Part shown: positions 1 to 64,000 of the stretch, piece by piece | Layout: every line of letters starts with the position of its first letter | How positions within the stretch are numbered: position 1 is the stretch's first letter | Virus record (IMG/VR): IMGVR_UViG_3300021399_000106 | Span: 64,001-128,000 of that record | DNA: 64,000 bases | DNA from: a virus | Lineage: Duplodnaviria > Caudoviricetes | Direction: 5' to 3' (one strand) | The notes under the pieces: generated by a model | What the model was told of the DNA's origin: nothing | Seen by the model: only the letters and a program-made list of their open reading frames with translations | Database searches by the model: none | Translations under genes and position numbers: made by a program

Positions 1-1
1 T

Positions 2-334
2 TATTTACAACAACATGATATAAAAGAAGCTTATGTTACAGAAAGTCAAATAAATGCATTAACTCTATGAACCCATCAACTTCCAGGTATTGCATTATTT
101 GGTACAGGAAGTGAATATCAATATGATATCTTAAATAAATCAGGCATTAGAGTATATAATTTAATGTTTGATGGAGATGCAGCTGGAGATAAAGGCATTA
201 GAGAATTTTTAAGTCACATTAGAAAAGATGTTATTGTAAATATTATTAACATGCCAAGAGGAAAAGATGTTAATGAATTAAGTTATGATGATGTAGAAAA
301 TTTAATTTCTACACAAATGAAAGTAAAATTTTAA
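2..334 (+). CDS. dnaG: DNA primase, C-terminal TOPRIM part (5' end outside the window)
   Basis: Frame 2 reads YVTESQINALTL(W=TGA 68)...FDGDAAG...GKDVNE, the TOPRIM acidic motifs; TAA at 332-334. Confidence 0.8.
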
Positions 335-343
335 GTAATAAAA

Positions 344-352
344 TTGTATAAT
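344..352 (+). promoter_or_regulatory. Recurrent (T/A)TGTATA(A/T) promoter motif, representative copy
   Basis: Intergenic copies on + at about 344, 1283, 5591, 7642, 9705, 11810, 14323, 22679, 23522 and 40398; on - at about 44984, 47423, 48936, 49538, 52093, 55834, 58384, 58665, 60946 and 63534. Each lies shortly upstream of an RBS. Confidence 0.75.
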
Positions 353-408
353 TATTATAAGAGCTCATAGAAGCCTTAAAAATAGAAAGAAAAAGGAGAA
401 TTTAAAAA

Positions 409-1224
409 ATGGCTAACGTTAGTTACGAAGAGTATCAAAAGCAACAAGCTGCAAGACAAGCAGCAAATGGTGGCAATCAAAAACCAGTTCATTTTATGAA
501 CGAATGATTAGCAAAGGATGGAGATTTTGTAGTTGTAAGATTCCCTTACACATCTCAAGCAGATATTCAATTTGAATCTGTTCATAATGTTGTAGGAGTT
601 TTTCCAGGAGATAAGTTTGGAAAAAGTGTAAGATGTACAGGAACAGATGATTGTCCTTTATGCAATAGCAAGGATGAAGCAGTTCAAAAGAGAAAATTAA
701 AATTCTATGCAAAGTTTGTGGTTTATAATCCTACTTCAACAGGTGCAGAATTATGTGCAACAGTTTGGGAAAGACCTTCTGGATTCGCAGATATTGATTT
801 AAAGAATCTAATGACTGAATATGGAGATTTAAGTAATTATTTATTTAAGATTGTAAGAACAGGAAAGGGTACAGATACAAGATATAATATTATTCCTGTT
901 AATATGCAAAGTCCTGTATATTCTCAACCTGCATATTCACAAAAGGATTTCTCATGTTTAGAAGGAATTGATGCAACTAAGATTTTATCAAAGAGCATTG
1001 AACAATATAATCAAGCTTTAAATCCAACAACAGAAGCTACTGAGCAAAAAACTGTTGGAGAATTTAAGGTTCCTGAAAGCAAAACAATTGATGATGCATT
1101 AGGTTTACCTCCACAACAAAATCAAACTGTTGTTACATCTCAACCAACAGCTCAAACAGAAGTACAAAATCAAACAATTTCACAACCAACAAGTACATCT
1201 GGTCCAACAAGATATAAGTTTTAA
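409..1224 (+). CDS. Single-stranded DNA-binding protein, T4 gp32-like, zinc-binding
   Basis: AGGAG RBS, ATG 409, one TGA (505). RCTGTDDCPLC motif, RTGKGTDTRYNI, and a low-complexity tail; lies between primase and polymerase. Confidence 0.7.
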
Positions 1225-1245
1225 TTAACTTATATTAATACTAAT

Positions 1246-1274
1246 AAAAGGTGAAGTTATAAACTTTGCCTTTT
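1246..1274 (+). terminator. Intrinsic terminator after SSB, immediately followed by a TTGTATA promoter motif
   Basis: AAAAGGTGAAGTT..AACTTTGCCTTTT hairpin with T-tract; TTGTATAAT at 1283. Confidence 0.7.
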
Positions 1275-1318
1275 ATTTTTAATTGTATAATTAAACAATA
1301 CTATGCAAGGAGATATAT

Positions 1319-4003
1319 ATGGAAAGATTAGAATCTTTATGAGGCGAAGAAATTGAAGAAGAAATTCCTAAGAGAAAGGAAAAAACTAAAAAAACATTAG
1401 ATAAAATAGCTAAGCCTAAGAAAATAACAGATACTAAAGAAGCAGTATCCAAAACCATTAAAAGCAAAACTATCTCGTTAAAGGAAAAGCTTGAACTTAT
1501 AACAACAGAAGTATTACGAGTATTAGGAAAACAGAAGGATAACATAGTTGTTATAAAGAGTAAGGAACAATATATAGAATATATTCAAAACGCTATTAAA
1601 CGTGGAAAAATAGCGGTAGATACGGAAACTAATAACTCATTGGACCCTATTACTTGTATGTTAATGGGTTTATGTTTATATTATCCAGGTGCTAAACAAG
1701 CATATATACCAGTTAATCATAGAAATTGGGAAACTAAAGAAAGATTAGATTGACAATTAACAGAAGCTGATATACGAGAAGGATTACAATTATTAATAGA
1801 CTCTAATATTGAAGAAGAATATCATAATGGTAAATTTGATAGAGAAGTATTACTATGTACTTGTAATATTGAAATGCCAGTTACAAAAGATACAATGATT
1901 GGAGCAAAATTAATTGATGAAAATGAATATAGTGCCGGATTAAAACAGCAATATATTAGTAAAATTGATCCAGACCAAGAAAAGTATTCTATTGACCACT
2001 TATTTGAAGGTGTAGAATATGCAGATGTAGATCCTGAAATATTTGCTTTATATGCTGCAACAGATTCATTAATGACCGATAAATTAGATAATTGGCAAGA
2101 AGTTATTTTAGAAAGTGACGATTATCAAAGAGTTAACAATCTATATAATGAAACAGAAATTCCATTAATACCTGCTCTTGCTGAAATGGAATTGAACGGA
2201 ATGCTTGTAGATAAGGAATATGCTGCTAGATTAAGTAAGAAATTTCATAATAAGCTAGATAATATTGATAATAATATAAATAATTTACTTACTTCTTTAC
2301 AAGGATTTATCGATGAATGGAAGTTAACACCAAATGCTTTAAATAAACAGATGAAAAAACAATCTGAAAAACAAAGAGCAAATGCAGTTAAAAGTACCAA
2401 TTATGATGATTCACTATGGAAGTATGAAAATGGTGTATGGTATAAGTTAAGTAAGGCAAAAATAGAGCAGCTTGATGAAACATTAACTCCAGAAAGTTTA
2501 GCATCACCAACACAATTAGCAATATTATTATATGATATATTAAAAGCGCCCATTGTTAATGAAGAAAAACCACAGGCAACTGGTGAAGAAGAGCTGAAAG
2601 CTATTGCGGATTCAGCTAAGAAATCAGGTAATTCTGCTCTTGAATCACTATGTGAATTAATGCTTGAAAGACGTGAAGTTGTTAAACTTATATCTACATA
2701 TATTGATACTATTCCAGAAATTGCAAAGAGATGGCCTGATGGTAGAGCTAGAACTCACTTTAATCAATACGGTGCTGCAACGGGTAGATTAAGTTCATCA
2801 GATCCAATTAATTTCCAAAACATTCCTTCTCACGAAAAATCTATTAGATTATTATTTAGAGCAGCTCCAGGTTATCGTATAATTGGTGCTGACTTCTCAG
2901 CCCAAGAACCAAGGCTTGTTGCTCACTATAGTCAAGATGATAATATGTTAAATGCATATTTAAATAAACAAGACTTATATTCAGTTATTGCGTCTCAATC
3001 ATTCAATGTTCCTTATGAAGATTGTTTGGAATTCTATCCAGAAGGAACTGAAATTCTATTTGAAGGTAAAAAAGTAGTATGTGGATATAAAACACATTTA
3101 AATACAGAGGGTAAAGCTAGAAGAACACAAGCAAAATCAATATTACTTGGCTTGCTTTATGGTAGAGGTGCTGCATCAATCGGAGAGCAATTAGGAAAAA
3201 GTAGAGAAGAAGCACAGGAAATTATTGATAAATTCTTTAAAGCCTTTCCTAAAGTTAAAAAGTGGATTGACGAAACTGTTGAATTCTGTAGAAAAAATGG
3301 TTATGTTGAGGATGTAGGTGGTAGACGTAGAAGATTACCTGATATTCAATTACCCCAATATACTATTAGATATATAAATAAAACTATGGCAAATGGTGAT
3401 TTTAATCCATTTATTGGTTGCGAAGATAGATTAACATCAAATAAATTATTTAAAGAGTATGAAGATAAATTATCTAAGATAAAATCAAGAAAACAATATG
3501 AAGCAATTAAATCAGAGGCTTTAGATAATGGTATTGAAATTATTAATAATGGCGGATTTATTAGTCAGGCTGAGAGACAGTGTGTTAATGCAAGAGTGCA
3601 AGGTGGTGCAGCTACATTAACAAAATCAGCATTAATAATGATTTATAATGATAAGAGATTAAAAGATTTAGGTGCAAAATTAATTAATTGTGTTCATGAT
3701 GAAATCTTAATTGAGGCACCAGTTGAAAATTCAGAATTAGCTGCTCAATATTTATGTGAGGATATGATTGACTCAGCTAAAAAGTATGTTCCAGTTGTTC
3801 CAATGAGCGTTGATGCTTATAATGTTGATGCTTGGTATATGGATGAGTATGCATCTATAATTCAAAAAGACTATAAAAAACTATTAGAAAAAGGTGTTAC
3901 GGAAAAGGATGCAGAGAATACTATAATTGAAAAATATTGTGAGTTATTACCTGAGCAGGTTAAGGAAGCAATTCATACTGGGGAAATGCATATCAATTAT
4001 TAG
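1319..4003 (+). CDS. polA: DNA polymerase family A with 3'-5' exonuclease domain (894 aa)
   Basis: AAGGAG RBS, ATG 1319, TGA at 1340 and 1751. AVDTET (ExoI), ATGRLSS..NFQNIP, ADFSAQEPR (motif A), RTQAKSILLGLLYG (motif B), VHDE (motif C). Confidence 0.95.
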
Positions 4004-4062
4004 AACTAAATTAATCATAAAAATTTAATATAAGAAATTAAGAAGTAAAGAGGGTTTAAATA

Positions 4063-4902
4063 GTGACAAATGAAAACAAAAGCAACTATCTAGGTTGAAA
4101 GGTATGAAATCCTACAGATGAAGAATTCGCAGAATTTTATACAGATAAACCTAAGGAACCGTTCCCTTTATTAGAGAACGAATATCTATTAATTTATGTA
4201 GATGATAAATTAGTAGATTCATATTGCAAGGAAGGAGATCATTTAAGGCGATTTAAACACAACACAATTAAAATAAAAGATAAAGAAACCATAGTTCCTA
4301 GAAATGATGAACAAAAGTGTGCATTTGATTTAATGAAGAATGATGATATAAAGGTTAAATTATTAACAGGAACTTGAGGTTCAGGTAAAACATTTATTTT
4401 AGTGTCTGCAGCATTAGAGGCATTGAAAGCTCATAAATTTGATAGAATTGTGTGAATTAGAAATAATGTTGATGTTAAAGATACCAAAGATTTAGGTGCA
4501 TTACCAGGTGAAGTAAATGATAAATTAAAACCTTTCTTAGGACCTTTCATTGACCATTGTGGTGAAAGAGAGGTTGAAAGAATGATTGAGGATGGTTTAT
4601 TAACTGTAGAACCTTTACAATCATTAAGAGGTAGAAATTTTGAAAATACACTAATTATGTGTTCTGAAGCTGAAAACCTAACAAAAGAACATATTCAATT
4701 AATTATTGCAAGAGCAGCTGAAGGAAGTGCAGTCTGACTAGATGCGGATTGTCGTCAACGCGATAAGGCAACATTTGAAAAATCAAAAGGTGTTGAAACG
4801 TTAATTGAAAGATTACAAGGTAATGAATTATTTGGTTATGTACATTTAATTAAAACAGAACGTTCTGCAACAGCTAGATTAGCAGATTTATTAAATGATT
4901 AG
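4063..4902 (+). CDS. phoH: PhoH-family ATPase (absent from the ORF track)
   Basis: GTG start; five TGA and no TGG. Walker A GT(W)GSGKT, LGALPG, LRGRNF, EAENLT, DADCRQRD, RSATARLA; TAG at 4900. Confidence 0.9.
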
Positions 4903-4911
4903 GAGATTAAA

Positions 4912-5541
4912 ATGAATAATGTAACAATAAATACAAAACGTATGAGAATTATGATAGGTATTTTAGGTATATTACTTCCTTGATTAGTAGCACTAATTAC
5001 CTTATCTTGGCCTGGTTCAATTTCTGAAACTTATTATTCATTGTTTGCAGTAGGAACATTTATGGTGGTTTTAGGAAGTGCGGGTATATTATTAGTTAAT
5101 TATAAAGGTTATGAGAAAATAGATGATATTACGGCAACAATAGCCGGTATATTTGGTATATTAATATGTTTATTTCCAATGACGTATTTACCAGAGCCTA
5201 GCACACTTACAGGGGTACTGCATTTACCTTCAAATATAAGTAATATATTCCATTGTATAAGTGCTTTTGGATTCTTTGGAACATTAGCATTTATGTCATA
5301 TTTCCTATTTACTAAATCAGATGGAGAAATGACAAAACAAAAGAAAATTAAAAATATTATTTATAGAATATGTGGAATTGGAATGATGGGTTCATTCTTA
5401 CTAATGTTATTAAATTTCTTTTCTTGGGCACCTTATAATTTAACTTGGATAGTAGAAGCCATTGCATTATTCTTCTTCGGTGTAAGTTGGATTGTAAAAT
5501 CAGATGCTATACCATTTTTACAGGATAAACGTATATCATAG
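4912..5541 (+). CDS. Multi-pass membrane protein
   Basis: ATG 4912 after AGGAG, TGA at 4981; several hydrophobic segments and a SISETYY motif. Confidence 0.75.
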
Positions 5542-5644
5542 AAAATATAATAAATATAATAAATTAACCGCTTAATCGCGGTTTTTTATTTTGTATAATT
5601 GTATATATAATATATAAAAACTGAAAAGGAGATTTATATAAAAT

Positions 5645-6430
5645 ATGAGTTTAGTAATTGCAATTAAAGATAAAGGAAGAGTTGTATTAGGTGCTGATAA
5701 ACAAGTATCTTATGGTAATAATAAAGACCACTCTTGTACAAAAATATGGGAAGTCGTTGGTTTACCTGGTGCTATAATGGGTGGTGTTGGTTCTGCTAGA
5801 GCTAGTCAAATTATTCAATATGCTGATATAATTGATAAAAATACTATTAACGATGATTTAGGTATTGAATTTGTAATTAGATATTTAGCACCTACTTTAG
5901 TGGCAACTTTAAATGCTAATGGTGTTCCTTGTGATGTACCAACAGATCCTGAAACCGGAATTAAAGGTGGCTGTATTATGATGCCTAATGCTTTCCTATT
6001 TGCTTATAATGACAGAGCTTGGATGATTTGGCATGATTTATCAGTAACTGAAATTGAAGACTATTTAGCTATTGGTAGTGGTTCAGAGGTGGCAAAAGGG
6101 GCATTATTTGCAACTCAAGGACAAAATCCATTTGAAAGAATTGTAACGGCAATTGATGCAGCATCTTCAGCAACTATTGGTGTTGATGACGGTATTGATT
6201 TATTAGTAACAGAAGAAAGAAATACTGATATGAAAAATGTTGCAAAGGCATTTGGAGTAGAAATTAAAAAGACAGAAGAAAAATTAGATAAATTAGAAGA
6301 AAAGAAAGTTGAAATGGAATCTGGCGAGGAATCAGAAACAACTGAAAACGATACTAATGTAGTTGAAGAAGTTAAGGAAAAGAAAACAAAGAAAACAAAG
6401 TCTAAAAAAGAAACTGTTAAGGAGGATTAA
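5645..6430 (+). CDS. Ntn-hydrolase, HslV/proteasome-beta-like protein with a charged C-terminal tail
   Basis: MSLVIAI..VLGADKQ..K and YLAIGSG pattern; Ser in place of the N-terminal Thr. Confidence 0.7.
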   Translation: MSLVIAIKDKGRVVLGADKQVSYGNNKDHSCTKIWEVVGLPGAIMGGVGSARASQIIQYADIIDKNTINDDLGIEFVIRYLAPTLVATLNANGVPCDVPTDPETGIKGGCIMMPNAFLFAYNDRAWMIWHDLSVTEIEDYLAIGSGSEVAKGALFATQGQNPFERIVTAIDAASSATIGVDDGIDLLVTEERNTDMKNVAKAFGVEIKKTEEKLDKLEEKKVEMESGEESETTENDTNVVEEVKEKKTKKTKSKKETVKED

Positions 6431-6432
6431 TT

Positions 6433-6624
6433 ATGACTAAAAAAGAATTCAATGCAGTAAGAGAATTAATTGTTAGAACTTGTAGCTCTGAAAATTTAAC
6501 AAGTTTATGTCACTATTATGGTGTAACAACTTCAGAATTTTATGAATATGTGGATGAATTAGCTTTAGAAGGTTTTAAAGATAAATATAATCAACATAAT
6601 CATCCAGAACATAATAAGGAGTAG
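6433..6624 (+). CDS. Hypothetical protein
   Basis: ORF with AGGAGG RBS inside an operon. Confidence 0.6.
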   Translation: MTKKEFNAVRELIVRTCSSENLTSLCHYYGVTTSEFYEYVDELALEGFKDKYNQHNHPEHNKE

Positions 6625-6629
6625 ATAAT

Positions 6630-7103
6630 ATGAGTAATAATTTAGGTTTTTGGCAAGAAGCCGATAAATATGGTTGTTTTAGTAATTTTTATCCTTGTAG
6701 TTTTACTTGGAATGGAAGAAAATTTAATTGCTCTGAACAAGCATTTATGTGGGCTAAGGCAACATATTTTAAAGATGATGATACCGCAATAAAAATTATG
6801 TCAGAGAGTGATCCTAAAAAGATTAAAAAATTAGGTAGAACTGTAAAAGATTTCAATGATGAAGAATGGTCAAAAGTTAGATATAATTTTATGTTACAAA
6901 TCAACCATGAAAAATATCGTCAAAATTTAGATTTAAGAAAAATTTTATTATCCACTGGGGATATTACTATTGTTGAAGATTCTCCTTTTGATTATATATG
7001 GGGAATTGGTAAAGATGGTAGTGGTCAAAACTTATTAGGTAAGGTTTTAATGGAAGTTAGACAATATTATCAAAATATTAGAAATGAAGCAACAGAGGAA
7101 TAA
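6630..7103 (+). CDS. NADAR (YbiA-like) family hydrolase
   Basis: FSNFY, SEQAFMWAKA, KKLGR, IVEDSPFDYIWGIG, GQNLLGKVLMEVR. Confidence 0.92.
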   Translation: MSNNLGFWQEADKYGCFSNFYPCSFTWNGRKFNCSEQAFMWAKATYFKDDDTAIKIMSESDPKKIKKLGRTVKDFNDEEWSKVRYNFMLQINHEKYRQNLDLRKILLSTGDITIVEDSPFDYIWGIGKDGSGQNLLGKVLMEVRQYYQNIRNEATEE

Positions 7104-7105
7104 AT

Positions 7106-7636
7106 ATGATTAAGTTTGAAAAAGTAAGCTATGATGAATTTAAAAAAGCTATGAATATATTTTTTCCTCAAAATGAAGACGTTATAGAAGAAATATATAA
7201 TAATATTAAATTACCAAAAAGAGGTTCTAAACGTTCTGCAGGATATGACATTTATTCACCTATTGATTTTGATTTAACTGTCCGTAATACCATTGTTCCT
7301 ACATTTTTTGATTCAAGTAAACCAATTATAATACCATTAGGTATAAAGGCTCAAATGCCTGATGATATGTTTTTAAACATTGTTCCTAGAAGTAGTGTTG
7401 GTTTTAAATCTGGAACATATTTAGCAAATACTATTGGTATTATTGATAGCGATTATTATAATAATGAAAAGAATGAAGGACATATAATGATAAAACTTGT
7501 TCCTGGATTTGAGGATTTATATGTTAATGCTGGAGACAGAATAGTTCAAGGTATTTTTACTAGATATTATATTACTGATGACGATGAAGCCCAAGATGAT
7601 AGAAAAGGTGGATTCGGAAGTACCGGAAGTAATTAA
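7106..7636 (+). CDS. dut: Trimeric dUTPase
   Basis: SAGYD, PRSS, GIIDSDYY, GDRIVQ, RKGGFGSTG motifs. Confidence 0.95.
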   Translation: MIKFEKVSYDEFKKAMNIFFPQNEDVIEEIYNNIKLPKRGSKRSAGYDIYSPIDFDLTVRNTIVPTFFDSSKPIIIPLGIKAQMPDDMFLNIVPRSSVGFKSGTYLANTIGIIDSDYYNNEKNEGHIMIKLVPGFEDLYVNAGDRIVQGIFTRYYITDDDEAQDDRKGGFGSTGSN

Positions 7637-7675
7637 TTATATTGTATAATATTTAAGAAAAGAGGTAAAAGTAAT

Positions 7676-8197
7676 ATGTATACTATTGAAACTAATATAG
7701 AATTACCTATTGCACACTGTTTATATAGAGGTGCATATAGTGGTTTATGCTGTGGTAATGTTTATAGAGATTTAAAAAATGATGGTGAAAAGGAAAGATA
7801 TGATTTAGGAGATTGTATATTTCCTATAATCCACGGTCATAATTATTTTGTAACTGTAGCATTAACAACAAATGAGCTAGATAAAAATGGAATGGTTGTA
7901 GATTTTAAGAAAATGAAGAAAATTATTCATGATTATTTTGACCAATATGACCATAGTATGATTCTAACACCTGATAATCCATTAACTCAAGCATATATTG
8001 AAAATTTTAAACAAAATGGTATTGATTTAAATAGAAGTAGATTATTTATTTGGAATGAAAATCCAACAGCCGAATATATGGCAAAATTATGGTATGATAT
8101 TATGTTAGAAAAATTTAAATCTGAAGGATTAAATGTAAATTCTTTGGCAATAACAGTTGAAGAAACATCACATAATAAAGTAACTTATACAGAATAG
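7676..8197 (+). CDS. queD: 6-carboxy-tetrahydropterin synthase
   Basis: AHCL...C, IHGHNY, GMVVDF, DH, NPTAE and ET motifs. Confidence 0.9.
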   Translation: MYTIETNIELPIAHCLYRGAYSGLCCGNVYRDLKNDGEKERYDLGDCIFPIIHGHNYFVTVALTTNELDKNGMVVDFKKMKKIIHDYFDQYDHSMILTPDNPLTQAYIENFKQNGIDLNRSRLFIWNENPTAEYMAKLWYDIMLEKFKSEGLNVNSLAITVEETSHNKVTYTE

Positions 8198-8210
8198 AAA
8201 GGAAAGTAAT

Positions 8211-8510
8211 ATGGAATTAACAAGTAAATTTTTAGGTAAAGAATTTGAAGGATTTAAAGTAGTTAAATATTTTGTTAAGAATGAGTATAAAAAGGTTTAT
8301 AAGAATCCTAAACAAAAAAATCATAGAGCATATAGTTATGAATTATATAATGAAACTACTAAGCAACATTTAACTATTAGCGGTAATCAATTAAGATTAT
8401 TAAATGAAGGTAAAAGAACAATTTCTCAAATGTTATCAGTTGATAATAGAGGAGGAAACAAAAATCCTCAAATTAATGCCTATAAAAAGTGGTTAAAATC
8501 ACAAAAGTAG
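8211..8510 (+). CDS. Hypothetical basic protein
   Basis: ORF with RBS, followed by a hairpin. Confidence 0.6.
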   Translation: MELTSKFLGKEFEGFKVVKYFVKNEYKKVYKNPKQKNHRAYSYELYNETTKQHLTISGNQLRLLNEGKRTISQMLSVDNRGGNKNPQINAYKKWLKSQK

Positions 8511-8605
8511 AATAACCTTATTTTTAAGGTTATTTATTTATCGTATATAAATTTATATAACAATTTAAAAAATATAAATAACAAGAAATTTGAAAGGAAT
8601 AACAT

Positions 8606-8986
8606 ATGTATAATAAAGATAATAAGTTATATGTTGAATGAAAAGATATTGAAAATTATGTAACTGAATTAGCAATTGAAGTTTGTAGAGATTTAAATAA
8701 ATGTCCTAATGGAGTTTATGGAGTTCCTAGAGGCGGTTTAATTTTAGCAACCTTAATAAGTTATAAATTAAATATACCACTTTTATTAGCACCTACAAAG
8801 GATTGTCTTATTGTTGATGATATAGCTGATAGCGGTAGAACATTACTACACTACACTGAAAACGATACACAATTTAATAAATATTATATTTCAACAATGT
8901 TTTATCATAAGAGAAGTATGGTAAAACCTGATTATTATGCATTTGAAAAAACTGATGAATGGATTGTTTATCCTTGAGAAGAGTAG
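8606..8986 (+). CDS. Gpt-like purine phosphoribosyltransferase (absent from the ORF track)
   Basis: LYVE(W), GVPRGG, LIVDDIADSGRT (PRPP loop) and C-terminal WIVYP(W)EE; two TGA at Trp positions typical of Gpt. Confidence 0.88.
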
Positions 8987-8994
8987 GTTATAAT

Positions 8995-9705
8995 ATGGAA
9001 GAATTAAAAAGAGAAGAAAATAAGCATATTGGTTATACTCCATTAAGATTAAAATGACAGAATGGAGAGTTAACTAGGTTAAATTGAGATATTGTTATTA
9101 GAGATGAAGAATATTTTGGTTATCATTTAGGTCCTGATTTTGATAATTATGACGAAAGTGATAAGGAAAAATACCTATATAGATATGATACCTGATTTAT
9201 ATGTAAAAGAGATTGTCCTGAAGATAAAATAATTGATAATTTAATTTCATGTAGTAGAGACGAAATGCAAGTTAGATGAGGATTTAGCATTAAAGAGGAT
9301 TCTTATTTAAAATATAAATGGGATGAATATGACCTTAGAACTAATGTAAAATATAATATAACAAGAAATGATGAATTATTTTATGAAGGTTGCTGTGGCT
9401 CTTTAGAAGGTGCATATGTAAATGCAATGAAAATTATATATCAATTAGAGGATTCAGCAGCAGAGATTACTACTATAGACTGGAATAAAAATATAATAGG
9501 AACAAAAGTTTGGTATTGTGATCAACCAGCTACTATTCAAAGCGTTTATCGAAGTGAAATGTATCTAGTTCCGGATAAGGAATTTATAAAAGAATTTAAA
9601 GAACCTGAATCTTGAAAAGGTGAGGATTGAATGTATTGAGGCGACTATAAAGATGGTTTATATGTAGAAATATGAGATCCTCGAATTACTTGATTTAGAA
9701 AATAA
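8995..9705 (+). CDS. Hypothetical Trp-rich protein
   Basis: Continuous frame from ATG 8995 to TAA 9703 with 9 TGA and 3 TGG. Confidence 0.7.
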
Positions 9706-9745
9706 TGTATAATAACATATCATATAATTGAAAGGAAACTAAACT

Positions 9746-10522
9746 ATGATAAGAGTAAATGAAAATGGTGAAAATCAAATAGGACTTGTAAATATCTTTC
9801 CTTCTATTAATGGAGAAGGTCACGCATCTGGTAAACCAACGGTATTTATTAGAGTGTTTGGTTGTAATTTACGTTGCGTTTGGTGTGACACAAAAGAAAG
9901 TTGGACTGAAGATAATTTATTAAAGGTATATCCTGAAAGATTAAATAATGTTTTAAAATGGAAAACTGCTAAAGAAATATTTAATGAAGTAGAATCATTA
10001 GAACAAAATTGGTATCATAAATCTATTTGTTTAACAGGTGGTGAACCTTTACATTTAGCCAATACTGATTTTATGTTAAATGAATTATTACCATTATTTG
10101 TAAATGCAAATTATGATGTAAGTATTGAAACTGATGGTGGAATTGATTATAAACCTTATAAGGAAAAATTTGGTGATTCTAAGGTAATTAATGGTAATGG
10201 AGATAGAGTAGGTGTAACTATTATTGCTGATTATAAGTTACCTTCTTCAGGAATGACTAAAATGATGATTAAGGATAATTTTAAAATATATTCTGAAATG
10301 GATTTAATAAAAATGGTTATATCTGATAATGAAGAAGATTGGAAGGAATTAGAAAATGTTGTTAATTCCGGAACTAAAGCAAGTATTTATTTAAGTCCTT
10401 GTTTTGGACAAGTTACAATGAACAGAATTCCTGAATTTGTAATGAAACATTCTGATAAACCTATCAGAGCACAAATTCAAGTACATAAAATATTTTGGGA
10501 GCCAACAAAAAAGGACGTGTAA
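9746..10522 (+). CDS. queE: 7-carboxy-7-deazaguanine synthase (radical SAM)
   Basis: IFPSINGEG, VFIRVFGCNLRCVWCDT, LTGGEP, SIETDG, QIQVHK. Confidence 0.93.
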   Translation: MIRVNENGENQIGLVNIFPSINGEGHASGKPTVFIRVFGCNLRCVWCDTKESWTEDNLLKVYPERLNNVLKWKTAKEIFNEVESLEQNWYHKSICLTGGEPLHLANTDFMLNELLPLFVNANYDVSIETDGGIDYKPYKEKFGDSKVINGNGDRVGVTIIADYKLPSSGMTKMMIKDNFKIYSEMDLIKMVISDNEEDWKELENVVNSGTKASIYLSPCFGQVTMNRIPEFVMKHSDKPIRAQIQVHKIFWEPTKKDV

Positions 10523-10526
10523 AAAT

Positions 10527-11009
10527 ATGATTAATTTAAATGGAGTAAGAGGCAGTGGTAAAACTGTAAATTTAGTAAAGTTAGCTAATAATAATTATGA
10601 ATTAGGACATCTATCTGTAATTATTACAATATGACCACATATGAGATTTATTTATAAAAATGCTGGTTTAAATGAAAATATACCAGTTATCACATTAAGA
10701 CAATATTTAGAGGATCCTAAGGCATTTGATAGCTATGATATTTTTATAGATGAACTTGAATATGTTTTAAGTACTAATTTATTTATCCACGGTAATTTGA
10801 GAGCATTTACTACCGAAAAGGAAAATGTAAAAGAACTTAAGAGAGAAGATTGGGATAAAAATTATCGTTTAAATTCTCTTATAGAAACTACTATTAACGA
10901 ATTTAAGAAAACATTTGGTTATAAGTATGAAGAAATACTTAATACAATATCAAAAGAAGATATTATAAAAGGTGTAGAAAAAATATTAAAGGAGATTCAA
11001 AATGATTAA
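10527..11009 (+). CDS. Small P-loop protein
   Basis: ATG 10527, GVRGSGKT, IFIDE; TGA at 10632. Confidence 0.6.
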
Positions 11010-11391
11010 AGTATTTATTAGTGTACCAATGAAAAATAGAAAAAAGGAAGATATTGAATATTCAATTCGTAAGATGAAAAGAATTGCTAGATCATATTTA
11101 GCAGAAAATGATATTGAAGCAGATAATATTGACTTTATTAATACTATTGTTTCAGAAAATCCTCCTAAAGAGGTGAATGAAAAAATTTGGTATTTAGGAG
11201 CAGCAATTCAATTATTAGCTAAGGCAGATTATTTAGTAACTATAAATTATGAAGATAGTTATGGTTATTCTGGATGTGAAATTGAAAGACACGCCTTTTA
11301 TGCTTATAAAGGAGAAGATAACATAATACAAATACCATTAGCTTATATTTTATCAGACAATGAAAAATTAAATTACAACACGGAAAAGTAA
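11002..11391 (+). CDS. Nucleoside 2-deoxyribosyltransferase-like (DUF4406-type) protein
   Basis: KVFISVPM..., LLAKAD, SGCEIE pattern. Confidence 0.6.
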   Translation: MIKVFISVPMKNRKKEDIEYSIRKMKRIARSYLAENDIEADNIDFINTIVSENPPKEVNEKIWYLGAAIQLLAKADYLVTINYEDSYGYSGCEIERHAFYAYKGEDNIIQIPLAYILSDNEKLNYNTEK

Positions 11392-11416
11392 TTTAATAGT
11401 TAAGGAGCTATAGTTT

Positions 11417-11809
11417 ATGCCTTATGATAAAGATATTATAGCCAGATATGAATATCAAGCTTTAGGAAGAGTTATTGCAGTTGACTTTGATAGTACAATA
11501 ACACAACATAGGCCCTATCCTCAAAAAGCACCTTTAAATGAGAAAGCTAAAAAATATCTGGATAAACTAAATGAAAAAGGATTCAGAATTGTTTTATGGA
11601 CGTCTAGATTAGAAGATGATTTAGAAGAAGCTTATGATAGATGTATAAATGAATTTGGATTATCATATTTAATTAAAGATAATTCAGATCTTATTCACGG
11701 TGCAACAGGTAAACTTGTAGCATCATTCTATATTGATGATAACTCTTATGTAAATAAAAAAGTACCGTGGAGAAAGATATATAAATACTTATTAAAAAAA
11801 TACAAATAA
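11417..11809 (+). CDS. HAD-superfamily phosphatase
   Basis: IAVDFDST, LWTSR, K, YIDD motifs. Confidence 0.8.
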   Translation: MPYDKDIIARYEYQALGRVIAVDFDSTITQHRPYPQKAPLNEKAKKYLDKLNEKGFRIVLWTSRLEDDLEEAYDRCINEFGLSYLIKDNSDLIHGATGKLVASFYIDDNSYVNKKVPWRKIYKYLLKKYK

Positions 11810-11825
11810 TTGTATAATATATATA

Positions 11826-11873
11826 ACGCAGTTCGAACTCAAAATCCTGCGTAATAAATTAAAACTAAAGGAG
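11826..11873 (+). ncRNA. Putative preQ1-I riboswitch overlapping the queF RBS
   Basis: Stem ACGCAG/CTGCGT; loop begins TTCG and ends in C; A-rich tail ends AAAACTAA and runs into AAGGAG; begins just after the TTGTATAAT promoter motif at 11810; directly upstream of queF. Confidence 0.78.
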
Positions 11874-11879
11874 ATAAAA

Positions 11880-12797
11880 ATGGCAAAAAAATTGAGTGAA
11901 GAAAAATTAAATGTAACAGAAACATTGGCTGCTACGCATCTAGGTAAGAAATCAGCTGGTAGTGAAAAGTATGATAAAAGCTTACTTGTAGCTGTTCCTA
12001 GAATTGAAAACAGAACCGCTTATGGTATTGAAGAAAGTAATTTACCATTTGTAGGTTATGATGTTTGGGATGCTTATGAAGTATCATTTATGACTACTAA
12101 TAACGTTCCTTGTATGTATGTTTTAAAAATTAAATATCCTTGTAATAGTCCTTATATTGTAGAATCTAAGTCATTAAAATTATATTTAAATTCTTTCAAT
12201 ATGACACCTTTAAAGGATACTATTGAAGAAAGTACACAATACTTTTTAGATACTGTTAAAAAGGATTTAGAAGAGCTTTTAAAAACAACAGTTGAATTAC
12301 ACTTACATACAGAATATTCTAAATCAAAATGTAAAATGTTTAAAGGTTATACTAATTTAAAGAAATTAGTAAATATGAATGAATTACATTGCGAAAAGTT
12401 TAATGAAGCACCGGAACTATTAAGCTTTGATAGCTCTAATGCAAACAAGGAATTAAAAATTACTTTTGATTCAATGAGATCAAATTGTAGAGTAACACAT
12501 CAACCTGACTTCGCAGATGCATTTATTAGAATTAAATGCAAAGATGGTGTTGATTTAACTAATCTAACTAAATATTTAATTTCATTTAGAAAAGAGTGGC
12601 ATTTCCATGAAGAATGTGTTGAAATGATTTATAAGAGATTATTAGATAAATATAATCCAGAAATTCTTATGGTAGGTGCTTTATATACAAGACGTGGTGG
12701 AATTGATATTTGCCCTATGAGAGCATTAAATAGTGATTTATTAGATAAAGAATTAATTTCAATTAATAAATATACTAAGAAAACTATTAAACAATAA
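11880..12797 (+). CDS. queF: preQ0 reductase, bimodular YqcD-type QueF
   Basis: DVWDAYEVS, IVESKSLKLYLNS, RSNCRVTHQPD, FHEECVE, YTRRGGIDI. Confidence 0.93.
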   Translation: MAKKLSEEKLNVTETLAATHLGKKSAGSEKYDKSLLVAVPRIENRTAYGIEESNLPFVGYDVWDAYEVSFMTTNNVPCMYVLKIKYPCNSPYIVESKSLKLYLNSFNMTPLKDTIEESTQYFLDTVKKDLEELLKTTVELHLHTEYSKSKCKMFKGYTNLKKLVNMNELHCEKFNEAPELLSFDSSNANKELKITFDSMRSNCRVTHQPDFADAFIRIKCKDGVDLTNLTKYLISFRKEWHFHEECVEMIYKRLLDKYNPEILMVGALYTRRGGIDICPMRALNSDLLDKELISINKYTKKTIKQ

Positions 12798-12812
12798 GGA
12801 GGATATTTGATT

Positions 12813-13637
12813 ATGAAATGTATTGTTAGTTTAAGTGGTGGTAGAGATAGCGCCACATGTTTAGGTCTTGCCGTAGAAAGATATGGTTCAGAAAATGTTT
12901 ACGCTGTAGGATTTGAATATGGAAGTAAACATCCTCAAGAATTAGATAGAGCACAACAAATTGCAGATTATTATGGTGTAGATTTCCAAGTTATTCAAAT
13001 CTTACCTGAAATCTTTAAAGGCTCTACATGTACAATGTTAAAAGGCTCTAAGGAAGAAGTGCAAAAAGGTAAAACTTATACAGAAATTCAAGCTGAAAAG
13101 GGAGGTAAAGTAGATACTTATGTTCCTTTTAGAAATGGATTATTTTCAGCATTTGTTGCAGCAAGAGCTGAAAGTCTAGTTCAACAATTTGATGAAGATG
13201 TTGTTATTATGCTTGGGCAACATGCAGATGATAGTGGATACTACATTGATGAAAATGGAGAAGAGCATTTAGATGATTCTAAGGCTGCTTATCCAGATTG
13301 TTCTGTTAATTTTGTAAGAGCATTTGAAAAAGTAGTAGCTATAAGTTCTGTAGGTAGAGTTCATTATGAAGCTCCATTTGTAAAGAACCATAAATGGGAA
13401 TTAATTAAAACAGGATTAGAGTTAGCAAAGCCTGTTCCTTATGAATTATGTTTAAGCTGTTATGACCCTATTGAAGAAAATGGCGAAGTTAAAGAATGTA
13501 TGCAATGTGCTACATGTTTAGATGTTATTGATAACACAAGAAAAGCATTAGAAGCTATTAAGAATTCTAATCCAGAATTGTATAATAATTTAATAAAAAA
13601 AGATTATTATAAAAAGTATTTAAAAGAGGTAGCTTAA
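12813..13637 (+). CDS. queC: 7-cyano-7-deazaguanine synthase
   Basis: SLSGGRDS, YG..H..E, YVPFRN, YPDC, SCY..CMQCATC. The alternative TTG start is 12807. Confidence 0.95.
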   Translation: MKCIVSLSGGRDSATCLGLAVERYGSENVYAVGFEYGSKHPQELDRAQQIADYYGVDFQVIQILPEIFKGSTCTMLKGSKEEVQKGKTYTEIQAEKGGKVDTYVPFRNGLFSAFVAARAESLVQQFDEDVVIMLGQHADDSGYYIDENGEEHLDDSKAAYPDCSVNFVRAFEKVVAISSVGRVHYEAPFVKNHKWELIKTGLELAKPVPYELCLSCYDPIEENGEVKECMQCATCLDVIDNTRKALEAIKNSNPELYNNLIKKDYYKKYLKEVA

Positions 13638-14272
13638 TGAGAGATAGAAAAGATTTATTAAAAAGAGAAGAGCTTGAAAGAATTGCAAGAGAATTTCTTG
13701 AAGCTGTAGATGAAAATCCTGATAGACCTGGATTAATTGAGACTCCTAAAAGAGTTGCAAAATATTGAATGGAATTATTGGAAGGTCAAAAGTATACTAA
13801 TGATGAAATTGCTAGTATGTATGATAAGTGTTTCGATTTAGATGACGATGATGAAACTGATGTAGATCTTTCACAAAATGATACAGGATTAAAGAGAGAT
13901 TTAGTTATTGAAAAAGATATTCCTATTTTCTCACATTGTGAACACCATATTGCTTTAATGTATGATATGAAAGTAACAATTGCATATATTCCAAATAAGA
14001 GAGTTATTGGTTTATCAAAAATGGGAAGAATTGCTGAAATGGTTGGTAAAAGATTACAATTACAAGAAAAAATTGGAGCTGATATCAATTATATCATGAG
14101 AAAAATTTTAGGAACTAATGATGTTGCAGTTGTAATCGAAGGTAAGCACGGATGTATGACTGCAAGAGGTGTAAAGTCTAGAGAAGCTGTTACAAGAACA
14201 GCAAGTCTTGAAGGTGATTTTAAGAAAGATTCAGCTTTAAGAAACGAGCTTTATTCTTTACTAGGAATTTAA
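13637..14272 (+). CDS. folE: GTP cyclohydrolase I
   Basis: TAATG coupling to queC; RPGLIETPKRVAKY(W=TGA 13766), CEHH, GLSK, RLQLQE, HGCMTARG. Confidence 0.95.
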
Positions 14273-14350
14273 AAAATAATTAAAAAAAAATAAAGAATCT
14301 TACCAGTTAAGATTCTTTTTTATTGTATATTTATATATACATAATTATGA

Positions 14351-14764
14351 ATGAAAGGATTGATGCATATGAAAAAAGAAGGAATCAATATTACTAAGTT
14401 AACAGAGAATATGGATGTTTTTGACTCTTACTTATTTGGTGATAATTTAGAGGAAAAACAATTTGCTGTAGACTTACTTACTAGAGGACATGACTTTATA
14501 TATCGTATTGTAAATGGTAAACATAGATTCTATCCTTCTAGATTTATTGGTTATGCTAATAATAATATGGAAACTCATACAGCTGATCCTGGTGATGGAA
14601 GAAGAACTAATCACAGATTAAATGCAGCTGTAGGTAATAGATCTACTAAAGATGAATTATTAAGTAGCATCTATAATGCATATGTTAAACAAGTAAAACC
14701 AACTAATAAAAAGAAATATACTAAAAAGAAATTTTGGCACTATGATTTTGGAGGTCTTAACTAA
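14351..14764 (+). CDS. Hypothetical protein resembling the N-terminal domain of some HNH restriction proteins
   Basis: RG..F...FYPSRFIGY.NN...H...DGRRTN pattern (recalled, not searched); TAATG-coupled to dpdA. Confidence 0.45.
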   Translation: MKGLMHMKKEGINITKLTENMDVFDSYLFGDNLEEKQFAVDLLTRGHDFIYRIVNGKHRFYPSRFIGYANNNMETHTADPGDGRRTNHRLNAAVGNRSTKDELLSSIYNAYVKQVKPTNKKKYTKKKFWHYDFGGLN

Positions 14765-15834
14765 TGTTACCTGAATTACCTATTGAACAAAGAAATATGG
14801 AAAATCATTTTAGAAATATGCCTCCTCATCCATACTATCTAATAGCTGCAGGACAAGGATTTACAAAAGTAACATTTCCTGATGGAACTGAATCAACAAG
14901 TGATGAGGTTAAGAAAGAATTAGGTTATTGTCAACTATTTGCGTGAAATCTTGAAAAAAGTGCTCTTATGAAATGGGTTGAATACCTTACAGAGCATCCT
15001 GATCATCCTTGTAAACTCGTAGTTGATAGTGGTGCATATTCAATGTGGTCTAGAGGAAAAGAATTTGATATGGATGAATATATTAATTTCTTAAACTCTA
15101 ATAATGTAATTGAAAGAGCATTCTGGGTTGCAGAAGCAGATAAAATTCCAGGAAGTTTTGGTGTAGATCCTACACCAGAGGAAGTAGCAGCGGCTCCTGA
15201 AGAATCTTGGAATAACTATCTATATATGATTAAAAGAGTTAAATATCCAAAAAAGATTGTTCCTATCTTCCACATGGGTGAAGACTTCGAATATTTAAGA
15301 AGAATGCTTACATATCAATTTGAAGATGGCGATTTTATTCCATATATTGGAATTTCTCCAAGAAATGACGTTCATGTTAATTTCAAAACTGTTTGGTATG
15401 ATCAAGTATGGAAGTTTATATTTGAAGAATGTCAAAAATTAGGAAGAGATATTCCTTTAACACATAACTTCGGTATGACAACAATTTCCTTAATGGAGCA
15501 ATATCCAAGTTGTAGTTCTGACTCAACATCTTGGGTAAGATCTGCTTCTTTTGGAAATATAATGATTGTTAATAACGGAAAGATTGAAATTGTTTGCGTT
15601 AGTGATAGACAATTAAACAGTCCAGACCATATTAAAAATAAATCTAGAGCTTTACAAGAAGTTGTAGAAAGAGAATGTCAAAGAATTGGCAGAGGTTTAA
15701 CTCTTAATGATTTAATTTATAATGACCCATCATCATCTTTAAGAAAGTGTTTTAACTTGTATAGTTTACATGAATGGGCAACAAATTATAAATATTGTGG
15801 TACCGATGAATTTAAAGAAGATTTGTGAACTTAA
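14764..15834 (+). CDS. dpdA: DpdA-like DNA-guanine transglycosylase (TGT fold)
   Basis: Joined across TGA 14944 and 15826. VVDSGAYS, VPIFH, HNFG, SSDSTSW; sits in the que cluster. Confidence 0.8.
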
Positions 15835-15880
15835 AAACAAATATAAAAGTTAAAAATGATAAGGAGATAATATTTAATAA

Positions 15881-17020
15881 ATGATTTTAAAAAACCAATT
15901 ATTTAAAGATGTATGTGGATCAATTCTTTTTGCAATTGACTCTAGTACACTTGCAACTATTACAGATACTCTTGAATTAGTAACTATAGGAAAAACATTA
16001 TATTTAAATGTAACTAATCAAGAATATTATGTATCTTACAAATTTGAACTAGAACATGAAGAAGTATTTCATGCAACAGTTAATGCAACATTATTCTTAA
16101 AGTTAATAAATAGAATAACAACAGAAAATATTGAATTAACTTTAGAAGATAAGGATATGTTAATTAGAGGTAATGGTACTTATAGAATTCCATTTATTGT
16201 AAATGAATCTACAGGCGAACTTCTTGAATTACCTCAAATCAATATTATTAATAAAACAAAGGAATTTACAATTCCAACAACTGTTTTATCATCTATAGCT
16301 GAATATAATAGTAAGGAAATTTCTTCTGTTTCAATGGGAAAAGAAATATATAATTTATATTATATTGATAGAGAAGGCTGTATAACTCATACAAAATCCT
16401 CAGCATGTGTTAATAGTTTTACATTATCTGAAGATGTTAAGTTCTTATTAAATGATAGAATTGTAAAATTATTTAAATTATTTAAGAAAGAACCAAGTGT
16501 TAAATTCGCTCTTGGATATGATGCTATAAGTGAAACAATAATTCAAACTAAGGTATCATTTGAAGTTGATTATATTAAATTAACTGCAATTATTAGATCT
16601 GATGATACTTTATTAAATCAAGTTCCTGTAACAGCTATAAGAACAAGTGCAAATAAGATTTATCCAAATAAAGTTATATTAAATAAAGCTGAATTTTTAG
16701 CTGCAATTGATAGATTAATGCTATTTAATTCCGCAGAATCTAATATTAAACCTTATAATACATTCAAGTTTGATGTTGAAGGAAATTTAACTATTTATGA
16801 TTCAAAGAATATCAACTATGAAACACTTGCATATCAACCAGGAACAGAATTATCTGGTGAGTATACAATGAGAGTTGACTTAGCAGATTTCAAGAAAATT
16901 CTTGATAGCACAGCAGATTCTTTAATATCATTAAATTGTGGAACTACAAGAAATGGTGTTATTTCAACATTAAATGTAAAAAATATCTTTGCAGAAGTTA
17001 AAAGAGAAACTAATCAATAA
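15881..17020 (+). CDS. dnaN: Beta sliding clamp homologue
   Basis: 379 aa, beta-clamp-like size and pattern (LYLNVTNQE, ATVNATLFLKLI, EFLAAIDR); clamp-loader genes are also in the window. Confidence 0.7.
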   Translation: MILKNQLFKDVCGSILFAIDSSTLATITDTLELVTIGKTLYLNVTNQEYYVSYKFELEHEEVFHATVNATLFLKLINRITTENIELTLEDKDMLIRGNGTYRIPFIVNESTGELLELPQINIINKTKEFTIPTTVLSSIAEYNSKEISSVSMGKEIYNLYYIDREGCITHTKSSACVNSFTLSEDVKFLLNDRIVKLFKLFKKEPSVKFALGYDAISETIIQTKVSFEVDYIKLTAIIRSDDTLLNQVPVTAIRTSANKIYPNKVILNKAEFLAAIDRLMLFNSAESNIKPYNTFKFDVEGNLTIYDSKNINYETLAYQPGTELSGEYTMRVDLADFKKILDSTADSLISLNCGTTRNGVISTLNVKNIFAEVKRETNQ

Positions 17021-17034
17021 GGAGAGAATATTAT

Positions 17035-17787
17035 ATGCTAGCAGATTTATTAAGTCCTGCAAATTATATAATGGTAAATAGAGATGCTATCAGAATATTA
17101 GGATTAAATACAGCTGTATATTGCTCAGAGTTACTAACAATATATAAAAAGGTAGTAACTAAAAAGAAGTTTGTTAATGATGAAAAATACTTTGAAGTTG
17201 ACAGAGAATATATCAAGAAACAAACTTCTTTAGATATACAGGATCAGTTAAAATGTGATATTAATCTTGCAAAAGTTAATATAATAAAAATTGATAGTGT
17301 TAATCCTAATGTAATTTTCTTCGATATAGAAATATTTAGTTCCGTACTCGCATCTGAAGACATTAAACTATTAGATAATGTTGCAAAGAAAGTACAAGTT
17401 GAAAATCCAAAAGGAGTTAAACAAGCAGATAGAAACTATGTTATTCAAAGATTAAAGGATGGCATAGAGTGTAGAACTCCTGAAATATTATTTAAACTAC
17501 GCGAATGGATTGATTCTTTATTTGAAGCAGGTAAAGGATTATCTAAAGCTCAAGTAAAATTATTTAAAGATAAGTTAGATGATTATTGTAATGGTGATTT
17601 ACAAAAAGCTCTTGCTATAATTGAAATTGCAACTATTCACTCTTATATAGATTGTCAATGGGCAATTAACACTTATGAAAAAGATCATAATATTAAAAAC
17701 ACAATTACTTCATCACCTAACAGATATACATTTACAAGTACTAATGAGCAAAGAAAAACAACTAAAGTAAGCGATGAGGTGTTCTAA
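17035..17787 (+). CDS. Putative replication initiator / replisome organiser
   Basis: N-terminal YIMVNRDAIRILGLNTAVYCSEL resembles the winged-helix of phage replication proteins; replication gene context. Confidence 0.45.
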   Translation: MLADLLSPANYIMVNRDAIRILGLNTAVYCSELLTIYKKVVTKKKFVNDEKYFEVDREYIKKQTSLDIQDQLKCDINLAKVNIIKIDSVNPNVIFFDIEIFSSVLASEDIKLLDNVAKKVQVENPKGVKQADRNYVIQRLKDGIECRTPEILFKLREWIDSLFEAGKGLSKAQVKLFKDKLDDYCNGDLQKALAIIEIATIHSYIDCQWAINTYEKDHNIKNTITSSPNRYTFTSTNEQRKTTKVSDEVF

Positions 17788-18362
17788 TGAATGGATTAAC
17801 ATATAGTGTAATATATACACCCTCAACACATACAGATTATAATGCAAAATATGTTTGCTCAGATGGAAAAGTTCATATTAGATTTAGAGATTATAATAAA
17901 ACACAGATTATTGAAGGTTTTGAAGGAAAATTAACATATTTAATAACTTTCTTATTTAACAGAAATGGATGTTCAAACATATCTGAATTTATGACTCTAA
18001 ATGAAACATGAATACTAAATCAATATTTAGAAAAAGGAATTTCTGAATATACCTATAACTATTATAAATATAAAGGTTTAAAATTATTTGAAAAGTATAG
18101 TAAAAAAGATTCTTCTGGAGGATTTGGAGATTATAATACCTCATGTTTCCCTCAGGAAAATATTAAATATGATAATGCTACTACTATCAATAATATTGAT
18201 ATCTTTATAAAAGATTTAAAAATACAAGATTTAAACGAATTTCTTTTTGATGATGGATATAGCATTATTATTCACAAAAAGAAAAATGATAAAGATAATA
18301 AATTCATCAGAAAACAGAAAAAGAAATTAAAAACAGAATCTGACTTAATAGAATTATGATAA
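17787..18362 (+). CDS. Hypothetical protein
   Basis: Open through TGA 18009 and 18357 to TAA 18360; ends DLIELW. Confidence 0.65.
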
Positions 18363-18377
18363 AGGAGATAATGCAAT

Positions 18378-18653
18378 ATGAAAAGACCTGTAATAAAATG
18401 TCCTAACTGTGGAGCTGAGTATATGGCTGCGGAAATTTATTTACCTGATTATTTTTTAGGTAAACCTTCTAATATCGTTAAGGGGCACGAACATAACATT
18501 TTAGCTTATGACGGAAATGATATGGATTTAGAAGAGGAATATCAATGTGATTACTGTAATCAAAAGTTTAAAGTTAAGGCAACTGTAACATTTAAAACAG
18601 AAGCATACAATGATTTATTCGACGATGATGAGTATGTAAGTAAAGGAGAATAA
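18378..18653 (+). CDS. Zinc-ribbon protein
   Basis: CPNC and CDYC pairs. Confidence 0.7.
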   Translation: MKRPVIKCPNCGAEYMAAEIYLPDYFLGKPSNIVKGHEHNILAYDGNDMDLEEEYQCDYCNQKFKVKATVTFKTEAYNDLFDDDEYVSKGE

Positions 18654-18655
18654 TT

Positions 18656-20335
18656 GTGATATTTATAACTGAAAACACTCCTAAAAAGTTATCAGGTATT
18701 ACATCACTATTTCTAAATTTTCCTTATAATAAGGATATCATTGAAACTATAAAAAGATGCGATAAATATGTATATGATGGAGAAACTAAAACGTGAGAGA
18801 TTCCTGTCACATTCCTATCATACATATTAGATGAGCTAACTTATTATGACGATATTACCCTCAAACTACTTAAAGAAGATAGTAAAGAGGTCTACTACCC
18901 TAAGCTTATAGAGAGATACAAAACAAAGCCGTTTAAACATCAAATTGAAGGTATTGAATGAGGATTAAACTTATCTAAAGGAGGTCTACTTTTAGACGAT
19001 CCAGGATTAGGAAAATCTTTACAAATGATTTATTTAGCAGAAGAATTAAAAGAGCAAAAAGGATTAGAACATTGTTTAATAATTTGTGGTATAAATACTC
19101 TTAAAGGTAACTGAAAATCAGAAATTCAAAAACATTCAAATCTATCATGTAGAGTAATAGGAGAAAAGATTTCTAAAAAAGGTAAGATAAGCTCTGCAAG
19201 TATCGCAGAAAGAGCAAAAGAACTTAAAGAACCTTTAGATGCATTTTTCTACATACTAAATATAGAATCTCTTCGTTATAAAGAAATTGTAGAGGCAATA
19301 AAAAAATCAAAAAACAAAATTGATTTAATAGTTTTTGATGAATGTCATAAATGTGCAAATGCTCAATCTCAACAAAGTCAAGGATTACTTAAATTAAAAG
19401 AAGCAAGATTAAAAATTGGTCTTACAGGAACACTTCTAACTAATAGCCCTCTTAATGCTTATACACCATTAAAATGAATAGATGTAGAAAAATCTACACT
19501 TACTAATTTTAAAGGATTATATTGTGAGTTTGGCGGATTTGGCGGTCATCAAATAATAGGTTATAAAAATATTGATATTCTTAAAAATGAGATAGAAACA
19601 TGCTCTTTAAGAAGAACAAAAGATATATTAGAAGATCTTCCTCCTAAAACAGTAATTATAGAAAAATTAGATATGAATGATGCTCATAGAGAATTCTATG
19701 AAGCTGTTAAAAATGGTGTTAAAGAGGAAGTAAATAAAATTGATTTAAACCTAAGTAGCACTTTAGCATTAACTACAAGATTACTTCAAGCTACATCTTG
19801 TCCCTCAATATTAACTACATCTGATATCATGTCAACAAAGATAGAAAGAGCTTTAGAGTTAGTTGAAGAAATTTGCGGCCATAATCAAAAAGTAGTTATA
19901 ATGTCAAGATTTAAGGAACCTATATATCAATTAGAAAAATTATTAAAAGATTACCATCCTTTAAGAGGTGATGGAGATATATCTGAAGACCAGTTTGAAA
20001 AGAACAAGAAGTTATTCCAAGAAGATAATGAGTATATGGTTTGATTAGGAACACATTCAAAATCAGGAACAGGAATAACATTAAATAAAGCTTCTTATAT
20101 GATACTACTTGACTGCCCTTGAACTGCTGCAGTTACAAAACAAGTAGAGGATAGAATTCATAGAATAGGCTCTAAAAACAATGTTTTCATTTATCGACTA
20201 GTATGTAATGATACTATAGATGAAGTTGTTCAAAAAGCTATTAAGTTAAAAGAAGCCTTAGCAGATTTCGTTATCGATGATAAGGTTGATGACGCTACAC
20301 TTCAAATTTTAAAGAACTATATTTTGGAGTTGTAG
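18656..20335 (+). CDS. SNF2-family helicase/translocase with HARP-like N-terminus
   Basis: GTG start; six TGA and no TGG. DDPGLGKS, GN(W)KSEI, DECH, LTGT, GTGITL, DCP(W), QVEDRIHRIG. Confidence 0.92.
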
Positions 20336-20423
20336 AGAGAGGAAATAACTCTTTAAATTCTTGAAATGAACATTCACTAAAATATTTACATTTGGAATTT
20401 AAAGATGAAAGGAAGACAGTTTT

Positions 20424-22640
20424 ATGCAAAAAGTTATTAAAAGAGATGGAACATTGGTTGCTTATGATTCTAACAAAATTAGACAAGTTTTAAAGAATGC
20501 CAATGCCGATGTGGCAAAAAAAGATAGAGCATCCGAAGAGGATGTTAATTTTATCATTAATTATATTGAATCTCTTCCTAGAATTAGAATGAAGGTAGAT
20601 GAAATTCAAGATATAATTGAAAACCAATTAGTAACTTTAAATAAATACCAATTAGCAAAAAATTATATTACATATAGATTTCAGAGAGATTTAGTTAGAA
20701 AGAGTAATACTACAGACCAAACTATTAGGGAATTACTTGATGGTACTAATGAATATTGAAAAACAGAAAATTCAAATAAAAATGATAGAGTAGTTACAAC
20801 TCAAAGAGATTATATTGCAGGTATTACATCTACAGATATCTCTAAAAGATTTTTACTCCCTAAAGAAGTTGTAAAAGCTCATGATGAAGGTATTATTCAT
20901 TTCCATGATATGGATTATTTCGGACAAAATGCCTTACATAACTGTGATTTAATTAATCTAGATGATATGTTACAAAATGGAACAATGATTAATGGTGTAA
21001 TGATTGAAAAACCACATTGGTTAAGTAAGGCAGTTACAATTGCAACTCAAATAATTACCGCTGTTGCAAGTTCTCAATATGGTGGTTGTACAATTAGTTT
21101 AACTCATTTAGCACCTTTTGTTAGAGAGAGTTATAAGAAGTATTTAAATAAATATGCTAAACGTGGATTTAGTAAAGAGGATTGTGAAAAATACGCTAAA
21201 GAGGATTTACAACAAGAAATTGAATCTTCAGTTCAAACATTCAATTATCAAATTAATTCAATGTCAACAACTAATGGACAGGCACCATTTTTAAGTGTTT
21301 GTATGTATTTAGGCGAAACAGAAGAATATAAAGAAGAATTAGCACTATTAATTGAGGAATTCTTAAAACAAAGAATTTTAGGTATGAAAAATAATAAAGG
21401 TGTTTATGTAACTCCTGCATTTCCTAAATTACTATATGTTTTAGAGGAAGATAATATTCATGATAATTCTAAATATTTCTATTTAACACAATTAGCTGCT
21501 AAATGTACAGCTAAAAGATTAGTACCTGATTACATTTCAGAAAAAGTAATGAAGGAATTAAAACATAATATTGATGGTTCTTCAAGTTGTTATCCTTGTA
21601 TGGGTTGCCGTTCATTCTTAACACCTGATAGAACAATGAATATTGGTAATATAGCAAATGCAAAAAATTATGTTAAAGGTAAACCAAAATTTTATGGCAG
21701 ATTTAATCAAGGAGTTGTAACTATCAATTTACCTGATATAGCATTATCAAGTAAAGGTGATATGAAAAAGTTCTGGAAAATATTTGACCAAAGATTAGAT
21801 TTATGTCATACAGCTTTAAGATGTAGACATGAAAGATTATTAGATAGATATTCAGATATGGCTCCTATTTTATGGCAAGATGGTGCATTAGCTAGATTAG
21901 GTAAACATGAAAAGATTAATAAGTTATTATATAATGGTTATTCTACTATTTCATTAGGTTATGCAGGATTATATGAATGTGTTAAGTATATGACAGGACA
22001 TAGTCATACTGATGGTAATGGTGGTAAAGCATTTGGACTTGAAGTAATGCAACATATGAATGATGCATGTAATAAATGGAAGGCAAAAGAAAATATTGAT
22101 TATTCAGTATATGGTACACCTATTGAGTCAACAACATATAAATTAGCTAAATGTTTAAAGAAGAGATTTGGTGAAGATGTATTTGTTAAGATTGATGGTA
22201 GAGATAGAAACTATGTAACTAATTCTTATCACGTTCCAGTATTTGAAGAAATTGATGCTTTTGATAAATTAAAATTAGAATCTGAATTCCAAAGATTAAG
22301 TCCTGGTGGAGCAATTAGTTATATTGAAACACCTAATCTTCAAAATAATACAGAAGCAGTACTTGAAGTTATTAGATTTATATATGATAATATTATGTAT
22401 GCTGAATTAAATACTAAATCAGATTACTGTCAAAAATGTGGTTCAACTGGGGAAATTGAAATGATTGAAGATGGTAAAGGTAAATTAATTTGAAGATGTC
22501 CAGTTTGTGGAAATACAGATATGAATTTTATGAATATTGCTAGAAGAGTTTGTGGTTATATTTCTACAAATGCAATGAATCAAGGACGTATGAATGAGAT
22601 AAAGGAAAGAGTAATACATCTGGATAATAAAGAAATTTAA
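20424..22640 (+). CDS. nrdD: Anaerobic (class III) ribonucleotide reductase with ATP cone
   Basis: VIKRDG ATP cone, HFHDMDY, NCDL, MGCRS, TNSYH, CQKC..CPVC, RRVCGY; TGA at 20757 and 22491. Confidence 0.96.
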
Positions 22641-22709
22641 TAATTAAGGTCGAAAGACCTTTTTATTTTACTTGTTTATTGTATAATTATTTATAAAGTG
22701 GAGGTATTT

Positions 22710-22943
22710 ATGAAAATAGAAATAGATGTTAAATTCAATATTGGTGATAGAGTTTATGTAAGAAGTCATAACAATGATAGATTGGATACTGATGGTGAAG
22801 GTATTATTGAAGGTTATGTTATTAATAAAACAAAAAAGAGTTGTAAAGTTTATTATTTAGTTGAAGGAAGAGGTAGTTATCGTCGAAAATATCGTTATAC
22901 TGTAGGTGAATTGGAATTAATTGACGATAAGGAAGGAAACTAA
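22710..22943 (+). CDS. Hypothetical protein (SH3-like FNIGDRV motif)
   Basis: GGAGG RBS before ATG 22710. Confidence 0.55.
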   Translation: MKIEIDVKFNIGDRVYVRSHNNDRLDTDGEGIIEGYVINKTKKSCKVYYLVEGRGSYRRKYRYTVGELELIDDKEGN

Positions 22944-22945
22944 TT

Positions 22946-23473
22946 ATGAGATATGCAAAAATAAGAAAAACAGATATTTCAAATGGTCCAGGAATTAGAG
23001 TAAGTATATTTGTTCAAGGATGTTCATTTCATTGTAAAGGTTGTTTTAATGAAGATACTTGGGATTTTAATGGTGGAAAAGAATTTACAGATGAAATATT
23101 TGATAAATTAATAGAATTATGTAAAGGTACTCATATTCAAGGATTAAGTATTTTAGGTGGTGAACCTTTACATAAAAATAATGTAAATACAGTTTTAGAA
23201 ATTGTAAAAAGATTTAGAAAAGAATGTCCTGATAAAGATATTTGGTTATGGACAGGATTTGAAATAGATCCTTTAATTAATGATTTAATTTTAAAATATG
23301 ATGATGTTAGAAATTATTTAGAATTACTTAAAAATATTGATGTTGTAGTTGATGGTCAATTCGAAATTGATAAAGCAGATCCTAATTTAAAATATAAAGG
23401 TTCATCAAATCAAAGGGTAATTGATATTAAGAAAACATTACAAAATCAAGAAATAAGATTATATGAAAATTAA
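22946..23473 (+). CDS. nrdG: NrdD-activating radical SAM enzyme
   Basis: NGPGIRVSIFVQGCSFHCKGCFN, LGGEP, GSSNQR. Confidence 0.96.
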   Translation: MRYAKIRKTDISNGPGIRVSIFVQGCSFHCKGCFNEDTWDFNGGKEFTDEIFDKLIELCKGTHIQGLSILGGEPLHKNNVNTVLEIVKRFRKECPDKDIWLWTGFEIDPLINDLILKYDDVRNYLELLKNIDVVVDGQFEIDKADPNLKYKGSSNQRVIDIKKTLQNQEIRLYEN

Positions 23474-23559
23474 AAAATATTAAAAAATATTAAAATTTGA
23501 GCGAATATCGCTCTTTTTTTATTGTATAAATAATATGAAGATTAAAAATTAGAGGTGAT

Positions 23560-24858
23560 TTGATGGAAAGCATTTATGAAACAATTGGTTATGTAGTTGC
23601 TAAATTATCCCGTTATTCATATTGGCGAGATCAGTTATATCGAAAATTAAAAGGTAGAGAAAATATTGATAGGGCTGAAATAGAAACTGCTTTTTTAAAT
23701 AAAGTTTTATTTGAAAATGGTATTTATACAGCATCACTTATCAGTTGGACTAATTTAGTTTCCAAAGACGAATCAGAAAAATATCTTAAAAAATATGATG
23801 ATATATGGAAAGATTATATTAATTGGCAATGGAGCCAAAGATAAAGGAGGATTATTTTATGATTTCATTTATAGTTTCAATGATAGGATTAGTAATATTT
23901 ATTGTTTTTATTATTTTATATATTAAATTAGATGTATTAGAAATACCATTTATTATTATTTCTACATTTGGTTTGGTAATGTTTATGTTATGTGGTGTAT
24001 GGAGTATTATTGGAAATACAGAACATGTAAATCAAAAAGAATATATAAAGGTAAAATTATTAGCAGAACATTTTAATGAATTAAGTAATAAGGAAAAAAT
24101 TGAAGTTGGTTCTGAAATTGAAAAATGGAATACCGGTCTAAATACATATAATAATATTTGGTTTAAATTTGTTATTGAGGATAGAAGTGCATATATTATA
24201 GAATTAGTGGAGGAATAAAATATGTATGCTAGAACAAAATTTGGTATTGAACAAATTTTAGGAGAAGAGGATGAAAATCTTTATATAGTTTATAATGGCA
24301 CAGCAATAAATAGATGGGTTAGACATTATATGAATAAGTCTGATGCTATCAAATTATCCGATAAAGTAGAAGATTTATGTGATGAGTTTATTATTGAAAC
24401 TAAAGATAAAACTTTTACTTGGAAAGCTATTAAGGATTATGAATTTGCAAAAGATAATTGTGACTTCAAAAATGGAGAAAAAATAATTGGTATAATAACT
24501 AGATATGATGGAGTTAAAGTTAAAGTAGCTGAAACAAATTATTATCACCAATTACGTCCAATTAATTTTTCAATATATAAGGAGGAATAGTATGGTATTT
24601 GGTATAGATAATAGAAAAGTTGCAAAAATATTTGATCCTAAAAACTTTCAATGTTATCACATTTATTGTTATTATGATGTAGATGATAATCAAAGAATAA
24701 TTGAGGATAAAATATATGTTAATTCTACTAATATAGCTGTTGGTGATTTTATACAATTAAAAGAAGGAACTTTTATAGTTGAGTATGTGTATATTCAAGG
24801 AAAATCATATACCCATTTAGTAGTTAAGAAGGTTAGAATAAGTTATGAGGTGATATAA
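23560..24858 (+). CDS. Four small hypothetical genes (23560-23844, 23823-24218 membrane protein, 24222-24590, 24592-24858)
   Basis: Closely packed ORFs with RBSs downstream of a TTGTATA motif; none contains TGA. Confidence 0.6.
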
Positions 24859-26129
24859 TGAGAGATTTAGCGAGTATTGTTAGTGTAGCTAGCGTAAACA
24901 AAATGTTTGAAAAGGATAGAATAGTTTGGATTTCATTAAATGAAAACGGATATGAATTTATAGTTCCTGCTGATACAAAGGTAGGGGATAAATTAGTTTG
25001 CATTCAAGAAGGTGCTATTTTACCAGTAGAAGAAAGATGGGAATTTTTAAGAAAGCGTTGTTATAGAGATGATTTACAAGGTTTCTTAATTAAGCCTATG
25101 ACAATGGGGGCAAAGGATTTAAATGGTGAAAAAGGTGATAGAGTTAAGTCTTGGGGTTTATGTGTAACTTTAAGTGAAGCTGGATTACCTGAAAATTTAA
25201 AACCTGAAACTGATGTAACTGATAAATTAAATATTAGAAAGTATGAACCAGCTGAAGATGCATCACCTCAAAAGATGCCTAAAATTCCTAGAATTATTAA
25301 GTTCTGTTTAAAGCATAAGATAACTAGATGGATTGGAAATAGATATATGGCTTATAGAAAAGCTAAATATCAAAAAGGAGATTTCCCAACTGAAATTATT
25401 TCAAGATCCGATGAAACAACAATTCAAAACTGTAAATCAATTATGAAGGATTTTCCTGGTAAGCAAGCTTTCATTACTGCTAAGATGGAAGGTCAATCAT
25501 TTACTTGTTCATTAGATCCTAAAAAGAAATATGAATTCTATGTATGTTCTAGAAATCATAGATTAGTTGAAGGTGAAAGTGATGCTAAAAGATTCTATGA
25601 TACAGCAAAGAGATATGATATTGCAAAGAAATTAAAGGATTATTATAAGAAAACTGGACATTTATTAATGATTCAAGGTGAACAAGTAGGTCCTGGTATT
25701 CAAGAAAACATTTATGGATATAAAGAAACTCAATGGTTTGTATTTAGAATGAAGGAATATATTAATAAGGAATGGGTTGAATTACCTTATTTTGCATTCA
25801 GAGATGTAGCTTGGAAATTAGGTTTAAAAGTAGTTCCTTTAGTTGATGTAATTAATGATATGGGTCAATTTGATACTATTGATAAATTAGTTAAATATGC
25901 TGAAGGTGTTGCTTGGACTCCACAAACAATTGATACAGGATTACAATATCATCCAAATGAAAATGATGTTTTATGGAAAACTTATTTACAACATGAAGGA
26001 ATTGTTGTTAAGAGCTTTGATTACAACAAAGAAAAAGGAAAAGGTTTCTCATTCAAAGTTAAGAATTTACAATATGCTGAAAAAGGTTTAAAGGAAATTG
26101 CTAAGGTAAGAGAAAAGCTTTCTAAATAA
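24858..26129 (+). CDS. RNA ligase, Rnl2/DRB0094-like
   Basis: TAKMEG (motif I variant), CSRN, IQGE, HEGIV, SFKV; N-terminal LASIV..OB-like domain. Confidence 0.85.
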   Translation: MRDLASIVSVASVNKMFEKDRIVWISLNENGYEFIVPADTKVGDKLVCIQEGAILPVEERWEFLRKRCYRDDLQGFLIKPMTMGAKDLNGEKGDRVKSWGLCVTLSEAGLPENLKPETDVTDKLNIRKYEPAEDASPQKMPKIPRIIKFCLKHKITRWIGNRYMAYRKAKYQKGDFPTEIISRSDETTIQNCKSIMKDFPGKQAFITAKMEGQSFTCSLDPKKKYEFYVCSRNHRLVEGESDAKRFYDTAKRYDIAKKLKDYYKKTGHLLMIQGEQVGPGIQENIYGYKETQWFVFRMKEYINKEWVELPYFAFRDVAWKLGLKVVPLVDVINDMGQFDTIDKLVKYAEGVAWTPQTIDTGLQYHPNENDVLWKTYLQHEGIVVKSFDYNKEKGKGFSFKVKNLQYAEKGLKEIAKVREKLSK

Positions 26130-26139
26130 GGAGGATAAT

Positions 26140-26562
26140 ATGAGACTAGTTAGATTAGAACAATATTATATGGGTAATACTTATTCAACAACTAAATATG
26201 TATATAAAGCTGCAGATAATATTAAAGTAGGAGATTTAGTTTCAGGTTCTAAATATATTGGTATAGTTATTGAGGATAATGTAAAACCAGTATTAGAATT
26301 AAATAGATATAAAGATACCTATCCTTGTAGTAGAGAAGAAGCTTTTAAATTTTTAAAAGAAACTTATTTAGCTAAAGAGGCAAATGAATATTATAATGAA
26401 TATGAGCGAATACGTAAATGTGGTGGATATGAAGATCCTAATTTTGGTTGGGTATCTGCTTATGAAATGGATGATTGTGATTATGAACCTGAAGATAAAC
26501 ATAATCAAATATGGGCTGAAAAATTTGCTAACCGAGTTTTGGAAAAGTGGAAAGTGAAATAA
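26140..26562 (+). CDS. Hypothetical protein
   Basis: ORF with AGGAGG RBS. Confidence 0.6.
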   Translation: MRLVRLEQYYMGNTYSTTKYVYKAADNIKVGDLVSGSKYIGIVIEDNVKPVLELNRYKDTYPCSREEAFKFLKETYLAKEANEYYNEYERIRKCGGYEDPNFGWVSAYEMDDCDYEPEDKHNQIWAEKFANRVLEKWKVK

Positions 26563-26720
26563 TGTTTACACTCGATGAAAAACTAATTGTAATAGAAATT
26601 ATTCCAATAGAAGCAGTAAGTTGGGTAGAAATAACATTATTTAAGAATGGTAGTATAAGAATTGAGGATAAAACCATATTTTAAGAGGTATTATAACTAT
26701 ATACCTCTTTTCTTTTATTC

Positions 26721-26729
26721 ACTAAATTA
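26721..26729 (+). promoter_or_regulatory. ACTAAATTA motif, candidate late promoter (also at 4005 and 30233)
   Basis: Exact 9-mer in three intergenic gaps that lack TTGTATA, upstream of phoH, the transferase cluster and the tail cluster. Confidence 0.55.
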
Positions 26730-26772
26730 TTTATAATAATAAATAATATATAAAAAGAAAGGATAATTTAGT

Positions 26773-27207
26773 ATGGATAAAATTATAGGATATACAACAG
26801 GTGTATATGATTTATTTCACATTGGACATTTAAATTTATTAAAAAATGCAAAAGGTATGTGTGATATGTTGGTTGTAGGTGTGACTGTTGATGAGTTGGT
26901 AACTTATAAAGGTAAACATGCTATGATACCATTTGAGGATAGAATTGAAATTGTAAGAAGTATCAAGTACGTTGATGCCGCTATTCCACAATACGATATG
27001 GACAAATTAACAGCGTGTAAAAAACTCGGAGCCTCTATTTTATTTGTTGGTGATGATTGATATGGAACAGATAAATGAAAAGCTTACGAGGAAGAGTTTG
27101 CAAAAGAAGGAATTAAGATAGTCTATTTTCCTTATACAAAAGGTATATCTTCTACAAAAATAAATAATGCGTTAAATAAATTTCAATCAGAAGTGGAGGG
27201 AAAATAA
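26773..27207 (+). CDS. Glycerol-3-phosphate cytidylyltransferase-like (TagD family)
   Basis: GVYDLFHIGH, VGDD(W), PYTKGISST; TGA at 27058 and 27076. Confidence 0.9.
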
Positions 27208-28257
27208 ATGTCAAAAGATAAAAATTACTGTATGTCTTCATACATAGCATTTAGATACATTGAGGATAATAATAAGGATTTTTCGGAAAATAAAAAACAT
27301 CAAAACATAAATCCAATAGATATAGATAAAAGAATAAAATGTTTTACAAGTGATGATATTGGTTTAAATATAGAAAAACAAATTAATATGTTAAAACAAA
27401 AATATAATAAACTTGGTGTTATGTTATCAGGGGGTATGGATAGTGCAATTGTTGCCTCTTATATGTCAGGATGTGATGCCTATACATTTAGATTTTTAGG
27501 AGGAGATTTTCAATCAGAGGAATTAAAAAGAGCCGAATATTTTGCTAATTATTATAAACTTAATCTTCATTATGTTGACATTTGCTGAGAAACAGTTATT
27601 AAGTATCTTGATCCGGTAATGGAATCTAAATGTGCACCCGTTCATTCAATTGAACCACAGATTTTACAAGCCGCCTTACAAGCAAAAGACGATGGTGTTG
27701 ACTGTATTCTTATTGGTGAGAGTAGTGATCTTGTTTTTGGTGGAATGGATGGTTTACTTGCAAAAGATTGAAGTTTTGAAGAATTTGTAAAAAGATATAC
27801 TTTTTTAGATCCATCGTTGGTTTTAAAGGAACCAGTATCTATGAATTACCTATTTGAAAGATATAGATTACCTGATGATAAAATAGATTTTATGAAATTC
27901 CTGGATGACGTATATTCAATAGAAAGTTCAAGTAGTTATTTAAATGCATTTAAGGTAGCAAATCTTGATTACTATGACCCATACGCTCATTTAATTATGG
28001 GTGATAAATTGGATCTAAATAGAGTCAGAAATGGTGAGTCTAAATATTTAATTAGAGAATTAATGGCTAAAAGATATCCGGAAATACCGGTACCAAATAA
28101 GACACCAATGCCTAGACCTGTAGATGAATACTTTAAATATTGAGAAGGTCCAAAAAGAGCCGAATTTAGAGATGATATTGATATGTCTAAATTAACAGGT
28201 AATCAAAAATGACAACTTTATTGTTTAGAAAAATTTTTAGATAATATGGAGAGATAG
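27208..28257 (+). CDS. Asparagine-synthase-like PP-loop ATPase
   Basis: LSGGMDS, GESSDLVFGG, KYLIREL; four TGA and no TGG. Confidence 0.8.
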
Positions 28258-28258
28258 T

Positions 28259-29350
28259 ATGAATCCAATAGATATTGTAATTACTTATTTAAATTCAAAC
28301 GATAAAAAATGACAACAAGATTATAATATGTATATGGATAAGGAAATAAAAAGTGGTATACATAATAAAAATGATAGACAATCATTTGGTATTGAAAGAA
28401 TAAGAGAATGGGATAATCTAAGATACTGATTTAGAGGAATAGAAAAAAATTGTCCTTGAATTAATAAAATATTCTTTGTAGTTCAAAATGAAAGACATAT
28501 TCCTAATTGATTAGATAAAAATAATCCAAAATTAAGAATAGTTTATCATGAGGAGTTCATACCTAAAGAATTATTACCCACATTCAATGCAATTACAATT
28601 GCTTTCTATTTATCAAATATAAAAGATTTATCTGAAAATTTTATAACCTGTGATGATGATATGTTCTTTATAAATGAAACAACATCAGATTTATTCTTTG
28701 ATAATAATGGTAATGCTGTTCTTGATATAAGAAAAGAGCCTTATAAATTGAATTATTGAAATGATTGAGAAAGGATTCTAAATAATAATAAAGAGTTTAT
28801 TCATAATTTTATGAATAAAGATAACGAATGCTGTTTTAAGTATTCACATTTACCTGATCCAATGAATAAAAAAATTACACAGGATTTAATTAATAAATAT
28901 TACGATAAATTTTTTAATTCATTCAAATTATCTAAATTTAGAAAAACTGATAATTATCAAAGATTTCTTCTTGTTGATTTTCCTAAAATTGGTAAAAAAG
29001 AAAACAACGTACAAAGAATGAATGTATCTAAATATGTACATTATACATCAGAAATAGATTTAAGAAAATATAACAGGTATAAAATTGTATGTATAAATGA
29101 TACAGAGGCTATGGATGATTTTACAACATGTAAAAATAATCTTTTAGTTTTCTTACAAAATTTATTACCTAATAAATCGTCATTTGAATTGGATAATTTT
29201 ACCTATGAAGGTAACTATATCATAAAAGTTAAAAATGAAAACAAGAAGGTTGAAACAAACAAACCAAAAAAGCTTTTAAATAAACAAAAGGTTAAATCAA
29301 ATACTGCTTTTACCGGTTTACCTGATGAATGGTGAAAAGAAAATTATTAG
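28259..29350 (+). CDS. Stealth-family sugar-1-phosphate transferase
   Basis: IDIVITY..DKK(W) (CR1); LRY(W)FRGIEKNCP(W)INKIF..PN(W)L..HEEFIP..LPTFN..DDD (CR2); CIND (CR4). Confidence 0.9.
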
Positions 29351-29373
29351 TTAACATGAAAGGATAAAATAAA

Positions 29374-30183
29374 ATGAAAATTTGTATAGGAATTATAAGT
29401 TGACTACCCTCAGAAAATGAGCATAGAATACAACGAATTGAAAGATTTAATAAAACATTAGATGAATTAGATAATGCTTTTGGAGACAGAGTTGGATATC
29501 TAATAGTTTCTCAGAATTGAAGAGATTATAAATTACCTAAAAAAATAAAGGATAAAGCAGAAGTTTTCAACTATGATAAATTAGGTATATTAAAAGCAAG
29601 AAAAACTTTAAGAAAACATTTCTTAGAATCAGATTATGATTATTTAATAATGAGTGATGATGATGTTATGATGAAATATAATGATTCATCTGTTATTGAT
29701 AATTATTTAAAGGCTTTAAATGATAATCCTCAAGGATTTATGTTTTTACAATATGGTTGATCCTTAAATTTATGTGCCATTTCGAGATGAATATATGAAA
29801 GGGAAGATATGGTTGATGTTGATCCAGAAAAAAATGAAGGATATGAGGATACTACATTTCCTAATCTTTTACATTATAAATATCCTGATAAGGAATTTAA
29901 GGTACAAGGTATTGAATTCTTACAACATAAATTAGAAAATAGAAGAAAACTTAAATCAACTTGAGAAAATGTAAATATAAAGCATATATTACTTAAAAAA
30001 AGAAGTCAATATATAATAAATGGATTTAAAAATGGTAATTTTGATGTAAAAAAATTAAAGGATGAAGCTTTAGAAAAAGTGACAGATGAAAGTTGAATGA
30101 CTAGAACACGAAATCAAGTTGTAGTAAAAGATTCTACAGCATTTACAGGTTTACCTGACGAGTGGTGAAAAGAAGACTTTTAA
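29374..30183 (+). CDS. GT-A fold glycosyltransferase (absent from the ORF track)
   Basis: GILKAR, YLIMSDDD, GYED; seven TGA. Confidence 0.75.
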
Positions 30184-30268
30184 TAGAAATAATAAACCTT
30201 TATTAATAATATAAAGGTTTTTATTTTTATCAACTAAATTAATTATAATAATGAATGGAGGTTATTCT

Positions 30269-31189
30269 ATGCCAAATAATATGAATAAATATGGTTTTGG
30301 AAATAATCAGGATACAGATAATAGAGATTGATATCCTACAAAACAAGAACCAATAAAGGCAAAATTATATCCATATAATCATATAGACGATTTAATTAAT
30401 GAAAAACTAGAACAACATATTCAAAGAACTGATAATCCACATCAAGTTACTTTACAACAATTAGGTGTAGATCATTTATTTACTCATAATATGAGAGTTG
30501 AATATGATGAAGATAAACCAATTATTCATTTAATATTATTAGATTTAAATGGTAATCCATTAAGTGATGTAGGTCCTATTGATATTGATGTTTCTGAATA
30601 TAGTGAAGAACAACTTGAAGAATTAAAAAGATATTTAGAAGAAAAAATTAATGTTATTGAAGAGGAAATTAAAGAGATAACTGATAAACTAAGTATTGAA
30701 GAATTAAGTAAAAGAACATATACAGATTTAGATAATATCGAACATACAGTAGTTAGAATTCAACTAGACGAAAAAGAAAGTATTTATAGAGATTATGATG
30801 GTAATGATGTAGTTAAAATTGTTGATAATAATGTTTTATTAAATGGCGAACCATTATCTCCTAACTTAACTGTTAATTCAGATACTATTATTAATAAGGT
30901 ATTGGAAACAAATGCAGAAGAAGTGTATGATAATAAATTAAATGTATTAAATTTAACAATTCCTAGTTCAGCTAAACACGGTTTCTGTTCATATATAAGT
31001 TTTGAACCTGCATCAACTTTTACATTTAATGTTATTAATGAAAGTGAATATAGCTTAAAAATTATTATGAATGGTGCTAAAACAACATTATCTGATATAC
31101 AATTCGTTGATAACTGTCAATATAATTTAATGTTCTTATGTAATGGAGTTAATGTTGAATTATATATTCAGGAAATTCAATTAGTATAA
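30269..31189 (+). CDS. Putative tail/virion protein
   Basis: ATG 30269, TGA 30329; HIQRTDNPHQVTLQQLG motif of the kind seen in tail-fibre proteins. Confidence 0.55.
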
Positions 31190-31201
31190 AGGTGGCAATT
31201 T

Positions 31202-32437
31202 ATGAGATATTTAGATGCCAAAAAGAGATTAATGTTTATGATGGCAACTCTAAAATATATTAGATTGCTATTTAAAAATGAAATAACAATAACAGATGAT
31301 GAGTTAAAATTACTAGTGCAGAAATCAATTCCACTAATATTTAAAGATTATACTATAAGAACAGAAGATATGAATGAAATAGTTAACGGAATTAAAAGTT
31401 GCATTTTACAATTTAATAAAAATATTAGTAAGATTAATGAAAATGTAACTATGGAAACAATTAGAAGAGGTCTTATTCATATTGATGATAAATTATTTGT
31501 AAATAATATTGCAAAATTAATTTTAGCACTATCAAATACATTTATATCAGATGAAAATTTAATTAGTTTAGTAGATTCTAATATGTTAACCACCTCTCAA
31601 ATAAAACCGCTTAAAAACGGAGAATTACCTATAAATATAGAGGATAAATTAATAGTAATTATTAAAAAAGCTATGCCATTTATATTTTATAATGAAAATA
31701 TAAGTATAGAAGATAAAAATATAATATTAGATAATATATCATCTATAATTTTAAAACCAAAAGATGATAATATAGAATCAAAATATGAAATGGTAATGGA
31801 AACTATAATTAGAAATTCATTATATATTAATGGAAAAATTAAGGTTAAAGAAGATTTAGCTAATTTAATTACATCAATTTCAAATTTATTTTATGTTGAT
31901 ACATTTATTACTACTAAAGATTATAATAAACTGTTAGCGTCAATTTCAAATAAATTAAAAATAGATTCAAAGATTACCGTAGATAATGCTTTTGAGTTAG
32001 TTGCATTATATTCGGATTTAGTTTTAGTTAATGATTTAGTATTATCAATTAATGATTTTAAATTACAAACACCACCTTCTAATAAATTATTTATTAAAGA
32101 TGGTAGTAAAATTAGTAATGATGTAGTTTTAACTCTAGGAAATTTTATATCTTTACCTTTTGAAATAAATACTAAATTATTTATAAATAATAAACTATTC
32201 TTAGATACAGTTGAATCTTGTAAAGTTATACTGGAATCAGTTTTCAATACTAAGAATAAAAATATTATAAGAATTGATGAATCTCGAAATTTAATTGATA
32301 AAATATCAAGTTTAGATGTAAATGATTGTTTACAGATACTTAGATACAGATATTCTTTATTAAGAGATTGAGATTCAATTCAAATGGATGATATATTGAA
32401 TTTAAATATGTCACAGTTGATATATGTTTTAAAATAA
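31202..32437 (+). CDS. Hypothetical protein, probably virion-associated
   Basis: Extended through TGA 32369 to TAA 32435; I/N/D/K-rich with a weak internal repeat (METIRRGL / METIIRNSL). Confidence 0.6.
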
Positions 32438-32456
32438 AATTAAGGAGAATTTAAAA

Positions 32457-33059
32457 ATGGGATTAACAATTAACACAGCAAAAAATTTATTAAGACAACT
32501 TGTAGGTTTAACTGGTGACTCTTGATTAGCTTTAAGTAGCACTGAACCTGATCCAAGTGGTAAAGGTGAGTCAGGATACAATATTACTGAACCTCCTGCA
32601 ACAGATCCAGAGACAGGTCATCCTACAAATTATGCAAGAACTATGTTAGACAGCCATTTCAGTGATAGTGATGCTTCATTTTCTGATGGTTTAGTAGATG
32701 GTGTTTATACAGTTAGTATTAAAAATATCGACGAAATTCATTTCCAAGAAGCATTAGCTGATTGAGGAAATTATAGATGATTTGCAATTTTTGAAGGTAG
32801 AACTGGTGGCAATCCAAAATATGTTGGTGAATTATTAAAATTTGTTCAAGATACTACTGTAAATGCAGAAAACTATACAGAAAAAGTTGAAGCAGGTTTA
32901 TATTATTTCGATAATGCTCAGAATGATTATATTAAAATTACTGATGAAGCATTTGTTGAAGGTAAACCTTATTACATAAAGGATAATAGTGGTATTGATA
33001 TCGAAGAAGGAACCGTTCCACTAGTTAGAACAGGTTATTTAAAGATTTCAGTTCAATAA
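32457..33059 (+). CDS. Phage tail-associated protein (absent from the ORF track)
   Basis: LALSSTEP..EP..NYAR..IHFQEALAD(W)G..FAIF..TGGN pattern of small tail proteins; three TGA. Confidence 0.7.
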
Positions 33060-33084
33060 TTTTATTAGTTAGGAGGCAAACAAT

Positions 33085-34122
33085 ATGCCAAGTTCAAAAA
33101 CAACAAATTTAGATTTGAATGTTGGATATGCTGAAACTGATAGAACTCAATCTTGAATTGATGGAATTGATAATAATTTTAGAAATTTAGATAATGATTT
33201 AGGAACCGTTTTTAAGGCAATAGAGAATGCTGGTATAACTTTATCAAGAAATGTAGCTCTGGAAGATGAATGGTCAACCGGAGCTTATTTACTAAATACA
33301 ACATTCTTAAGTAGTTTTAAAAATGCTAGCGCCATTAGATTTGGTACTTATATTTATGTTTTTATAGGTAGCGAAAATGCTGAGGGTGATATTTATAAAT
33401 TCAATTCAGTAAAATATACCTTAACAAAAATAGATGCAAAAGTACCTCTAGGATTCAATAATTTTAAAGTCGAACAATATCAAGGTAGAGTATTTTTAAT
33501 TGGTGGATGTGAAAATCAAACTGCATCAAATCTATTCTATATTTTTGATATTGCAAATGAAGAAATATTAGTACCAGATACTACTTTAAGTATTAGTTTA
33601 ACAAATTGTGGTAGTTGTATTATTAATAATTATATTTATTTATTTGGCGGTAATGATGAAAATGGTAATCAATTAAATTCAATTCTAAAATTTAATGTTG
33701 CGGATTATTCCAATTCATTATTAAGTTTATCACTTTTAGAAAGTGATGATTCTTTATCGGCAACAGCGATTGAAGATAATGTATATTTATTTGGTGGAAA
33801 TAATTCAAATAAAATATATGAATTTGATTCAATTAATGAAACTATTACATTATTAAATGAAACATTACCAACAAATATTAAAAATCATCAATCAATTTTA
33901 TTAGATGATAATATTTATATATTAGGTGGAAAAAATGGTAATCAAATATTAGATACTATTTATAAATTTGATTATAATAATAAAACAATTTCCACTTTAG
34001 ATTTTATATTACCAATAGTTTTATCAAATTTTGCAATAGCTGTAACAGATAATTACGCTTATTTATTTGGTGGAGAAACTACTAATGGTAATAGTACTAG
34101 AATAATTAGATTTGTACCATAA
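33085..34122 (+). CDS. Kelch-repeat beta-propeller protein (absent from the ORF track)
   Basis: About six repeats of the YLFGG/YILGG..IYKFD type; TGA 33154. Confidence 0.85.
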
Positions 34123-34147
34123 TTTAAAACAGAGAGGAGAATATAAT

Positions 34148-34330
34148 ATGGATAAAACAGAAAACACTAATATGAATGTTAATTATAGATCTCCTGAGAC
34201 CTTTTTAAATGAAAGAAATGGTTGAGATAAAAATTTTGAATTTATTGATTATAGTTATCTAACAATATTTGAAGGATTAGAAAAAATAAACAATAAATTC
34301 AGTGAAAGTATAGATTTAGAAGAGGAATAG
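34148..34330 (+). CDS. Small hypothetical protein
   Basis: AGGAG RBS, one TGA, TAG stop. Confidence 0.55.
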
Positions 34331-34347
34331 AAAGGAGACTGATATAA

Positions 34348-37300
34348 ATGGCAATTAATTTAAGTAATATTAGTCAATATTTTCAATATCCATCAAAGGT
34401 AGCAGAGTTAAAAGATAGATTATATAACATCTTAAAAAATAAAGGTATTGAAGTTACTGCTGCTGAAAGCTTAAATTCTTTAATAGAAAAGGTTAGAGAA
34501 GTTGAGCCAGCACTTGAACCTCAAACAATTTATCTAACTCAAAATAATACAAGCTATGATGTAACAGAATATACAGAGGCAATTGTTGATGTTCCTCCTG
34601 TAACAGTTGAAAATGATTTAGATGGTTTAATTGACGGAAGTTTAAAATCATTTACAATGCCTTCTACTATATCAAGTTTAGCAAATGAGAGATTTTTGAA
34701 TTTTAAAGACCTATCCACTGTAATAGCTCCTCGATTAAAAGAAATTCCAGATTCTACTTTTGAAAAATGTATTTCTCTAGAAGAATTAAATTTACCTGAG
34801 GTTAATTTAATTGGTAATTCAGCTTTTAAAGATTGTGTAAAGCTAAGTAGTATAAATGTAAATAATGCTTATTATATTGGTGAAAATGCTTTTGAAAATA
34901 ATATTAACTTGCAAAATATTGATTTAACTAATCTAAGAGAGTTACAATCCGGAACATTTAAAAATTGCTATAACTTATCAAGTATCTCTGCTCCTAATGT
35001 TAGATTAATTGACGGTTCAAGATTATTTGTAAATACTAATTTATCTGAATTAAATTTTCCAAACGTTTACAGTTTAAGATCCTTAACCTTATCAAGTAAT
35101 CGTAATTTAAAGTATATATCATTTCCAAATTTATTATATGTATGAGAATTGAATTTACCTTCTGGAATGAATAATACTGAATTAAATTTCAGTAAATTAT
35201 CCTATTTAACTCATACTTCTTTAGTTGACAGTACTACAATGAGACCTTTTATAAATTCTTGGTCAAATTTAACTTCAATAAATATGAGTTTATTATTAAC
35301 ATTATCTGCCATTTGACAGGCATGATTTGTTAAGAGTTGTCCTAATCTAACAGAAATAAAATTTCCTTTATTAACAAGAATATATTCAGATGGTTTAGCT
35401 TGTGACTTACCTAACTTAAAAACAATTGATTTAGGTTATTTATCATCAATGCCTACATTCTTTGCTAGTAGTTATTATTTTATACATAATTGTGAAAACC
35501 TAGAATCTATTAACTGTAAATATTTATCAAATATTGCTAGTTATTTTATGAGTAGTAATAAGATAAGTAGCTTAGATTTACCTAATACACAATATATTTA
35601 CACTTCAGCTTTTAATAATCTTTCATTATTAAGTAAGATAAATGCCTCAGTAGTTAGTTATATAGGAAATACTGCATTTCTAAATTGTTATAATTTAAGT
35701 GATTATAATTTTGAACATCTAACCTTTATTGGAAATAGTGCATTCAAAAATTGTAGTTCAATGTCAAAAGCTGTAAAAATGGAAACTAATGAGGTTCACA
35801 GTAATGCATTTAATGGATGTTATAATCTAAAAGAAATTTATTTTAATACTGTAAGTACAGGATATTATATAGACAAGGATGCATTCAGTAATTGTGGAAT
35901 ATTAACAGATCCAAATGGTAAAATTTATGTTCCATCATCTAAATACAGTAATTATATTAATACTTATAGTTCATATTTATTTGTAAGTAAAATTACTTCA
36001 ATGTCTGAACAATATGAAAGTGAAACAGCATTTGCTTATGAATTTACTAACTCAGGTCTTACATCTTTTCCTGAAAGTAAAATTAATGTTAAGGCAATAA
36101 ATCAATATGCATTCTCTGGATGTAAGCTAAAAGGAAGTATTACTTTATCTAATCTTGAATATATAGGAAATAAGGCATTTTACAATATGTGAAGTGCCAA
36201 TAACAGTTTAACTCTTAATCTTCCTTCATGTAAAACAATTTCTACTTATGCTTTTTACAATAATACAGCATCAGTTTCATATATTTTACCTGAGGTGGAA
36301 TATATTGGACATTACGCTTTCCAACACAATCCTAACTCAGCTTGTTTTGTATCAATTTCAATGCCAAATGTAAAATATATAGGAGATTATGCCTTTCAAT
36401 CTATTAGATATCTCACCATATCTTCTCCAGAATTAAGTAATCTAGAGTATATTGGAAGTTATGCTTTTGCTTCTATATATTATAAATTCAGTGTTGAAGG
36501 AGGAACTTTAAGTTTACCTAAACTTGAAGTAGTAAACGATTATGCATTCTATGAGATTGGATATCGATATGGGGCAAGTTGACGTTTTAACTTATATGCA
36601 CCTAAACTTAAAAATATACAATACGGAGCATTCCAAAATTGTTACACATTAAGTAGTGTTACTCTATCAGATATAGAAATAATAGGAGGTTATGCTTTTA
36701 ACAGCTGTGCAGCCTTAAGAACAATTGATTCATTATATAATTGTAAAGTAATTAGTAATAATGCATTCTATAATGATTATAACCTATCTTTCTCTATATC
36801 ATCTCCAAATTTACTTAGTGTTGGTCAAAGTGCCTTCTTTGGTACAAAATTAAATTATTTTAGTGCACCAGAATTATTATTCTTGGCCGCAGATGCATTT
36901 AATGGATGTGCCAGTTTATCTACCGTTTATGCTCCAAAAATAAATAAGTTATATACCAATGTATTTCAAGGATGTACTAGTTTATCAAGTTTAACTTTAG
37001 ATTTTTCAGCCATATCGGAAATACAACAAGGTGCGTTATCAGGATGTTGATTACTTTCAGAATTAAATTTACCAAATGTTACTTCTATATCTAACTATGC
37101 ATTTAAAAATTGCTATTCTTTAAGTAATCTAATAATTAATAGTAATTATTCATATATTAAACAAGGAACATTTGCAGGATGTAGTAATTTAGATTTTACA
37201 AATATCAATCTTGAAAATATGACATCAATCGAAAGTGAAGCATTTAGTGGTTGTTCTAAGTTATACTCTATAAAGAATAATTATATTTATAGAGTTGAAT

Positions 37301-40300
37301 CTTCAGTATTCCTTAACTGTACAGGTATTTCAGAAATTAATTTACCAAATGTTGTAGAATTAGATAATAATGCTTTTTATGACTGTACAAATTTAAGTAA
37401 TTTAAATATCAAATATTCAAATATTTATAAAATTCCTCAAGGTGCTTTCTTAAATTGTTATAACTTAAGTAGTTTATATTTTGAAAGGTTAGAATCTATT
37501 GAATCAAGTTGTTTCCAAAATTGTAGTGGCTTAACAGAATTTAATTTAGTTAATGTAACAATAGTTCCAAATAATGCCTTTGACGGATGTCAAAAATTAA
37601 GTAGTATTAATCTGGGAAATGTTACATCTATTGGTGAATCAGCATTCCATAATTGTTATTCTTTAAATAATATTAATTTAAATAATATTGAATATATTGG
37701 AAGTTATGCTTTTGATAGATGTTCTACTCTAAGTATCAGTATTCCTAACTTAAGTGTAGTTAGATCTGCAACTTATCGAGGAACTGATATAAAAGAAATC
37801 ATAAATGATTCAGTGAATGCAATTCATGAAACCGCATTTTATAGTTGTAGTAATTTAAGTGAAATTTCACTTCCTAATCTTTATTCTATATCAATGTCAG
37901 CTTTCCAATATTGTAATAACTTAACTAGTATATATATTCCTAATATTAGAAGTATAGGTGCTGCTGCATTTGCAAGTACAGGAATATATAGTATACCTGA
38001 AGGAATAGATAATAATTTATCCCAAATTCCTCAAAGTTGTTTCCAGAGTTGTAATAATTTATATGAATTAAAATTAAATTCAATTTTATCTATAGGTTCT
38101 GCAGCATTCTACAGTTGTAATTCTTTAAGTGAAATTGAATTAATAAATATTAAAGATACATCTGCATTAGGTAGTAGTGCCTTCTTATATTGTAATAATC
38201 TAGAAAGAATATCGTTACCAAATATTACTAACTTAAGATCTTACTACTGATATGGCGGAAATTATTCATTCTCTGAAAATACAGCTTATTATATATTTGG
38301 TGGTGCTAATAATAACATAAAGGAAATATATGCTCCAAAATGTAGCCAGTTTGCTCACTATATATTCTATGGTAACTTACCTAAAATTGAAAGTATATAC
38401 TTACCAGAATGTACATATATAAATGGATCTCCATTCTCTGGTAAGGCATATTTAAAAAATGTTGATTTAGGAAAAATGTCTTATTTATGAGATTATGCTT
38501 TCTATAACTGTTCTGTATTAAATACTATAAATATAAGTAATATCTTTTCTGTAGGAAACTATACCTTCCAAAGTTGTGGATCTCTAATTTCTATGAACTT
38601 ACCTAGGGTTTCAAGTATTGGTATTAATGCGTTCTTCAATTGTATAAATTTAAGTGAAATTAAGGCTACATATTTAAATTCATTAGGTCAATCGGCTTTA
38701 GCTGGATGTAGTAATCTGAAAAATATTGATGCTCTTACCATCGACAATATTGCTTATTTAGCTTTACTAAATTGCTCTAATTTAGAATCTATAAAAGCAT
38801 GTTATATAGACCAATCAGCCATTTGGAATTGTACACATTTAAGTAATATTTATTTATTAACTGCTAGTAGTAATGCTATTAACATAGCAAATCAACTTAG
38901 TACTACACCAATAGGCAACTCAACCTATTTAGGATACTACGGAAGTATATATGTTCCAAGTTCAAGAGTATCAGTTTATCAAGCTAATTATGCATCTTAC
39001 TCTGAGAGATTTACATCCTTACCATCAGAGATGGAAAATAACTACATACACGCATATCAATATGCCTTAAAAACTATATCTTTATCAGAAATTAAAACTG
39101 AAGCATCTTATATATTACGTTATGCATTTAATAATGCATCATTTGCAGATTTTTCAGAATTAAATCTAAGTAACGTGAAATATATAGGTAGTTATGCATT
39201 CAGAAGTTGTTATAGTTTAACATCAATAAACTTACCAGAATGTGAACGTATAGAATATAGAGCATTTGAAAATTGTACCAATTTAGAGTATATATCATTA
39301 CCAAAAGTTTACAGTATTGGTGATGCGGCATTCTACAATTGTAATAAATTAAAAGTTTTATCATTACCTGAAATAACATATGGCGGCTCAATATTTACTA
39401 ACTTATATTCATTAGAAGAACTATATGTAAGTAAGATAAGAGAGATATCTGTTATTAATTTATCAAAATTAACTATTTTAGATGCTGCTGAAGCTTATTG
39501 GTGATGAGGACCTCAAAGTGCATCAATTAGATATTTAAATTTACCTAAACTATCTTATTTAAAAATAGGAAATTATAATCAAAGTAATGCTAATTTATGA
39601 GGAACTCAATTATCTACTACCATTGAATATTTAAATATTGGTGCCTCATATATAAGTCAACATTCATCAATTTTGGCAAGTAGAAGTTATGGATCAGTTA
39701 TAATGTCAAATATATTAGATATTCCTTCGTATATGTTTAATAGTGCAACTATAAGTTATGCGGAATTTAATAAGGTTACTTCGTTAGGAGTAGCTGCATT
39801 TAGAGGTGCTTCAATAGGTCAACTTAGTTTACCTGAGTTACTTAATGTTAGTGCTAATGGATTTGAGGGTGCTACCATTTTAGGTACATTAGATCTTCCT
39901 AAGGCTAGATATTTAGGAGCTTATGCATTATCTAATTTAAAATGTTCTGATATAAGTATGCCTCAGGTTTCAATGGTATCAAATTATGCATTATATAGAG
40001 TATCTGCATCTACATTAAAATTTAATGCCGTTATGTCTATGGGAACACATACTAATTATCAATTTGCAGGAGCATCAGTTAAATACTTTGTATTCAATAA
40101 CAATATACAAACCTTCTATCAAGGTTATAATTTTGCAGATAATTCAGTTTTAGAAAAGGTTGTATTTAAAGGAAGTATATTAACTTGAGGAAATTGATAT
40201 GGTTCAAATACAGTATTCCCTAATACACCAATAGCAAATTCAACTTATCTAGGTTATTATGGAAGTGTATATGTTCCTCGTAGTTATTTAGATTCTTATA

Positions 40301-40389
40301 GAACAGGGGTTTTCAGTTATTATAGTAATCGTGTAACTGCAATTGAAGATCATGAAAGTGAGTTAAGAGAACTTGGATTAATTGATTAA
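34348..40389 (+). CDS. Giant BspA-type (LRR_5) leucine-rich-repeat protein, ~2013 aa
   Basis: All six track fragments are in one frame, separated only by TGA (13 by my count); dozens of LPxxxxIGxxAFxxCxxL repeats. Confidence 0.9.
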
Positions 40390-40433
40390 TAAAATAATTG
40401 TATAATATTAATATAAATTGAAAGGAAAATATT

Positions 40434-41432
40434 ATGAAATTACAAATTTTAATACCACATTATAATGAACCATTTGAAATAATGAAACCAATGCTAGATA
40501 GCTTAGCAGTTCAACAGAATATTGATTTTGATGAATTAGGTGTAATTATTACAAATGATGGTAATGAAAATGTTTTAGACGAAAAACTATTTGAGTCATA
40601 TCCATTTAAAATTGAATATTATATAAATGAACATAAAGGTGTTTCAGCAACAAGAAATGCTTGTTTAGATAAAGCCAAAGCAGATTATGTAATGTTTGCT
40701 GACTGTGATGATATGTTCTATTCAGTTACTGGATTATGGACAATCTTTAATGAAATTGAAAATGGTGGATTTGAAACATTCATTTCAGTATTTGTTGAAG
40801 AAGGAAGACATCCTGACAGTGGAGAAGTATATTATCTATTTAGAGGAGATCCAAATAATGGTGGAATTGATTCCACATTTGTTCATGGAAAGGTTCATAA
40901 TAGAAAATTCTTATTAAGAAATAAGATTAGATGGAATGATAGTTTAACAATTCATGAAGATTCATTCTTTAATTGTTTATGTCAAAGATTAGCAGATCCA
41001 ACAAAAGCTAAATTCTGTCCTATGCCATTCTATTTATGGAAATGGAATGATAATAGTGTTTGTAGACATGATCCAAAATATATTTTAAAAACATATAATA
41101 ATATGTTAGATAGTAATACAGCATTAGTATCAGAATTCCAAAAGCGTGGTAGATTACAAGATGCACAATTTTATTCAGTAAGTATGATATTTGATGCATA
41201 CTATACAATGAATAAAGATGAATGGATTAACCAGGAAAATAAAGAATATAGAGATAATACAGAAAAGAGATTTAAAAATTATTATTTACAATTTAAAGTA
41301 TTATTTGATACCTGTCCTGAACAAACAAAGAATATGATAATTCAAGGAATTAGAACTAGAATGTTTGGAGAAGGTTTAGGATTAGAAAAGATTACCTTCG
41401 ACCAATGGATTAAACATATCGAATCATTATAA
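40434..41432 (+). CDS. Glycosyltransferase family 2
   Basis: ILIPHYNE, NDG, GVSATRN, FADCDD, HED. Confidence 0.9.
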   Translation: MKLQILIPHYNEPFEIMKPMLDSLAVQQNIDFDELGVIITNDGNENVLDEKLFESYPFKIEYYINEHKGVSATRNACLDKAKADYVMFADCDDMFYSVTGLWTIFNEIENGGFETFISVFVEEGRHPDSGEVYYLFRGDPNNGGIDSTFVHGKVHNRKFLLRNKIRWNDSLTIHEDSFFNCLCQRLADPTKAKFCPMPFYLWKWNDNSVCRHDPKYILKTYNNMLDSNTALVSEFQKRGRLQDAQFYSVSMIFDAYYTMNKDEWINQENKEYRDNTEKRFKNYYLQFKVLFDTCPEQTKNMIIQGIRTRMFGEGLGLEKITFDQWIKHIESL

Positions 41433-41436
41433 AAAA

Positions 41437-41560
41437 TAAAGCCTTATAATAAGGCTTTTTATTTTGTATTTCCTATCAAATTCCTTGTATTTTAAGGTTT
41501 TTATTAATTCATAATAAAAGTATAAACACAAAAATAAAAGAGGTTTAAAACCTCTTTTTT
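41437..41560. terminator. Pair of hairpin terminators where the two transcriptional arms converge
   Basis: AAAGCCTTA..TAAGGCTTTTT and AAAAGAGGTTT.AAACCTCTTTTT between convergent genes. Confidence 0.8.
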
Positions 41561-41562
41561 AT

Positions 41563-42441
41563 TTATATTAAATTACAAGTAATATATGATAATAAGTTAT
41601 CTCTACTTAAATCTAAATTACCACTTTTAATTTTATAATCTATTCCTGTTAAAAATTCTATATTACTAATTAATTTATTTTCTGTAAACTTTGATGCTTG
41701 ATTACTTCTTAAATACCAAACTTGTTTATCTGACATTTTTAATTCTTTAATATAACTTTGATTATTTGTTTTAACTGCTAATAATTGTTTAAATTTCTTT
41801 AATAATATTGTTACAACTGCTAATGGTTCAATATCAATTAATTCCATTTCTTTCATCATACTAATAACTTTTTGCATATCATGTAATATTAAAGCATCGG
41901 TAAAATTAAATATATTTAAATCTGTTAAATCACAATATCCATTATCAGCATTTATTTGTCTAAATATTTCTTTTTGAGAACCTATTGGAAATGCCTCTAT
42001 CTTTTTACATTCTTGATCTAATCTATAAATATCATAACCACATATTTGACATAACCATAATATTGTGTTATCATCTAATCCCTTTAATCTATATTTAACA
42101 AAGTCTTCAATTTGCCAATTTACAGGTTTAGCAACATCTATATAATCAACCTCTAAATTATCAGGTAATTTTTTACACATAACAATTAGATTTTTAAATG
42201 ATGAATCAGGATATTCTTTTAATTCATCAACATCAATAATATATAAACTATCATCAACACCAAAAGCATCTTCTTCTGCCTCATATATTGAATTAATATA
42301 TACTTTTTCTTTATTTCTAAGTTCTGCAATAGTATCTATATATTGTTTACATAAAAATTTATTATCAGCATATTTAAATATAATTAAATCATCATTTAAA
42401 GTTTTATCTTTTATTTTTTGTTTTAAAGCTTTTAATTCCAT
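41563..42441 (-). CDS. holA: Clamp-loader delta subunit-like
   Basis: CGYDIYRLDQECKKI, NIFNFTDAL, IDYKIKSG. Confidence 0.75.
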   Translation of the reverse strand: MELKALKQKIKDKTLNDDLIIFKYADNKFLCKQYIDTIAELRNKEKVYINSIYEAEEDAFGVDDSLYIIDVDELKEYPDSSFKNLIVMCKKLPDNLEVDYIDVAKPVNWQIEDFVKYRLKGLDDNTILWLCQICGYDIYRLDQECKKIEAFPIGSQKEIFRQINADNGYCDLTDLNIFNFTDALILHDMQKVISMMKEMELIDIEPLAVVTILLKKFKQLLAVKTNNQSYIKELKMSDKQVWYLRSNQASKFTENKLISNIEFLTGIDYKIKSGNLDLSRDNLLSYITCNLI

Positions 42442-43235
42442 TATTTAGCCACCTTCCATAAATTAGATAAGAAGTTACTCATAAATAATTCTTTATTTAA
42501 TCGCTTATCAACTAACTTTTTTCTAGATTCAATAGTATATAAATAACATTTTAAACTTTTATTATTTTTATTACCTATAAAATCTGAATAATAACAATAA
42601 GTTAAACAATCAAAGAATAAATCTAAATCAAATTTATTATATTCATCCTTATAATTAATTTTATCTGTAATAGTTAAAGTATTTAAATAACTAGCTTTAT
42701 CTATTTTTGTAACAATAGTATTACATAAATTATACAAATCTTGAACATAACTATCTAAATTAGTTTCAATAATTTTTCCAGGACTTCTTACAATGTTTAA
42801 TATTAAATCTTCATTATTACAATTCTTGGTAAATTCCTTTAATTCTTCTTTTGTATATTGTTCTAATTCAAATATAATACATCTATTTAAAATGGTGTTT
42901 AAAACGGTATTTTTATTGTCTACTAATAAAATTAAAAAAGAGGTATTAATTGGTTCTTCAATTAATTTTAACATTGTATTGGATTCTTTTTCAGTGATTC
43001 CTGTGAAATCAATAACATATATTAAAGGATTAGGATTAAGATATATTTGCTTAATAAAATCTGAATTTAAATCTTCAGTTATATCTACTACAGGTAAGTG
43101 TAATATATTATCTTTTATATAATTTACTAAGGTATGCTTTCCCATACCTTTTTCCCCAATTAACATTGTAGATCTAGGAAAGTTATCAATAGTGTATTTA
43201 TTAAGTTGTTGTAATAATTTTCTTTGACCTATCAT
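42441..43235 (-). CDS. holB: Clamp-loader delta-prime subunit-like
   Basis: MIGQ, GEKGMGK, NTMLKLIEEP, TILNRC. Confidence 0.8.
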   Translation of the reverse strand: MIGQRKLLQQLNKYTIDNFPRSTMLIGEKGMGKHTLVNYIKDNILHLPVVDITEDLNSDFIKQIYLNPNPLIYVIDFTGITEKESNTMLKLIEEPINTSFLILLVDNKNTVLNTILNRCIIFELEQYTKEELKEFTKNCNNEDLILNIVRSPGKIIETNLDSYVQDLYNLCNTIVTKIDKASYLNTLTITDKINYKDEYNKFDLDLFFDCLTYCYYSDFIGNKNNKSLKCYLYTIESRKKLVDKRLNKELFMSNFLSNLWKVAK

Positions 43236-43243
43236 TTAATCAC

Positions 43244-43936
43244 CTACTTATTTCTTGGATCTGAGGCATATTGATTCCATTTTTTATCTTCTTCTAATTC
43301 CTTATAAAATTGCTCCTTGGCTTCCTTTATTATTTCAGCCTTAGTTTGACGCTTTTTTCTAGTTTTAGGTTTGGTATCATTATATACTTTTTCAATATCA
43401 CTTGCAACAATCTTCAAATTCTCTAAAGACTCTAAATTATCATGATTATTAAATGTTTTCATTGTTGCATTAGTTACTTCAGGATTAAAATTAACTTTAT
43501 ATTGTCCATTTTCACCTTCAATTAGTTCTATTTCATCATCAGTATCTACATCATCTGACTTCAATTCAGCCATTAAATCATTTAAATAACTTTTATTATA
43601 TTCATCAACTTTCTTATACATTTCAGTTAATTCTTGTTTCTTTTCTTCTTCACTTTTTAAATATAACCAATTAAATTCAGTAATTAATCTTGGGTCTAAA
43701 CATCCATTAACAATCGCTACTAATTGATCAATTGTAATATCGCCTGACTTCAACATATAAACATTTTTACAAACGTTTAAAAACATTTCCTGTAAATTAG
43801 TTAATTTAAAATTTAAAGAATCAATAATTTTTTGCTTCTCTGCCTTAATTTCATTTACTTTACTTTGAGAATAATCATCAGCAGCCTTAATTAAATCACC
43901 ATATTTTTCTTCATATAAATCGCCAACAATACTCAT
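43244..43936 (-). CDS. Hypothetical coiled-coil protein
   Basis: ORF within the clamp-loader operon. Confidence 0.6.
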   Translation of the reverse strand: MSIVGDLYEEKYGDLIKAADDYSQSKVNEIKAEKQKIIDSLNFKLTNLQEMFLNVCKNVYMLKSGDITIDQLVAIVNGCLDPRLITEFNWLYLKSEEEKKQELTEMYKKVDEYNKSYLNDLMAELKSDDVDTDDEIELIEGENGQYKVNFNPEVTNATMKTFNNHDNLESLENLKIVASDIEKVYNDTKPKTRKKRQTKAEIIKEAKEQFYKELEEDKKWNQYASDPRNK

Positions 43937-43937
43937 A

Positions 43938-44957
43938 TTAGATACCCCTACTTATTGCTATAAACATAGCTTCAATTGTTGTTTTTGAGTTAACATCATA
44001 TTTAATTGCATTTTTAATATCTAATACTTTACCAATTAATTTATTAGTCCAATCTAAAATATTTGGTATACTTGAATAACCTTTACATCTATTATCTAAA
44101 TTTGCTGGAATTTTAACATAACTAATATCATTATATAAACAATACTTAGCTAAATCTAATGCAAAATCTAAATATTGGTCAACAAATAATTTTAAATCTC
44201 TTCCTTGATTGAAATAGCTATTAATTGTAGTTAAAACATTACCTTCATCTTGGTTTAATAAATCACCTGTTAGATTGAAGAATGAATCATAACTGAAGTC
44301 ACCTAATGCTTCTAATACATTATTGATGCTTAAATCTGTATTAAATAGTGAAGCTTTCTCAAGTGCGACAATGCCATCACGCATTCCACCTTGACATAAT
44401 TTAGAAATATAATCACAAGCATCGCTATAATTTGTAAATCCTTCTTTTTCACAAATATATTCTAATCTTTGTTTAATTAATTTTGAATCTATTTTAGACA
44501 GGTTGAATTTAATCACACGATTTACGATTGTTGCAGGCATTTTTTCAGGATTTGTAGTACAGAACATAAAAATACTATACTTAGGTGGTTCCTCAATTGT
44601 TTTTAAGAAGGCATTTCAACCTGCTGTTGTTATCATATGACATTCATCTATAATAAATATCTTATATTCAGCGCCATCAATACATCTACTATTAGCTTCT
44701 TCAATAATATTTCTGATATTATCAACACCATTATTAGAAGCACCATCAATCTCAATTATTTCGCCTCTACCTTCGTTAATTTCATTTCCAAATATTCTTG
44801 CAATAGTTGTTTTACCACAGCCAGAAGGTCCACAGAAAGCATAACAATTAGTGTATTGTTTCTTTTGTAACTGTTGTTTTAGTATTGTAATAATTGATTG
44901 TTGGCTTACGCACTCCTCAAATGTTTTAGGTCTATATTTTACACTTAAAGATTCCAT
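43938..44957 (-). CDS. dnaX: Clamp-loader gamma/tau subunit
   Basis: KYRPKTF, GPSGCGKTT, EIDGASNNGVD, DECHMITTAG(W=TGA)NAFLKTIEEPP, GGMRD. Confidence 0.93.
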
Positions 44958-44988
44958 TTAATCAACTCCTTAATAATATAATTATACA

Positions 44989-45345
44989 TTATAATTTTTG
45001 TAATACTTGAATATCATCTAAAGATACTCAACCATTTCAAAAGTTATATGTATCCTTTTTATTTAAAACATCGTATCCAATAGCTGTAACTTGAATCATC
45101 TTGGAAACAATATTATTTATTTCACATTTAAGATATCTATCTTTTGGCATAAATCCTTTATTTCAATTTTCTTTTAATGTGTTATTATAGAAAAATGAAT
45201 CATTTAAATATATTAAATATGCCTTGTTAATTTCGATTTTAATGGTTTTTTTCTGAGGTATTATATAAGTGTTGGTTTTCGGATCAAAATTGCTTAAATC
45301 AGCAATTTCAACCTTTTCCAACTGTTTTTTAATTAAGTCATTCAC
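44989..45345 (-). CDS. Hypothetical protein
   Basis: Open through three TGA to TAA. Confidence 0.65.
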
Positions 45346-46004
45346 TATTTAACAATTCCTTCTTCTAAGTAAGTTGCAGCGAAATCTGCAAGGTGTAATA
45401 AAACTGCTAATGGATATTTATTACAGATTTGACTCTGGTCAATATTAGTATTTCCATTACCTGTATTCATGTGATGATTCATAATAGCAACTGTTTCATC
45501 ATGATTTAAAGGAATGAATCTACTAAGTAATAGTACAGAATTTTCCTCATGAGTTCCAGCTAGGAATCTATCCTCAGGTTCTCTTACAGTCCAACCTTCA
45601 ACTGAAACCCATTCATACTTACCTAAGTTATCATGTTTAGAACCTTGTTCATTATATATTTTCTTGTTCATTATTGTTTTTTCATAAAAATTAATCTTTG
45701 AAATATCATGAAATAATCCACAAACAAGTAAGCTATTTTCATCAATAGGTCCTGTTATATGTTTATATTGTTCATATAAATTAACTAATGAATAATAAAC
45801 ATTTAAACTGTGTTGGCAAAGACCTCCATCATAATTTGAATGATATTTAGTAGATGCAGGAGCAAAGAAGAAATCAGAATTTTGTAAATATCCAATTAAT
45901 GCTTCCTTATCTACTCCTTCAATTGTTATCTTGTTAACTAAGTTTATAAATGTAAGTCTATTTTCTTCAATTTCATTTGCAGTTAGTTTTTTTGCGTTTA
46001 ACAT
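45345..46004 (-). CDS. HD-domain phosphohydrolase
   Basis: APASTKYH..GGLCQHS, FHDISK, HH, LHLAD. Confidence 0.88.
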   Translation of the reverse strand: MLNAKKLTANEIEENRLTFINLVNKITIEGVDKEALIGYLQNSDFFFAPASTKYHSNYDGGLCQHSLNVYYSLVNLYEQYKHITGPIDENSLLVCGLFHDISKINFYEKTIMNKKIYNEQGSKHDNLGKYEWVSVEGWTVREPEDRFLAGTHEENSVLLLSRFIPLNHDETVAIMNHHMNTGNGNTNIDQSQICNKYPLAVLLHLADFAATYLEEGIVK

Positions 46005-46417
46005 TATTTAATCTCCTTTTTCATATTATCTTCTCAACTATATAATCTAAGTATAGCATCATGAATAAATCCTTGTATCCATTTTTCGGATTCCGATCTA
46101 TCTCCTCCACCTACAAGATAAATCAATAAAATTCTACCTTTATAGGTTAACTTGATATCCTCTCATCCTGCATTATCAAACCATCTTAATTCGGCACCAT
46201 AGATGCCATCTTTTTTCAATTCAGGAAAGGTAGTTATAATATCTAATTTTCTATCAATTATATATTTCATATCTTCTTTATAATTGGTGTTATAGGAACC
46301 AAAACTTATTTCTTCACCATCATAAACAGTATAAAATTGTTGACCATAATCATCCATATAGAAATCAACATGTTTGCCTCTATAATCTAAGGTATCAACT
46401 ATATCTTTATCTGGCAT
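46004..46417 (-). CDS. Hypothetical protein
   Basis: Extended through TGA 46163 and a second TGA to a TAATG overlap with the HD gene. Confidence 0.6.
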
Positions 46418-46418
46418 A

Positions 46419-46655
46419 TTATTTGTCCTTTCCCATTACTCTATGTTTACCTTCTAAAGCTGAACCTTTTTTACGACAAGATATTTGAATAACATTGTTA
46501 TCAATACCTAACATACAATCATCTATTTCATATTCATTAAATCTATCTGTAAAACATATTTCAACTTCTGGTAAAGCACTAGGATTTAATTTTTCAAATG
46601 GTTTACATAATTTATCAATAAATTTTTTCAATTGTAATAGTTTAGTTATTTCCAT
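46419..46655 (-). CDS. Hypothetical protein
   Basis: ORF within an operon. Confidence 0.55.
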   Translation of the reverse strand: MEITKLLQLKKFIDKLCKPFEKLNPSALPEVEICFTDRFNEYEIDDCMLGIDNNVIQISCRKKGSALEGKHRVMGKDK

Positions 46656-46660
46656 TTTAA

Positions 46661-47134
46661 CTAATCCTCACTTTCTTGTAATTTTTCTTTTGGGTTTTCA
46701 TATTTATCCCCAATAACAACTTCCTCTAAATAAATTCTATCTTCAAACTTACCATTAGTGAAAGCCTTATAATTTCTTGCATTACCTAAAGTTGTTTCAG
46801 TTTCCCCATGAGTTTTAGCTAAGGCAAAAATAACTTCTAAAATATCAGCTAATTCTTTAACATCATCACTTTCAAGATATTCTAAAACTTCTTCACATAA
46901 TTTATTTTTTAATGCATTTCTGTATTCTACATCATCTAATTTTCTGTATTTAATAGCAGTTCCTGATGGATTATTTTTTAAAATTATGTTAGGAATATTA
47001 TCTCTAACTAATTTTGGATATTGACCAAAAGGATTTTTATTAGTTTTTAAATATTCCAATGCTTTATCGAGAGCCTTATCTAATTCAGGATCTATTTTTA
47101 TATTTTTTAGAATTGGATTTTCAATATTACTCAT
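46661..47134 (-). CDS. MazG-like all-alpha NTP pyrophosphohydrolase
   Basis: KLVRDNIP, KLCEEVLE, ELADILEV; likely start at MSNIEN after GGAGG. Confidence 0.8.
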   Translation of the reverse strand: MSNIENPILKNIKIDPELDKALDKALEYLKTNKNPFGQYPKLVRDNIPNIILKNNPSGTAIKYRKLDDVEYRNALKNKLCEEVLEYLESDDVKELADILEVIFALAKTHGETETTLGNARNYKAFTNGKFEDRIYLEEVVIGDKYENPKEKLQESED

Positions 47135-47393
47135 TATTTTGTAAACCTCCATACTTAGCAATTAATGTTTTAATGTAATCGGAGACTTCTTTTTTACCTA
47201 TATAATCTGAATAATAACTATCAGGACATGTAGGATCACAATTTAAAGCTAACATTAAATCTAATTTTTGAAATTCTTCATTGGTTAATTTATCTTTAAT
47301 CTGTTTTAAGGACCTTTGTGCCTTCCAGTAGGTTCTATGACACCAAGCGTCATTATTTATCTGATTTAAGGTAGTAATTAAATTTGATTTCAT
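47127..47393 (-). CDS. Hypothetical protein
   Basis: AAGGAG RBS with a TTGTATAAT motif upstream. Confidence 0.6.
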   Translation of the reverse strand: MKSNLITTLNQINNDAWCHRTYWKAQRSLKQIKDKLTNEEFQKLDLMLALNCDPTCPDSYYSDYIGKKEVSDYIKTLIAKYGGLQNNE

Positions 47394-47596
47394 AATTATA
47401 TCTCCTTATTTTATTTATTAATTATACAATATAAAATATTTATCATAATCTAATTTACCATTCATAAATTTTTGAAATTCAATGCTATAGTCAAGTATTT
47501 CAGGAAAATAGAATATGAGAGGTAAGCTAAATCTTTCATATTTTTTACTTTGATTTATTATACGTTTTATAATTCTTTCTTTTCTCTTTTCCATAA

Positions 47597-48913
47597 TTAT
47601 ACCTTATTAATTATTTCAGATTTAACTTTTTCAATAAGAATTTCCTTATTATTTTCTATCTTGCCTTCAATAATATCATTTAGATATCCTTCTAAAATAT
47701 TTTTGATTATAGGTCCAGGTTCTAATCCTAATTCAATTAAATCATTACCATTAATTGCTAATTGTTTTAATGAATAACAACCATTACGAACTATATCTTC
47801 TAAATCATTACGTAGTTTAGTAGCTTTATATTCACTGATATTACCAATAACCCGAGACATTATTATAGAGGAAACCATAACATAATAACAATAATCTTTA
47901 CTGTCATTATGTTTTAATTCATGTAATGCTTTTGTAATTATATATCTATCAACATCTTCATGGCTTAATTGTAAATATTGATATTTACCACCAATAATTT
48001 CACTATTTTCAGTAACTGTTCTACAAATATCATTTATATAATCTTTATCTTCATTAGATAATATTAAATAGTTAAATAATAAATGTCTTGATTCAATTCT
48101 ATTAAATAGTAAACAATATGATAATATATAATCTCTATTAAATAGAGGATCACTATTAAATATTCTGGATATTAAATTCATACTGTAAAGATGCGTATCA
48201 TTTAAAGGTAATACTTGTTTAAGAATATTATAAGCTAATACATTATTTAATATTCTAGCAAATCCTTTTCCACAAACTAATTTATTTAATTCTGTAGTTT
48301 TACGTTCCTTTGCAATGGTAAATAAATTATTTTTTAATTCCTCTGCGGCTAATAGAGTATTATTTTCAACTTCAAAATCTAATACTGAAGCAAATCTAAG
48401 CATTCTTAAAATTCTTAAAGCGTCTTCATCAAATCTATAATATGGATTTCCAACAGTTTTAATAATTTTATTTTCTAAATCAGTTATACCGCCAAAATAA
48501 TCTATAATATATTTACCATCATATACTAAGGCATTAATAGTAAAATCTCTTCTAGATAAATCTTCTTGAAGATTAGTTGTAAATGTAACTTCATCTGGAT
48601 GTCTATGGTCAGTATATTCTCCATCTAAACGATATGTTGTAATTTCATAATTTTCCTTCTTATATCTAACAGTTACGGTTCCGTGCTTTTCACCATTATT
48701 ATTAATTAATGTATAATCTTTATTTTTAAATACCTCTTTAATTTGTTCCGGAGTGGCATTTGTAGTAATGTCATAGTCCTTAGGAGTTTTATTTAATAAT
48801 AAATCTCTTACACATCCACCTACAATATATGCTTCATATTTAGTATGTAATTTGTTTAATAAGTTTTTAACTGCCTCTGGAATATTAAAATCATATTTAT
48901 ATTTTCCTACCAT
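47597..48913 (-). CDS. cca: CCA-adding tRNA nucleotidyltransferase (class II)
   Basis: VGGCVRD, DYDITT, EITTYR, RRDFTINA, EDALRILR, ER. Confidence 0.93.
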   Translation of the reverse strand: MVGKYKYDFNIPEAVKNLLNKLHTKYEAYIVGGCVRDLLLNKTPKDYDITTNATPEQIKEVFKNKDYTLINNNGEKHGTVTVRYKKENYEITTYRLDGEYTDHRHPDEVTFTTNLQEDLSRRDFTINALVYDGKYIIDYFGGITDLENKIIKTVGNPYYRFDEDALRILRMLRFASVLDFEVENNTLLAAEELKNNLFTIAKERKTTELNKLVCGKGFARILNNVLAYNILKQVLPLNDTHLYSMNLISRIFNSDPLFNRDYILSYCLLFNRIESRHLLFNYLILSNEDKDYINDICRTVTENSEIIGGKYQYLQLSHEDVDRYIITKALHELKHNDSKDYCYYVMVSSIIMSRVIGNISEYKATKLRNDLEDIVRNGCYSLKQLAINGNDLIELGLEPGPIIKNILEGYLNDIIEGKIENNKEILIEKVKSEIINKV

Positions 48914-49061
48914 ATTATCACCTCATATATTAATAATACAATAAAAAGCGCCTTTAACAAGCGCTTTCTACAAAATTATTTTTTATTTTATTAGCATAGC
49001 TGCAATTAAAAATGATAATGTAACTAATGTTAAACTATATAAAATTAGACTATTTATTAAC

Positions 49062-49528
49062 TTAAACATGTGTTTTATCCTCGATTTCTTCAGGTGCGAA
49101 TTTGGAAACAAGTGCAATAGCAATAATAGTTATAAAATGAATTGAGTATAATATTAACCAATACCAACTATTAAGAACTAAACTTAAGATTACAGGTAAT
49201 GCTACTAAGCTAATACTAATAAATATAATTAAAAACATACACAGTATAGAAAGTAATTTTCTCATTATTTTTCTCCGTTTATTATGTCTTTTACTTTAAC
49301 AAAGGATTCGGCACAAACTGTTGATAGTCTCCTATATCTACAAATTACCTCTTCAATAAGTTCTAAACAGTCAACCATTTCATCAGCGTCTTTACAGTCA
49401 ATTTCGTTTTCACTATCAATTCCAAATTTCAAATTACCTTCATTTTGATTTAAACATAAGGTATGATTTATTTTTTCGTATGCATAATCAAGTATATCTA
49501 TATAATCTTTTTTCATATTAACCTCCAT
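49062..49528 (-). CDS. Two small hypothetical genes (49265-49528; 49062-49265 membrane protein)
   Basis: TAATG-coupled ORFs. Confidence 0.55.
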
Positions 49529-49553
49529 TTATTAAATATACAATTTATTCTTA

Positions 49554-50447
49554 TTAATTGCCATTTATTTTTCTAATATCATCAAACATAGGTTTAATAT
49601 CATCTAATAATGGTTTTCTTTCTTCCTCAGGTGTTGTTGAAGATGTAGAATAAGTATTTTCTACTAAATCAATAAACATAGTCATCTGACCATCTTCACC
49701 TGCATAGTACATATTCCACTCCTCATCAGTTAATAATCTTTTAGGTTCTAATTGTTTTAAAGCTAGGTTATCAAAAGATACAACATCAAAATGATTTACT
49801 AATTCAGGTAATTCATTATATAATGCTTGTTTAGTTGTATCGACTAAGGTATTATGATAATTTTCACCACGTCTAAAATCCTTATAACCTAAAATTAATA
49901 ATTTTAAATTATTATCATATAATTTCTTTAAGGTTTCCACTGAATGAACTCCATTAATAACGTGAATTACAGCTGTTGGAAATTGCTTTATTAGCTCAAT
50001 AAAATGTTCTTGATCTGGATTTGTTAAGGAAACACCTAACCCATGAATTAAATTATTTTCAATTAACTTAGCAAGTAAATCATAATTTTCCATAAAATGC
50101 TTTTGATTTACTGTCATATTACAAATTAAATTTAATCCTTTACACTTTTCTAAGAAAGGAATTAAATCAGGATGTTCTAATGGATTACCTCCACCAATAG
50201 CTAATTCTGTATAAGGTAATAGAGTTTCAATGAACTTAGCATTCATTATATCCCCGTGTTTACCATCAGGTAATGAATTTTCATGGCAGTACTGGCACAT
50301 CATATTACATTTATTTGTAATCTTAACATCCATAGAATCAGGATATTCAGGTATTAATTTATCCTCTTTATTATATTTAATTAACGTACCATCTGAGCAT
50401 AATATCTTAAAATAATTCCCATTCTTTACTTTTCCAATAAATTTCAT
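49554..50447 (-). CDS. Radical SAM enzyme of unknown function
   Basis: KITNKCNMMCQYCHE (CxxxCxxC), AIGGGNP; no C-terminal SPASM cysteines. Confidence 0.9.
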   Translation of the reverse strand: MKFIGKVKNGNYFKILCSDGTLIKYNKEDKLIPEYPDSMDVKITNKCNMMCQYCHENSLPDGKHGDIMNAKFIETLLPYTELAIGGGNPLEHPDLIPFLEKCKGLNLICNMTVNQKHFMENYDLLAKLIENNLIHGLGVSLTNPDQEHFIELIKQFPTAVIHVINGVHSVETLKKLYDNNLKLLILGYKDFRRGENYHNTLVDTTKQALYNELPELVNHFDVVSFDNLALKQLEPKRLLTDEEWNMYYAGEDGQMTMFIDLVENTYSTSSTTPEEERKPLLDDIKPMFDDIRKINGN

Positions 50448-50452
50448 TTTTT

Positions 50453-50845
50453 TTAATCCTCCTTAAATCTAATAACTTCATTATCAACTAGATATTTAAT
50501 ATAATCATCACATTTTCTAATTCCGTTTTGAATATAAGGTGTGCAATCTTCAAATGCTTTTTCTCTTAAATAATATTCAACATAAGGAATAGCAGGCTGA
50601 CAAAATGCATCATCTAAAATATTTGTTTCGAGTTTAGTAAATGTTTTACTATCAATTGATATATTAAGAGTTTCACTAAATCTTTCTCCACCTTGATAAG
50701 TAGCTTCACTTATGGTTCTACAAAAATACCATGTTTTTGGATTATAATTTGTAAATCCTAATTCCTTTAATTTTTCTGCTGTTAATCCTTTACAAACTTC
50801 TACTTTATCATCATGAAAATCATATTTACTGTAGTGTTTTTCCAT
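50453..50845 (-). CDS. Hypothetical protein
   Basis: ORF within an operon. Confidence 0.6.
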   Translation of the reverse strand: MEKHYSKYDFHDDKVEVCKGLTAEKLKELGFTNYNPKTWYFCRTISEATYQGGERFSETLNISIDSKTFTKLETNILDDAFCQPAIPYVEYYLREKAFEDCTPYIQNGIRKCDDYIKYLVDNEVIRFKED

Positions 50846-50846
50846 A

Positions 50847-51482
50847 TTATAGCATCTCCTTTAAAACTTTTTTCCTAACCTCTATTGTCTTTTCACCATT
50901 TAAGATTTTGCATAACCATTCAGGTCTAATTGAGATTAAGATATATTTATTTAACTCATTATCATAAGCATACATCATATTTTGTGGTGCTTTGGTAATA
51001 GGTTTATATTTTTCTTTTTCTTCAAAAGCCCAACCAAACATATTATCGTAGGACTTATCATAAGCCATATACTCACTTAATTCTCTTGGCTCATCAAATA
51101 TATGTAAGTTCTTAATGTGGATTGCATAACCATTTTTACCTTTTAAGTAATCATATATTTCTTTATTGGTTAAACAACTTTTTCTTAATAATTCAATATT
51201 ACTAATATTTAATCCCAAATAAAATGGCTCATATTCTTTTGAATTATCATAAAATGCTTGTCCTGTTCCATCTATTGCATAAGATAAATTATAATCTATT
51301 TTCGAACACGCTATTTCCTCAACCTCATAATCACATTCAGCTACGATTTTGCCATTTAACAAGTAATCTTGTTTTTCGTGAAACTTATGAGTAGAAGTTA
51401 TATATTTACTTTCATAAAATTCATAGATATTTTGATTAAATAAATAAGGCTTTGATTTTGTACAATATAATAGTAATTTCAT
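50847..51482 (-). CDS. ASCH-domain protein, apparently circularly permuted
   Basis: The ASCH signature ILISIRPEW..KILNGEKTIEVRK is at the C-terminus; LYCTK, GKIVAE, GYAIHI, P..L, APQN come before it. Confidence 0.75.
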   Translation of the reverse strand: MKLLLYCTKSKPYLFNQNIYEFYESKYITSTHKFHEKQDYLLNGKIVAECDYEVEEIACSKIDYNLSYAIDGTGQAFYDNSKEYEPFYLGLNISNIELLRKSCLTNKEIYDYLKGKNGYAIHIKNLHIFDEPRELSEYMAYDKSYDNMFGWAFEEKEKYKPITKAPQNMMYAYDNELNKYILISIRPEWLCKILNGEKTIEVRKKVLKEML

Positions 51483-52069
51483 TATTTTAATTCCTCCAAA
51501 CTTTTATTAAAGTTTTTATTTAATTCACTAATATCCTCATTTAATTTGTCGTTATAATATTTTTTCTTGTCCTCTAATACCTTATCTTTTAATTTTTGCC
51601 AATAATCTAAAATAGTATTCTTAATAGCTGTAATATTTGAATTTATATCAAAGTAGAATAAATTTTTGTTTTCATTATTATAATCTGTATCAATTGTAGA
51701 ATCCCAATGAAAAGGACCATAACCTCTATCTGATTCATGATTCTCCATTAATAAATCATTTACATCGCCGTTAAAAGAATAACAATTTGTGTTAACACAG
51801 TAACAAACAACAAAATTATAAATATCTGTATTTATTAACCAACCTAAATAATTATGAGGTAATTCAATACCTTTTTGTGCCACTATAACTTTATCAATTT
51901 TAGTATCATCTACACTAACTCTTATTCTATAATATATTTTTCCTACCTCTAAATCTTCAATTGAGATACTATTAGGAAAGTTTTTATTATTTAACTCCTT
52001 ACTTTCTTCCTTTATTTCTGTTTCCTGTACAGTATTTTTCATTATTTCTTTTTTATGTTTTCTAAACAT
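51482..52069 (-). CDS. Hypothetical protein
   Basis: GAGGTG RBS before ATG 52069 (MFRKH). Confidence 0.6.
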   Translation of the reverse strand: MFRKHKKEIMKNTVQETEIKEESKELNNKNFPNSISIEDLEVGKIYYRIRVSVDDTKIDKVIVAQKGIELPHNYLGWLINTDIYNFVVCYCVNTNCYSFNGDVNDLLMENHESDRGYGPFHWDSTIDTDYNNENKNLFYFDINSNITAIKNTILDYWQKLKDKVLEDKKKYYNDKLNEDISELNKNFNKSLEELK

Positions 52070-52159
52070 GGTGATCACCTCTTCAATATAAATATACAAT
52101 AAAAAGAGGTTATATTAACCTCAATTTTAATCTTTTTTAATATTTTTTAATAAATTTTA

Positions 52160-52519
52160 TTAACCATCATATCCAAATCGACAAATAGTTTTAATTACTT
52201 CACCATTAGGAGTAGTAAATGTATTTTGATCTGTTTCTAGATCTTCGCAAAAACTCTCATAGGTACATAAGCCATAATCACCATATAGTTCCTCAGGATT
52301 GTCCGTATATTCAGGATTTTCCTCTACAATATATTTATTTACTTCATCTAGGTTATAAAATTTACCTTCTTCAAACTTATTATTCTTCCAACTTCAACTA
52401 TATTCACAATAAATGGTTTCTCCGTTTACTCATTTATCAAAATCATCCTTCATTGCAATAACCATTGAGTGTGTTGAGCTTGAGTTAGTTTCAAATGTAT
52501 TTTTTCTAATATTAATCAT
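52160..52519 (-). CDS. FETNSSS-motif protein 4 (absent from the ORF track)
   Basis: MINIRKNTFETNSSSTHSMVI...FGYDG; two TGA. Confidence 0.85.
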
Positions 52520-52522
52520 TAT

Positions 52523-52792
52523 TTAAATTCCTTCCTTATCTTTTTCTAATTTATATAATTTTAAATCCACAATACTATTAGTATTTATAGGAATAATTAT
52601 TACATTTTCTATACCTTTATCGCTTAACATATTTTTAAGAGCTGTGCAATCCTGACAAATCCTTTCCTTAGATGTATTCACAAATTCTACCTTAATTAAA
52701 TATGTATTATTAGAATCTAATTCTGTAAAGCTAATATCTTTTGCATATTTAGCAGTAATTTCTTCTAATTCTTTTTCCGTATATGTAGCCAT
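52523..52792 (-). CDS. Hypothetical protein
   Basis: AAGGAG RBS. Confidence 0.6.
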   Translation of the reverse strand: MATYTEKELEEITAKYAKDISFTELDSNNTYLIKVEFVNTSKERICQDCTALKNMLSDKGIENVIIIPINTNSIVDLKLYKLEKDKEGI

Positions 52793-52804
52793 AATAATAT
52801 CTCC

Positions 52805-53179
52805 TTATCCAAAATAGTAATCTAACGATGCTTCTTTCTTTTCCGCATTATATTCATAACTATCTAATTCATCTATTGAATAAAATGTAATTGGAAAGAA
52901 ACCTAATCTATGATGTCTTGTAACTTCCTTATATCTTTTTAATTCTTCCTTACTCATTTCTTGCCAATTTTCAGGAAATTCAACATTATCAATTCTATTC
53001 TTAATATAATCTTTGATATCTAGCCAAGTACAAAATTCAGGATAGCCATTAGATTCATGCAATACATTATAAAATAATTTTCCATTTGCAAAATCTATCC
53101 AAGTTTTAGCATCGCAAACAACTAAAGAATGTGAACTTGAACTATTAGTTTCAAATGTTGATTTTCTAACTTTAATCAT
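52805..53179 (-). CDS. FETNSSS-motif protein 3
   Basis: MIKVRKSTFETNSSSSHSLVV...DYYFG. Confidence 0.85.
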   Translation of the reverse strand: MIKVRKSTFETNSSSSHSLVVCDAKTWIDFANGKLFYNVLHESNGYPEFCTWLDIKDYIKNRIDNVEFPENWQEMSKEELKRYKEVTRHHRLGFFPITFYSIDELDSYEYNAEKKEASLDYYFG

Positions 53180-53525
53180 AAAATACTACTTCCTTATCTA
53201 CATCAATTATTTTATATAAAGCTTTTAATTCAGGATTTATTTCATCACATAATACATAATTAAAACGATTTCTTTCATCTTCACCTTTAAATTCAATAAG
53301 ATACTTATTACTTTCAGTTGAAAAATCTGATAGCTTTGTTGTTTTAAATACTGAAGTTTTACAGATTAATGACTTACGTGAATCGCTATATAAAAATTGA
53401 TATATAGCCTTTATATCATCAATATTAATGGATTCTATATGAAAGTTTAAACAAGGATTAGGTCCACCATAGTCATTAGTATATTTTAAAGCATTTATAA
53501 ACACATTTTCATCATTCTTATTCAT
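53172..53525 (-). CDS. Hypothetical protein
   Basis: Translationally coupled ORF. Confidence 0.6.
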   Translation of the reverse strand: MNKNDENVFINALKYTNDYGGPNPCLNFHIESINIDDIKAIYQFLYSDSRKSLICKTSVFKTTKLSDFSTESNKYLIEFKGEDERNRFNYVLCDEINPELKALYKIIDVDKEVVFYD

Positions 53526-54163
53526 TATTCCTCAAAATCCTTTTCTGTAATATTATATTTTGAACATGTACAAGTACTGTCAATATATTCTTTTACTCCA
53601 GTATTTAATCCTGGCTTTAAGGTTGGGTTAAATGCGTCATAATAATTTGAATTGTCATTATCAATTACTATCATGCATCCTTTATTAAAAATTATATTAA
53701 TTAAATCTTCATCATCTAATAAATCTTGACTTTGATGGTCAATACTTCCAAATGGGTCACCATATTCATCAATATTTAACTCAAACTTAACCTCTTTAAC
53801 ATCTGGACATTTTTCTTTGATTTTTTCCAATAAATCTTCTAACTCTTCATTTACAACACCATCAGCAATCATTTGTTCAGCTTCACTATGAGTGGTATCA
53901 TTCTCTTCTCCTCAATTCAAATGAATACATAATCTAGTTGCAACATAATCTAACTTATCATTAGATGAAATCAGTAGGTCATCAGTACCAAAACCAGTTA
54001 AAGATTCAGGACCTGACCAACCATAATCTCTAAAATGGATAGTTAAAACTCCATTATCGGTTGCTAGTTCATACTCAATTCTATTTGGATTTTTCTGTGA
54101 ATAAACTAATGAGTGAGATGAACTAGAATTTGTTTCAAATACATTTTTTCTTATTTTTATCAT
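53525..54163 (-). CDS. FETNSSS-motif protein 2
   Basis: MIKIRKNVFETNSSSSHSLVY; joined across TGA 53912; YGW, KLDY, IDHQS, IDNDN. Confidence 0.85.
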
Positions 54164-54172
54164 AAAATCTCC

Positions 54173-54958
54173 TTAATGGTTATCATTATCAATAATTAAA
54201 ATTATGTTTCTATCAAATAAAAATCTTTCATAACCAATTTTTCTAATTTTTGGCATTTGATCATTTTCCTCACCTTCAAATGATTCGTGATCTATATAAC
54301 CAAATCCTTGAAATTTATCTTCACCGGCTTCTGTACTTACTTCGTTACCGTGTCTACCTTTAAATGTTATAGACCAAGTATGCCAATATGGATGTGAAAT
54401 ATCTTCTAATAAATTAGTTTCAGGTTTTAATTCTTCAAAGCAACTTGTTTCTGAATCATTTTTTACATCACAATCGTCTAATTCAGACCACCACTTATAT
54501 TTAAAACCTTTAAAGTTAGGATCATATTCTTTTAATATTGCCATAACTTTCTTAACTTCTTCATATTCTTCTAATAATTTACAAGCTTTATTCCATCTCT
54601 CATTTGCTTTTTCATCATCATAATTATTAAATTTATAATATTTAGACCAATCCTTATCCTCTTTAACTACCCATTCTTCATCAACTTTATCAGATAAATA
54701 TTCATTTGCAAAGTAAGTCATTAAATAATTTAATTTTTCTTCAAAACTTTTAATTACTTCTTTTCTTTGCCAACCATAACCTTCGAAATTAATAGTTAGA
54801 TAACCTTTATTTTCATCATTCCAACCATACCAAAATTCTGATTCGCCTTTTTTATAATAACATTTATTTCGCCAATTTTTAGCGTTTGGATGTTTATATA
54901 CTAAACTATGACTAGAACTTGAATTGGTTTCAAAAACATTATTCCTGATTTTTATCAT
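54173..54958 (-). CDS. FETNSSS-motif protein 1
   Basis: MIKIRNNVFETNSSSSHSLVY; YGW, KLNY, IDHES, IDNDNH; all 11 Trp are TGG. Confidence 0.85.
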   Translation of the reverse strand: MIKIRNNVFETNSSSSHSLVYKHPNAKNWRNKCYYKKGESEFWYGWNDENKGYLTINFEGYGWQRKEVIKSFEEKLNYLMTYFANEYLSDKVDEEWVVKEDKDWSKYYKFNNYDDEKANERWNKACKLLEEYEEVKKVMAILKEYDPNFKGFKYKWWSELDDCDVKNDSETSCFEELKPETNLLEDISHPYWHTWSITFKGRHGNEVSTEAGEDKFQGFGYIDHESFEGEENDQMPKIRKIGYERFLFDRNIILIIDNDNH

Positions 54959-55801
54959 CTTTAATCTCCACTTTATCAAAATATTGCACTATCGCAGTAA
55001 AGTAAGTTCTAATATCATAAACATCATTATTACCACTACCTTCTGGTTTAGGTAGATAAACTATATTTTGAAGTTTTGGATATCTAGAATTTTCGCCTAC
55101 ATTTAAATTTAATAGGAATTCATTTAATTCCTTTTCTGATTCTATATATCTAACTCTTAAAACAACTTTTTCCATATTATCACCTATTTATTTAAATCAT
55201 TATCTTGTAATTTAAATTTATCCTTAATCATAAAATCTTCTAATACATTTCTTAATTCAATTCTAGCTGCTTCATTATTTGCCTTATTAGTTGCTATTAA
55301 TGATTTAATTGCTTCTCTTCTTGCTTTTAAAGATTTTACAGTATTTTCATATTCATTAATTTCCCTATCAATTTTACTTAATTCATCATTATATTTAATT
55401 TCCTCTTCTAATGCTGAATTAATAGATTGTTCATAAACTTCTTTTAAATTATTAATTTTAGCTAATGCCTTATCAACATATAATTGATTAACTTCATCAC
55501 TATCAACCATTAAATCAACTTTATATAAAGTAATAATTGTTTTTCCTTCCCTATCAATAATAAAAGTCCAACCATTTTTATTACATCTAACTTGAACAAC
55601 ATTATTAGATTTTCCAATTACACCAGTATAATATAATTCAGAGGATAAATATAATTTCTTAATTTCATTTTTTGCTTTATTTTCTGCCTCTAAACCAATA
55701 ATAGGTCTATCCATAACTCTTTCAGCATATCTTTTTAAGCAATGGTCTGTAATTCTAATTTCCACCTTGTCTAAGTCATTAAATAATTCTGTATTTTCCA
55801 T
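54939..55801 (-). CDS. Two hypothetical genes (55184-55801 with an ITDH..RY.ER motif and coiled coil; 54939-55175)
   Basis: First genes after the terminator/promoter module at 55834-55868. Confidence 0.6.
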
Positions 55802-55882
55802 ATAATCACCTCATATAATATTTTATATAATAATATACAATAAAAAAGAGGTTATTACAACCTCTTTTAATATTTTTTAATA

Positions 55883-56950
55883 TTATTTAAATAGAACTGA
55901 TTTATAAATTGGTAATAAAATTTTATTATAAATTTCTTCTCTATTACACTCTCTTGGTAGTGAAGTATTTTTAAATAAAAGTTCTGATTCTTTTTCTAGA
56001 TTATGTAATAAAGTATAGAAATCTTCATTAAATGCACCTTTTTCAGTTCTATATTTACCATTTCTGATATCCATTAATAAATCATGTTCATCTTTACGGT
56101 AAGTATGTAAATCTTCATCCTCTAAAATTTCATTACACATAAAATATAATCTAATTAAATGCATTGCGTGTTTATTTAAATGTAAGTCATCCTTCTTTTT
56201 ATTTCTTTGACCTTCAGTGTTCTTATAATCAGCAACTACATTACTAGTTTCTGACATAATTACTCTAAAATATGCTAATGGGAAATGTTCTAAATTAATA
56301 TCACAATATAAACCATAAGTTTCATTTCCTACTTCACTAATATTAGCATAAGGAGTATTTTCATCTACATAAATTTTAAATTGGTCTTCATTGAAATTTA
56401 ACTTCTCAACACAATTTTGTAAACAGTTATTAACACTTCTATTAATATGTTCAGCCATTTCTTTTTCAGATAAAGCCTCGCCATCTCTACATAATGCATT
56501 CTCTAATCTATTTAATTGAGCATGAGCATAACCACCAAAAGTATAATAAGCACGTTTAGATAAGAATAAATGTCTATTATCTAATAAAATTTTTCCTAGT
56601 GGACTTACATAAATATAATGTTCTGGTTTACAGAATAACATTTCAATAATATTTGGATTACAACCTGTAACTAGGTTAATAAATTTATTTAAACTATAAA
56701 TTACAGTATCAGTTGCTTTATCCTCTCTTTGCTCAAAATGTGTAATACCTAAAATATCTTTTTCTGTATTTAAGGCAACACCTCTAATATCAACATCGCT
56801 TGTTTCAATATTAGTTCCATATGAGTGTGAACCACCTAAAGTTAAGAATAAAATCTTATCTTTACCTAAATGTGGATCAGTCCATAAAAATTCATATTCT
56901 TTACTATTAAATACTTTATCTTTGATTTCTTCTAATGTCATATTATTCAC
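55883..56950 (-). CDS. Pol-beta-superfamily nucleotidyltransferase (YcgL-like)
   Basis: GGSHSYG..SDVDIRG, NPNIIEML, KHAMHLIRL. Confidence 0.85.
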   Translation of the reverse strand: MNNMTLEEIKDKVFNSKEYEFLWTDPHLGKDKILFLTLGGSHSYGTNIETSDVDIRGVALNTEKDILGITHFEQREDKATDTVIYSLNKFINLVTGCNPNIIEMLFCKPEHYIYVSPLGKILLDNRHLFLSKRAYYTFGGYAHAQLNRLENALCRDGEALSEKEMAEHINRSVNNCLQNCVEKLNFNEDQFKIYVDENTPYANISEVGNETYGLYCDINLEHFPLAYFRVIMSETSNVVADYKNTEGQRNKKKDDLHLNKHAMHLIRLYFMCNEILEDEDLHTYRKDEHDLLMDIRNGKYRTEKGAFNEDFYTLLHNLEKESELLFKNTSLPRECNREEIYNKILLPIYKSVLFK

Positions 56951-57032
56951 CTGATTTCTTTCTCCACCACCAAATTATAAGGTAATTTGGAACCCATCAT
57001 AAATAATATACAGTTGAATTTAATATATTTAT

Positions 57033-57308
57033 CTATTTATCCCCAAAAATTTCTAAGAAAGGATATGCTTGTAAATCAATTCTTGAGGTAGTATATAACA
57101 TTTCTGACTTAATTATACTAATTTCACCTTGATAAATTTCAGAAGGATATAAATATTTAAATATTTGTTTATCCATATCAGAAATAACATCTGTATCTTC
57201 TGTCATAAAAACTATTATATGTTCTTCAATATCCTTAATAGCATCAAAATATGTAATTAAATAAACTATTACCTTTTCTAAATCATTATTTTGCATATTA
57301 ATCACCAT
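57033..57308 (-). CDS. Hypothetical protein
   Basis: ORF within an operon. Confidence 0.5.
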   Translation of the reverse strand: MVINMQNNDLEKVIVYLITYFDAIKDIEEHIIVFMTEDTDVISDMDKQIFKYLYPSEIYQGEISIIKSEMLYTTSRIDLQAYPFLEIFGDK

Positions 57309-57312
57309 TATT

Positions 57313-57738
57313 TTAAAAAACTGTTAAATCTATTCGGTTAAAGGTATAATTAGTTACCACAAGATTACCATTTTCATCAGCAACTAAATCTCCGTTACCT
57401 CTCAATACAGGACGAATTTTAACACCTTTATCTATAAGTGACTTAACTACTAGTCCTTCACCAAAATCTAGAATATCTAGGTCTGCAATTAAATTGCAAT
57501 TTTCAATATATAAATTAGTTATACAATGAGACACTTTAATAGGATTAACTAGGTCTTCATCATAGTTTGGCATAAACATACCAAACATTTGATGTGTGTC
57601 TAATTGTTCTTTAACCAATGGGTCATTTAAAATTTTATCTTTTACTAATTCTGTGGTATAAATTCTACCATTTTTATTTGGTTTATCCAATACCTCTACA
57701 ATTTGTCATTTTAAAGTTGTTGCTATATGTTCAGGCAT
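57313..57738 (-). CDS. T4 gp21-like prohead-protease homologue, probably inactive
   Basis: ATG 57738, one TGA. PNKNGRIY, VSHCI, LDILD..G and RG.G are present; the catalytic His and Ser positions look substituted. Confidence 0.65.
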
Positions 57739-58127
57739 TATGAATTCACCTGTTCAGTGGGTTTTTCGTCTTTTGTTTCAACTTTATCATTTTCATCTTT
57801 TTGTTCTATATCTGTTTTATTTTTCTTAACTTTTAAAATCTCTTTAGCATTTTCATCTACATATTTTTTAAATTGAGTTTTAGAACCAAATAATTGATAT
57901 GCTATTGCTAAAGCTGCACCAACATACTTATCAAATTCATCATCTTTAGAAGTTTTAGCCATTGTTACCGTTTTAAAGTCACCATGATGATGATATCCGG
58001 CGTTATTAGCAATTGCCGTAACAATTCCTTCTTCTTCATTAATAACTAGTTGTTTAATTTCCTTTTTTACATCCTTCTTTACTACATCAGTATTTGTAGG
58101 ATCTATTTTTTCTACTAAATATCTCAT
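57738..58127 (-). CDS. Hypothetical protein (may start upstream at 58349)
   Basis: DEFDKYVGAALA motif; the frame stays open upstream. Confidence 0.6.
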   Translation of the reverse strand: MRYLVEKIDPTNTDVVKKDVKKEIKQLVINEEEGIVTAIANNAGYHHHGDFKTVTMAKTSKDDEFDKYVGAALAIAYQLFGSKTQFKKYVDENAKEILKVKKNKTDIEQKDENDKVETKDEKPTEQVNS

Positions 58128-58382
58128 TTTTTCTTCATTCTCCTTTTCTTCTTCATTCTTATAATATTCACAATATATTTTTGCATCACTTGGTAAATAA
58201 TAAGCATATAGTTCTTTCCTAGGTAATGGACCATAATCAATACCTTTAAATAATTCATCAATATCAATATCATTTAAACCATTATCTTTTAATTTTTGTT
58301 TTAAATAATATTCTTCTTCCGCTTTTTTAACTGCCTCAGTTGCTGTCGTAATAGAATCTTCCTTTCATTGTTTACATTTTAA

Positions 58383-58640
58383 TTATACATTGTTATTTTC
58401 TGTATTTTTAGTTTTTTTACAAGTCTTAATAAAATATATTATAGGAAATTGTAAGTTAACTAAAACCAAAATTAAATTAAGAAATGCAGTAGGATAAGTT
58501 CTAGTCATAAAACCATAAGTCATACAACATAAACTACCTAACAAATTAACTAATCTTAGCCATCGTAATTTTTTAAATAAGAAGGATATAATAACTAATC
58601 CCATTCCTGCATATCCAATTAACTCTATTCATCAGGTCAT
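58383..58640 (-). CDS. Small membrane protein (YgjV-like)
   Basis: GAGGTG RBS, ATG ACC TGA TGA (MTWW); IGY..LRWLRLVNLLG..YG...N. Confidence 0.7.
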
Positions 58641-58696
58641 ATAATCACCTCTTATATGTTAATATATACATTATATAAATAAAAAAAATAAGGAAA

Positions 58697-59071
58697 TTAA
58701 TCCTTATTTCTTAAATATTCTGTTAGTAAATTAAATAATTGTTCATCAATTATATAATAATTTTCTTCATCAGGACCGAAATTAATTGCAACTGCACTAT
58801 ATTCTTTATTCATAAATATTGCTTCATCTCTGTTTTTTTCAATCCATTCTTTATGAACTGTTATTGAATCACATGATTTTGTTTTTGTTTTACATTCTAT
58901 TAAAAACAAATCATTCATAACGTCACCTTTTTGGAACATTGTTGCTCCGCTGTTAGCAGTTTGTTTTCCTGAAACAGCTTCTGCAACTGACTTTTCTTGT
59001 TTTGACGAATAATATCTTGTAGGCTTTGTAGTTTCTTTTCCTGTAACGTATTTAGCGAATTTTCCTGCCAT
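58697..59071 (-). CDS. PD-(D/E)xK Holliday-junction-resolvase-like nuclease
   Basis: QE..VA, NSGA, KGDV, IECK. Confidence 0.75.
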   Translation of the reverse strand: MAGKFAKYVTGKETTKPTRYYSSKQEKSVAEAVSGKQTANSGATMFQKGDVMNDLFLIECKTKTKSCDSITVHKEWIEKNRDEAIFMNKEYSAVAINFGPDEENYYIIDEQLFNLLTEYLRNKD

Positions 59072-60354
59072 TATTCTTCATCTTCTCTATCTGCTAGTTG
59101 AATTCTTTCTGCTTTATTAATTTCTTCAGCTTCCTTAAGAGTTAAGGTTACACCCTCATCTTCTTTCTGAATTGCAGCAGCTGTTTCTGCATCTAATAAG
59201 TTTCCTGAATATTGTCCTGAAGATGCAAGTTGAGCATTTAATTCTAATGTATACTTCTCTGTAAATTCCTTATTAGCTTTAAAGTAAGCATATAAATCAG
59301 CTTTTTTACCTCTTAACTCTTTACCATCTGGAGTTTTTAGGATTTCCTTTGTTTTAGGATCTAATATTTCATATGTAATATTATTAAGTCTATTAATTAT
59401 TCCAAACTTAGTAGCGATATTAAACATATCAGTAGTTACATCCATATAAGCTTGTTTACCAGTTTCATCAAACATGTATGTTATAAATCCTCCACCTCTA
59501 GTAGTTGGAGCTGTTTTATTTTTTAAGAAACTAAATGAAATTCTATAACCTGATGCTCCTTGACCTGTTGTAGCATTCTTTTCTTGACCAACTTTATTTG
59601 AATTTTCTAATTCTTTACCGTTTGCATCTAGGAATTTTCTTCTTCCAAATCTAATTCTTACACTTGCATAGAATTTAATTGCATCTCCACAAGGTTCATC
59701 TAAAATATCTGCACCTGTATAAGTTTGACCTTTTACTCTTGTTTGATTAATAAATGCTAAATCAATATCATTAGCTTTAAGTGTAGGAATAATTTCACGC
59801 TGTCACTTATATAGGAATTTAGCAAGAGTTCCTCTCATACCGTTATCCTTCTCAAATTCATTTTCATAATCAATAGATGGAACTAAAGCAGGAACGGAAT
59901 CAATAATAATTAAAGATAAGTCGCTAATATTATTAGCCATATCAAGTAAAGTTCCTAAAATTAGTTCTCCTGATTCACCTACATCTGGATTGTAGATATA
60001 TAATTTTTCAGGATCAAAACCATTAGCTTTAGATTGATATTCAACATCATAAGTATTTTCTGCATCTACATATAAAACGGATTTATCTGGATAATTTCTT
60101 AAATAATCTGCAATAATTGCACTCATTCCAGATGTTTTACCACTTGAGTTTAAACCTGAAATTTCAATAATTCTACCTCCATGAGGCAATCCTCCTCATG
60201 TTGGATATGCAATACCAGGACATAAACTATTAACTCTAACATATTGTGGAATTAAGCTAGATTTTCTTAAAATATTATCATTTTTTCTTGTCTTTGCAAA
60301 TGCTTTTGCATAATCTGCAAAGGTCATTTTTGTATTCTTTTCTTTTTCTGCCAT
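59071..60354 (-). CDS. recA: RecA/UvsX recombinase
   Basis: Joined across TGA at 60196 and 59803. GLNSSGKT, YVDAE, IIIDSVPAL, FINQTR, GDAIKFYASVR, KNKTAP. Confidence 0.93.
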
Positions 60355-60366
60355 GATTATTCCTTT

Positions 60367-60909
60367 CTATTCTGTTATATCATTATTAGTTGATTCATAA
60401 TCTGTATTATTACCACTATTTTCATAGTTATCTGTTAACTTTTTATCACTTGCTCTTGAAATTAAAATACTTTTTAATGTATCAACAATTCTATGAGCTT
60501 CATCTAATTTTGTTTTAATTTGACTTGCAACTAATTTATATAACTTACTTACAACTTTTTCTTTATTAACAGCTAATAAAGCTATATTTTTTCTTTGTTC
60601 ATTATTTCCTTCAGCTGTATTCCAAGCATTAGCTTGTGCTTCATCTTGAACAATTTCTGCAATTTCAGCTGCAATGTTTGTTTTATCTTTTAATTCACCT
60701 AAATCATATGCTAATAATGATAATTTTAATTCAATTCTTCTAATATCTTCATTAGTTAAATTATTAATATCATTTTTAACTTGTTTAACTAGTATATCAA
60801 TAGATGATGTATACTCTTTAACTATATCTTTTGCTAATGAATTCATATCATCATATATATCATAAACTGTATTCATTGCTTCAATTATATGTTCTTTTAG
60901 AATAGCCAT
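60367..60909 (-). CDS. Hypothetical coiled-coil protein upstream of recA
   Basis: AAGGAG RBS with a TTGTATA motif upstream. Confidence 0.6.
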   Translation of the reverse strand: MAILKEHIIEAMNTVYDIYDDMNSLAKDIVKEYTSSIDILVKQVKNDINNLTNEDIRRIELKLSLLAYDLGELKDKTNIAAEIAEIVQDEAQANAWNTAEGNNEQRKNIALLAVNKEKVVSKLYKLVASQIKTKLDEAHRIVDTLKSILISRASDKKLTDNYENSGNNTDYESTNNDITE

Positions 60910-60957
60910 ATTTAATATCTCCTTACTTTAATATTTAACACTAAATATACAATTCTT

Positions 60958-61419
60958 TTAACTGAGAAAATATTCTCTAAAATCAGATTCCATATAAACT
61001 CTCTTTTTTACAGAAGGTACTTCAACTAAATCATATTTACCAATATGTCTTAATCCAATAGATTTTTCACCATCATTATACATTTTCTCTGCAACTTTGA
61101 TAGGAACTCAATAAATCTTATCTTTTTCATAGAATCATATAAGTATTCCTGGATAAACATCCTTATCATCCTTATATTCCAACAATCTTTCATATTGTGG
61201 AATATCTGTAAAGCTTATTGAGGCTCCTGAATGAGATTTACATTCTATCATAAATAACTTGTTATTCCCTGGAAATGCTAGGAAATCGCAAGGATTTTGG
61301 CTTGTTTCCTTAAAACCATTCATTTGATCTTTTAATCTGAATAATCAGGTTCCAGGAAAACATCTTTTTCAATTTTCTTTAAAATGGTCTTCAAAATTCT
61401 TTCCAAAATTACTAGCCAT
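60958..61419 (-). CDS. RecU-like PD-(D/E)xK nuclease
   Basis: GKNFE, RLKD, PCDF, IECKS, Q; four TGA and no TGG. Confidence 0.75.
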
Positions 61420-61901
61420 TATTGAACCATCTCTTCCTTATCATCTGAATTAGTTTCATCTTCCATATTTTCTTTTTCCATAGAGTTAAGGTATTTAACA
61501 ATTTCCTCTGTCATTAAATCTTTCATATATTTTTTACTTTCAACATATGCATATTCTTCAGGTAATTCAAAGGAACATTGTAAAGGTTTACAGCCACAGA
61601 ACATTCTTAATATAGCAGTTAATTCTGATTTAGTATACCACATAACTTGAATTCAAAATGACTTCTTATCCTCTTCTTTTAAAACACTATTAAAATAAGT
61701 TACTCAATATTTTGAAAAATCTTCTTCCTTAATTCCTTTAAAGAAGCATCAACTTTCAAAATGTTGCTTATATTTAAAATATAATAGTTTATTTATATAT
61801 TCTTGGGCTTCATTTGCAGTAGATGTTATACAAAGCATTATATCGGGATTAGCAGAACCTTTAACGCAAAAGAATTTAAATTTTTTCTTTCTTCCAAACA
61901 T
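61419..61901 (-). CDS. Hypothetical protein
   Basis: Extended upstream through three TGA to ATG 61901. Confidence 0.6.
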
Positions 61902-62128
61902 TATTTCTTACCTTGTTTATCATTTTCTTGTTGAATCAATGCTGCCAACATATTTCCATGATTAACTATCCTTTTATAAAAATCTCTTGTTACATTTAAC
62001 TTTGCATCATAATAGCCAACTATTCTTTGATAAAAATCTCTACCTATTTGATCTCCAGTTACTGTATCTGTATCCACTCACCCTATAATTCTTTGATAAA
62101 AATCCCTTACAGGTTTTCTTTCCATCAT
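61901..62128 (-). CDS. Small protein with three RDFY(Q/K)RI repeats (absent from the ORF track)
   Basis: GAGGAG RBS; one TGA. Confidence 0.7.
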
Positions 62129-62130
62129 AG

Positions 62131-62505
62131 TTAGTATAACTCCTCTCCATAATCTTGTAAATAATCTCTAAGATTTACAAATTGATTTATTGCATCATCA
62201 ATTGGAATTAGCTCAGCTCTTGTTATTTTCTTCTTAAAGTCATTTAAATATTGGCTAACGTCTTTTATTATCTTTATTTCGTTAAATGCCATTGTTTTTC
62301 TTTCTTGATTAAATGTTTTTGGTAACAATTCTACATCTGGAATTCTAGGACCAGAAGTTGCTATTGTAGTTGTTCCTAATAATGTTCTAGCAACATAATA
62401 TCAAAACATGCCATCATCATTACTAGCTTCAATAGCAAATTCACCTATATTATCCACATCTAGTTCTCCTAGAAAAGTAGCTTCTCCATTATAATTAATT
62501 ATCAT
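62131..62505 (-). CDS. Hypothetical protein
   Basis: ATG 62505, one TGA, in frame with the track ORF. Confidence 0.6.
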
Positions 62506-63205
62506 TTGATTTATCCTTAGGAATTATGCCTTTCTTTTCATCAAATTCATATTCAACTACTTTTCCTTCACCGTCAACTGGCTTAATTGTTCCATTTAAT
62601 AATCCAATATTGAAATCAATAGTATCATTAATTTGTTTTAAATCAGGATTTGCATTAATTTCTTCAAATAATTTTTCTTTTCTTGTTTTTAAAGAATCTA
62701 GATACATTTGTAATACTTGTGTTTTTTCTTCATCTGTAGCCTTATCGAATGCTGGTATAACTTCTAAACCATAATCATCTAGTTGAATACCATCAAGCAT
62801 TTCAGTCATTTGTTGAATAACTTCTGCATAAGGTCCTTTATATGATTCTGAATTAATATGTCCATCATATGTTTGATAAGCTAAATGAACCTCATTTGCT
62901 CTAGGAATAATATAATCCTTTTTACCAACACTTATATTTCTTTCTCTACTTAAATGTTGTTCTTTAGATTTACTAACAACCATTGGATTTAAAAATTCCT
63001 TGTAATTATTTGAATTTGTTTTAACTACAAATAATCTTAAATTTTTACCAATTTGTGGAGCACATAAACAAACAACATCTTTTTGTTTTCTTAATTCGGT
63101 CTTTAATAAATTAATAGCTTCCTTAACATCTTTTAATGCAACTTTTCCAGTTATTTCATCTGTTCTTTCAAGTTTTAAATTTTCCTTAATTAAACTACCT
63201 TCCAT
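62495..63205 (-). CDS. Peptide-deformylase homologue lacking its metal ligands
   Basis: LCAPQIG..LRLF, FLNP and LDG are retained; EGCLS is replaced by ERNIS and QHEXDH by QQMTEM. Confidence 0.75.
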   Translation of the reverse strand: MEGSLIKENLKLERTDEITGKVALKDVKEAINLLKTELRKQKDVVCLCAPQIGKNLRLFVVKTNSNNYKEFLNPMVVSKSKEQHLSRERNISVGKKDYIIPRANEVHLAYQTYDGHINSESYKGPYAEVIQQMTEMLDGIQLDDYGLEVIPAFDKATDEEKTQVLQMYLDSLKTRKEKLFEEINANPDLKQINDTIDFNIGLLNGTIKPVDGEGKVVEYEFDEKKGIIPKDKSNDN

Positions 63206-63495
63206 TAATTCTTATCTCCTTCTAAATAATTATCAAATTCTTTTGGTATTTCAACCAATTCAGGTTCTTTTTTCTTTTTACTTCTAGAACTTGGTGCATT
63301 TAATTTATCCATAAATATTCTAGCTGTATCATAAACCAACTGAGCTCTTTCAAAATCTGCTAAAGCATTTTGTGCTTGTTCAGCGGTCATTTCACCTTTA
63401 TTATAATATTCTGTAACATCTTCCAATATTTCTTTAATTTCAAAATATTGTGTTTCAATATCCTTAAAATAATGCTTAGCATCTACTTTTGACAT
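63205..63495 (-). CDS. Hypothetical protein
   Basis: GAAAGG RBS before MSKVDAK. Confidence 0.55.
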   Translation of the reverse strand: MSKVDAKHYFKDIETQYFEIKEILEDVTEYYNKGEMTAEQAQNALADFERAQLVYDTARIFMDKLNAPSSRSKKKKEPELVEIPKEFDNYLEGDKN

Positions 63496-63592
63496 ATTAA
63501 TATTCCTTTCATAGTTATATTTATTATAATAAATATACAATTTTTTTATACAAAGAAAAGAGGATGTTTCCATCCTCATAAATACCTATATA

Positions 63593-64000
63593 TTAATCCC
63601 AACTAATTATGATATTACAAGTACCTTCATCTACTTGTTTACATTCTACTTCATATCCTAATATAGTTAGTTCATGAAGTAATTCATTCTTAAAAGTTTC
63701 ATTTAAATAATTACCAGTATATACTACTTTAGTTTCACCTTCTAAGGATGCCTCATTAATCCACTTATATAGACGTTTCTTTATTGCTATACCACTCTTG
63801 GATTGTAATGAAGCCTTTGATGCTAATACCACATAGGAGTTATTTTTTAATATCTTTTCCTTTTCAATATGGTCATCTAAAAATTTATCATATTCAGGTG
63901 ATTTAAACCATTCATCCGCAGTGAATTCTTTTCCATTATGCTTGATTTTATAAAGTCTTTTTCCTTGTTCTTCTAATTCTTTTTGTTTCTCTTCTACTTC
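63593..64000 (-). CDS. Hypothetical protein (5' end outside the window)
   Basis: The frame stays open to the window edge; ends IISWD. Confidence 0.6.
   Translation of the reverse strand, partial: EVEEKQKELEEQGKRLYKIKHNGKEFTADEWFKSPEYDKFLDDHIEKEKILKNNSYVVLASKASLQSKSGIAIKKRLYKWINEASLEGETKVVYTGNYLNETFKNELLHELTILGYEVECKQVDEGTCNIIISWD

Follow-up and report, generated by a model that had tools for sequence, protein, structure and literature searches.

TGA and TGG divide the genes of a contractile-tailed phage into two classes that follow promoter-motif class

We found that a contractile-tailed phage writes tryptophan in two classes of genes, one free of TGA and the other rich in it. Furthermore, the TGA fraction tracks the class of promoter-like motif before the genes: it falls to zero after the ten strong early-type promoters and peaks after the motif of the tail genes. 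In our view, with a probability of about 0.75, two forces explain this pattern, namely selection against TGA before the suppressor works and AT-biased mutation afterwards.

The window analysed (64,000 nucleotides) comprises bases 64001-128000 of a 166,546-bp record and is the middle part of the phage genome (at least 166 kb, 27% GC, with ribosome-binding sites of Firmicutes style). The phage came from a gut or rumen setting. For the entire record, we made independent gene calls under code 4 and checked the gene names with Pfam and PHROGs. This gave 236 genes, none of which ended in TGA. Positions refer to the window unless given as genome positions, and counts are written TGA:TGG.

TGA as tryptophan and the two gene classes

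TGA stands for Trp in this phage. Across three relatives (G001, G002 and G003), its TGA codons were aligned with TGG 58 times and with TGA 72 times, and all eight aligned cases in G003, which uses the standard code, were TGG. In addition, the recoding kit was found in TGA-free surroundings: a tRNA-Trp(UCA) gene (genome 38184-38259) adjoins a TrpRS-type synthetase gene (tRNA-synt_1b, E 3e-66; genome 38335-39150) whose Trp codons are 0:2.

The counts in the earlier note were all reproduced by the independent code-4 calls. The TGA-dominated genes include PhoH (5:0), SNF2 (6:0), the resolvase (4:0), the Asn-synthase-like gene (4:0), the gene at 29374-30183 (7:1), Stealth (7:2) and BspA (13:3), and the TGA-free genes include the RNA ligase (0:9), QueE (0:6), NADAR (0:5) and the gene at 54173-54958 on the minus strand (0:11). 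The count of the GT2 glycosyltransferase (40434..41432, +; PF00535) depends on the start chosen: it is 0:6 only with the ATG start at 40434, which has a ribosome-binding site, and the alternative TTG start at 40398 adds one TGA.

The same note had called this usage bimodal, and the overdispersion test, named beforehand, showed far more unevenness than chance. Over the span of that finding, chi2 was 137.0 on 54 df, and 20,000 permutations reached at most 88.4; it was 155.5 on 67 df in the window (maximum 100.7 in 20,000 permutations) and 394.7 on 178 df in the whole genome (permutation maximum 232). Among 53 genes with at least four Trp codons, 30 used a single codon (expected 4.7, permutation maximum 15). 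Furthermore, the beta-binomial fit of the TGA fraction was U-shaped (a 0.24, b 0.47), and a two-component mixture, with components at 0.04 and 0.78 TGA, raised the log-likelihood by 96. Tryptophan was written as TGA in 209 of 289 cases (72%) in the permissive genes, which is below the neutral value of about 86%. Meanwhile, among the control codons ending in A or G (Lys, Glu, Gln, Leu(TTR) and Arg(AGR)), those with A made up 83-88% in either class.

The two classes are not accounted for by GC3, by the age of the genes or by foreign codon usage. The earlier note had offered recent acquisition from standard-code donors, with TGA not yet gained, as an alternative, and NADAR, GT2 and RNA repair are indeed accessory functions among the TGA-free genes. 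However, orthologs in G001 were about equally frequent for TGA-free (33/55) and TGA-bearing genes (43/60; P 0.24), with similar identity (75% and 71%), and the synonymous codon choice of the TGA-free genes was nearer the genome norm than that of the TGA-bearing genes. GC3 was not correlated with the TGA fraction (rho -0.14, P 0.22). Since control codons are 88% A-ending, the silent sites are equilibrated, yet Trp is TGA in 0 of 272 cases in the TGA-free genes. Thus, recent import is largely refuted and very improbable.

Promoter-like motifs before the genes

Three motif classes were defined within this analysis from sequence, and the timing of expression is read from the motifs. Class E is early-type, with full -35 and -10 elements (TTGATT-N15-19-TATAAT); its 10 sites precede 18 genes (0:22), all TGA-free. 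Class M (TTGTATAAT-type, TTGTATWWT) includes 156 genes (94:271), and class L (ACTAAATTA) includes 57 genes (115:56). Classes L and M differed at the gene level (P 7.5e-7), and class L remained high outside the tail module (58:39, P 7e-4). The window alone gave 51:129 for class M and 46:11 for class L, and G001 replicated the contrast (L 54:50, M 48:182; P 1.6e-4). ACTAAATTA was found before sheath, hub, tape-measure-like, baseplate and fibre genes, and 22 of its 29 copies were intergenic in a genome that is 13.8% intergenic (binomial P 7e-14).

In the window, ACTAAATTA stands at 4005..4013 (+), 50 nt upstream of the PhoH-like ATPase (4063..4902, +; PF02562, E 1.9e-34; orthologs 3:2 in G001 and 2:4 in G002). 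A copy at 26721..26729 (+) heads a TGA-rich block (26773..30183, +; total 20:3), which includes a small ORF (2:0), the Asn-synthase-like gene (27208-28257, +), Stealth (28259-29350, +) and a possible glycosyltransferase (29374-30183, +), whose "GT-A" label is a weak match only (E 8e-4). A second copy at 30233..30241 (+) precedes another block (30269..40389, +; total 20:4) with two unknowns, a fibre-like gene (3:0), a Kelch gene (1:1) and the BspA-type LRR protein (34348-40389, +). The GT2 gene then has its own TTGTATAAT motif (40398-40406).

TTGTATAAT also precedes the SSB-like gene (409..1224, +; 1:1, TGA at codon 33; phrog_14578; motif 344-352), DNA polymerase I (1319..4003, +; 2:8, TGA codons 8 and 145; ATG start with an AGGAG site; motif 1283-1291) and a TGA-free six-gene run (5645..8510, +; total 0:11; motifs 5591 and 7642) with NADAR (6630-7103, +; PF08719, E 5e-49). 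Other TGA-free genes are the eight-gene block (22946..26684, +; total 0:26) of an NrdG-like activase, small ORFs and the RNA ligase (24858-26129, +), equally free of TGA in three relatives (0:8 to 0:9; 61-81% identity); the RlaP-type RNA-repair nucleotidyltransferase (55883..56950, -; 0:1; PF10127); and the gene of unknown function at 54173..54958 (-), the most Trp-rich of the TGA-free genes and without a family match in Pfam/PHROGs searches. The CCA-adding tRNA nucleotidyltransferase (47597..48913, -; PF01743, E 7e-44) has no Trp codons.

Class M is heterogeneous. A gene of unknown function (8959..9705, +; 9:3), without a Pfam or PHROG match, lies inside a TTGTATAAT-class operon, 40 nt before the TGA-free QueE-like radical SAM enzyme (9746..10522, +; PF04055, PF13353; G001 ortholog 0:6); its own G001 ortholog is 8:4, with 7 TGA positions common to both. 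The Holliday-junction resolvase (60958-61419, -; phrog_843; the earlier "RecU-like" gene) and three downstream genes (3:1, 1:0 and 1:0) likewise lie inside a TTGTATAAT-class operon (60958..62505, -). The gene at 8959-9705, the resolvase cluster, SbcCD and the SNF2 helicase (18656..20335, +; PF00176; G001 ortholog 5:1) are TGA-rich beside TGA-free operon neighbours and lack a promoter of their own; for SNF2, no motif of its own was found in the upstream sequence examined. Meanwhile, class L includes genes without any TGA, namely sheath (0:5), tube (0:4), genome 22969-25074 (0:7) and genome 34684-35781 (0:6). The clustering of the classes within the window was not significant (the class switched 20 times along 49 genes, P 0.14).

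The earlier note had proposed a temporal gate, in which TGA-free genes are translated at once by a standard-code host and replication and late genes wait for readthrough. Its early part agrees with the TGA-free state of the genes behind early-type promoters. However, TGA-free window genes and those with one or two TGA share a promoter class and often an operon.

Position of TGA and conservation in relatives

The remark that TGA often comes early in the gene was borne out. TGA came first among the Trp codons in 30 of the 38 mixed genes (21.6 expected, P 0.002), in 27 of 35 when the first 15 codons were ignored (expected 19.8), and in 29 of 39 and 7 of 8 mixed genes of G001 and G002. The first tenth of genes had 36:5 compared with 173:75 elsewhere (OR 3.1, P 0.015), and the control A/G-ending codons had no such bias (OR 1.06).

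G001, also recoded, keeps the same gene classes: the presence of any TGA per gene was conserved (Fisher OR 27.8, P 4e-9; Spearman 0.69). Where a control codon ends in G in this phage, G001 had A at 57-66% of the sites; of 88 TGG codons in TGA-free genes, only 5 had become TGA. These comparisons support purifying selection as what holds the TGA-free state in the relatives. Against a purely neutral drift to TGA in the permissive genes, reversion from TGA to TGG exceeded the control A to G change (0.35 versus 0.12).

Individual TGA positions were conserved in part. Those of the SSB-like gene and DNA polymerase I (both codons) were kept in G001, but those of the DpdA/TGT-like transglycosylase (14764..15834, +; 2:8; phrog_887, E 2e-44) were not.

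These data also bear on whether TGA codons are actively selected as timers, that is, as 5' locks, one or few per gene, that hold back nucleases and proteins of replication and recombination whose genes have host-type promoters, regardless of promoter class. The 5' bias in all three recoded genomes, the TGA-rich genes within M-type operons and the resolvase, which is the most recoded gene even in sparsely recoded G002 (5:0; G001 3:1), are in favour of it. However, a 5' bias is also expected if late readthrough failure simply costs more. Furthermore, lone 5' TGA codons (one or two per gene) were conserved no better than those of TGA-rich genes (0.64 versus 0.66), the UvsX/RecA-like recombinase (59071..60354, -; phrog_97) is 2:0 here and 0:2 in its G001 ortholog at 93% identity, and DNA polymerase I is 0:11 in G002. 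Because the lone codons are no better conserved and UvsX has switched, "tolerated when the suppressor is there" fits as well as "selected gate", and we hold selected timers to be possible but rather doubtful.

Sheath and tube are late yet TGA-free both here and in G001, which indicates that protein yield also matters. Readthrough seems to be costly: the tail proteins made in the largest amounts avoid TGA, which elsewhere leans 5'. If high or accurate yield were the only reason and timing irrelevant, the sub-neutral TGA fraction of permissive genes would also be accounted for. However, there is no sign of translational optimisation in TGA-free genes (among two-fold Y codons, the median share ending in C was 0.10, versus 0.14 in TGA-bearing genes; P 0.005), most of them are small early ORFs and enzymes, and every gene behind an early-type promoter is TGA-free. 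Yield alone is therefore unlikely.

Candidate host, known systems and meaning

The host lineage was assigned from one metabolic gene, NrdD (20424..22640, +; 2:4; PF13597, E 6e-181), and from nucleotide matches. The phage NrdD shared 70-73% identity with its counterpart in gut or rumen Bacillota (next tier at most 64%), whose metagenome-assembled genomes are small (0.8-1.9 Mb, 28% GC), and 26741-28245 matched bacteria of the candidate host order at 68-80% nucleotide identity. We found prfB above the curated cut-off in 17 of 18 of these genomes, and their NrdD genes had 0 TGA and 148 TGG. Most likely, the host uses the standard code and has RF2. A code-4 host lacking RF2, with a codon pattern unrelated to gating, might be suspected from the very AT-rich genome and from the closest bacterial NrdD sequences being labelled, for example, Mollicutes or Tenericutes. 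However, the candidate lineage argues against it, a related phage (G003) uses the standard code with TGA stops (2 of 42 genes), and both the suppressor tRNA and the synthetase are encoded by this phage itself. In addition, only 33% of its genes have in-frame TGA, one 61-kb stretch has 27 TGA and 184 TGG, and in phages matched to recoded hosts about 90% of genes have in-frame TGA (Borges et al., bioRxiv 10.1101/2021.08.26.457843). We consider such a host hardly credible.

Large virulent phages such as T4 have early sigma-70 type, middle and late promoters, and the late ones consist of a single short AT-rich element. Our phage likewise has three upstream motifs that recur: the fullest host-type promoter lies ahead of small early ORFs, and a short motif rich in AT lies ahead of virion genes. 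Unlike in T4, no late sigma factor or activator was found in the phage, the motifs are putative, and there is a codon-dependent layer of translation.

The temporal model was published by Borges et al. (section 8 of the preprint; later Nat Microbiol 2022), who had already tested per-gene TGA versus TGG preference; our phage is a new example of such recoding, for which the temporal model is partly supported. Like their Jade and Agate clades (TGA-to-Trp gut phages of standard-code Firmicutes), it has its own TGA suppressor tRNA, in-frame TGA in part of its genes (26-71% reported there), recoded structural modules with varying replication genes, no TGA stops and close relatives on the standard code; the TrpRS of Jade is also written in the standard code. 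In contrast to these clades, no RF1 gene was found in the phage, and the record yielded no head, packaging or lysis genes, which leaves the classic late set incomplete. Furthermore, a tail tube family is preferentially recoded in their crAss-like phages, and sheath and tube are TGA-free here. In crAss-like phages with block-wise dual coding (Yutin et al. 2021, PMC7886860; Mgcod, 10.1101/2022.06.29.495998), too, a stop codon is reassigned in some parts of the genome and the rest keeps the standard code; here, however, the phage is of a different, contractile-tailed type, and the classes are only partly block-like and alternate inside operons in mid-genome. Borges et al. describe neither a link to three promoter-motif classes nor a 5' placement of TGA, and their paper is silent on N-terminal position.

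Thus, the gate is supported in part, in that TGA follows promoter class, the candidate host lineage has prfB and the TGA-free state is held by selection in relatives; the TGA-free sheath and tube do not fit it. Under the two forces, purifying selection would keep TGA out of genes that have to be made before, or regardless of, a working suppressor, namely the earliest genes, those of the recoding kit and those for tRNA/RNA repair, NAD and the queuosine pathway. In genes made with the suppressor present, AT-biased mutation would drive TGG to TGA, near the neutral A:G ratio. Because TGA-bearing late genes need a working suppressor, full-length late-class proteins could not be made before the kit works, and several nucleases and recombination proteins would also wait for it. 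The net effect would be a de facto translational dependency on top of the promoter classes.

Two classes of genes in tryptophan codon usage

The phage record is a single sequence of 166,546 bp with 27.2% GC, its completeness was estimated at 93% (CheckV), and no end repeats were found in it. For gene calling under code 4, we used a codon-usage score blind to TGA and TGG, and the starts were refined by ribosome-binding sites. Finally, we obtained 236 genes with 209 TGA and 352 TGG codons in total. None of the called genes needs TGA as a stop, and 158 of the 236 are TGA-free, leaving in-frame TGA in only 33% of genes. The per-gene TGA:TGG counts of the earlier note were all reproduced, and most of its gene names were confirmed by Pfam or PHROGs. 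Furthermore, TGA fraction varied between genes far more than a binomial would allow. In the studied span (window 4063-54958), chi2 was 137.0 on 54 df (the maximum of 20,000 permutations was 88.4), and it reached 155.5 on 67 df in the window and 394.7 on 178 df in the whole genome. Of the 53 genes having four or more Trp codons, 30 used a single codon (expected 4.7). A beta-binomial fit to the TGA fraction was U-shaped, and a mixture of two components (0.04 and 0.78 TGA) was far better than one rate, with a log-likelihood gain of 96. Thus, the bimodal pattern is real and strongly non-random. The gene classes were clustered along the whole genome (P 5e-5), and inside the window clustering was not significant (P 0.14).

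The meaning of TGA was read from three IMG/VR contigs that were reached via the RNA ligase and taken whole. G001 (100.8 kb) is a recoded genome that has 130 TGA, 264 TGG and its own tRNA(UCA); G002 (47.8 kb) is sparsely recoded (26:165); and G003 (36 kb, 35% GC) is of standard code, with equal coding density under codes 4 and 11. G003 contains 157 TGG and four in-frame TGA in all, located at ORF ends, and uses TGA as stop in 2 of 42 genes. This relative has the RNA ligase, the polymerase and other genes in common with the phage, and it offers a good outgroup when the code change is to be dated. Across the three relatives, the codon aligned with a TGA of the phage was TGG in 58 cases and TGA in 72, and all eight alignments to G003 were TGG, so TGA means Trp. 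In addition, Pfam domains continue across in-frame TGA codons, and even a terminal TGA, the last codon of gene 17787-18362, aligns to TGG in G001.

ARAGORN found 32 tRNA genes and one tmRNA in the whole record. For instance, there are tRNA-Trp(UCA) (genome 38184-38259, also an Rfam tRNA match), by which the phage itself encodes the suppressor tRNA for its recoded codon, and tRNA-Trp(CCA) (genome 39772-39847). A tRNA-synt_1b gene of the TrpRS/TyrRS class (E 3e-66) adjoins the UCA tRNA and is TGA-free (0:2). A whole-record search found no RF1 gene. Outside the window, genome 37777-39315 holds a TTGTATAAT-type motif, a 103-codon ORF (2 TGA, 0 TGG), tRNA-Trp(UCA) and the TrpRS-type gene in this order. 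With an ORF in need of suppression placed immediately ahead of the suppressor, a positive feedback loop could arise. The tmRNA is full-length (genome 27577-27992, outside the window; Rfam RF00023, 70.8 bits), and we speculate that in a TGA-suppressing phage it might rescue ribosomes that run past host TGA stops at mRNA ends.

Some expected functions did not appear. The record, at its CheckV completeness of 93%, yielded no head, packaging or lysis genes, and the whole record gave no match to the terminase C-terminal domain, amidase_2, amidase_3 or LysM, and so no proof that the host has a wall. Sigma-70 regions r2 and r4_2 were also without match in the whole record, and no late sigma factor was placed. 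One capsid candidate (genome 25398-26450) with a weak Gp23 match (20 bits, below the cut-off) was rejected: it had only six homologs, its AlphaFold model was poor (pLDDT 43), and its homolog was flanked by small ORFs of early-like type, one of them a Lar-type restriction-alleviation gene. Moreover, a 25-kb part of the window had no megablast match among GenBank phages.

Base composition, gene origin and conservation of the split

The two classes could in principle reflect composition. GC3 showed no relation to TGA fraction (rho -0.14, P 0.22), and the other two-fold purine-ending codons, used as controls, were 83-88% A-ending in both classes. Meanwhile, Trp was written as TGA in 0 of 272 cases in TGA-free genes versus 209 of 289 in the remaining genes. 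Even in these permissive genes, the TGA share (72%) is under the neutral value of about 86%. The earlier note had offered another explanation, namely that TGA-free genes are recent acquisitions from code-11 donors. Orthologs in the nearest relative were found for 33 of 55 TGA-free and 43 of 60 TGA-bearing genes (P 0.24) with similar identity, and the synonymous codon choice of TGA-free genes was nearer the genome norm. On GC3, control codons, ortholog sharing and codon choice, recent import is therefore rejected. None of the factors tested (GC3, overall GC, a proxy of translational selection, ortholog sharing and codon-usage distance) accounts for TGA fraction.

Comparison with G001 gave the same picture from the side of evolution. 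Silent sites between the two phages are near saturation, and G-ending control codons became A-ending in 57-66%. Only 5 of 88 TGG codons in TGA-free genes were TGA in G001. The presence of any TGA in a gene was strongly conserved between the two (Fisher OR 27.8, P 4e-9; Spearman 0.69). Conservation between these two holds at the level of the gene, while single sites turn over. For example, UvsX is 2:0 in the phage versus 0:2 in G001 at 93% protein identity, and PolA is 2:8 in the phage, 4:5 in G001 and 0:11 in G002. Together, we conclude that the split between TGA-free and TGA-using genes is held by selection and not by base composition or gene origin.

In addition, a tail-region protein of 1333 residues (genome 148744-152745) is 14:1 here and its G001 ortholog (43% identical) is 4:14. 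The TGA load of the same late gene can vary greatly between relatives.

Upstream motifs and the place of TGA within genes

Three classes of upstream motif were recognized, and each gene was assigned to the last motif upstream on its own strand. The motifs were picked by eye with the TGA counts in view; positional enrichment and replication in G001 are objective. We infer that they act as promoters. The early-type class E (TTGATT-N15-19-TATAAT) has 10 sites, all intergenic, co-oriented with genes and 25-33 nt ahead of start codons. They lie at genome 1705, 2561, 4248, 5519, 7513, 9155, 9604, 10704, 35795 and 39407, all preceding TGA-free genes, and are confined to 1.7-39.4 kb of the genome, with none in the window. 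They are near-identical, with a T-rich upstream stretch, TTGATTT, about 14 nt, TATAAT and then TGTAAA. Together with a ACTAAATTA motif, the site at 39407 precedes the ORF that leads the tRNA array. Class M (TTGTATWWT) resembles an extended -10 element and often directly follows a terminator-like hairpin, and 45 of its 78 copies are intergenic. Class L is the ACTAAATTA motif, of which 22 of 29 copies are intergenic in a genome with 13.8% intergenic sequence (P 7e-14). It stands upstream of sheath, tube/hub, tape-measure-like, baseplate and fibre genes, and so was treated as a putative late promoter. The window has 7 matches to ACTAAATTA versus 4.3 expected, which is no over-representation; the signal lies in position and orientation genome-wide.

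The TGA-free/TGA-using split tracks these promoter-like motifs. All 18 class E genes are TGA-free (0:22), class M genes total 94:271 (n=156) and class L genes 115:56 (n=57), and L differs from M at the gene level (P 7.5e-7). Although class L was defined in the tail module, L sites beyond it still gave 58:39 (P 7e-4). The contrast was replicated in G001 (L 54:50 versus M 48:182, P 1.6e-4), and the window totals were 46:11 for L and 51:129 for M. In the window, ACTAAATTA stands before PhoH (4005), before the Asn-synthase/Stealth block (26721) and before the block ending with BspA (30233); at the end of the latter, the TGA-free GT2 has its own M motif (40398). We also observed two TGA-bearing islands in the otherwise TGA-free early region, at genome 6260-7480 (6:2) and 11312-12751 (1:1, 2:1), each preceded by ACTAAATTA (at genome 6220 and 11270).

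Motif class falls short in two places. First, class M is mixed. TGA-bearing members include polymerase, SSB, DnaX, UvsX, resolvase, SNF2, NrdD, DpdA and FolE, and TGA-free members include RNA ligases, the CCA-adding enzyme, RlaP, NADAR, QueC/E/F, NrdG and clamp-loader parts, with TrpRS and NAD-salvage genes outside the window. SNF2 (6:0), the gene at 8959-9705 (9:3) and the cluster of the Holliday-junction resolvase (4:0, 3:1, 1:0, 1:0) share operons with TGA-free neighbours, as do the SbcCD-like nucleases just outside the window, and all of these lack a motif of their own. Second, sheath (0:5) and tube (0:4) are L-class and TGA-free, alike in G001 (0:6 and 0:4); the tail, baseplate and fibre genes total 57:17 versus 0:9 for sheath plus tube. 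The mixed class M, the TGA-free sheath and tube, and the 72% TGA share of permissive genes together suggest that readthrough of TGA is costly.

The remark that TGA often falls early in the gene was borne out. The first tenth of TGA-bearing genes contained 36 TGA and 5 TGG versus 173:75 elsewhere (OR 3.1, P 0.015), and control codons had no 5' bias (OR 1.06). Among mixed genes, 30 of 38 had TGA as the first Trp codon (expected 21.6, P 0.002), and 27 of 35 did so when the first 15 codons were ignored (expected 19.8). The relatives behaved likewise (G001 29 of 39, expected 19.2; G002 7 of 8). One explanation is that TGA codons serve as 5'-proximal translational locks on resolvase, SNF2, SbcCD, PhoH and polymerase, co-transcribed from host-type promoters with TGA-free neighbours. 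The 5' lean fits such a lock; it is explained equally well if failed readthrough becomes more expensive further along the gene. Lone TGA codons showed no special conservation (0.64 in genes with one or two TGA versus 0.66 for other TGA codons). We hold the lock to be a tentative and rather unlikely explanation, at a probability of roughly 0.3.

Candidate host and relation to known recoded phages

The ribosome-binding sites are strong and AGGAG-type, and the polymerase resembles that of Streptococcus, Bacillus and Clostridium phages, which points to a host among Bacillota. The phage NrdD shares 70-73% identity with that of uncultured gut/rumen genomes of 0.8-1.9 Mb (other matches were at most 64%), labelled Bacilli, Mollicutes, Tenericutes, Acholeplasmataceae or Clostridium sp. 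CAG:594. Presumably, these labels correspond to GTDB order RF39. In this lineage, prfB was above the curated cut-off in 17 of 18 genomes, with a second, RF1-like match, and the NrdD genes contained 0 TGA and 148 TGG at 28% GC. The candidate hosts therefore appear to use the standard code; the link between them and the phage is indirect. Of the host assignment proposed earlier, prfB and the standard code were found in the lineage chosen by NrdD, and no spacer match was: the search of 401 candidate-order genomes with 20 kb of phage DNA gave no convincing CRISPR spacer, its output being for the most part noise from AT-rich sequence, together with true matches at gene level to window 26741-28245. 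In stretches of 0.4-1.5 kb, that segment (a small ORF and the Asn-synthase-like gene) shows 68-80% nucleotide identity to chromosomes of the candidate order, which suggests fairly recent gene exchange with this lineage. The candidate host group consists of small, AT-rich gut Bacillota retaining RF2.

If the phage were matched to a host in which TGA is reassigned (code 4 or 25), in-frame TGA would be expected in nearly every gene, with no gene class avoiding it; code-25 phages carry it in about 90% of genes (Borges et al., bioRxiv 10.1101/2021.08.26.457843). Here, the 33% of genes with in-frame TGA, the 30 of 53 Trp-rich genes with a single codon and the 0 of 272 in the TGA-free class all speak against such a match.

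Borges et al. described TGA-recoded phages of standard-code Firmicutes. These phages have suppressor tRNAs, and their code-change module, which contains a TrpRS, is itself in standard code. The new code occurred in 26-71% of genes, structural and lysis genes being recoded and replication genes variably so; TGA was lost as a stop, near relatives were of standard code, and TGA versus TGG was tested per gene family. In-frame TGA in a subset of genes, an own tRNA(UCA), a TGA-free TrpRS and no TGA stop are shared with our phage. Block-wise dual coding has also been described by Yutin et al. (PMC7886860) and in the Mgcod preprint. However, the place of recoded codons within genes is not mentioned by Borges et al., whereas TGA leans to gene starts in our phage. 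The proposal that recoding acts as a temporal gate, with TGA-free genes translatable at once by a standard-code host, is partly supported and right in outline. It is not new, as the same temporal model was proposed by Borges et al.; class M is mixed, and the order of expression is a prediction drawn from promoter motifs as proxies of timing. An adaptive gate and tolerance combined with a yield cost cannot be separated on these data.

Thus, the published model is not overturned, and the case sharpens what experiments should measure. Two observations constrain any mechanism: TGA is avoided by the most abundant tail proteins, and its positions are biased towards gene starts. If the lock explanation were true, the phage would have a second, post-transcriptional layer of timing beyond the published early/late split. 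This layer would arise first as a lineage starts recoding, the resolvase being already 5:0 in the least recoded relative. Furthermore, the genomes form a series for studying the spread of a code change, from standard code (one genome) through sparse recoding (one) to heavy recoding (two), and the phage itself offers a clean, quantified case of a code split maintained by selection.

Follow-up and report, generated by a model that had tools for sequence, protein, structure and literature searches.

A candidate class I preQ1-type riboswitch of divergent form in the queF leader of a phage 7-deazaguanine gene cluster

The leader of a phage queF gene carries an RNA element (positions 11826-11873) that we regard, with a probability of roughly three in four, as a divergent class I preQ1-type aptamer through which the product of QueF would feed back on queF expression. 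The assignment draws on features observed here, namely conservation of the element, covariation in its P1 helix, invariant pocket positions, association with particular genes and alternative expression platforms. The sequence analyzed (hereafter, the window) is a 64,000-nt stretch, positions 64,001-128,000, of the 166.5 kb IMG/VR virus record IMGVR_UViG_3300021399_000106, classified in the Caudoviricetes; other sequences are designated by L numbers. An earlier note on this DNA had proposed a preQ1-I riboswitch over the queF ribosome-binding site (RBS). The leader letters and the layout that it quoted (a 6-bp stem, a 15-nt loop, an A-rich tail and the Shine-Dalgarno (SD) sequence) match the window text exactly. 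The stem pattern has a single occurrence in the window and none in 100 shuffles, and no ORF of 40 aa or more overlaps the element on the opposite strand.

Table 1. Parts of the queF leader and genes of the 7-deazaguanine cluster in the window.
Feature	Position	Strand	Evidence or remark
queD-like 6-pyruvoyl-tetrahydropterin synthase	7676-8197	+	PF01242 4e-23; PHROG 2389 1.1e-24
queE-like radical SAM enzyme	9746-10522	+	Pfam Radical_SAM 4.2e-11; PHROG 2076, QueE-like, 2.7e-36
Promoter-like motif TTGTATAAT (-10 type)	11810-11818	+	Read in the sequence; putative promoter function
P1 helix, 5′ arm	11826-11831	+	6 Watson-Crick pairs with 11847-11852
Aptamer loop, 15 nt	11832-11846	+	Opens UUCG, ends AUC
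Loop UU	11832-11833	+
Loop CUC	11838-11840	+	Proposed P2 5′ strand, anti-SD
Loop U	11845	+
Loop C	11846	+	Putative specificity C
P1 helix, 3′ arm	11847-11852	+	Pairs with 11826-11831; covariation
A-rich L3 tail with A-A-A-A-C-U-A-A	11853-11869	+	Conserved A-C-U-A: C11865, U11866, A11867
Shine-Dalgarno GGAG	11870-11873	+	GAG 11871-11873, proposed P2 3′ strand
queF start codon ATG	11880	+	Opens 305-aa ORF
queF, NADPH-dependent preQ0 reductase, two-domain, 305 aa	11880-12797	+	Pfam QueF_N 2.2e-30, QueF 1.9e-23
queC	12807-13637	+	Pfam QueC 1.2e-35; starts 10 nt after queF
folE (GTP cyclohydrolase I)	13769-14272	+	Pfam GTP_cyclohydroI 1.3e-46
DpdA-like transglycosylase (TGT relative)	14968-15828	+	PHROG 887, queuine tRNA-ribosyltransferase, 2.3e-44

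The window brings together the genes of the preQ0 pathway (queD, queE, queC and folE), queF and the gene for a DpdA-type transglycosylase (Table 1). The last of these was detected only with PHROGs, Pfam TGT giving no match in the phage genome. Phage clusters of folE, queD, queE and queC, with or without queF, plus DpdA have reportedly been described by Hutinet et al. in 2019, Streptococcus phage Dp-1 being an example, and the gene set of these DNA-modification clusters is the same as that of the window. Judged by its gene content, the window phage probably puts a 7-deazaguanine, likely preQ1, into its own DNA. A literature search found no published regulator of phage 7-deazaguanine clusters, and nothing that joins a riboswitch, DpdA and a phage. 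No terminator was called on the + strand between 9000 and 17200. Direct control would fall on queF translation, and any influence on queC would be exerted via coupling only. Between queE and the leader element lie two small ORFs (11002-11391 and 11417-11809) with weak matches, one to a nucleoside 2-deoxyribosyltransferase (PHROG 355, 2e-4), the other to a HAD-type or phosphoheptose-isomerase-like family (PHROG 1238, 8e-19). Both might serve the modification cluster as accessory genes for nucleotide handling.

The window has 10 occurrences of the motif TTGTATAAT, 4.2 being expected (2 of 100 shuffles reach 10), and the motif is probably a recurrent phage promoter. Eight sites are on the + strand (344, 1283, 5591, 7642, 11810, 13578, 22679 and 40398), including one just upstream of queD and another upstream of folE; the sites at 42729 and 47421 are on the - strand. 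A TGTATAAT motif upstream of the element is also present in the relatives L006, L008, L009 and L406. At the other end of the leader, the ATG lying under the element adds 9 residues (11880-11906) to QueF in comparison with its homologues, which are mostly 296 aa long and start 9 residues after the window ATG. In L006 (1704-1753), whose QueF is 92% identical, the corresponding ATG opens a 15-codon leader ORF; queF there starts separately, overlapping the end of this ORF as TAATG and with a GGAGG of its own. One of the two forms is therefore a fusion or a split of the other.

Because the folding energy of the leader is unremarkable (single-sequence MFE -7.5 kcal/mol, z = -0.06, no better than shuffles), the case for the element was built on relatives and not on thermodynamics. 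Close QueF homologues share 65-92% identity and many reside on contigs of 60-196 kb; a QueF protein search of IMG/VR returned no relatives, nor did an exact 23-nt motif scan. In L006, L008, L009, L406, L451, L407 and L454 the element is found upstream of queF, with stems that differ in sequence yet are complementary and a loop that is nearly unchanged. These copies, located by protein similarity and not by motif, carry no loop-pattern bias, and they display the same conserved positions. Phage copies precede queF, queC or a Vut_1 transporter gene, and a cluster can hold up to four of them. Thus, four copies are found inside 4 kb in L454 (2762-2814, 2942-3001, 3899-3956 and 6656-6713), tandem pairs in L407 (2255-2309, 2362-2422) and L275 (6322-6384, 6494-6541, - strand), and in L410 one copy upstream of the Vut_1 transporter gene and one upstream of queC (439-499, 3415-3472). 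The window phage genome has one copy only, scoring 57.5 bits with the covariance model built here.

Further copies were found through the motif. An initial 14-base loop pattern was swamped by chance matches in viral and genome collections and was usable only after stem filtering. A metagenome scan with a pattern that constrained the loop, the closing pair and some of the tail but nothing else yielded 118 usable matches, whose flanking stems are bimodal (1-3 pairs in 26 matches, 6-7 pairs in 92) and include 17 distinct stems. A relaxed-loop scan of viral sequences gave no further true variants, and BLAST of the motif against GenBank phages gave chance matches only, inside Porphyromonas phage genes. 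Altogether, some 90 distinct copies are at hand from gut and rumen metagenomes, bacterial MAGs (for example L179, a Ruminococcaceae bin) and related phage contigs of 60-200 kb. A model search of 151 genomes from the family of one bacterial carrier identified two strong and two weak (canonical-type) matches, indicating that the element is sporadic in that family.

A covariance model made from 56 copies was used to collect a set of 64. Across this set, mostly pattern-derived and aligned by fitting to the model, 97.7% of the P1 cells are paired and 6 of the 7 pairs undergo double changes. None of 500 shuffles did as well, and slid controls had 44-59% of cells paired. The loop starts with UUC and ends with AUC in all of 63 copies, an invariance that is partly by construction since the search pattern fixed the loop; 61 of these loops measure 15 nt and the other 2 measure 16 nt. 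The tail is A-rich throughout and reads AAAC followed by C or U in 60 of the 63. A GAG follows the tail in all copies but one (62/63), including terminator-type copies where it is no ribosome-binding site. An apparent covariation of loop position 5 with the tail pyrimidine, good in 7 sequences, was lost in the larger set and was discarded, and no correlation between P1 length and L3 length was supported. Upstream of queF in related phages, where the earlier note had suggested looking for stem covariation, the stems are complementary but differ in sequence. The relatives also keep the C before the 3′ stem arm and the A-A-A-A-C-U-A-A tail to which it had drawn attention, as well as the complementarity of the loop CUC to the GAG of the SD.

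Both strands of the proposed P2, the loop CUC and the tail GAG, are nearly invariant across copies. Two variant copies depart from this rule: in L407 copy 1, CUCU and GGAG give way to a loop UCUU and a tail AAGA, and in L454 copy 4 to a loop CCUU and a tail AAGG. Such paired change, although amounting to few events in two variant copies, supports the predicted P2, which in the window would comprise 3 bp only. L454 copy 4 lies upstream of a GIY-YIG gene and has a loop between the canonical type I and the variant.

The element is attached to two expression platforms. In the window and in L006, the tail runs into the SD and the ATG. In L008, L009, L406, L407 copy 1, L275 copy 1 and L454 copy 1, a strong hairpin and a U-run, forming an intrinsic terminator, come after the aptamer, which retains its GAG; the five terminator-type copies tested have folding z-scores of -2.1 to -4.2. 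In some of the tandem pairs, a terminator-type copy comes first and an SD-type copy second. Where a terminator is present, 5-7 bases of the loop are complementary to its 5′ arm, which suggests an antiterminator competing with P2. Since this complementarity is only modestly above that of shuffled loops (per-case fractions 0.02-0.47; Fisher combination about 0.03), we treat the antiterminator as a prediction.

At gathering score, Rfam 15 (4227 families) gave no match in the whole window, and the other preQ1 families (preQ1-II and preQ1-III, assumed to be among the 4227) gave none at the site. A permissive Rfam search of 251 nt around the site returned chance-level matches only (freshwater-2 at 15.4 bits and two others), without PreQ1 among them. 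The first check that the earlier note named, a covariance-model match to RF00522, fails: none was found at the queF leader even under permissive conditions (E up to 10) in either the 251 nt or the whole 166.5-kb record; the latter has five chance sites elsewhere, at 9-14 bits, the gathering score being 39 bits. The bacterial copies L179 and L226 likewise give no match with RF00522. The best-scoring variant copy, the short-tailed L454 copy 1, reaches 22.9 bits, below gathering, and aligns to RF00522 with the same stem, loop ends and tail and a 3-nt insertion in the loop.

Reviews recognise three types of class I preQ1 riboswitch (PMC11625349); a literature search found no fourth preQ1 class named. 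In type I, UU comes after the P1 5′ arm, UC precedes the 3′ arm and the tail has a conserved C with UA behind it (PMC11625349, PMC8752633); these hallmark residues form two stacked preQ1 sites (PMC8752633, PMC11625349). All are present in the window, as U11832 and U11833, U11845 and C11846, and C11865, U11866 and A11867. The UU, U11845 and C11846 are equivalent to U6, U7, U16 and C17 of type I, and the tail to A30, C31 and U32. As read from a canonical sub-threshold match (L415, 29.8 bits), RF00522 has in its consensus a stem of 5 bp and a loop of 12 nt, with UUCG at its start and UC at its end; the tail is a run of As leading to C-U-A-A-G-G-A. Thus, type I (RF00522; Carnobacterium antarcticum structure, PMC8752633) and the variant have in common a small hairpin with an A-rich tail, a closing G-C pair, the UU(C) and UC of the loop, a tail A-C-U-A leading into the SD, and association with queuosine-precursor genes; the H-type pseudoknot of type I is proposed here for the variant. 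In contrast, the variant loop measures 15-16 nt against 12 and has a conserved core of its own (CUC and an A-run), P1 has 6-7 bp against 5, L3 about 9-14 nt against about 7, and P2 would pair 3-4 bases of GGAG against 2. With loop, stem and tail consistently longer than in the catalogued family, the RNA is a divergent variant and not a textbook preQ1-I; the extra length of loop and tail, entered as a caveat in the earlier note, extends to the stem and is consistent across copies.

Some features point towards type III, represented by the E. coli yhhQ leader (PDB 8fza, PMC10622847): an A-rich tail of variable length, yhhQ-type transporter genes and a loop pyrimidine stretch that buries most of the SD by Watson-Crick pairing (predicted for the variant). 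However, type III has a short pyrimidine-rich loop with AC before the 3′ arm (PMC10622847, PMC11625349), whereas the variant has a 15-nt loop and UC, and type III membership was rejected as the poorer match. Type III is also almost confined to gamma-proteobacteria (PMC10622847). Taken at the level of sequence, the RNA is real, conserved and riboswitch-like, an offshoot homologous to class I, nearest to type I and absent from the catalogue. Of the class I identity originally proposed, what holds is a conserved RNA of the class I lineage over the queF RBS in a DpdA-containing cluster; what does not hold is the textbook form, the RNA being divergent and without an RF00522 match.

Other hairpins with A-rich tails were encountered in phages. 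The leader of the Dp-1 que operon (L450, NC_015274, 75-129) has a motif different from that of the window, in common with a Vut_1 leader in L408 (1586-1640). The loop of this motif begins with UUUUGUAA and finishes with CCUGACA and two further bases, the stems are compensatory and there is no Rfam match; this motif may be a second phage-borne preQ1-like variant. In L453, a 152-kb phage contig, a hairpin at 1470-1527, upstream of a Vut_1-SDR-queF operon, has a 9-nt pyrimidine-rich loop ending AC and a long A-rich tail running into GGAG. This hairpin looks like class I types II and III and not like the variant, and it matches neither the variant covariance model nor Rfam. Phage riboswitches are rare, examples being the glutamine riboswitches of Melnitz and related marine myophages (PMC9004378). 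Like the variant, these are metabolite-type, phage-borne and proposed to control phage genes; they differ in ligand class, fold and genes, and they match a catalogued family whereas the variant does not.

The gene directly after the pattern-derived copies encodes a Vut_1/YhhQ-type queuosine-precursor transporter in 75 of 81 cases and QueT in 2. Comprising YhhQ and QueT transporters, queF and queC, the downstream genes are the regulon expected of a preQ1-type riboswitch. They also temper the uniqueness that had been claimed for the phage riboswitch: the variant is common upstream of transporter genes in bacteria, and many related phages have it as well. In L275 (4792-6314), L035 (4048-5503), L410 (503-1973) and L453 (1527-2991), the Vut_1/YhhQ gene is followed by one for a short-chain dehydrogenase (SDR), and Vut_1/YhhQ fusions occur in L330 (3900-5537), L320 (5667-7130) and L341 (1652-3781). 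The partner or fused domain is an SDR or, in some contigs, an amidase, in both bacteria and phages. This association may reflect an undescribed step of 7-deazaguanine salvage.

In the mechanism that we infer, which extends to the ligand, the OFF direction and the geometry of the pseudoknot, the aptamer would adopt an H-type fold made of P1 (6 bp), the 15-nt loop, the A-rich L3 and P2 (CUC 11838-11840 with GAG 11871-11873). Accumulated 7-deazaguanine, most likely the QueF product preQ1 and possibly preQ0 too, would bind between P1 and P2, contacted by C11846 and the flanking Us; C11865 would perhaps contribute to a second site, as in type I. Binding would dock the tail and bury the RBS, lowering queF translation, the outcome being product feedback on the phage's supply of base for DNA modification. 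From its sequence, the queF leader is most likely a translational OFF switch responsive to preQ1 or preQ0. A counterpoint is that repression of queF might seem ill suited to a phage with a high demand for preQ1.

An RNA of the same riboswitch lineage could instead sense another 7-deazapurine, be it preQ0, queuine or some other salvage intermediate, with the enlarged loop reshaping the pocket. We consider this unlikely, though worth keeping in mind. It would suit the consistent distinctness of the variant from catalogued preQ1-I, both in loop length and in the want of an RF00522 match at the site. Bacterial copies occur almost only before YhhQ-type importers, often paired with or fused to an SDR or an amidase, a hint at another salvage route; the L410 copy precedes queC, a preQ0-synthesis gene; and YhhQ is reported to prefer preQ0 (PMC10622847). 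Set against this, all the residues with which type I reads preQ1 are retained, and the gene controlled in the window is one that makes preQ1. Moreover, class I aptamers bind both preQ1 and preQ0, which counts against a change of ligand.

Far less credible is that hairpin and tail, sensing no metabolite, bind a protein or act generically as a leader or in processing; the 10-nt DNA palindrome at 11830-11839 could be the binding site of a dimer. The palindrome is not kept, the loops of relatives reading GGCC or GAUC at this place, and the element is found in unrelated bacterial and phage contigs with no common neighbouring regulator. Its conserved unpaired residues match a known ligand pocket, and the existence of two expression platforms equally argues against a protein site. 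Finally, a hairpin arisen by chance in AT-rich intergenic DNA, which the folding energy and a stem of only 6 bp might evoke, is contradicted by the many homologous copies with covarying stems, and a terminator of the upstream gene by the lack of a U-run after the stem and of any terminator call there, so that we attach practically no weight to either.

Returning to the divergent preQ1-type aptamer, we lean towards a broader proposal: that the variant is a fourth, so far undescribed subtype of class I, with a loop of 15-16 nt, P1 and L3 lengthened and an anti-SD pairing of 3-4 bp, widespread before YhhQ-type importers in gut and rumen bacteria, and one which a clade of 60-200 kb phages would have recruited (1-4 copies per genome, both platforms) for feedback control of the synthesis and import of the base installed in their DNA. 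If true, a viral genome-modification pathway would for the first time be known to lie under riboswitch control. 7-Deazaguanine hypermodification of DNA is an anti-restriction strategy of phages. A metabolite-sensing RNA before queF, queC and the importer gene would mean that phages meter the modified base and do not overproduce it, and the queF leader would offer an experimental handle, by means of reporters and point mutants, on the supply of modification during infection. As for the riboswitches themselves, current Rfam models miss a variant that is common in gut and rumen. The variant would extend the smallest known aptamer family, with the residues of the type I two-ligand pocket kept, the loop enlarged and more of the SD buried, and would be a natural test case for the co-evolution of pocket, stoichiometry and expression platform.

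Follow-up and report, generated by a model that had tools for sequence, protein, structure and literature searches.

Here, we provide evidence that two unrelated glycan transferases of an uncultured rumen phage, a Stealth protein and a GT-A glycosyltransferase, share the C-terminal tag TAFTGLPDEWWKE. Selection maintains the tag, related phages have it on further types of enzyme, and in other phages different shared endings take its place, which makes an address tag the most likely explanation. With moderate confidence, we propose that it represents a portable C-terminal docking motif of ~22 residues for a putative lineage-specific protein partner. That the tag binds to a protein, and to which protein, is inferred.

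The window, i.e., the 64,000-nucleotide stretch analysed here, is part of a 166.5-kb phage genome (G000) that reads TGA as tryptophan. This reassignment is sound, as the longest open reading frame (ORF) in the window grows from 749 to 2013 aa when read with code 4 and as TGA encodes tryptophans of the GT-A family that are invariant (W49, W197) or nearly so (W10) in a 28-sequence alignment. The tagged genes belong to a four-gene glycan operon (Table 1), which is probably closed by the hairpin 3' of the GT-A gene acting as a terminator; a consensus scanner made no call at this hairpin because it has few G-C pairs. The neighbours of the tagged genes in the window are fibre-type, Kelch and leucine-rich-repeat (LRR) genes. 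The N-terminal module of the fibre-type protein is the best-conserved piece of a variable island, its gene lies directly 3' of a tagged gene in both tag-bearing phages, and the fibre-type product is 52% identical to that of a 126-aa gene following the tagged Stealth gene of a second phage, G005. The island ends with a GT2 glycosyltransferase gene, which was not among the matches of a genome-wide tail scan.

Table 1 Features of the glycan operon and the adjoining island, in positions of the window
Feature	Positions	Strand	Evidence or remark
Cytidylyltransferase-like gene (TagD-type nucleotide activation), first in glycan operon, untagged	26773-27207	+	Pfam PF01467, E 7.5e-21
Asparagine-synthase-like (synthetase domain) gene, untagged	27208-28257	+	Pfam PF00733, E 2.7e-17, residues 67-196
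Stealth-family hexose-1-phosphate-transferase-like gene, 363 aa	28259-29350	+	Folded part, residues 1-320
Lys-rich disordered linker of Stealth protein	29219-29302	+	pLDDT 34-45
Tag copy 1	29303-29341	+	Encodes the tag, then N-Y-stop, in Stealth gene
GT-A-fold glycosyltransferase, 269 aa, phage family with invariant DDD motif	29374-30183	+	AlphaFold, Foldseek
Upstream element of tag module, NQVVVKDS	30112-30135	+	Co-varies with tag in other phages
Tag copy 2	30136-30174	+	Encodes the tag, then D-F-stop, in GT-A gene
Hairpin followed by U-run, 3' of GT-A gene	30184-30236	+	MFE -14 kcal/mol, z -5.3, 0/200 shuffles fold as well
Fibre-type protein, candidate partner	30251-31189	+	Weak PHROG tail-fibre and virion-protein matches
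Kelch beta-propeller protein, candidate tag reader	33085-34122	+	Pfam PF24681, E 9e-30, and other Kelch families
BspA-type LRR protein of fibre module, 2013 aa	34348-40389	+	Pfam LRR_5, E 3e-201, 18 stretches
GT2 glycosyltransferase, far end of island, untagged	40398-41432	+	Pfam PF00535, E 2.2e-12

The first tagged enzyme belongs to the Stealth family, with 2306 homologues and Pfam matches to Stealth_CR2 (E 3.3e-34; 117.7 bits, cut-off 39.4) and CR4 (E 1.8e-6; 28.2 bits, cut-off 27.4), and is predicted to transfer sugar-1-phosphate. Its AlphaFold model has a mean pLDDT of 87.9 that drops below 50 over residues 321-363, and the 30 residues before the tag carry a net charge of +8. No Pfam model matches the family of the second enzyme. 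Its predicted structure (pLDDT 91.5; about 56-64 over residues 241-269) combines a GT-A fold, with Foldseek matches to WrtF, SpsA and TarP at E 1e-5 to 2e-6 and probability 1.00, and an Asp-x-Asp-type metal/nucleotide-sugar motif, D95-D96-D97, that is invariant in 98 homologues. In both models the tag lies on a low-confidence, predicted disordered linker beyond a well-folded catalytic domain. The linkers before the tails are mostly basic (mean net charge +2.8 versus -1.2 at other ORF ends; Mann-Whitney p = 4e-8). In other phages, Stealth and GT-A are fused as one 580-aa protein, whose two parts are 63% and 49% identical to ours, which implies that both enzymes act at the same place.

A preceding sequence-only reading had described the same 13-residue tail on two unrelated enzymes, named five third-position, synonymous DNA differences, read the W-W pair as TGG-TGA in both copies and concluded that the peptide rather than the DNA is conserved; each of these observations was confirmed. 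The two copies differ at five of eight synonymous sites (pS 0.62, dS about 1.3) and at none of 31 non-synonymous sites, without any amino-acid change, and the probability that five random changes would all be synonymous is 2e-4. The DNA flanking the copies is 37% identical, which equals background, so selection acts on the peptide and the recent duplication considered in that reading is excluded. Among the C-terminal 20-mers of all pairs of 241 ORFs in the genome, the tag is the longest shared string (13 residues; runner-up 5), and the match between the two enzymes is far beyond chance. As origins of the tag, chance and recent duplication are both ruled out by the dN/dS count together with the unrelated flanks. 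The identity of the 13 residues is exact, but the shared module is longer than first delimited, as a hydrophobic-Lys element (VVVKDS in the GT-A enzyme, QKVKSN in the Stealth protein) lies ahead of the tag and, in other phages, changes along with it.

The proposed scan of the code-4 proteome and of related phages revealed no third copy in the 166.5-kb genome, neither with a DNA pattern nor with relaxed peptide patterns applied to the end of every ORF, and it located the tag on homologues and on other enzyme families. Absence from homologues, named beforehand as an argument against docking, was thus not observed. In related phages the tag occurs on Stealth proteins, on GT-A subfamilies 1 and 2 (both deep), on a GT2_4-Stealth fusion and on a TagF-like enzyme. 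Its consensus is F-T-G-L-[PST]-[DE]-E-[WY]-W-K-[ED]-x-[FYL], and 21 complete tags share an invariant F, T, G, L, E at motif position 7 and W-K pair, on catalytic cores down to 38-42% identity and behind linkers that cannot be aligned. Four sub-variants (PDEWWKE, PEEYWKDNF, [ST]EEWWKE, PEEWWKESF) differ in their upstream elements as well, and each of them is found on two or three different enzyme types. In G005, a close relative with core genes 80-95% identical to this phage, the Stealth enzyme is 33% identical to ours, yet ends in FTGLPEEYWKDNF. As expected of a short linear motif (SLiM), the tag lies in a predicted disordered region outside the folded domain, is more strongly conserved by position than the adjoining linker and is under purifying selection.

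When a tag profile built from four sequences was run against 1.84 billion representatives, it gave one new match, a TagF-like fragment, and a search with the 40-residue tail against a 5.8-billion protein set collected four candidates and returned the query alone. Of 185,579 cellular species genomes, none matched the tag pattern. In the same genomes the pattern ADGxxNx[YF]LYF-stop, representing another ending discussed below, had two matches (Enterococcus and a Desulfobacterales MAG), neither of which ends a listed ORF.

Other phages have different shared endings on the same kinds of enzymes, i.e., ...YLYF, ...SYIGF (SY.G..YIGF) and LPSLNEWL (LPxL[DN]EWL). YLYF ends two to four adjacent unrelated transferases per locus, including TagF-like, Stealth, GT2-Stealth, GT8 and GT-A enzymes and pyruvyltransferase fusions, and a third tail class is common to two adjacent transferases in each of two loci (L010 and L019). 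Each tagged enzyme in the genomes examined bears the motif of its own genome, although, with the exception of G000, the metagenomic proteins were grouped into genomes by the tags themselves. On the GT-A core tree (95 rows) there are 13 tail-class changes; across the starred branches, the tag needs at least two and YLYF at least four origins. Gene conversion between copies may contribute to the concerted evolution of tags; the DNA of both copies was compared in this one genome.

Tails are limited to glycan transferases in four whole or partial phage genomes (G000, G001, G002, G004), and none of the sugar-activating cytidylyltransferases in the genomes and loci examined, including the homologues of the one in our operon, is tailed. 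The glycan clusters sit within modules of head or fibre genes. Tailed enzymes of the YLYF lineage adjoin the HK97-type major head gene, and a head-tail adaptor gene follows 12 of 12 tail-bearing loci versus 0 of 27 others, a contrast that is confounded with phage lineage. Six untagged transferases lie beside two tagged ones in locus L020, G005 (57% complete) has an untagged GT92-like enzyme and one tagged enzyme seen, and G000 has the untagged GT2, which indicates that gathering several enzymes is not the whole story.

The proposal that the tag is a docking or targeting peptide, as already put forward from the letters alone, is in accordance with the conserved peptide, the disordered linker ends and the occurrence on homologues and further enzyme families; its analogy to clamp-binding peptides is disfavoured (see below). 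Briefly, the tag would dock the transferases responsible for making or lengthening a sugar-phosphate polymer specified by the phage (Stealth, GT-A, TagF-like and GT2-Stealth fusion enzymes) onto one common partner, thereby bringing unrelated folds together at the same acceptor. With a linker of about 12-30 residues, the catalytic domain would be free to move about its anchoring point. Enzymes making soluble precursors, such as the cytidylyltransferase and the asparagine-synthase-like protein, would need no tag and have none. Separate phage lineages use separate motifs, i.e., FTGLPxEWWK, ...YLYF, ...SY.G..YIGF and LPxL[DN]EWL. As partner we would rank a virion part made from an adjacent gene above a hub among the enzymes, and the latter above a host component. 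Such a virion part could be the fibre N-terminal module or the Kelch propeller in this lineage and head proteins in the YLYF lineage; the capsid, which the sequence-only reading had named along with an assembly scaffold and a replication factory, is a candidate beside the Kelch and fibre proteins. Presence of LRR genes is uninformative as to whether the BspA-type LRR protein is the reader, because four of five genomes have them irrespective of their tail class (they are missing in the partial genome G005).

An alternative, which we consider unlikely, is that no protein receptor is involved and that the basic linker and aromatic tip hold the transferases at the anionic inner membrane face, where lipid-linked acceptors reside, or on the poly-phosphate polymer that they make. 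Acceptors of TagF-like, Stealth and pyruvyltransferase enzymes are normally membrane-bound, and all tail classes end in aromatic clusters behind the basic linkers described above. For CFLYF, the interfacial-scale sum is a favourable -4.0 kcal/mol, and self-tethering to a polymer has a precedent in Bcs3 of Haemophilus influenzae (PMC10299916). However, FTGLPDEWWKE is net acidic and has an unfavourable sum of +1.3 to +1.9 kcal/mol on the same scale. A compositional anchor would also not need the Gly, Thr, Pro/Ser and Glu that show little or no variation among the 21 complete tags, and quite different tails occur in closely related phages.

The confinement of aromatic-rich tails to glycan transferases, and a tag Thr with Pro at +3, could also be read as signs that the tail stacks on the growing sugar chain or that its Thr/Tyr is glycosylated in a self-priming reaction. 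We regard this as improbable. No structural protein is tagged in G000, G001, G002 and G004, so the tag is not a general sequon; the Pro position may be Ser or Thr, Tyr/Thr are not present in all classes, and short disordered peptides make poor lectins. Slightly less credible still is a C-terminal degron or a protease/PDZ-type recognition signal limiting enzyme lifetime. All classes end in [DE/hydrophobic]-x-aromatic-COOH, a form that resembles PDZ class II/III ligands and DegS-activating YxF ends, but the constraint spans about 22 residues, far beyond the need of a degron tip, and there is no reason why transferases alone should need such a signal. Searches with PF13180 and PF17820 in five phage genomes gave no PDZ domain over cut-off and one sub-threshold match, with positive controls in 14 of 14 cases. 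The tag is likewise unlike sortase sorting signals (LPXTG and relatives), as the protein stops two residues after it, without a hydrophobic segment.

That the shared end is functionless, and was left behind by a mobile cassette or by conversion between neighbouring genes, is highly improbable. Tails are indeed exchanged between enzyme families, and conversion could explain some identity within a genome; the substitution pattern and unrelated flanks of the two copies, the retention of the tag across phages whose catalytic domains are 33-42% identical, and three further tail classes following the same rules speak against it. The least credible reading, that the enzymes ride a sliding clamp or another replisome protein to glycosylate DNA, has in its favour that the phage encodes a clamp-like processivity factor (phrog_947) and that T4/RB69 gp45-binding tails are C-terminal and aromatic too, but it is disfavoured by untailed polymerase, ligase and other replication proteins in the four whole or partial genomes, by a tag that fits neither QL[SD]LF nor Qxx[LIM]xx[FY][FY], by the presence among the tagged enzymes of types that typically synthesise surface polymers (TagF-like polymerases, pyruvyltransferases and GT8 enzymes), and by the location of the clusters in head or fibre modules.

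As the same rule holds for at least four distinct peptides, and many large uncultured phages reading TGA as tryptophan follow it, such tails are a widespread feature; literature searches found no description of such tags. If the tag is a docking address, phages could organise multi-enzyme glycan synthesis without membranes or fusions, and enzymes swapped by recombination would be wired into the pathway at once. The tails also provide a sequence handle for phage glycan machinery without family annotation, such as the GT-A family and two tagged proteins of locus L009 that have no Pfam model. The tag could serve as bait for its partner and hence for the acceptor, be it the virion, a wall polymer or another structure, and, together with its reader, might be used as a compact orthogonal module for tethering.

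Among known systems, encapsulin cargo-loading peptides, to which the tag had been likened from the outset, resemble it in general form: the phage tag is short, C-terminal, preceded by a flexible linker, present on unrelated enzymes from adjacent genes and transferable from one family to another, and the YLYF-lineage enzymes are even encoded beside an HK97-type major head gene. The analogy does not extend to sequence, as encapsulin peptides have a Gly-Ser-Leu-type consensus and the tag lacks such a core. Unlike encapsulin cargo, nucleotide-sugar transferases inside a shell would be without donor substrates, and the cluster in this phage lies beside fibre genes and not beside a capsid gene; phrog_138 (major head protein) had no match in G000, but likewise none in any control genome. 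Clamp-binding tails (bacterial QL[SD]LF; those of T4/RB69 gp43, gp33 and gp55 on gp45) are also terminal, end in aromatic residues and are common to unrelated proteins of one genome. In contrast, the phage tag is off their consensus and on no replication protein, and its carriers are transferases of the surface-polymer type.

A peptide resembling the tag core is bound by the Kelch domain of KLHL20, which holds the DAPK1 peptide LGLPDLVAKYN as a helical turn in the central pocket of a six-bladed propeller (PMC6720452). Four residues match (G-L-P-D-E-W-W versus G-L-P-D-L-V-A), in both cases followed by hydrophobics and Lys. Kelch genes lie one to three genes downstream of tagged genes in two of two tag-bearing phages and are absent from three of three phages with other tails, a comparison confounded by phylogeny. 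However, the phage Kelch proteins are generic propellers that are 27% identical to each other and without BTB/ubiquitin context, and they are probably fibre or receptor-binding parts.

Several activities are physically joined in the capsule polymerase Bcs3 of H. influenzae, which combines a TagF-like CroT, a phosphatase, CriT, an SH3b polymer tether and C-terminal amphipathic helices (PMC10299916). The phage enzymes resemble it in that TagF-like and sugar-phosphate transferase activities, predicted in the phage, would be joined and tethered at one acceptor, and covalent fusions (Stealth-GT-A and GT2-Stealth) likewise exist in the phage family. Bcs3 relies on fusion and a folded polymer-binding domain, whereas the phage uses separate enzymes with an identical disordered peptide. 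In the virion glycosylation of mycobacteriophages, as described in papers citing Freeman et al. 2023, phage-encoded glycosyltransferases are suggested to act on virion proteins. Similarly, the glycan genes studied here are embedded in head or fibre modules. In the mycobacteriophage system, special segments at the C-terminus reportedly mark the glycosylation substrates, whereas in the phages studied here the tag is on the enzymes.

The organising principle of one address, read by a putative single reader, on many carbohydrate enzymes is shared with two further systems. In cellulosomes, one cohesin-type reader recruits many unrelated carbohydrate enzymes with the same address, and cohesin-dockerin pairs differ by lineage; in the Golgi, GOLPH3/Vps74 reads a short cytoplasmic motif common to many glycosyltransferases. 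Dockerins are extracellular Ca-binding domains of about 70 residues and the Golgi motif is N-terminal and serves membrane trafficking, unlike the phage address, which is a C-terminal peptide of 13-22 residues. As a tentative extension of the docking model, we envisage a plug-in system in which the C-terminal address links each newly acquired transferase to a reader on a virion part encoded by a neighbouring gene, such that the particle, or its fibres, might receive a coat of teichoic-acid-like sugar-phosphate polymer from a tethered assembly line, and in which address-reader pairs might be swapped between lineages like those of cohesin and dockerin.

Translation of the open reading frames (ORFs) gives two enzymes that end in ...SN-TAFTGLPDEWWKE-NY and ...DS-TAFTGLPDEWWKE-DF, as the sequence-only reading had claimed, and its further claim that the DNA copies of this tag differ only at synonymous third positions holds for five of five differences over 39 nt. 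These fall on 8.0 synonymous sites (pS 0.62, dS about 1.3), with no difference at 31.0 non-synonymous sites; the probability that five random changes are all silent is 2e-4. A recent duplication of the flanks, which would have spoken against a conserved peptide, was not found: the 60 nt on each side are 37% identical, the background level for A+T-rich DNA of this genome. The next longest string common to C-terminal 20-mers, among all pairs of 241 ORFs, has 5 residues, and a whole-genome search including ORF ends found no third copy in 166.5 kb. With no non-synonymous change, unrelated flanks and a match well beyond chance, the peptide is thus old and maintained by purifying selection. The predicted folds stop well ahead of the tag in both enzymes (Stealth residues 321-363, pLDDT < 50; GT-A residues 241-269, pLDDT about 56-64), so that the peptide sits at the very end of a flexible linker.

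The tagged genes belong to a run of four same-strand genes at window 26773-30183, read with TGA as Trp. This code (code 4) is justified because it extends the longest open frame of the window from 749 to 2013 aa and because TGA codons specify Trp positions that do not vary in a 28-sequence alignment of the GT-A family. The window covers bases 64001-128000 of the 166.5-kb virus record (IMG/VR), whose G+C content is 27%. Directly 3' of the GT-A gene, a strong A+U-rich hairpin with a U-run behind it (30184-30236; z -5.3) is a probable terminator of the four-gene operon; with just two G-C pairs, it is overlooked by a consensus scanner. The 269-aa protein is a GT-A glycosyltransferase as judged from its confidently predicted structure (pLDDT 91.5), which is similar to those of WrtF, SpsA and TarP, a wall-teichoic-acid enzyme encoded by phages. 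All 98 homologues retain the DDD motif of this protein.

Genes of the glycan operon and DNA copies of the tag (window positions)
Feature	Position	Strand	Remarks
Cytidylyltransferase-like gene	26773-27207	+	first of four
Asn-synthase-like gene	27208-28257	+	second of four
Stealth-family gene, 363 aa	28259-29350	+	CR2 E 3e-34, CR4 E 2e-6
GT-A glycosyltransferase gene, 269 aa	29374-30183	+	confident fold; no Pfam match
Tag DNA copy 1 (Stealth)	29303-29341	+	39 nt
Tag DNA copy 2 (GT-A)	30136-30174	+	39 nt

Absence of the tag from homologues, a second outcome that would have weakened the sequence-only reading, was likewise not observed, as the tag occurs both on homologues and on further enzyme types. 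It forms the C-terminal end of six metagenomic GT-A homologues, of a Stealth enzyme in the 100.8-kb IMG/VR phage G005 (...YEFTGLPEEYWKDNF), of a 619-aa GT2_4-Stealth fusion (...STAFTGLPEEWWKESF) and of a TagF-like glycerophosphotransferase fragment (...TPFTGLPDEWWKEDLL). In 21 complete tags F-T-G-L, the Glu after it and W-K are invariant, with linkers that are unalignable. A short hydrophobic-Lys element ahead of the tag extends the module beyond 13 residues; there are four sub-variants with their own upstream elements, and each occurs on two or three kinds of enzyme. G005 is closely related to our phage (G000), with 80-95% identity between core genes; the Stealth enzymes of the two share only 33% identity, yet that of G005 has the lineage's tag. 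Among 185,579 species genomes, no genuine match was obtained for either the tag pattern or the pattern ADGxxNx[YF]LYF-stop.

Most GT-A homologues carry other conserved tails, namely ...[YF]LYF (48 of 95 rows), LPxL[DN][DE][WCY]L-type, ...Y.G[LIF] or a W.GW element. In IMG/VR loci the YLYF tail occurs, per phage, on two to four neighbouring transferases of unrelated type, its carriers being TagF-like, Stealth, GT2-Stealth, GT8 and GT-A family enzymes, pyruvyltransferases with a fused FrhB-like or GT92-like domain, and two proteins that match no Pfam model. A third class is common to adjacent Stealth and GT-A enzymes in locus L010 (...NFWSY/...QYIGL) and to a pyruvyltransferase-GT92 fusion and adjacent GT-A in L019 (...YFRGW/...SYIGF). 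On a tree built from GT-A catalytic cores, from which the 70 C-terminal residues had been cut, the FTGLP tag requires at least two and YLYF at least four origins across strongly supported branches, so tail class follows the phage rather than enzyme ancestry. Two YLYF-tailed proteins of 233 and 268 aa without Pfam or PHROG match (L009:2540-3241 and L009:4852-5658) are probable unrecognised glycan enzymes, given their tail and position between tagged transferases.

In four phage genomes, whole or partial and of 82-223 kb (G000, G001, G002, G004), tails are confined to these transferases, and polymerases and other replication proteins have none. Cytidylyltransferases, whose product is a soluble activated precursor, were always without a tail in the loci examined, as is the Asn-synthase-like enzyme of G000. 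There are exceptions among the transferases: in L020 two tagged ones stand beside six untagged, and a GT92-like enzyme of G005 and the GT2 at the end of the G000 island are without tag. Solitary short GT-A members, located in other phages' head modules, lack both linker and tail. These proteins of about 212-229 aa (L024, L029, L031-L033, L035, L037, L040) follow a conserved ~150-aa gene inside head-morphogenesis modules and adjoin genes of the families that in L003 bear the annotations head protease and major head protein, a setting that hints at a head component as ancestral target. In other phages Stealth and GT-A form a single protein (63% and 49% identical to those of G000), and this natural fusion argues for their acting side by side. 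At the C-terminus of fusions P0116-P0119, P0128, P0154, P0168, P0190, P0194 and P0225 (577-590 aa), a Trp-rich W.GW...KKY element takes the place of a short tail.

Genes for the enzymes of the YLYF and class-e lineage lie between major head protein and head-tail adaptor genes. Directly after the tagged gene, both G000 and G005 have a fibre-type gene whose N-terminal module is conserved (52% identity), and Kelch-propeller genes come next. The hypervariable island (window 26563-41432, compared with L072 of G005), between an RNA ligase/140-aa gene and clamp-loader-type genes, is exchanged between the two phages and differs in glycan enzymes, fibre, Kelch and leucine-rich repeat (LRR) genes despite the similar cores; glycan enzymes and receptor-binding genes thus seem to move together. 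The 2013-aa product of 34348-40389, nearly all BspA-type LRRs (18 LRR_5 stretches), is probably an adhesin-like fibre. The G005 island also holds an adenylosuccinate-synthetase-like gene (L072:12472-13653, minus strand, equal to G005 52469-53653; PF00709, E 6e-23); phage homologues of this enzyme (PurZ) make 2-aminoadenine DNA. Upstream of the glycan operon, a clamp-like DNA polymerase processivity factor (15881-17020; phrog_947, E 1.7e-11) has genes for helicase and anaerobic ribonucleotide reductase around it.

The tag is demonstrably under selection, sits in predicted disorder, moves between enzyme types, is particular to a lineage and is limited to transferases in the genomes examined; its best-supported reading is a portable docking motif. 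We infer that it docks on one common partner, which would bring unrelated transferases to one place, while the flexible linker would let the catalytic domain get to its acceptor; a newly acquired enzyme would work in the pathway once it bears the lineage's tag. The main rival proposal is that linker and tail hold the transferases at a membrane or polyanion, as basic linkers (mean net charge +2.8 versus -1.2 at other ORF ends, p = 4e-8) and aromatic tail tips would suggest; however, the tag itself is net acidic, its interfacial score is unfavourable, and its Gly, Thr and Glu positions are invariant. As partner of a docking motif, a Kelch propeller is a lead only. Kelch genes occur in two of two tag-bearing genomes and none of three with other tails, five genomes confounded by phylogeny, and by analogy a human Kelch domain takes a G-L-P-D-containing peptide into its central pocket (PMC6720452), with which the tag shares only four residues. 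The distribution of BspA-type LRR genes among phage genomes is uninformative as to a reader, and no phage PDZ domain exceeded the cut-off in five phage genomes. A sliding clamp is an unlikely partner, no replication protein of G000, G001, G002 or G004 being tailed, though a clamp-like gene exists.

We found no description in the literature of shared tails on phage glycan enzymes. Encapsulin cargo peptides, clamp-binding tails, dockerins and the Golgi glycosyltransferase motif already exemplify the principle of one small address on unrelated enzymes. By its residues the tag falls outside the definitions of all four systems, the encapsulin and clamp-binding peptides named as analogies in the sequence-only reading included, yet it is like each of them in the shared-address principle.

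Follow-up and report, generated by a model that had tools for sequence, protein, structure and literature searches.

The described systems closest to the phage locus analysed here are built on radical SAM enzymes. In RiPP systems, a substrate with a conserved recognition and modification sequence is encoded beside the enzyme gene, as are the candidate substrates (clients) of the phage locus, and the RiPP maturases SkfB (PDB 6EFN) and SuiB (5V1Q/5V1S/5V1T) match the phage enzyme structurally over almost its entire length. Like anSME and AtsB with their sulfatases, the phage enzyme would mature several paralogous folded clients at a Ser close to the N-terminus, within a short invariant motif, and the change at this Ser would make a catalytic residue. 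The glycyl-radical activases PFL-AE and NrdG are likewise small single-cluster enzymes that act on a flexible stretch within a folded client, and their spare-part protein GrcA/YfiD recalls the short phage clients beside the long ones. Viperin-type dehydratases (pVip) share the single cluster, the similar size and the lack of an auxiliary cluster, and radical dehydration chemistry is a conceivable route from Ser to dehydroalanine. Most peptide-oxidising and cross-linking radical SAM maturases use auxiliary Fe-S clusters.

The window, that is, the whole 64,000-nt stretch of DNA that was analysed, belongs to a phage genome of 166.5 kb. It contains four genes with a common N-terminal tag and a radical SAM gene on the same strand:

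54173-54958, minus strand: client A, long (L) type, 261 aa; tag MIKIRNNVFETNSSSSHS, YGW, KLNY, YIDHES, C-terminal IDNDNH
53525-54163, minus strand: client B, long (L) type, 212 aa; tag MIKIRKNVFETNSSSSHS, YGW, KLDY, SIDHQS, IDNDN
52805-53179, minus strand: client C, short (S-like) type, 124 aa; tag MIKVRKSTFETNSSSSHS, W..F.NG..FY, C-terminal YYFG
52160-52519, minus strand: client D, short (S) type, 119 aa; tag MINIRKNTFETNSSSTHS, W.NG..Y, C-terminal RFGYDG
54905-54958, minus strand: tag-coding segment of A (codons 1-18)
54110-54163, minus strand: tag-coding segment of B (same codons)
53126-53179, minus strand: tag-coding segment of C (same codons)
52466-52519, minus strand: tag-coding segment of D (same codons)
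52106-52122, minus strand: terminator-like hairpin GAGGTT-N5-AACCTC with a T run, between the client array and the block containing the radical SAM gene
49554-50447, minus strand: stand-alone radical SAM enzyme, 297 aa; CNMMCQYCHE, N-terminal three-strand beta module (NGN...DGT)
50286-50309, minus strand: CxxxCxxC codons (C47, C51, C54), cluster-binding motif

The four co-oriented genes, which an earlier note on this DNA had described as sharing an N-terminal motif and then diverging, are all present on the minus strand. Each start codon is an ATG that has a Shine-Dalgarno-like GGAG/AGGA ahead of it (for A, GGAG upstream of the ATG at 54958), and the complete phage genome contains exactly four tags. 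TGA is read as Trp in this phage. It terminates none of the window's long ORFs and occurs in frame 13 times inside a single 2013-aa ORF, and codon 30 of D, a TGA, falls at an alignment position where Trp is conserved to 90% among 84 standard-code relatives. Translation with table 11 splits B, which has one such codon (W84), into 83 + 115 aa and makes D, which has two (W30 and W42), disappear, in agreement with the note; together these observations establish the Trp reading.

The radical SAM gene starts 1.7 kb past the end of D, and the terminator-like hairpin and three unrelated genes lie between them. A terminator and a promoter had both been proposed near position 52100. The hairpin supports the terminator: it sits in the sole sizeable intergenic gap of the region (~60 nt), and hairpins of the same type are found at 55848-55864 and 41540-41554 (0.01 expected by chance). 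The promoter is unsupported, with 47 promoter-like matches in the region compared with 60 in shuffles. In the window and in relatives, the system is surrounded by genes of nucleic-acid metabolism and RNA repair.

The tag of A-D follows the pattern Met1-x3-Arg-x3-Phe-Glu-Thr-Asn-Ser-Ser-Ser-x-His-Ser, for which the chance rate is ~6e-10 per codon position. The synonymous codon variation reported for the motif is evident at the three invariant Ser codons, which alternate between TCN and AGY among the paralogues with two base changes per switch; the peptide is therefore what is conserved, and a DNA repeat is excluded. No substitution occurs at R(-4), F, E, T, N, S, S or H(+8) in 309 unique tagged proteins, and 308 of them keep the third Ser, although the invariance of F, T and two Ser is partly built in by the locus-survey search pattern, which fixed these positions. 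Of the positions that the pattern left free, R, E, N and His are constant and the third Ser varies once. An independent profile-based list contains rare tag variants such as FNSN, FETA, LETS and FESN. Phe is residue 9 or 10 in 381 of 388 tagged proteins. The bodies behind the tag are a different matter. The L and S bodies are without profile-profile similarity (hhalign probability 0.4%), and ~16 more body families carry the tag with nothing else in common and without a Pfam domain. Judged by these sequence comparisons, the tag is a modular unit on unrelated bodies.

The division of the clients into a long and a short subtype, also claimed earlier, holds. A and B have GW, K..Y, IDH(E/Q)S and IDNDN in common, and the C-terminal motif is YYFG in C and FGYDG in D. 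Body homologues were present at 52 other loci for A, 89 for C and 111 for D. A profile search with the B family retrieved 6394 cluster representatives, and 17 of 37 B relatives match phrog_28997, a family of unknown function. The 84 unique members of the S family, D among them, share a conserved AFGxYG(Y/H)D at the C-terminus. In the AF2 model of B (mean pLDDT 83), residues 1-11 are predicted to be disordered (pLDDT 37), as would be expected of a free peptide arm, and structure searches with this model returned no match to a solved fold. The client bodies are acidic and belong to unrelated families. The earlier phrase 'diversified set of effectors' suits them only in part. The long type is more than a variable effector: its conservation across loci marks it as a nearly universal partner with invariant motifs of its own, and, being nearly always present with invariant polar motifs, it could be a catalytic partner instead of a substrate.

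The radical SAM protein scores 35.4 bits against Pfam Radical_SAM PF04055 (gathering cut-off 29.5) and matches phrog_16999 at 4.5e-48. C47-x3-C51-x2-C54 is invariant in the 27 family members of alignment A3, which contains no conserved Cys beyond residue 54; only the three cluster Cys are present, and the lack of SPASM/twitch Cys implies that there is no auxiliary cluster. The AF2 model (pLDDT 94.8) has the partial or full TIM-barrel core fold of radical SAM enzymes, matching 123 solved radical SAM-type chains at Z >= 8. The best structural matches are SkfB (Z 18.7, rmsd 3.6, 265 aligned) and SuiB (Z 17.9, 278 aligned), at sequence identities of 12-13%, and the top Foldseek matches are likewise peptide-modifying enzymes. 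Residues 1-30 form three strands that are aligned by SkfB and SuiB only, at their peptide-recognition region; the helices of a full RiPP recognition element (RRE), a winged helix with a three-strand sheet, are absent around this module as it is seen within the whole model.

The likeness to the described systems is thus bounded in each case. The phage enzyme differs from SkfB and SuiB in having just three strands in its N-terminal module, and the missing C-terminal auxiliary-cluster Cys place it outside the SPASM/twitch subfamily (SuiB, SkfB, anSME, PqqE, CteB). RiPP precursors are short peptides, whereas the phage clients are folded acidic proteins of 120-260 aa; RiPP cores vary, whereas the presumed modified part of the phage tag is its invariant part; and no protease or exporter was found among the neighbours of the phage locus that were examined. 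An anSME-sulfatase system (Z 14.2-14.6) was rejected: the tag FETNSSSxHS is not (C/S)-x-P-x-R, the clients match neither Pfam sulfatase nor any Pfam/NCBIfam hydrolase family, the sulfatase/alkaline-phosphatase fold is not among their structural matches, and the two auxiliary clusters are missing from the enzyme. Glycyl-radical activases match the structure less well (Z ~10.5; NrdG2 27.2 bits against a cut-off of 131), and the phage tag is N-terminal rather than C-terminal, with no invariant Gly and no RVxG loop. Viperins resemble the structure more closely (Z ~15.6), with a weak PADLOC pVip match (1.7e-7), but they act on nucleotides without tagged protein partners, and the phage enzyme lies far under the NCBIfam viperin cut-off (23.3 bits against 180). 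The His-Xaa-Ser maturase HxsC was also rejected (18.4 bits against 267.9); the tag contains just one SxHS, without HxS repeats. The description of the gene as neither QueE nor NrdG was borne out. It has no QueE match, and a QueE-like gene is encoded separately at 9746-10522 (2.1e-45); its NrdG-family scores are far under the cut-off, and the true NrdG, of the phage's own NrdD/NrdG pair, is encoded elsewhere at 22946-23473 (191 bits against 126).

The tag and the enzyme are tightly coupled across genomes. In a tag-first survey of 80 diverse IMG/VR loci, the radical SAM family was found within 10 kb on the same strand at 73, usually at less than 1 kb, with homologues of 31-58% identity that represent 32 lineages below 60% identity. 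Three of the seven exceptions have the enzyme elsewhere on the contig or across contig ends, and the remaining ones are 8-15% complete fragments or loci cut by a contig end. The reverse, enzyme-first surveys located tags at 78 of 79 viral loci (155 tags) and, in bacterial genomes and MAGs, at 67 of 80 loci (114 tags; chance expectation 0.001), every tag lying on the strand of the enzyme gene. Five exceptions in the bacterial survey are full-length; four of these genomes encode tag proteins at another place, and the remaining one is a fragment of 7% completeness. Independent distribution of the two families, which the earlier note had named as the outcome that would count against a link, is not what was observed: the association is near-obligate. 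Of the window's genes, only those for the radical SAM enzyme and the clients were conserved nearby (157, 110, 111, 89 and 52 loci), compared with 0-10 loci for every other gene.

The commonest architectures are L-S-R and L-R (R, radical SAM), and gene order changes between loci (R-L, L-R, L-S-R, or tens of kb apart), with one to six or more clients per enzyme. At one distant locus, a client (~32% identity) and the enzyme (35%, 8e-58) are separated by 5 nt. In one lineage, the radical SAM enzyme runs straight into RRVVRHSLFETNSSS and an L-like body within a single 453-aa ORF; this form is restricted to two close clusters, and in-frame GTG codons just ahead of the tag make a separate client product possible. 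Enzyme lineages co-occurring with the tag reach down to 27-35% identity. These distributions strongly support the view that the tagged proteins and the radical SAM enzyme form one system, defined here by an N-terminal R-x3-F-E-T-N-S-S-S-x-H whose Phe is residue 9 or 10, together with a radical SAM enzyme of family A3 in the same genome; the window has four such tags and one such enzyme.

The pair is spread over phages whose hosts belong to four phyla, with hosts in Bacillota-rich gut communities, Prevotella, Microcystis and Rhodothermus. The Lak megaphage Lak-B7 encodes the enzyme and four tags, and Rhodothermus phage RM378 encodes the pair as p106 and p108, with an enzyme of 27% identity and the tag IRFGLSTNSSSSHS. 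In Microcystis phage Ma-LMM01, the pair is gp130 and gp128. RNA-seq during Ma-LMM01 infection places gp130, gp129 and gp128 all in the middle class B5, silent at 0-1 h and at log2 ~9.4-10 at 3-6 h, and a predicted middle promoter precedes gp130 alone among the three (PMC5780444, Table S3).

With moderate confidence, we infer from the coupling, the modularity of the tag, the fold class of the enzyme and the expression of the homologous pair that the locus encodes an enzyme-client system, in which the 297-aa protein would bind and modify A-D as the dedicated maturase of these tag-marked clients. Recognition or modification of the Ser/His motif by the enzyme fits the modular tag, its predicted disorder and the peptide maturases as nearest structures. 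The enzyme would capture the flexible tag, whose half with Arg and hydrophobic residues (h-R-x-x-h-F) would probably pair with the N-terminal beta module, like leader peptides in RiPP maturases, and the ETNSSSxH half would be placed over the [4Fe-4S]/SAM site. Of the three invariant serines, one would lose a hydrogen to a 5'-deoxyadenosyl radical, and the resulting covalent change may be a formylglycine-like aldehyde (oxidation), dehydroalanine (viperin-like dehydration), a Ser-His cross-link or epimerisation; the lack of auxiliary clusters makes several of these chemistries less obvious. Cofactor installation or radical activation, as suggested in the earlier note, is a conjecture. The long type may be the ancestral, near-universal client, its GW, K..Y, DH(Q/E)S and (D/N)DN motifs suggesting a metal-binding or catalytic protein switched on by the modification, and the short type and the ~16 other body families appear to have gained the tag secondarily.

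The same coupling counts and the single ORF would also fit if the tag were a docking peptide that stays covalently unchanged, with the clients, above all the long type, as obligate subunits or adaptors of the radical SAM enzyme and the holoenzyme acting on some other molecule, for example a nucleotide, nucleic acid or host protein. The almost constant presence of an L body with its own invariant motifs, the surrounding nucleic-acid metabolism and RNA-repair genes, the lack of auxiliary clusters and the Z of ~15.6 to viperin-type nucleotide enzymes are in its favour. We nevertheless regard docking as unlikely. Nine (nearly) invariant residues are kept on unrelated bodies down to 27% enzyme identity, a constancy far stricter than that of known docking or leader peptides and resembling a chemical requirement; moreover, one to six or more clients per enzyme would be odd for a fixed holoenzyme, and the top structural matches are peptide-modifying enzymes.

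Less probable still is the alternative raised in the earlier note, a tag that is itself a catalytic, metal-binding or self-processing motif, here set next to a radical SAM enzyme that is merely a pathway neighbour making or using the same small molecule. Glu, Asn, Ser, His and Arg are typical of active sites and metal ligands, DH(Q/E)S and DNDN of the L type are metal-ligand-like, and the fixed spacing from Met1 could be structural. A catalytic motif, however, needs a common scaffold, whereas the tag stands on bodies without detectable homology; residues 1-11 are unpacked in the L model, no solved fold or Pfam or NCBIfam hydrolase family matches the clients, and the near-obligate adjacency and ORF fusion with one radical SAM family would be left unexplained. 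Hitch-hiking of neighbouring genes without a functional link is very improbable: many of the loci surveyed belong to related gut phages, in which neighbours are inherited jointly, but no other neighbouring gene is conserved, the pair is kept across 32 enzyme lineages (<60% identity), distinct hosts and shifting gene order, and a fused ORF exists.

Within the maturase reading, we put forward only tentatively an unprecedented post-translational modification, in which a minimal radical SAM enzyme without auxiliary clusters would turn a serine of SSSxH into a reactive group or cross-link and thereby activate the L clients and several unrelated acidic proteins. If this is correct, the modification would create a protein-derived catalytic residue or cofactor, and the long clients would be a new enzyme family activated by it. 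Phages from at least four bacterial phyla, among them Lak megaphages and a bloom-controlling cyanophage, would use the clients in mid-infection for host takeover or counter-defence. The pairing is probably an undescribed protein-modification system; a literature search found no paper connecting phrog_16999 with phrog_28997 or describing the tag. Both families, phrog_16999 ('Fe-S oxidoreductase') and phrog_28997 (unknown function), are already represented in deposited phage genomes, by gp128 and gp130 of Ma-LMM01 and p108 and p106 of RM378 among others, with generic annotation only.

Four co-oriented genes of the window, here called A to D, encode proteins that are nearly alike over their first 18 residues and diverge afterwards. 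The shared start is an N-terminal tag of the form M-x3-R-x3-FETNSSSxHS, and the tagged proteins are referred to below as clients. An orphan radical SAM gene is encoded on the same strand.

Tagged genes, radical SAM gene and terminator-like hairpin
54173-54958, minus strand: A, tagged protein of 261 aa
53525-54163, minus strand: B, tagged protein of 212 aa
52805-53179, minus strand: C, tagged protein of 124 aa
52160-52519, minus strand: D, tagged protein of 119 aa
52106-52122: terminator-like hairpin in the sole real gap, which separates D from the following gene block
49554-50447, minus strand: radical SAM gene (Pfam 35.4 bits versus 29.5; phrog_16999 at 4.5e-48)

Every ATG of A to D has a Shine-Dalgarno-like motif upstream, and no further tags occur in the whole phage genome. 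The codons of the three invariant Ser residues switch between TCN and AGY among the copies, which indicates selection on the peptide. A and B share GW, K..Y, IDH(E/Q)S and IDNDN (long type, L), and C and D are short, ending in YYFG and FGYDG, respectively (short type, S; C is S-like). The standard code leaves D uncalled and B split. The gene at 49554-50447 encodes a true radical SAM protein that is distinct from the QueE-like gene and the NrdD/NrdG genes of the same phage. The earlier note had reported the common start, the synonymous codon variation, the two subtypes, the dependence on TGA as Trp and the separation from QueE and NrdG, and its observations were confirmed in all parts but one. 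Of the terminator/promoter that it placed at about 52100, the terminator-like hairpin was recovered and the promoter found no support. Hairpins with GAGGTT/AACCTC arms are present in three intergenic copies (41540-41554, 52106-52122 and 55848-55864; 0.01 expected by chance) and are likely bidirectional terminators bracketing the client array. One of the three marks the convergence point of the plus and minus gene arms.

The small ORFs interleaved with the clients (53172-53525 and 52523-52792) and the three genes before the radical SAM gene (51482-52099, 50847-51482 and 50453-50845) were rejected as members of the system because their homologues occur in only 0–2 of 158 surveyed loci. One of these genes (50847-51482, minus strand), between the clients and the radical SAM gene, encodes a 211-aa protein. 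Over its last 30 residues it matches the beginning of PDC-M11B, a candidate defence-system protein (1.9e-10), and that of the ASCH domain. The protein also matches phrog_3136 and is not conserved with the tag/radical SAM system.

The earlier note had linked the tagged proteins to the radical SAM enzyme, and independent distribution of the two families was looked for in both directions. A profile of the long family yielded 80 diverse viral loci, 25–40% identical to B. A homologue of the enzyme lies within 10 kb in 73 of these, always on the same strand and mostly less than 1 kb from a tag, and the enzymes fall into 32 lineages below 60% identity. Three of the seven exceptions do encode the enzyme, two of them at another place on the contig and the third in two pieces at opposite ends of a circularly permuted contig; of the other four, two are fragments only 8–15% complete and two are loci that stop at a contig edge. 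Starting from the enzyme, tags were found in 78 of 79 new viral loci (155 tags, all on the enzyme's strand) and in 67 of 80 loci from bacterial genomes and MAGs (114 tags, all on the same strand), with about 0.001 tags expected by chance in the megabase that the latter loci cover. Most of the enzyme-first loci that have no tag are short or truncated. Five full-length exceptions, four bacterial genomes and one viral contig, were tested: tag proteins are encoded elsewhere in all four genomes, and the viral contig is a fragment, 7% complete.

Gene neighbourhoods give the same picture. Homologues of the radical SAM gene were counted in 157 of the 158 loci, of D in 111, of B in 110, of C in 89 and of A in 52; the other window genes of the region reach 0–10. 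Client and enzyme (35% identity, 8e-58) are separated by 5 nt in a distant locus, and a single 453-aa ORF in one lineage encodes both, the tag immediately following the C-terminus of the enzyme; this form is rare, occurring in only two close clusters, and in-frame GTG codons precede its tag. Among deposited phages, the pair is present in Microcystis phage Ma-LMM01 as gp130 (L type) and gp128 (L251:4070-5876) and in Rhodothermus phage RM378 as p106 and p108 (L252:5046-6861), where enzyme identity drops to 27% and the tag reads IRFGLSTNSSSSHS. Both phages are cultured, and each carries exactly one L protein and one enzyme. In Prevotella megaphage Lak-B7 the enzyme is followed by four tagged ORFs (L253:6001-9000). 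The window's own client region matched no deposited phage in either DNA or protein searches. Taken together, the two-way survey, the neighbourhoods, the fusion and the deposited phages demonstrate that the two families are not independently distributed, and we regard a functional link between them as extremely likely.

The homologous pair is also co-expressed. Published RNA-seq of Microcystis infected with Ma-LMM01 places gp130, gp129 and gp128 in middle class B5; they are silent at 0 and 1 h and stand at log2 of ~9.4–10 at 3 and 6 h, and among these genes a middle promoter is predicted only upstream of gp130 (PMC5780444, Table S3). This fits a single transcription unit from gp130 to gp128 that is expressed with the replication genes.

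The tag is sharply defined. Phe is at residue 9 or 10 in 381 of 388 tagged ORFs. No variation was seen at Arg(-4), Glu, Asn or His(+8) among 309 unique proteins, of which 308 also keep the third Ser; none of these five positions was fixed by the search pattern of the survey. They are flanked in this set by hydrophobic residues at -5, -1, +10 and +12. An independent list from a profile search contains the strict motif in 247 of 254 proteins. Four of the remaining entries are full-length variants (FNSN, FETA, LETS and FESN) that all retain R and SSSxH, and the other three start differently and may be N-terminally truncated.

Behind this constant start, the tag is modular. Without the tag, 199 unique bodies group as the long family and 84 as the short family, with ~16 small families besides, and no profile–profile similarity was detected between long and short bodies. 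The idea that S is a truncated L was rejected (hhalign of tag-less bodies, probability 0.4%); their sole resemblance is a weak one between the C-terminal ..FGxYG of S and the ..FGEFGWG hairpin of L. Nearly all clients are acidic (median pI ~4.5–4.6). The commonest architectures, with R for the enzyme, are L-S-R and L-R, and the long family is the near-universal partner. This family numbers 6394 representatives at 50% identity, and its relatives match only phrog_28997, of unknown function. For A to D themselves, searches of Pfam, NCBIfam, PHROGs and PADLOC turned up no significant family, and PDB searches with a single L sequence and with the L profile returned nothing below an E of 0.6. The AF2 model of L has a pLDDT of 83, and the tag is predicted to be disordered, with a pLDDT of 37 over the first 11 residues. 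Foldseek against the PDB found nothing at an E of 0.001 or better for this model, and the best Z among 48,161 chains compared by VIA-align was 2.8; no relative of solved fold was detectable for L, which does not in itself prove a new fold. Only uncharacterised phage relatives were retrieved from BFVD with the L model, and only unnamed viral clusters (score 0.86) from a protein atlas with A. Readings of the motif as PIN-domain, HAD or alkaline-phosphatase-like were rejected, as no structural or HMM support was found for them.

The C-terminus of the short family, AFGxYG(Y/H)D(G), is strongly conserved (window 52160-52180 in D), and FGx[FYW]G occurs ~6 residues from the C-terminus in 66 of 84 members. 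Judged from sequence, conserved aromatic-Gly C-termini hint at a possible second functional element. Several other client families also end in aromatic-Gly (WFDG, YYFG and YRDG). Further client families, including a Cys-rich type, occur in bacterial genomes, and a Pfam domain was detected in none of them. The Cys-rich proteins of four surveyed loci (L247 to L250) share the conserved motif C(C/x)RFF(N/D)E..L..C.C and are a further client class.

Tagged proteins with a different body, elsewhere in bacterial genomes whose radical SAM locus has no tag nearby
L247:1501-2211
L248:724-1581, minus strand
L249:1012-1593, minus strand
L250:1501-2079 and 2184-2765

The enzyme has a peptide-maturase-like fold. 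Its model (pLDDT 94.8) is matched best by the RiPP maturase SkfB (Z 18.7, rmsd 3.6 Å, 265 aligned), with a Z of 17.9 for the RiPP maturase SuiB, compared with 14–16 for viperins, EpeE, BlsE, ChlB, PqqE and anSME and ~10.5 for PFL activase. The first 30 residues are aligned only by SkfB and SuiB. HMM scores for every named radical SAM family are far below cut-offs. The family conserves an N-terminal NGN...DGT beta module, CxxxCxxCHE, a GGGNP-type SAM motif and an SFDNL..Q segment. In RM378 the enzyme is shorter and without the beta module, and the first half of the tag is degenerate, LS replacing FE; a possible explanation is contact between the beta module and this half of the tag. Only three cysteines are invariant in the family alignment and thus no auxiliary cluster is present, which argues against a simple anSME- or SPASM-type mechanism. 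Viperin, DesII and the activase types provide single-cluster precedents, and aldehyde formation, dehydration, cross-linking and epimerisation, drawn from general radical SAM chemistry, are therefore all candidate reactions.

The best-supported reading is a maturase–client system, for which we infer binding, modification and chemistry. The enzyme would recognise the flexible N-terminal tag and carry out radical chemistry on its invariant Ser triad and His. The ancestral client would be the long protein, which the change in the tag probably activates, and the other bodies would have gained the tag later. The tag could instead serve for non-covalent docking within a holoenzyme whose target is something else, a reading that we consider unlikely. 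The invariant residues could alternatively form an intrinsic catalytic or metal-binding motif, with the enzyme merely a pathway neighbour; such an arrangement appears improbable. Mere hitch-hiking is very hard to credit as the cause of the association.

Read as a radical SAM protein/peptide maturase with dedicated clients, the system would belong to a small class: to our knowledge, protein-maturing radical SAM enzymes are few, comprising sulfatase maturases, glycyl-radical activases and some quinoprotein maturases. New chemistry came from each of these, and the present system may hold new chemistry as well. Searches of the literature with the motif string and related terms found no paper describing the motif or linking the two families, and deposited genomes label the enzyme 'Fe-S oxidoreductase' and the clients 'hypothetical'. 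The system is widespread: the client family numbers >6000 cluster representatives at 50% identity, and it occurs on hundreds of viral contigs and in Lak megaphages, Microcystis phages and a thermophile phage. It is also compact, with a single enzyme and a tag of 18 residues. Surveyed loci hold up to six tagged genes each, and host-interaction genes often multiply likewise. If the tag is modified, the protein modification would be new and its recognition tag portable, with possible use in protein engineering; the system would also give access to a sizeable part of phage 'dark matter'. The cultured standard-code phage Ma-LMM01 makes a direct test possible, as it carries and expresses the minimal one-client version.

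The window phage has a genome of 166.5 kb with 27% GC and reads TGA as Trp. TGA never terminates a long ORF in the window, 13 in-frame TGA codons occur within a 2013-aa ORF (34348-40389), and many structural-arm genes hold several. In an alignment with 84 standard-code relatives, one TGA codon of the studied genes falls at a Trp position conserved to 90%. A crude metric for guessing the genetic code gave no discrimination among other loci. A plus-strand ORF of ~250–264 codons (8911-9705), with 13 TGA and 3 TGG, is unusually Trp-rich if read as protein; it has no NCBIfam match and may be in the wrong frame or something else. DNA sequencing runs containing the phage are animal gut metagenomes, and the run search listed no RNA run.

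Other genes of the window phage
9746-10522, plus strand: QueE-like 7-carboxy-7-deazaguanine synthase
20424-22640, plus strand: anaerobic ribonucleotide reductase NrdD
22946-23473, plus strand: NrdG, activase of NrdD
45345-46004: HD-domain protein
47597-48913 and 55883-56950, minus strand: CCA-adding tRNA nucleotidyltransferase and RlaP-family nucleotidyltransferase, flanking the tag/radical SAM system

The minus-strand arm that carries the clients and the enzyme encodes clamp-loader subunits, the HD protein, the CCA-adding enzyme, the RlaP nucleotidyltransferase, RecA/UvsX and peptide deformylase, genes of replication, recombination and RNA-repair type. The CCA-adding enzyme, the RlaP-family protein and the HD-domain protein suggest an RNA-repair or tRNA-maintenance block. 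The QueE-like gene hints at 7-deazaguanine DNA modification, and NrdD/NrdG are consistent with an anaerobic gut host. In related phages, the system adjoins NADAR and YAcAr genes at one locus (L001:12791-13611) and NAMPT, PRPP synthetase and a nucleoside deoxyribosyltransferase-like gene at another (L004:107-3068); such NAD/ADP-ribose-related neighbours are typical of counter-defence or auxiliary metabolic neighbourhoods.
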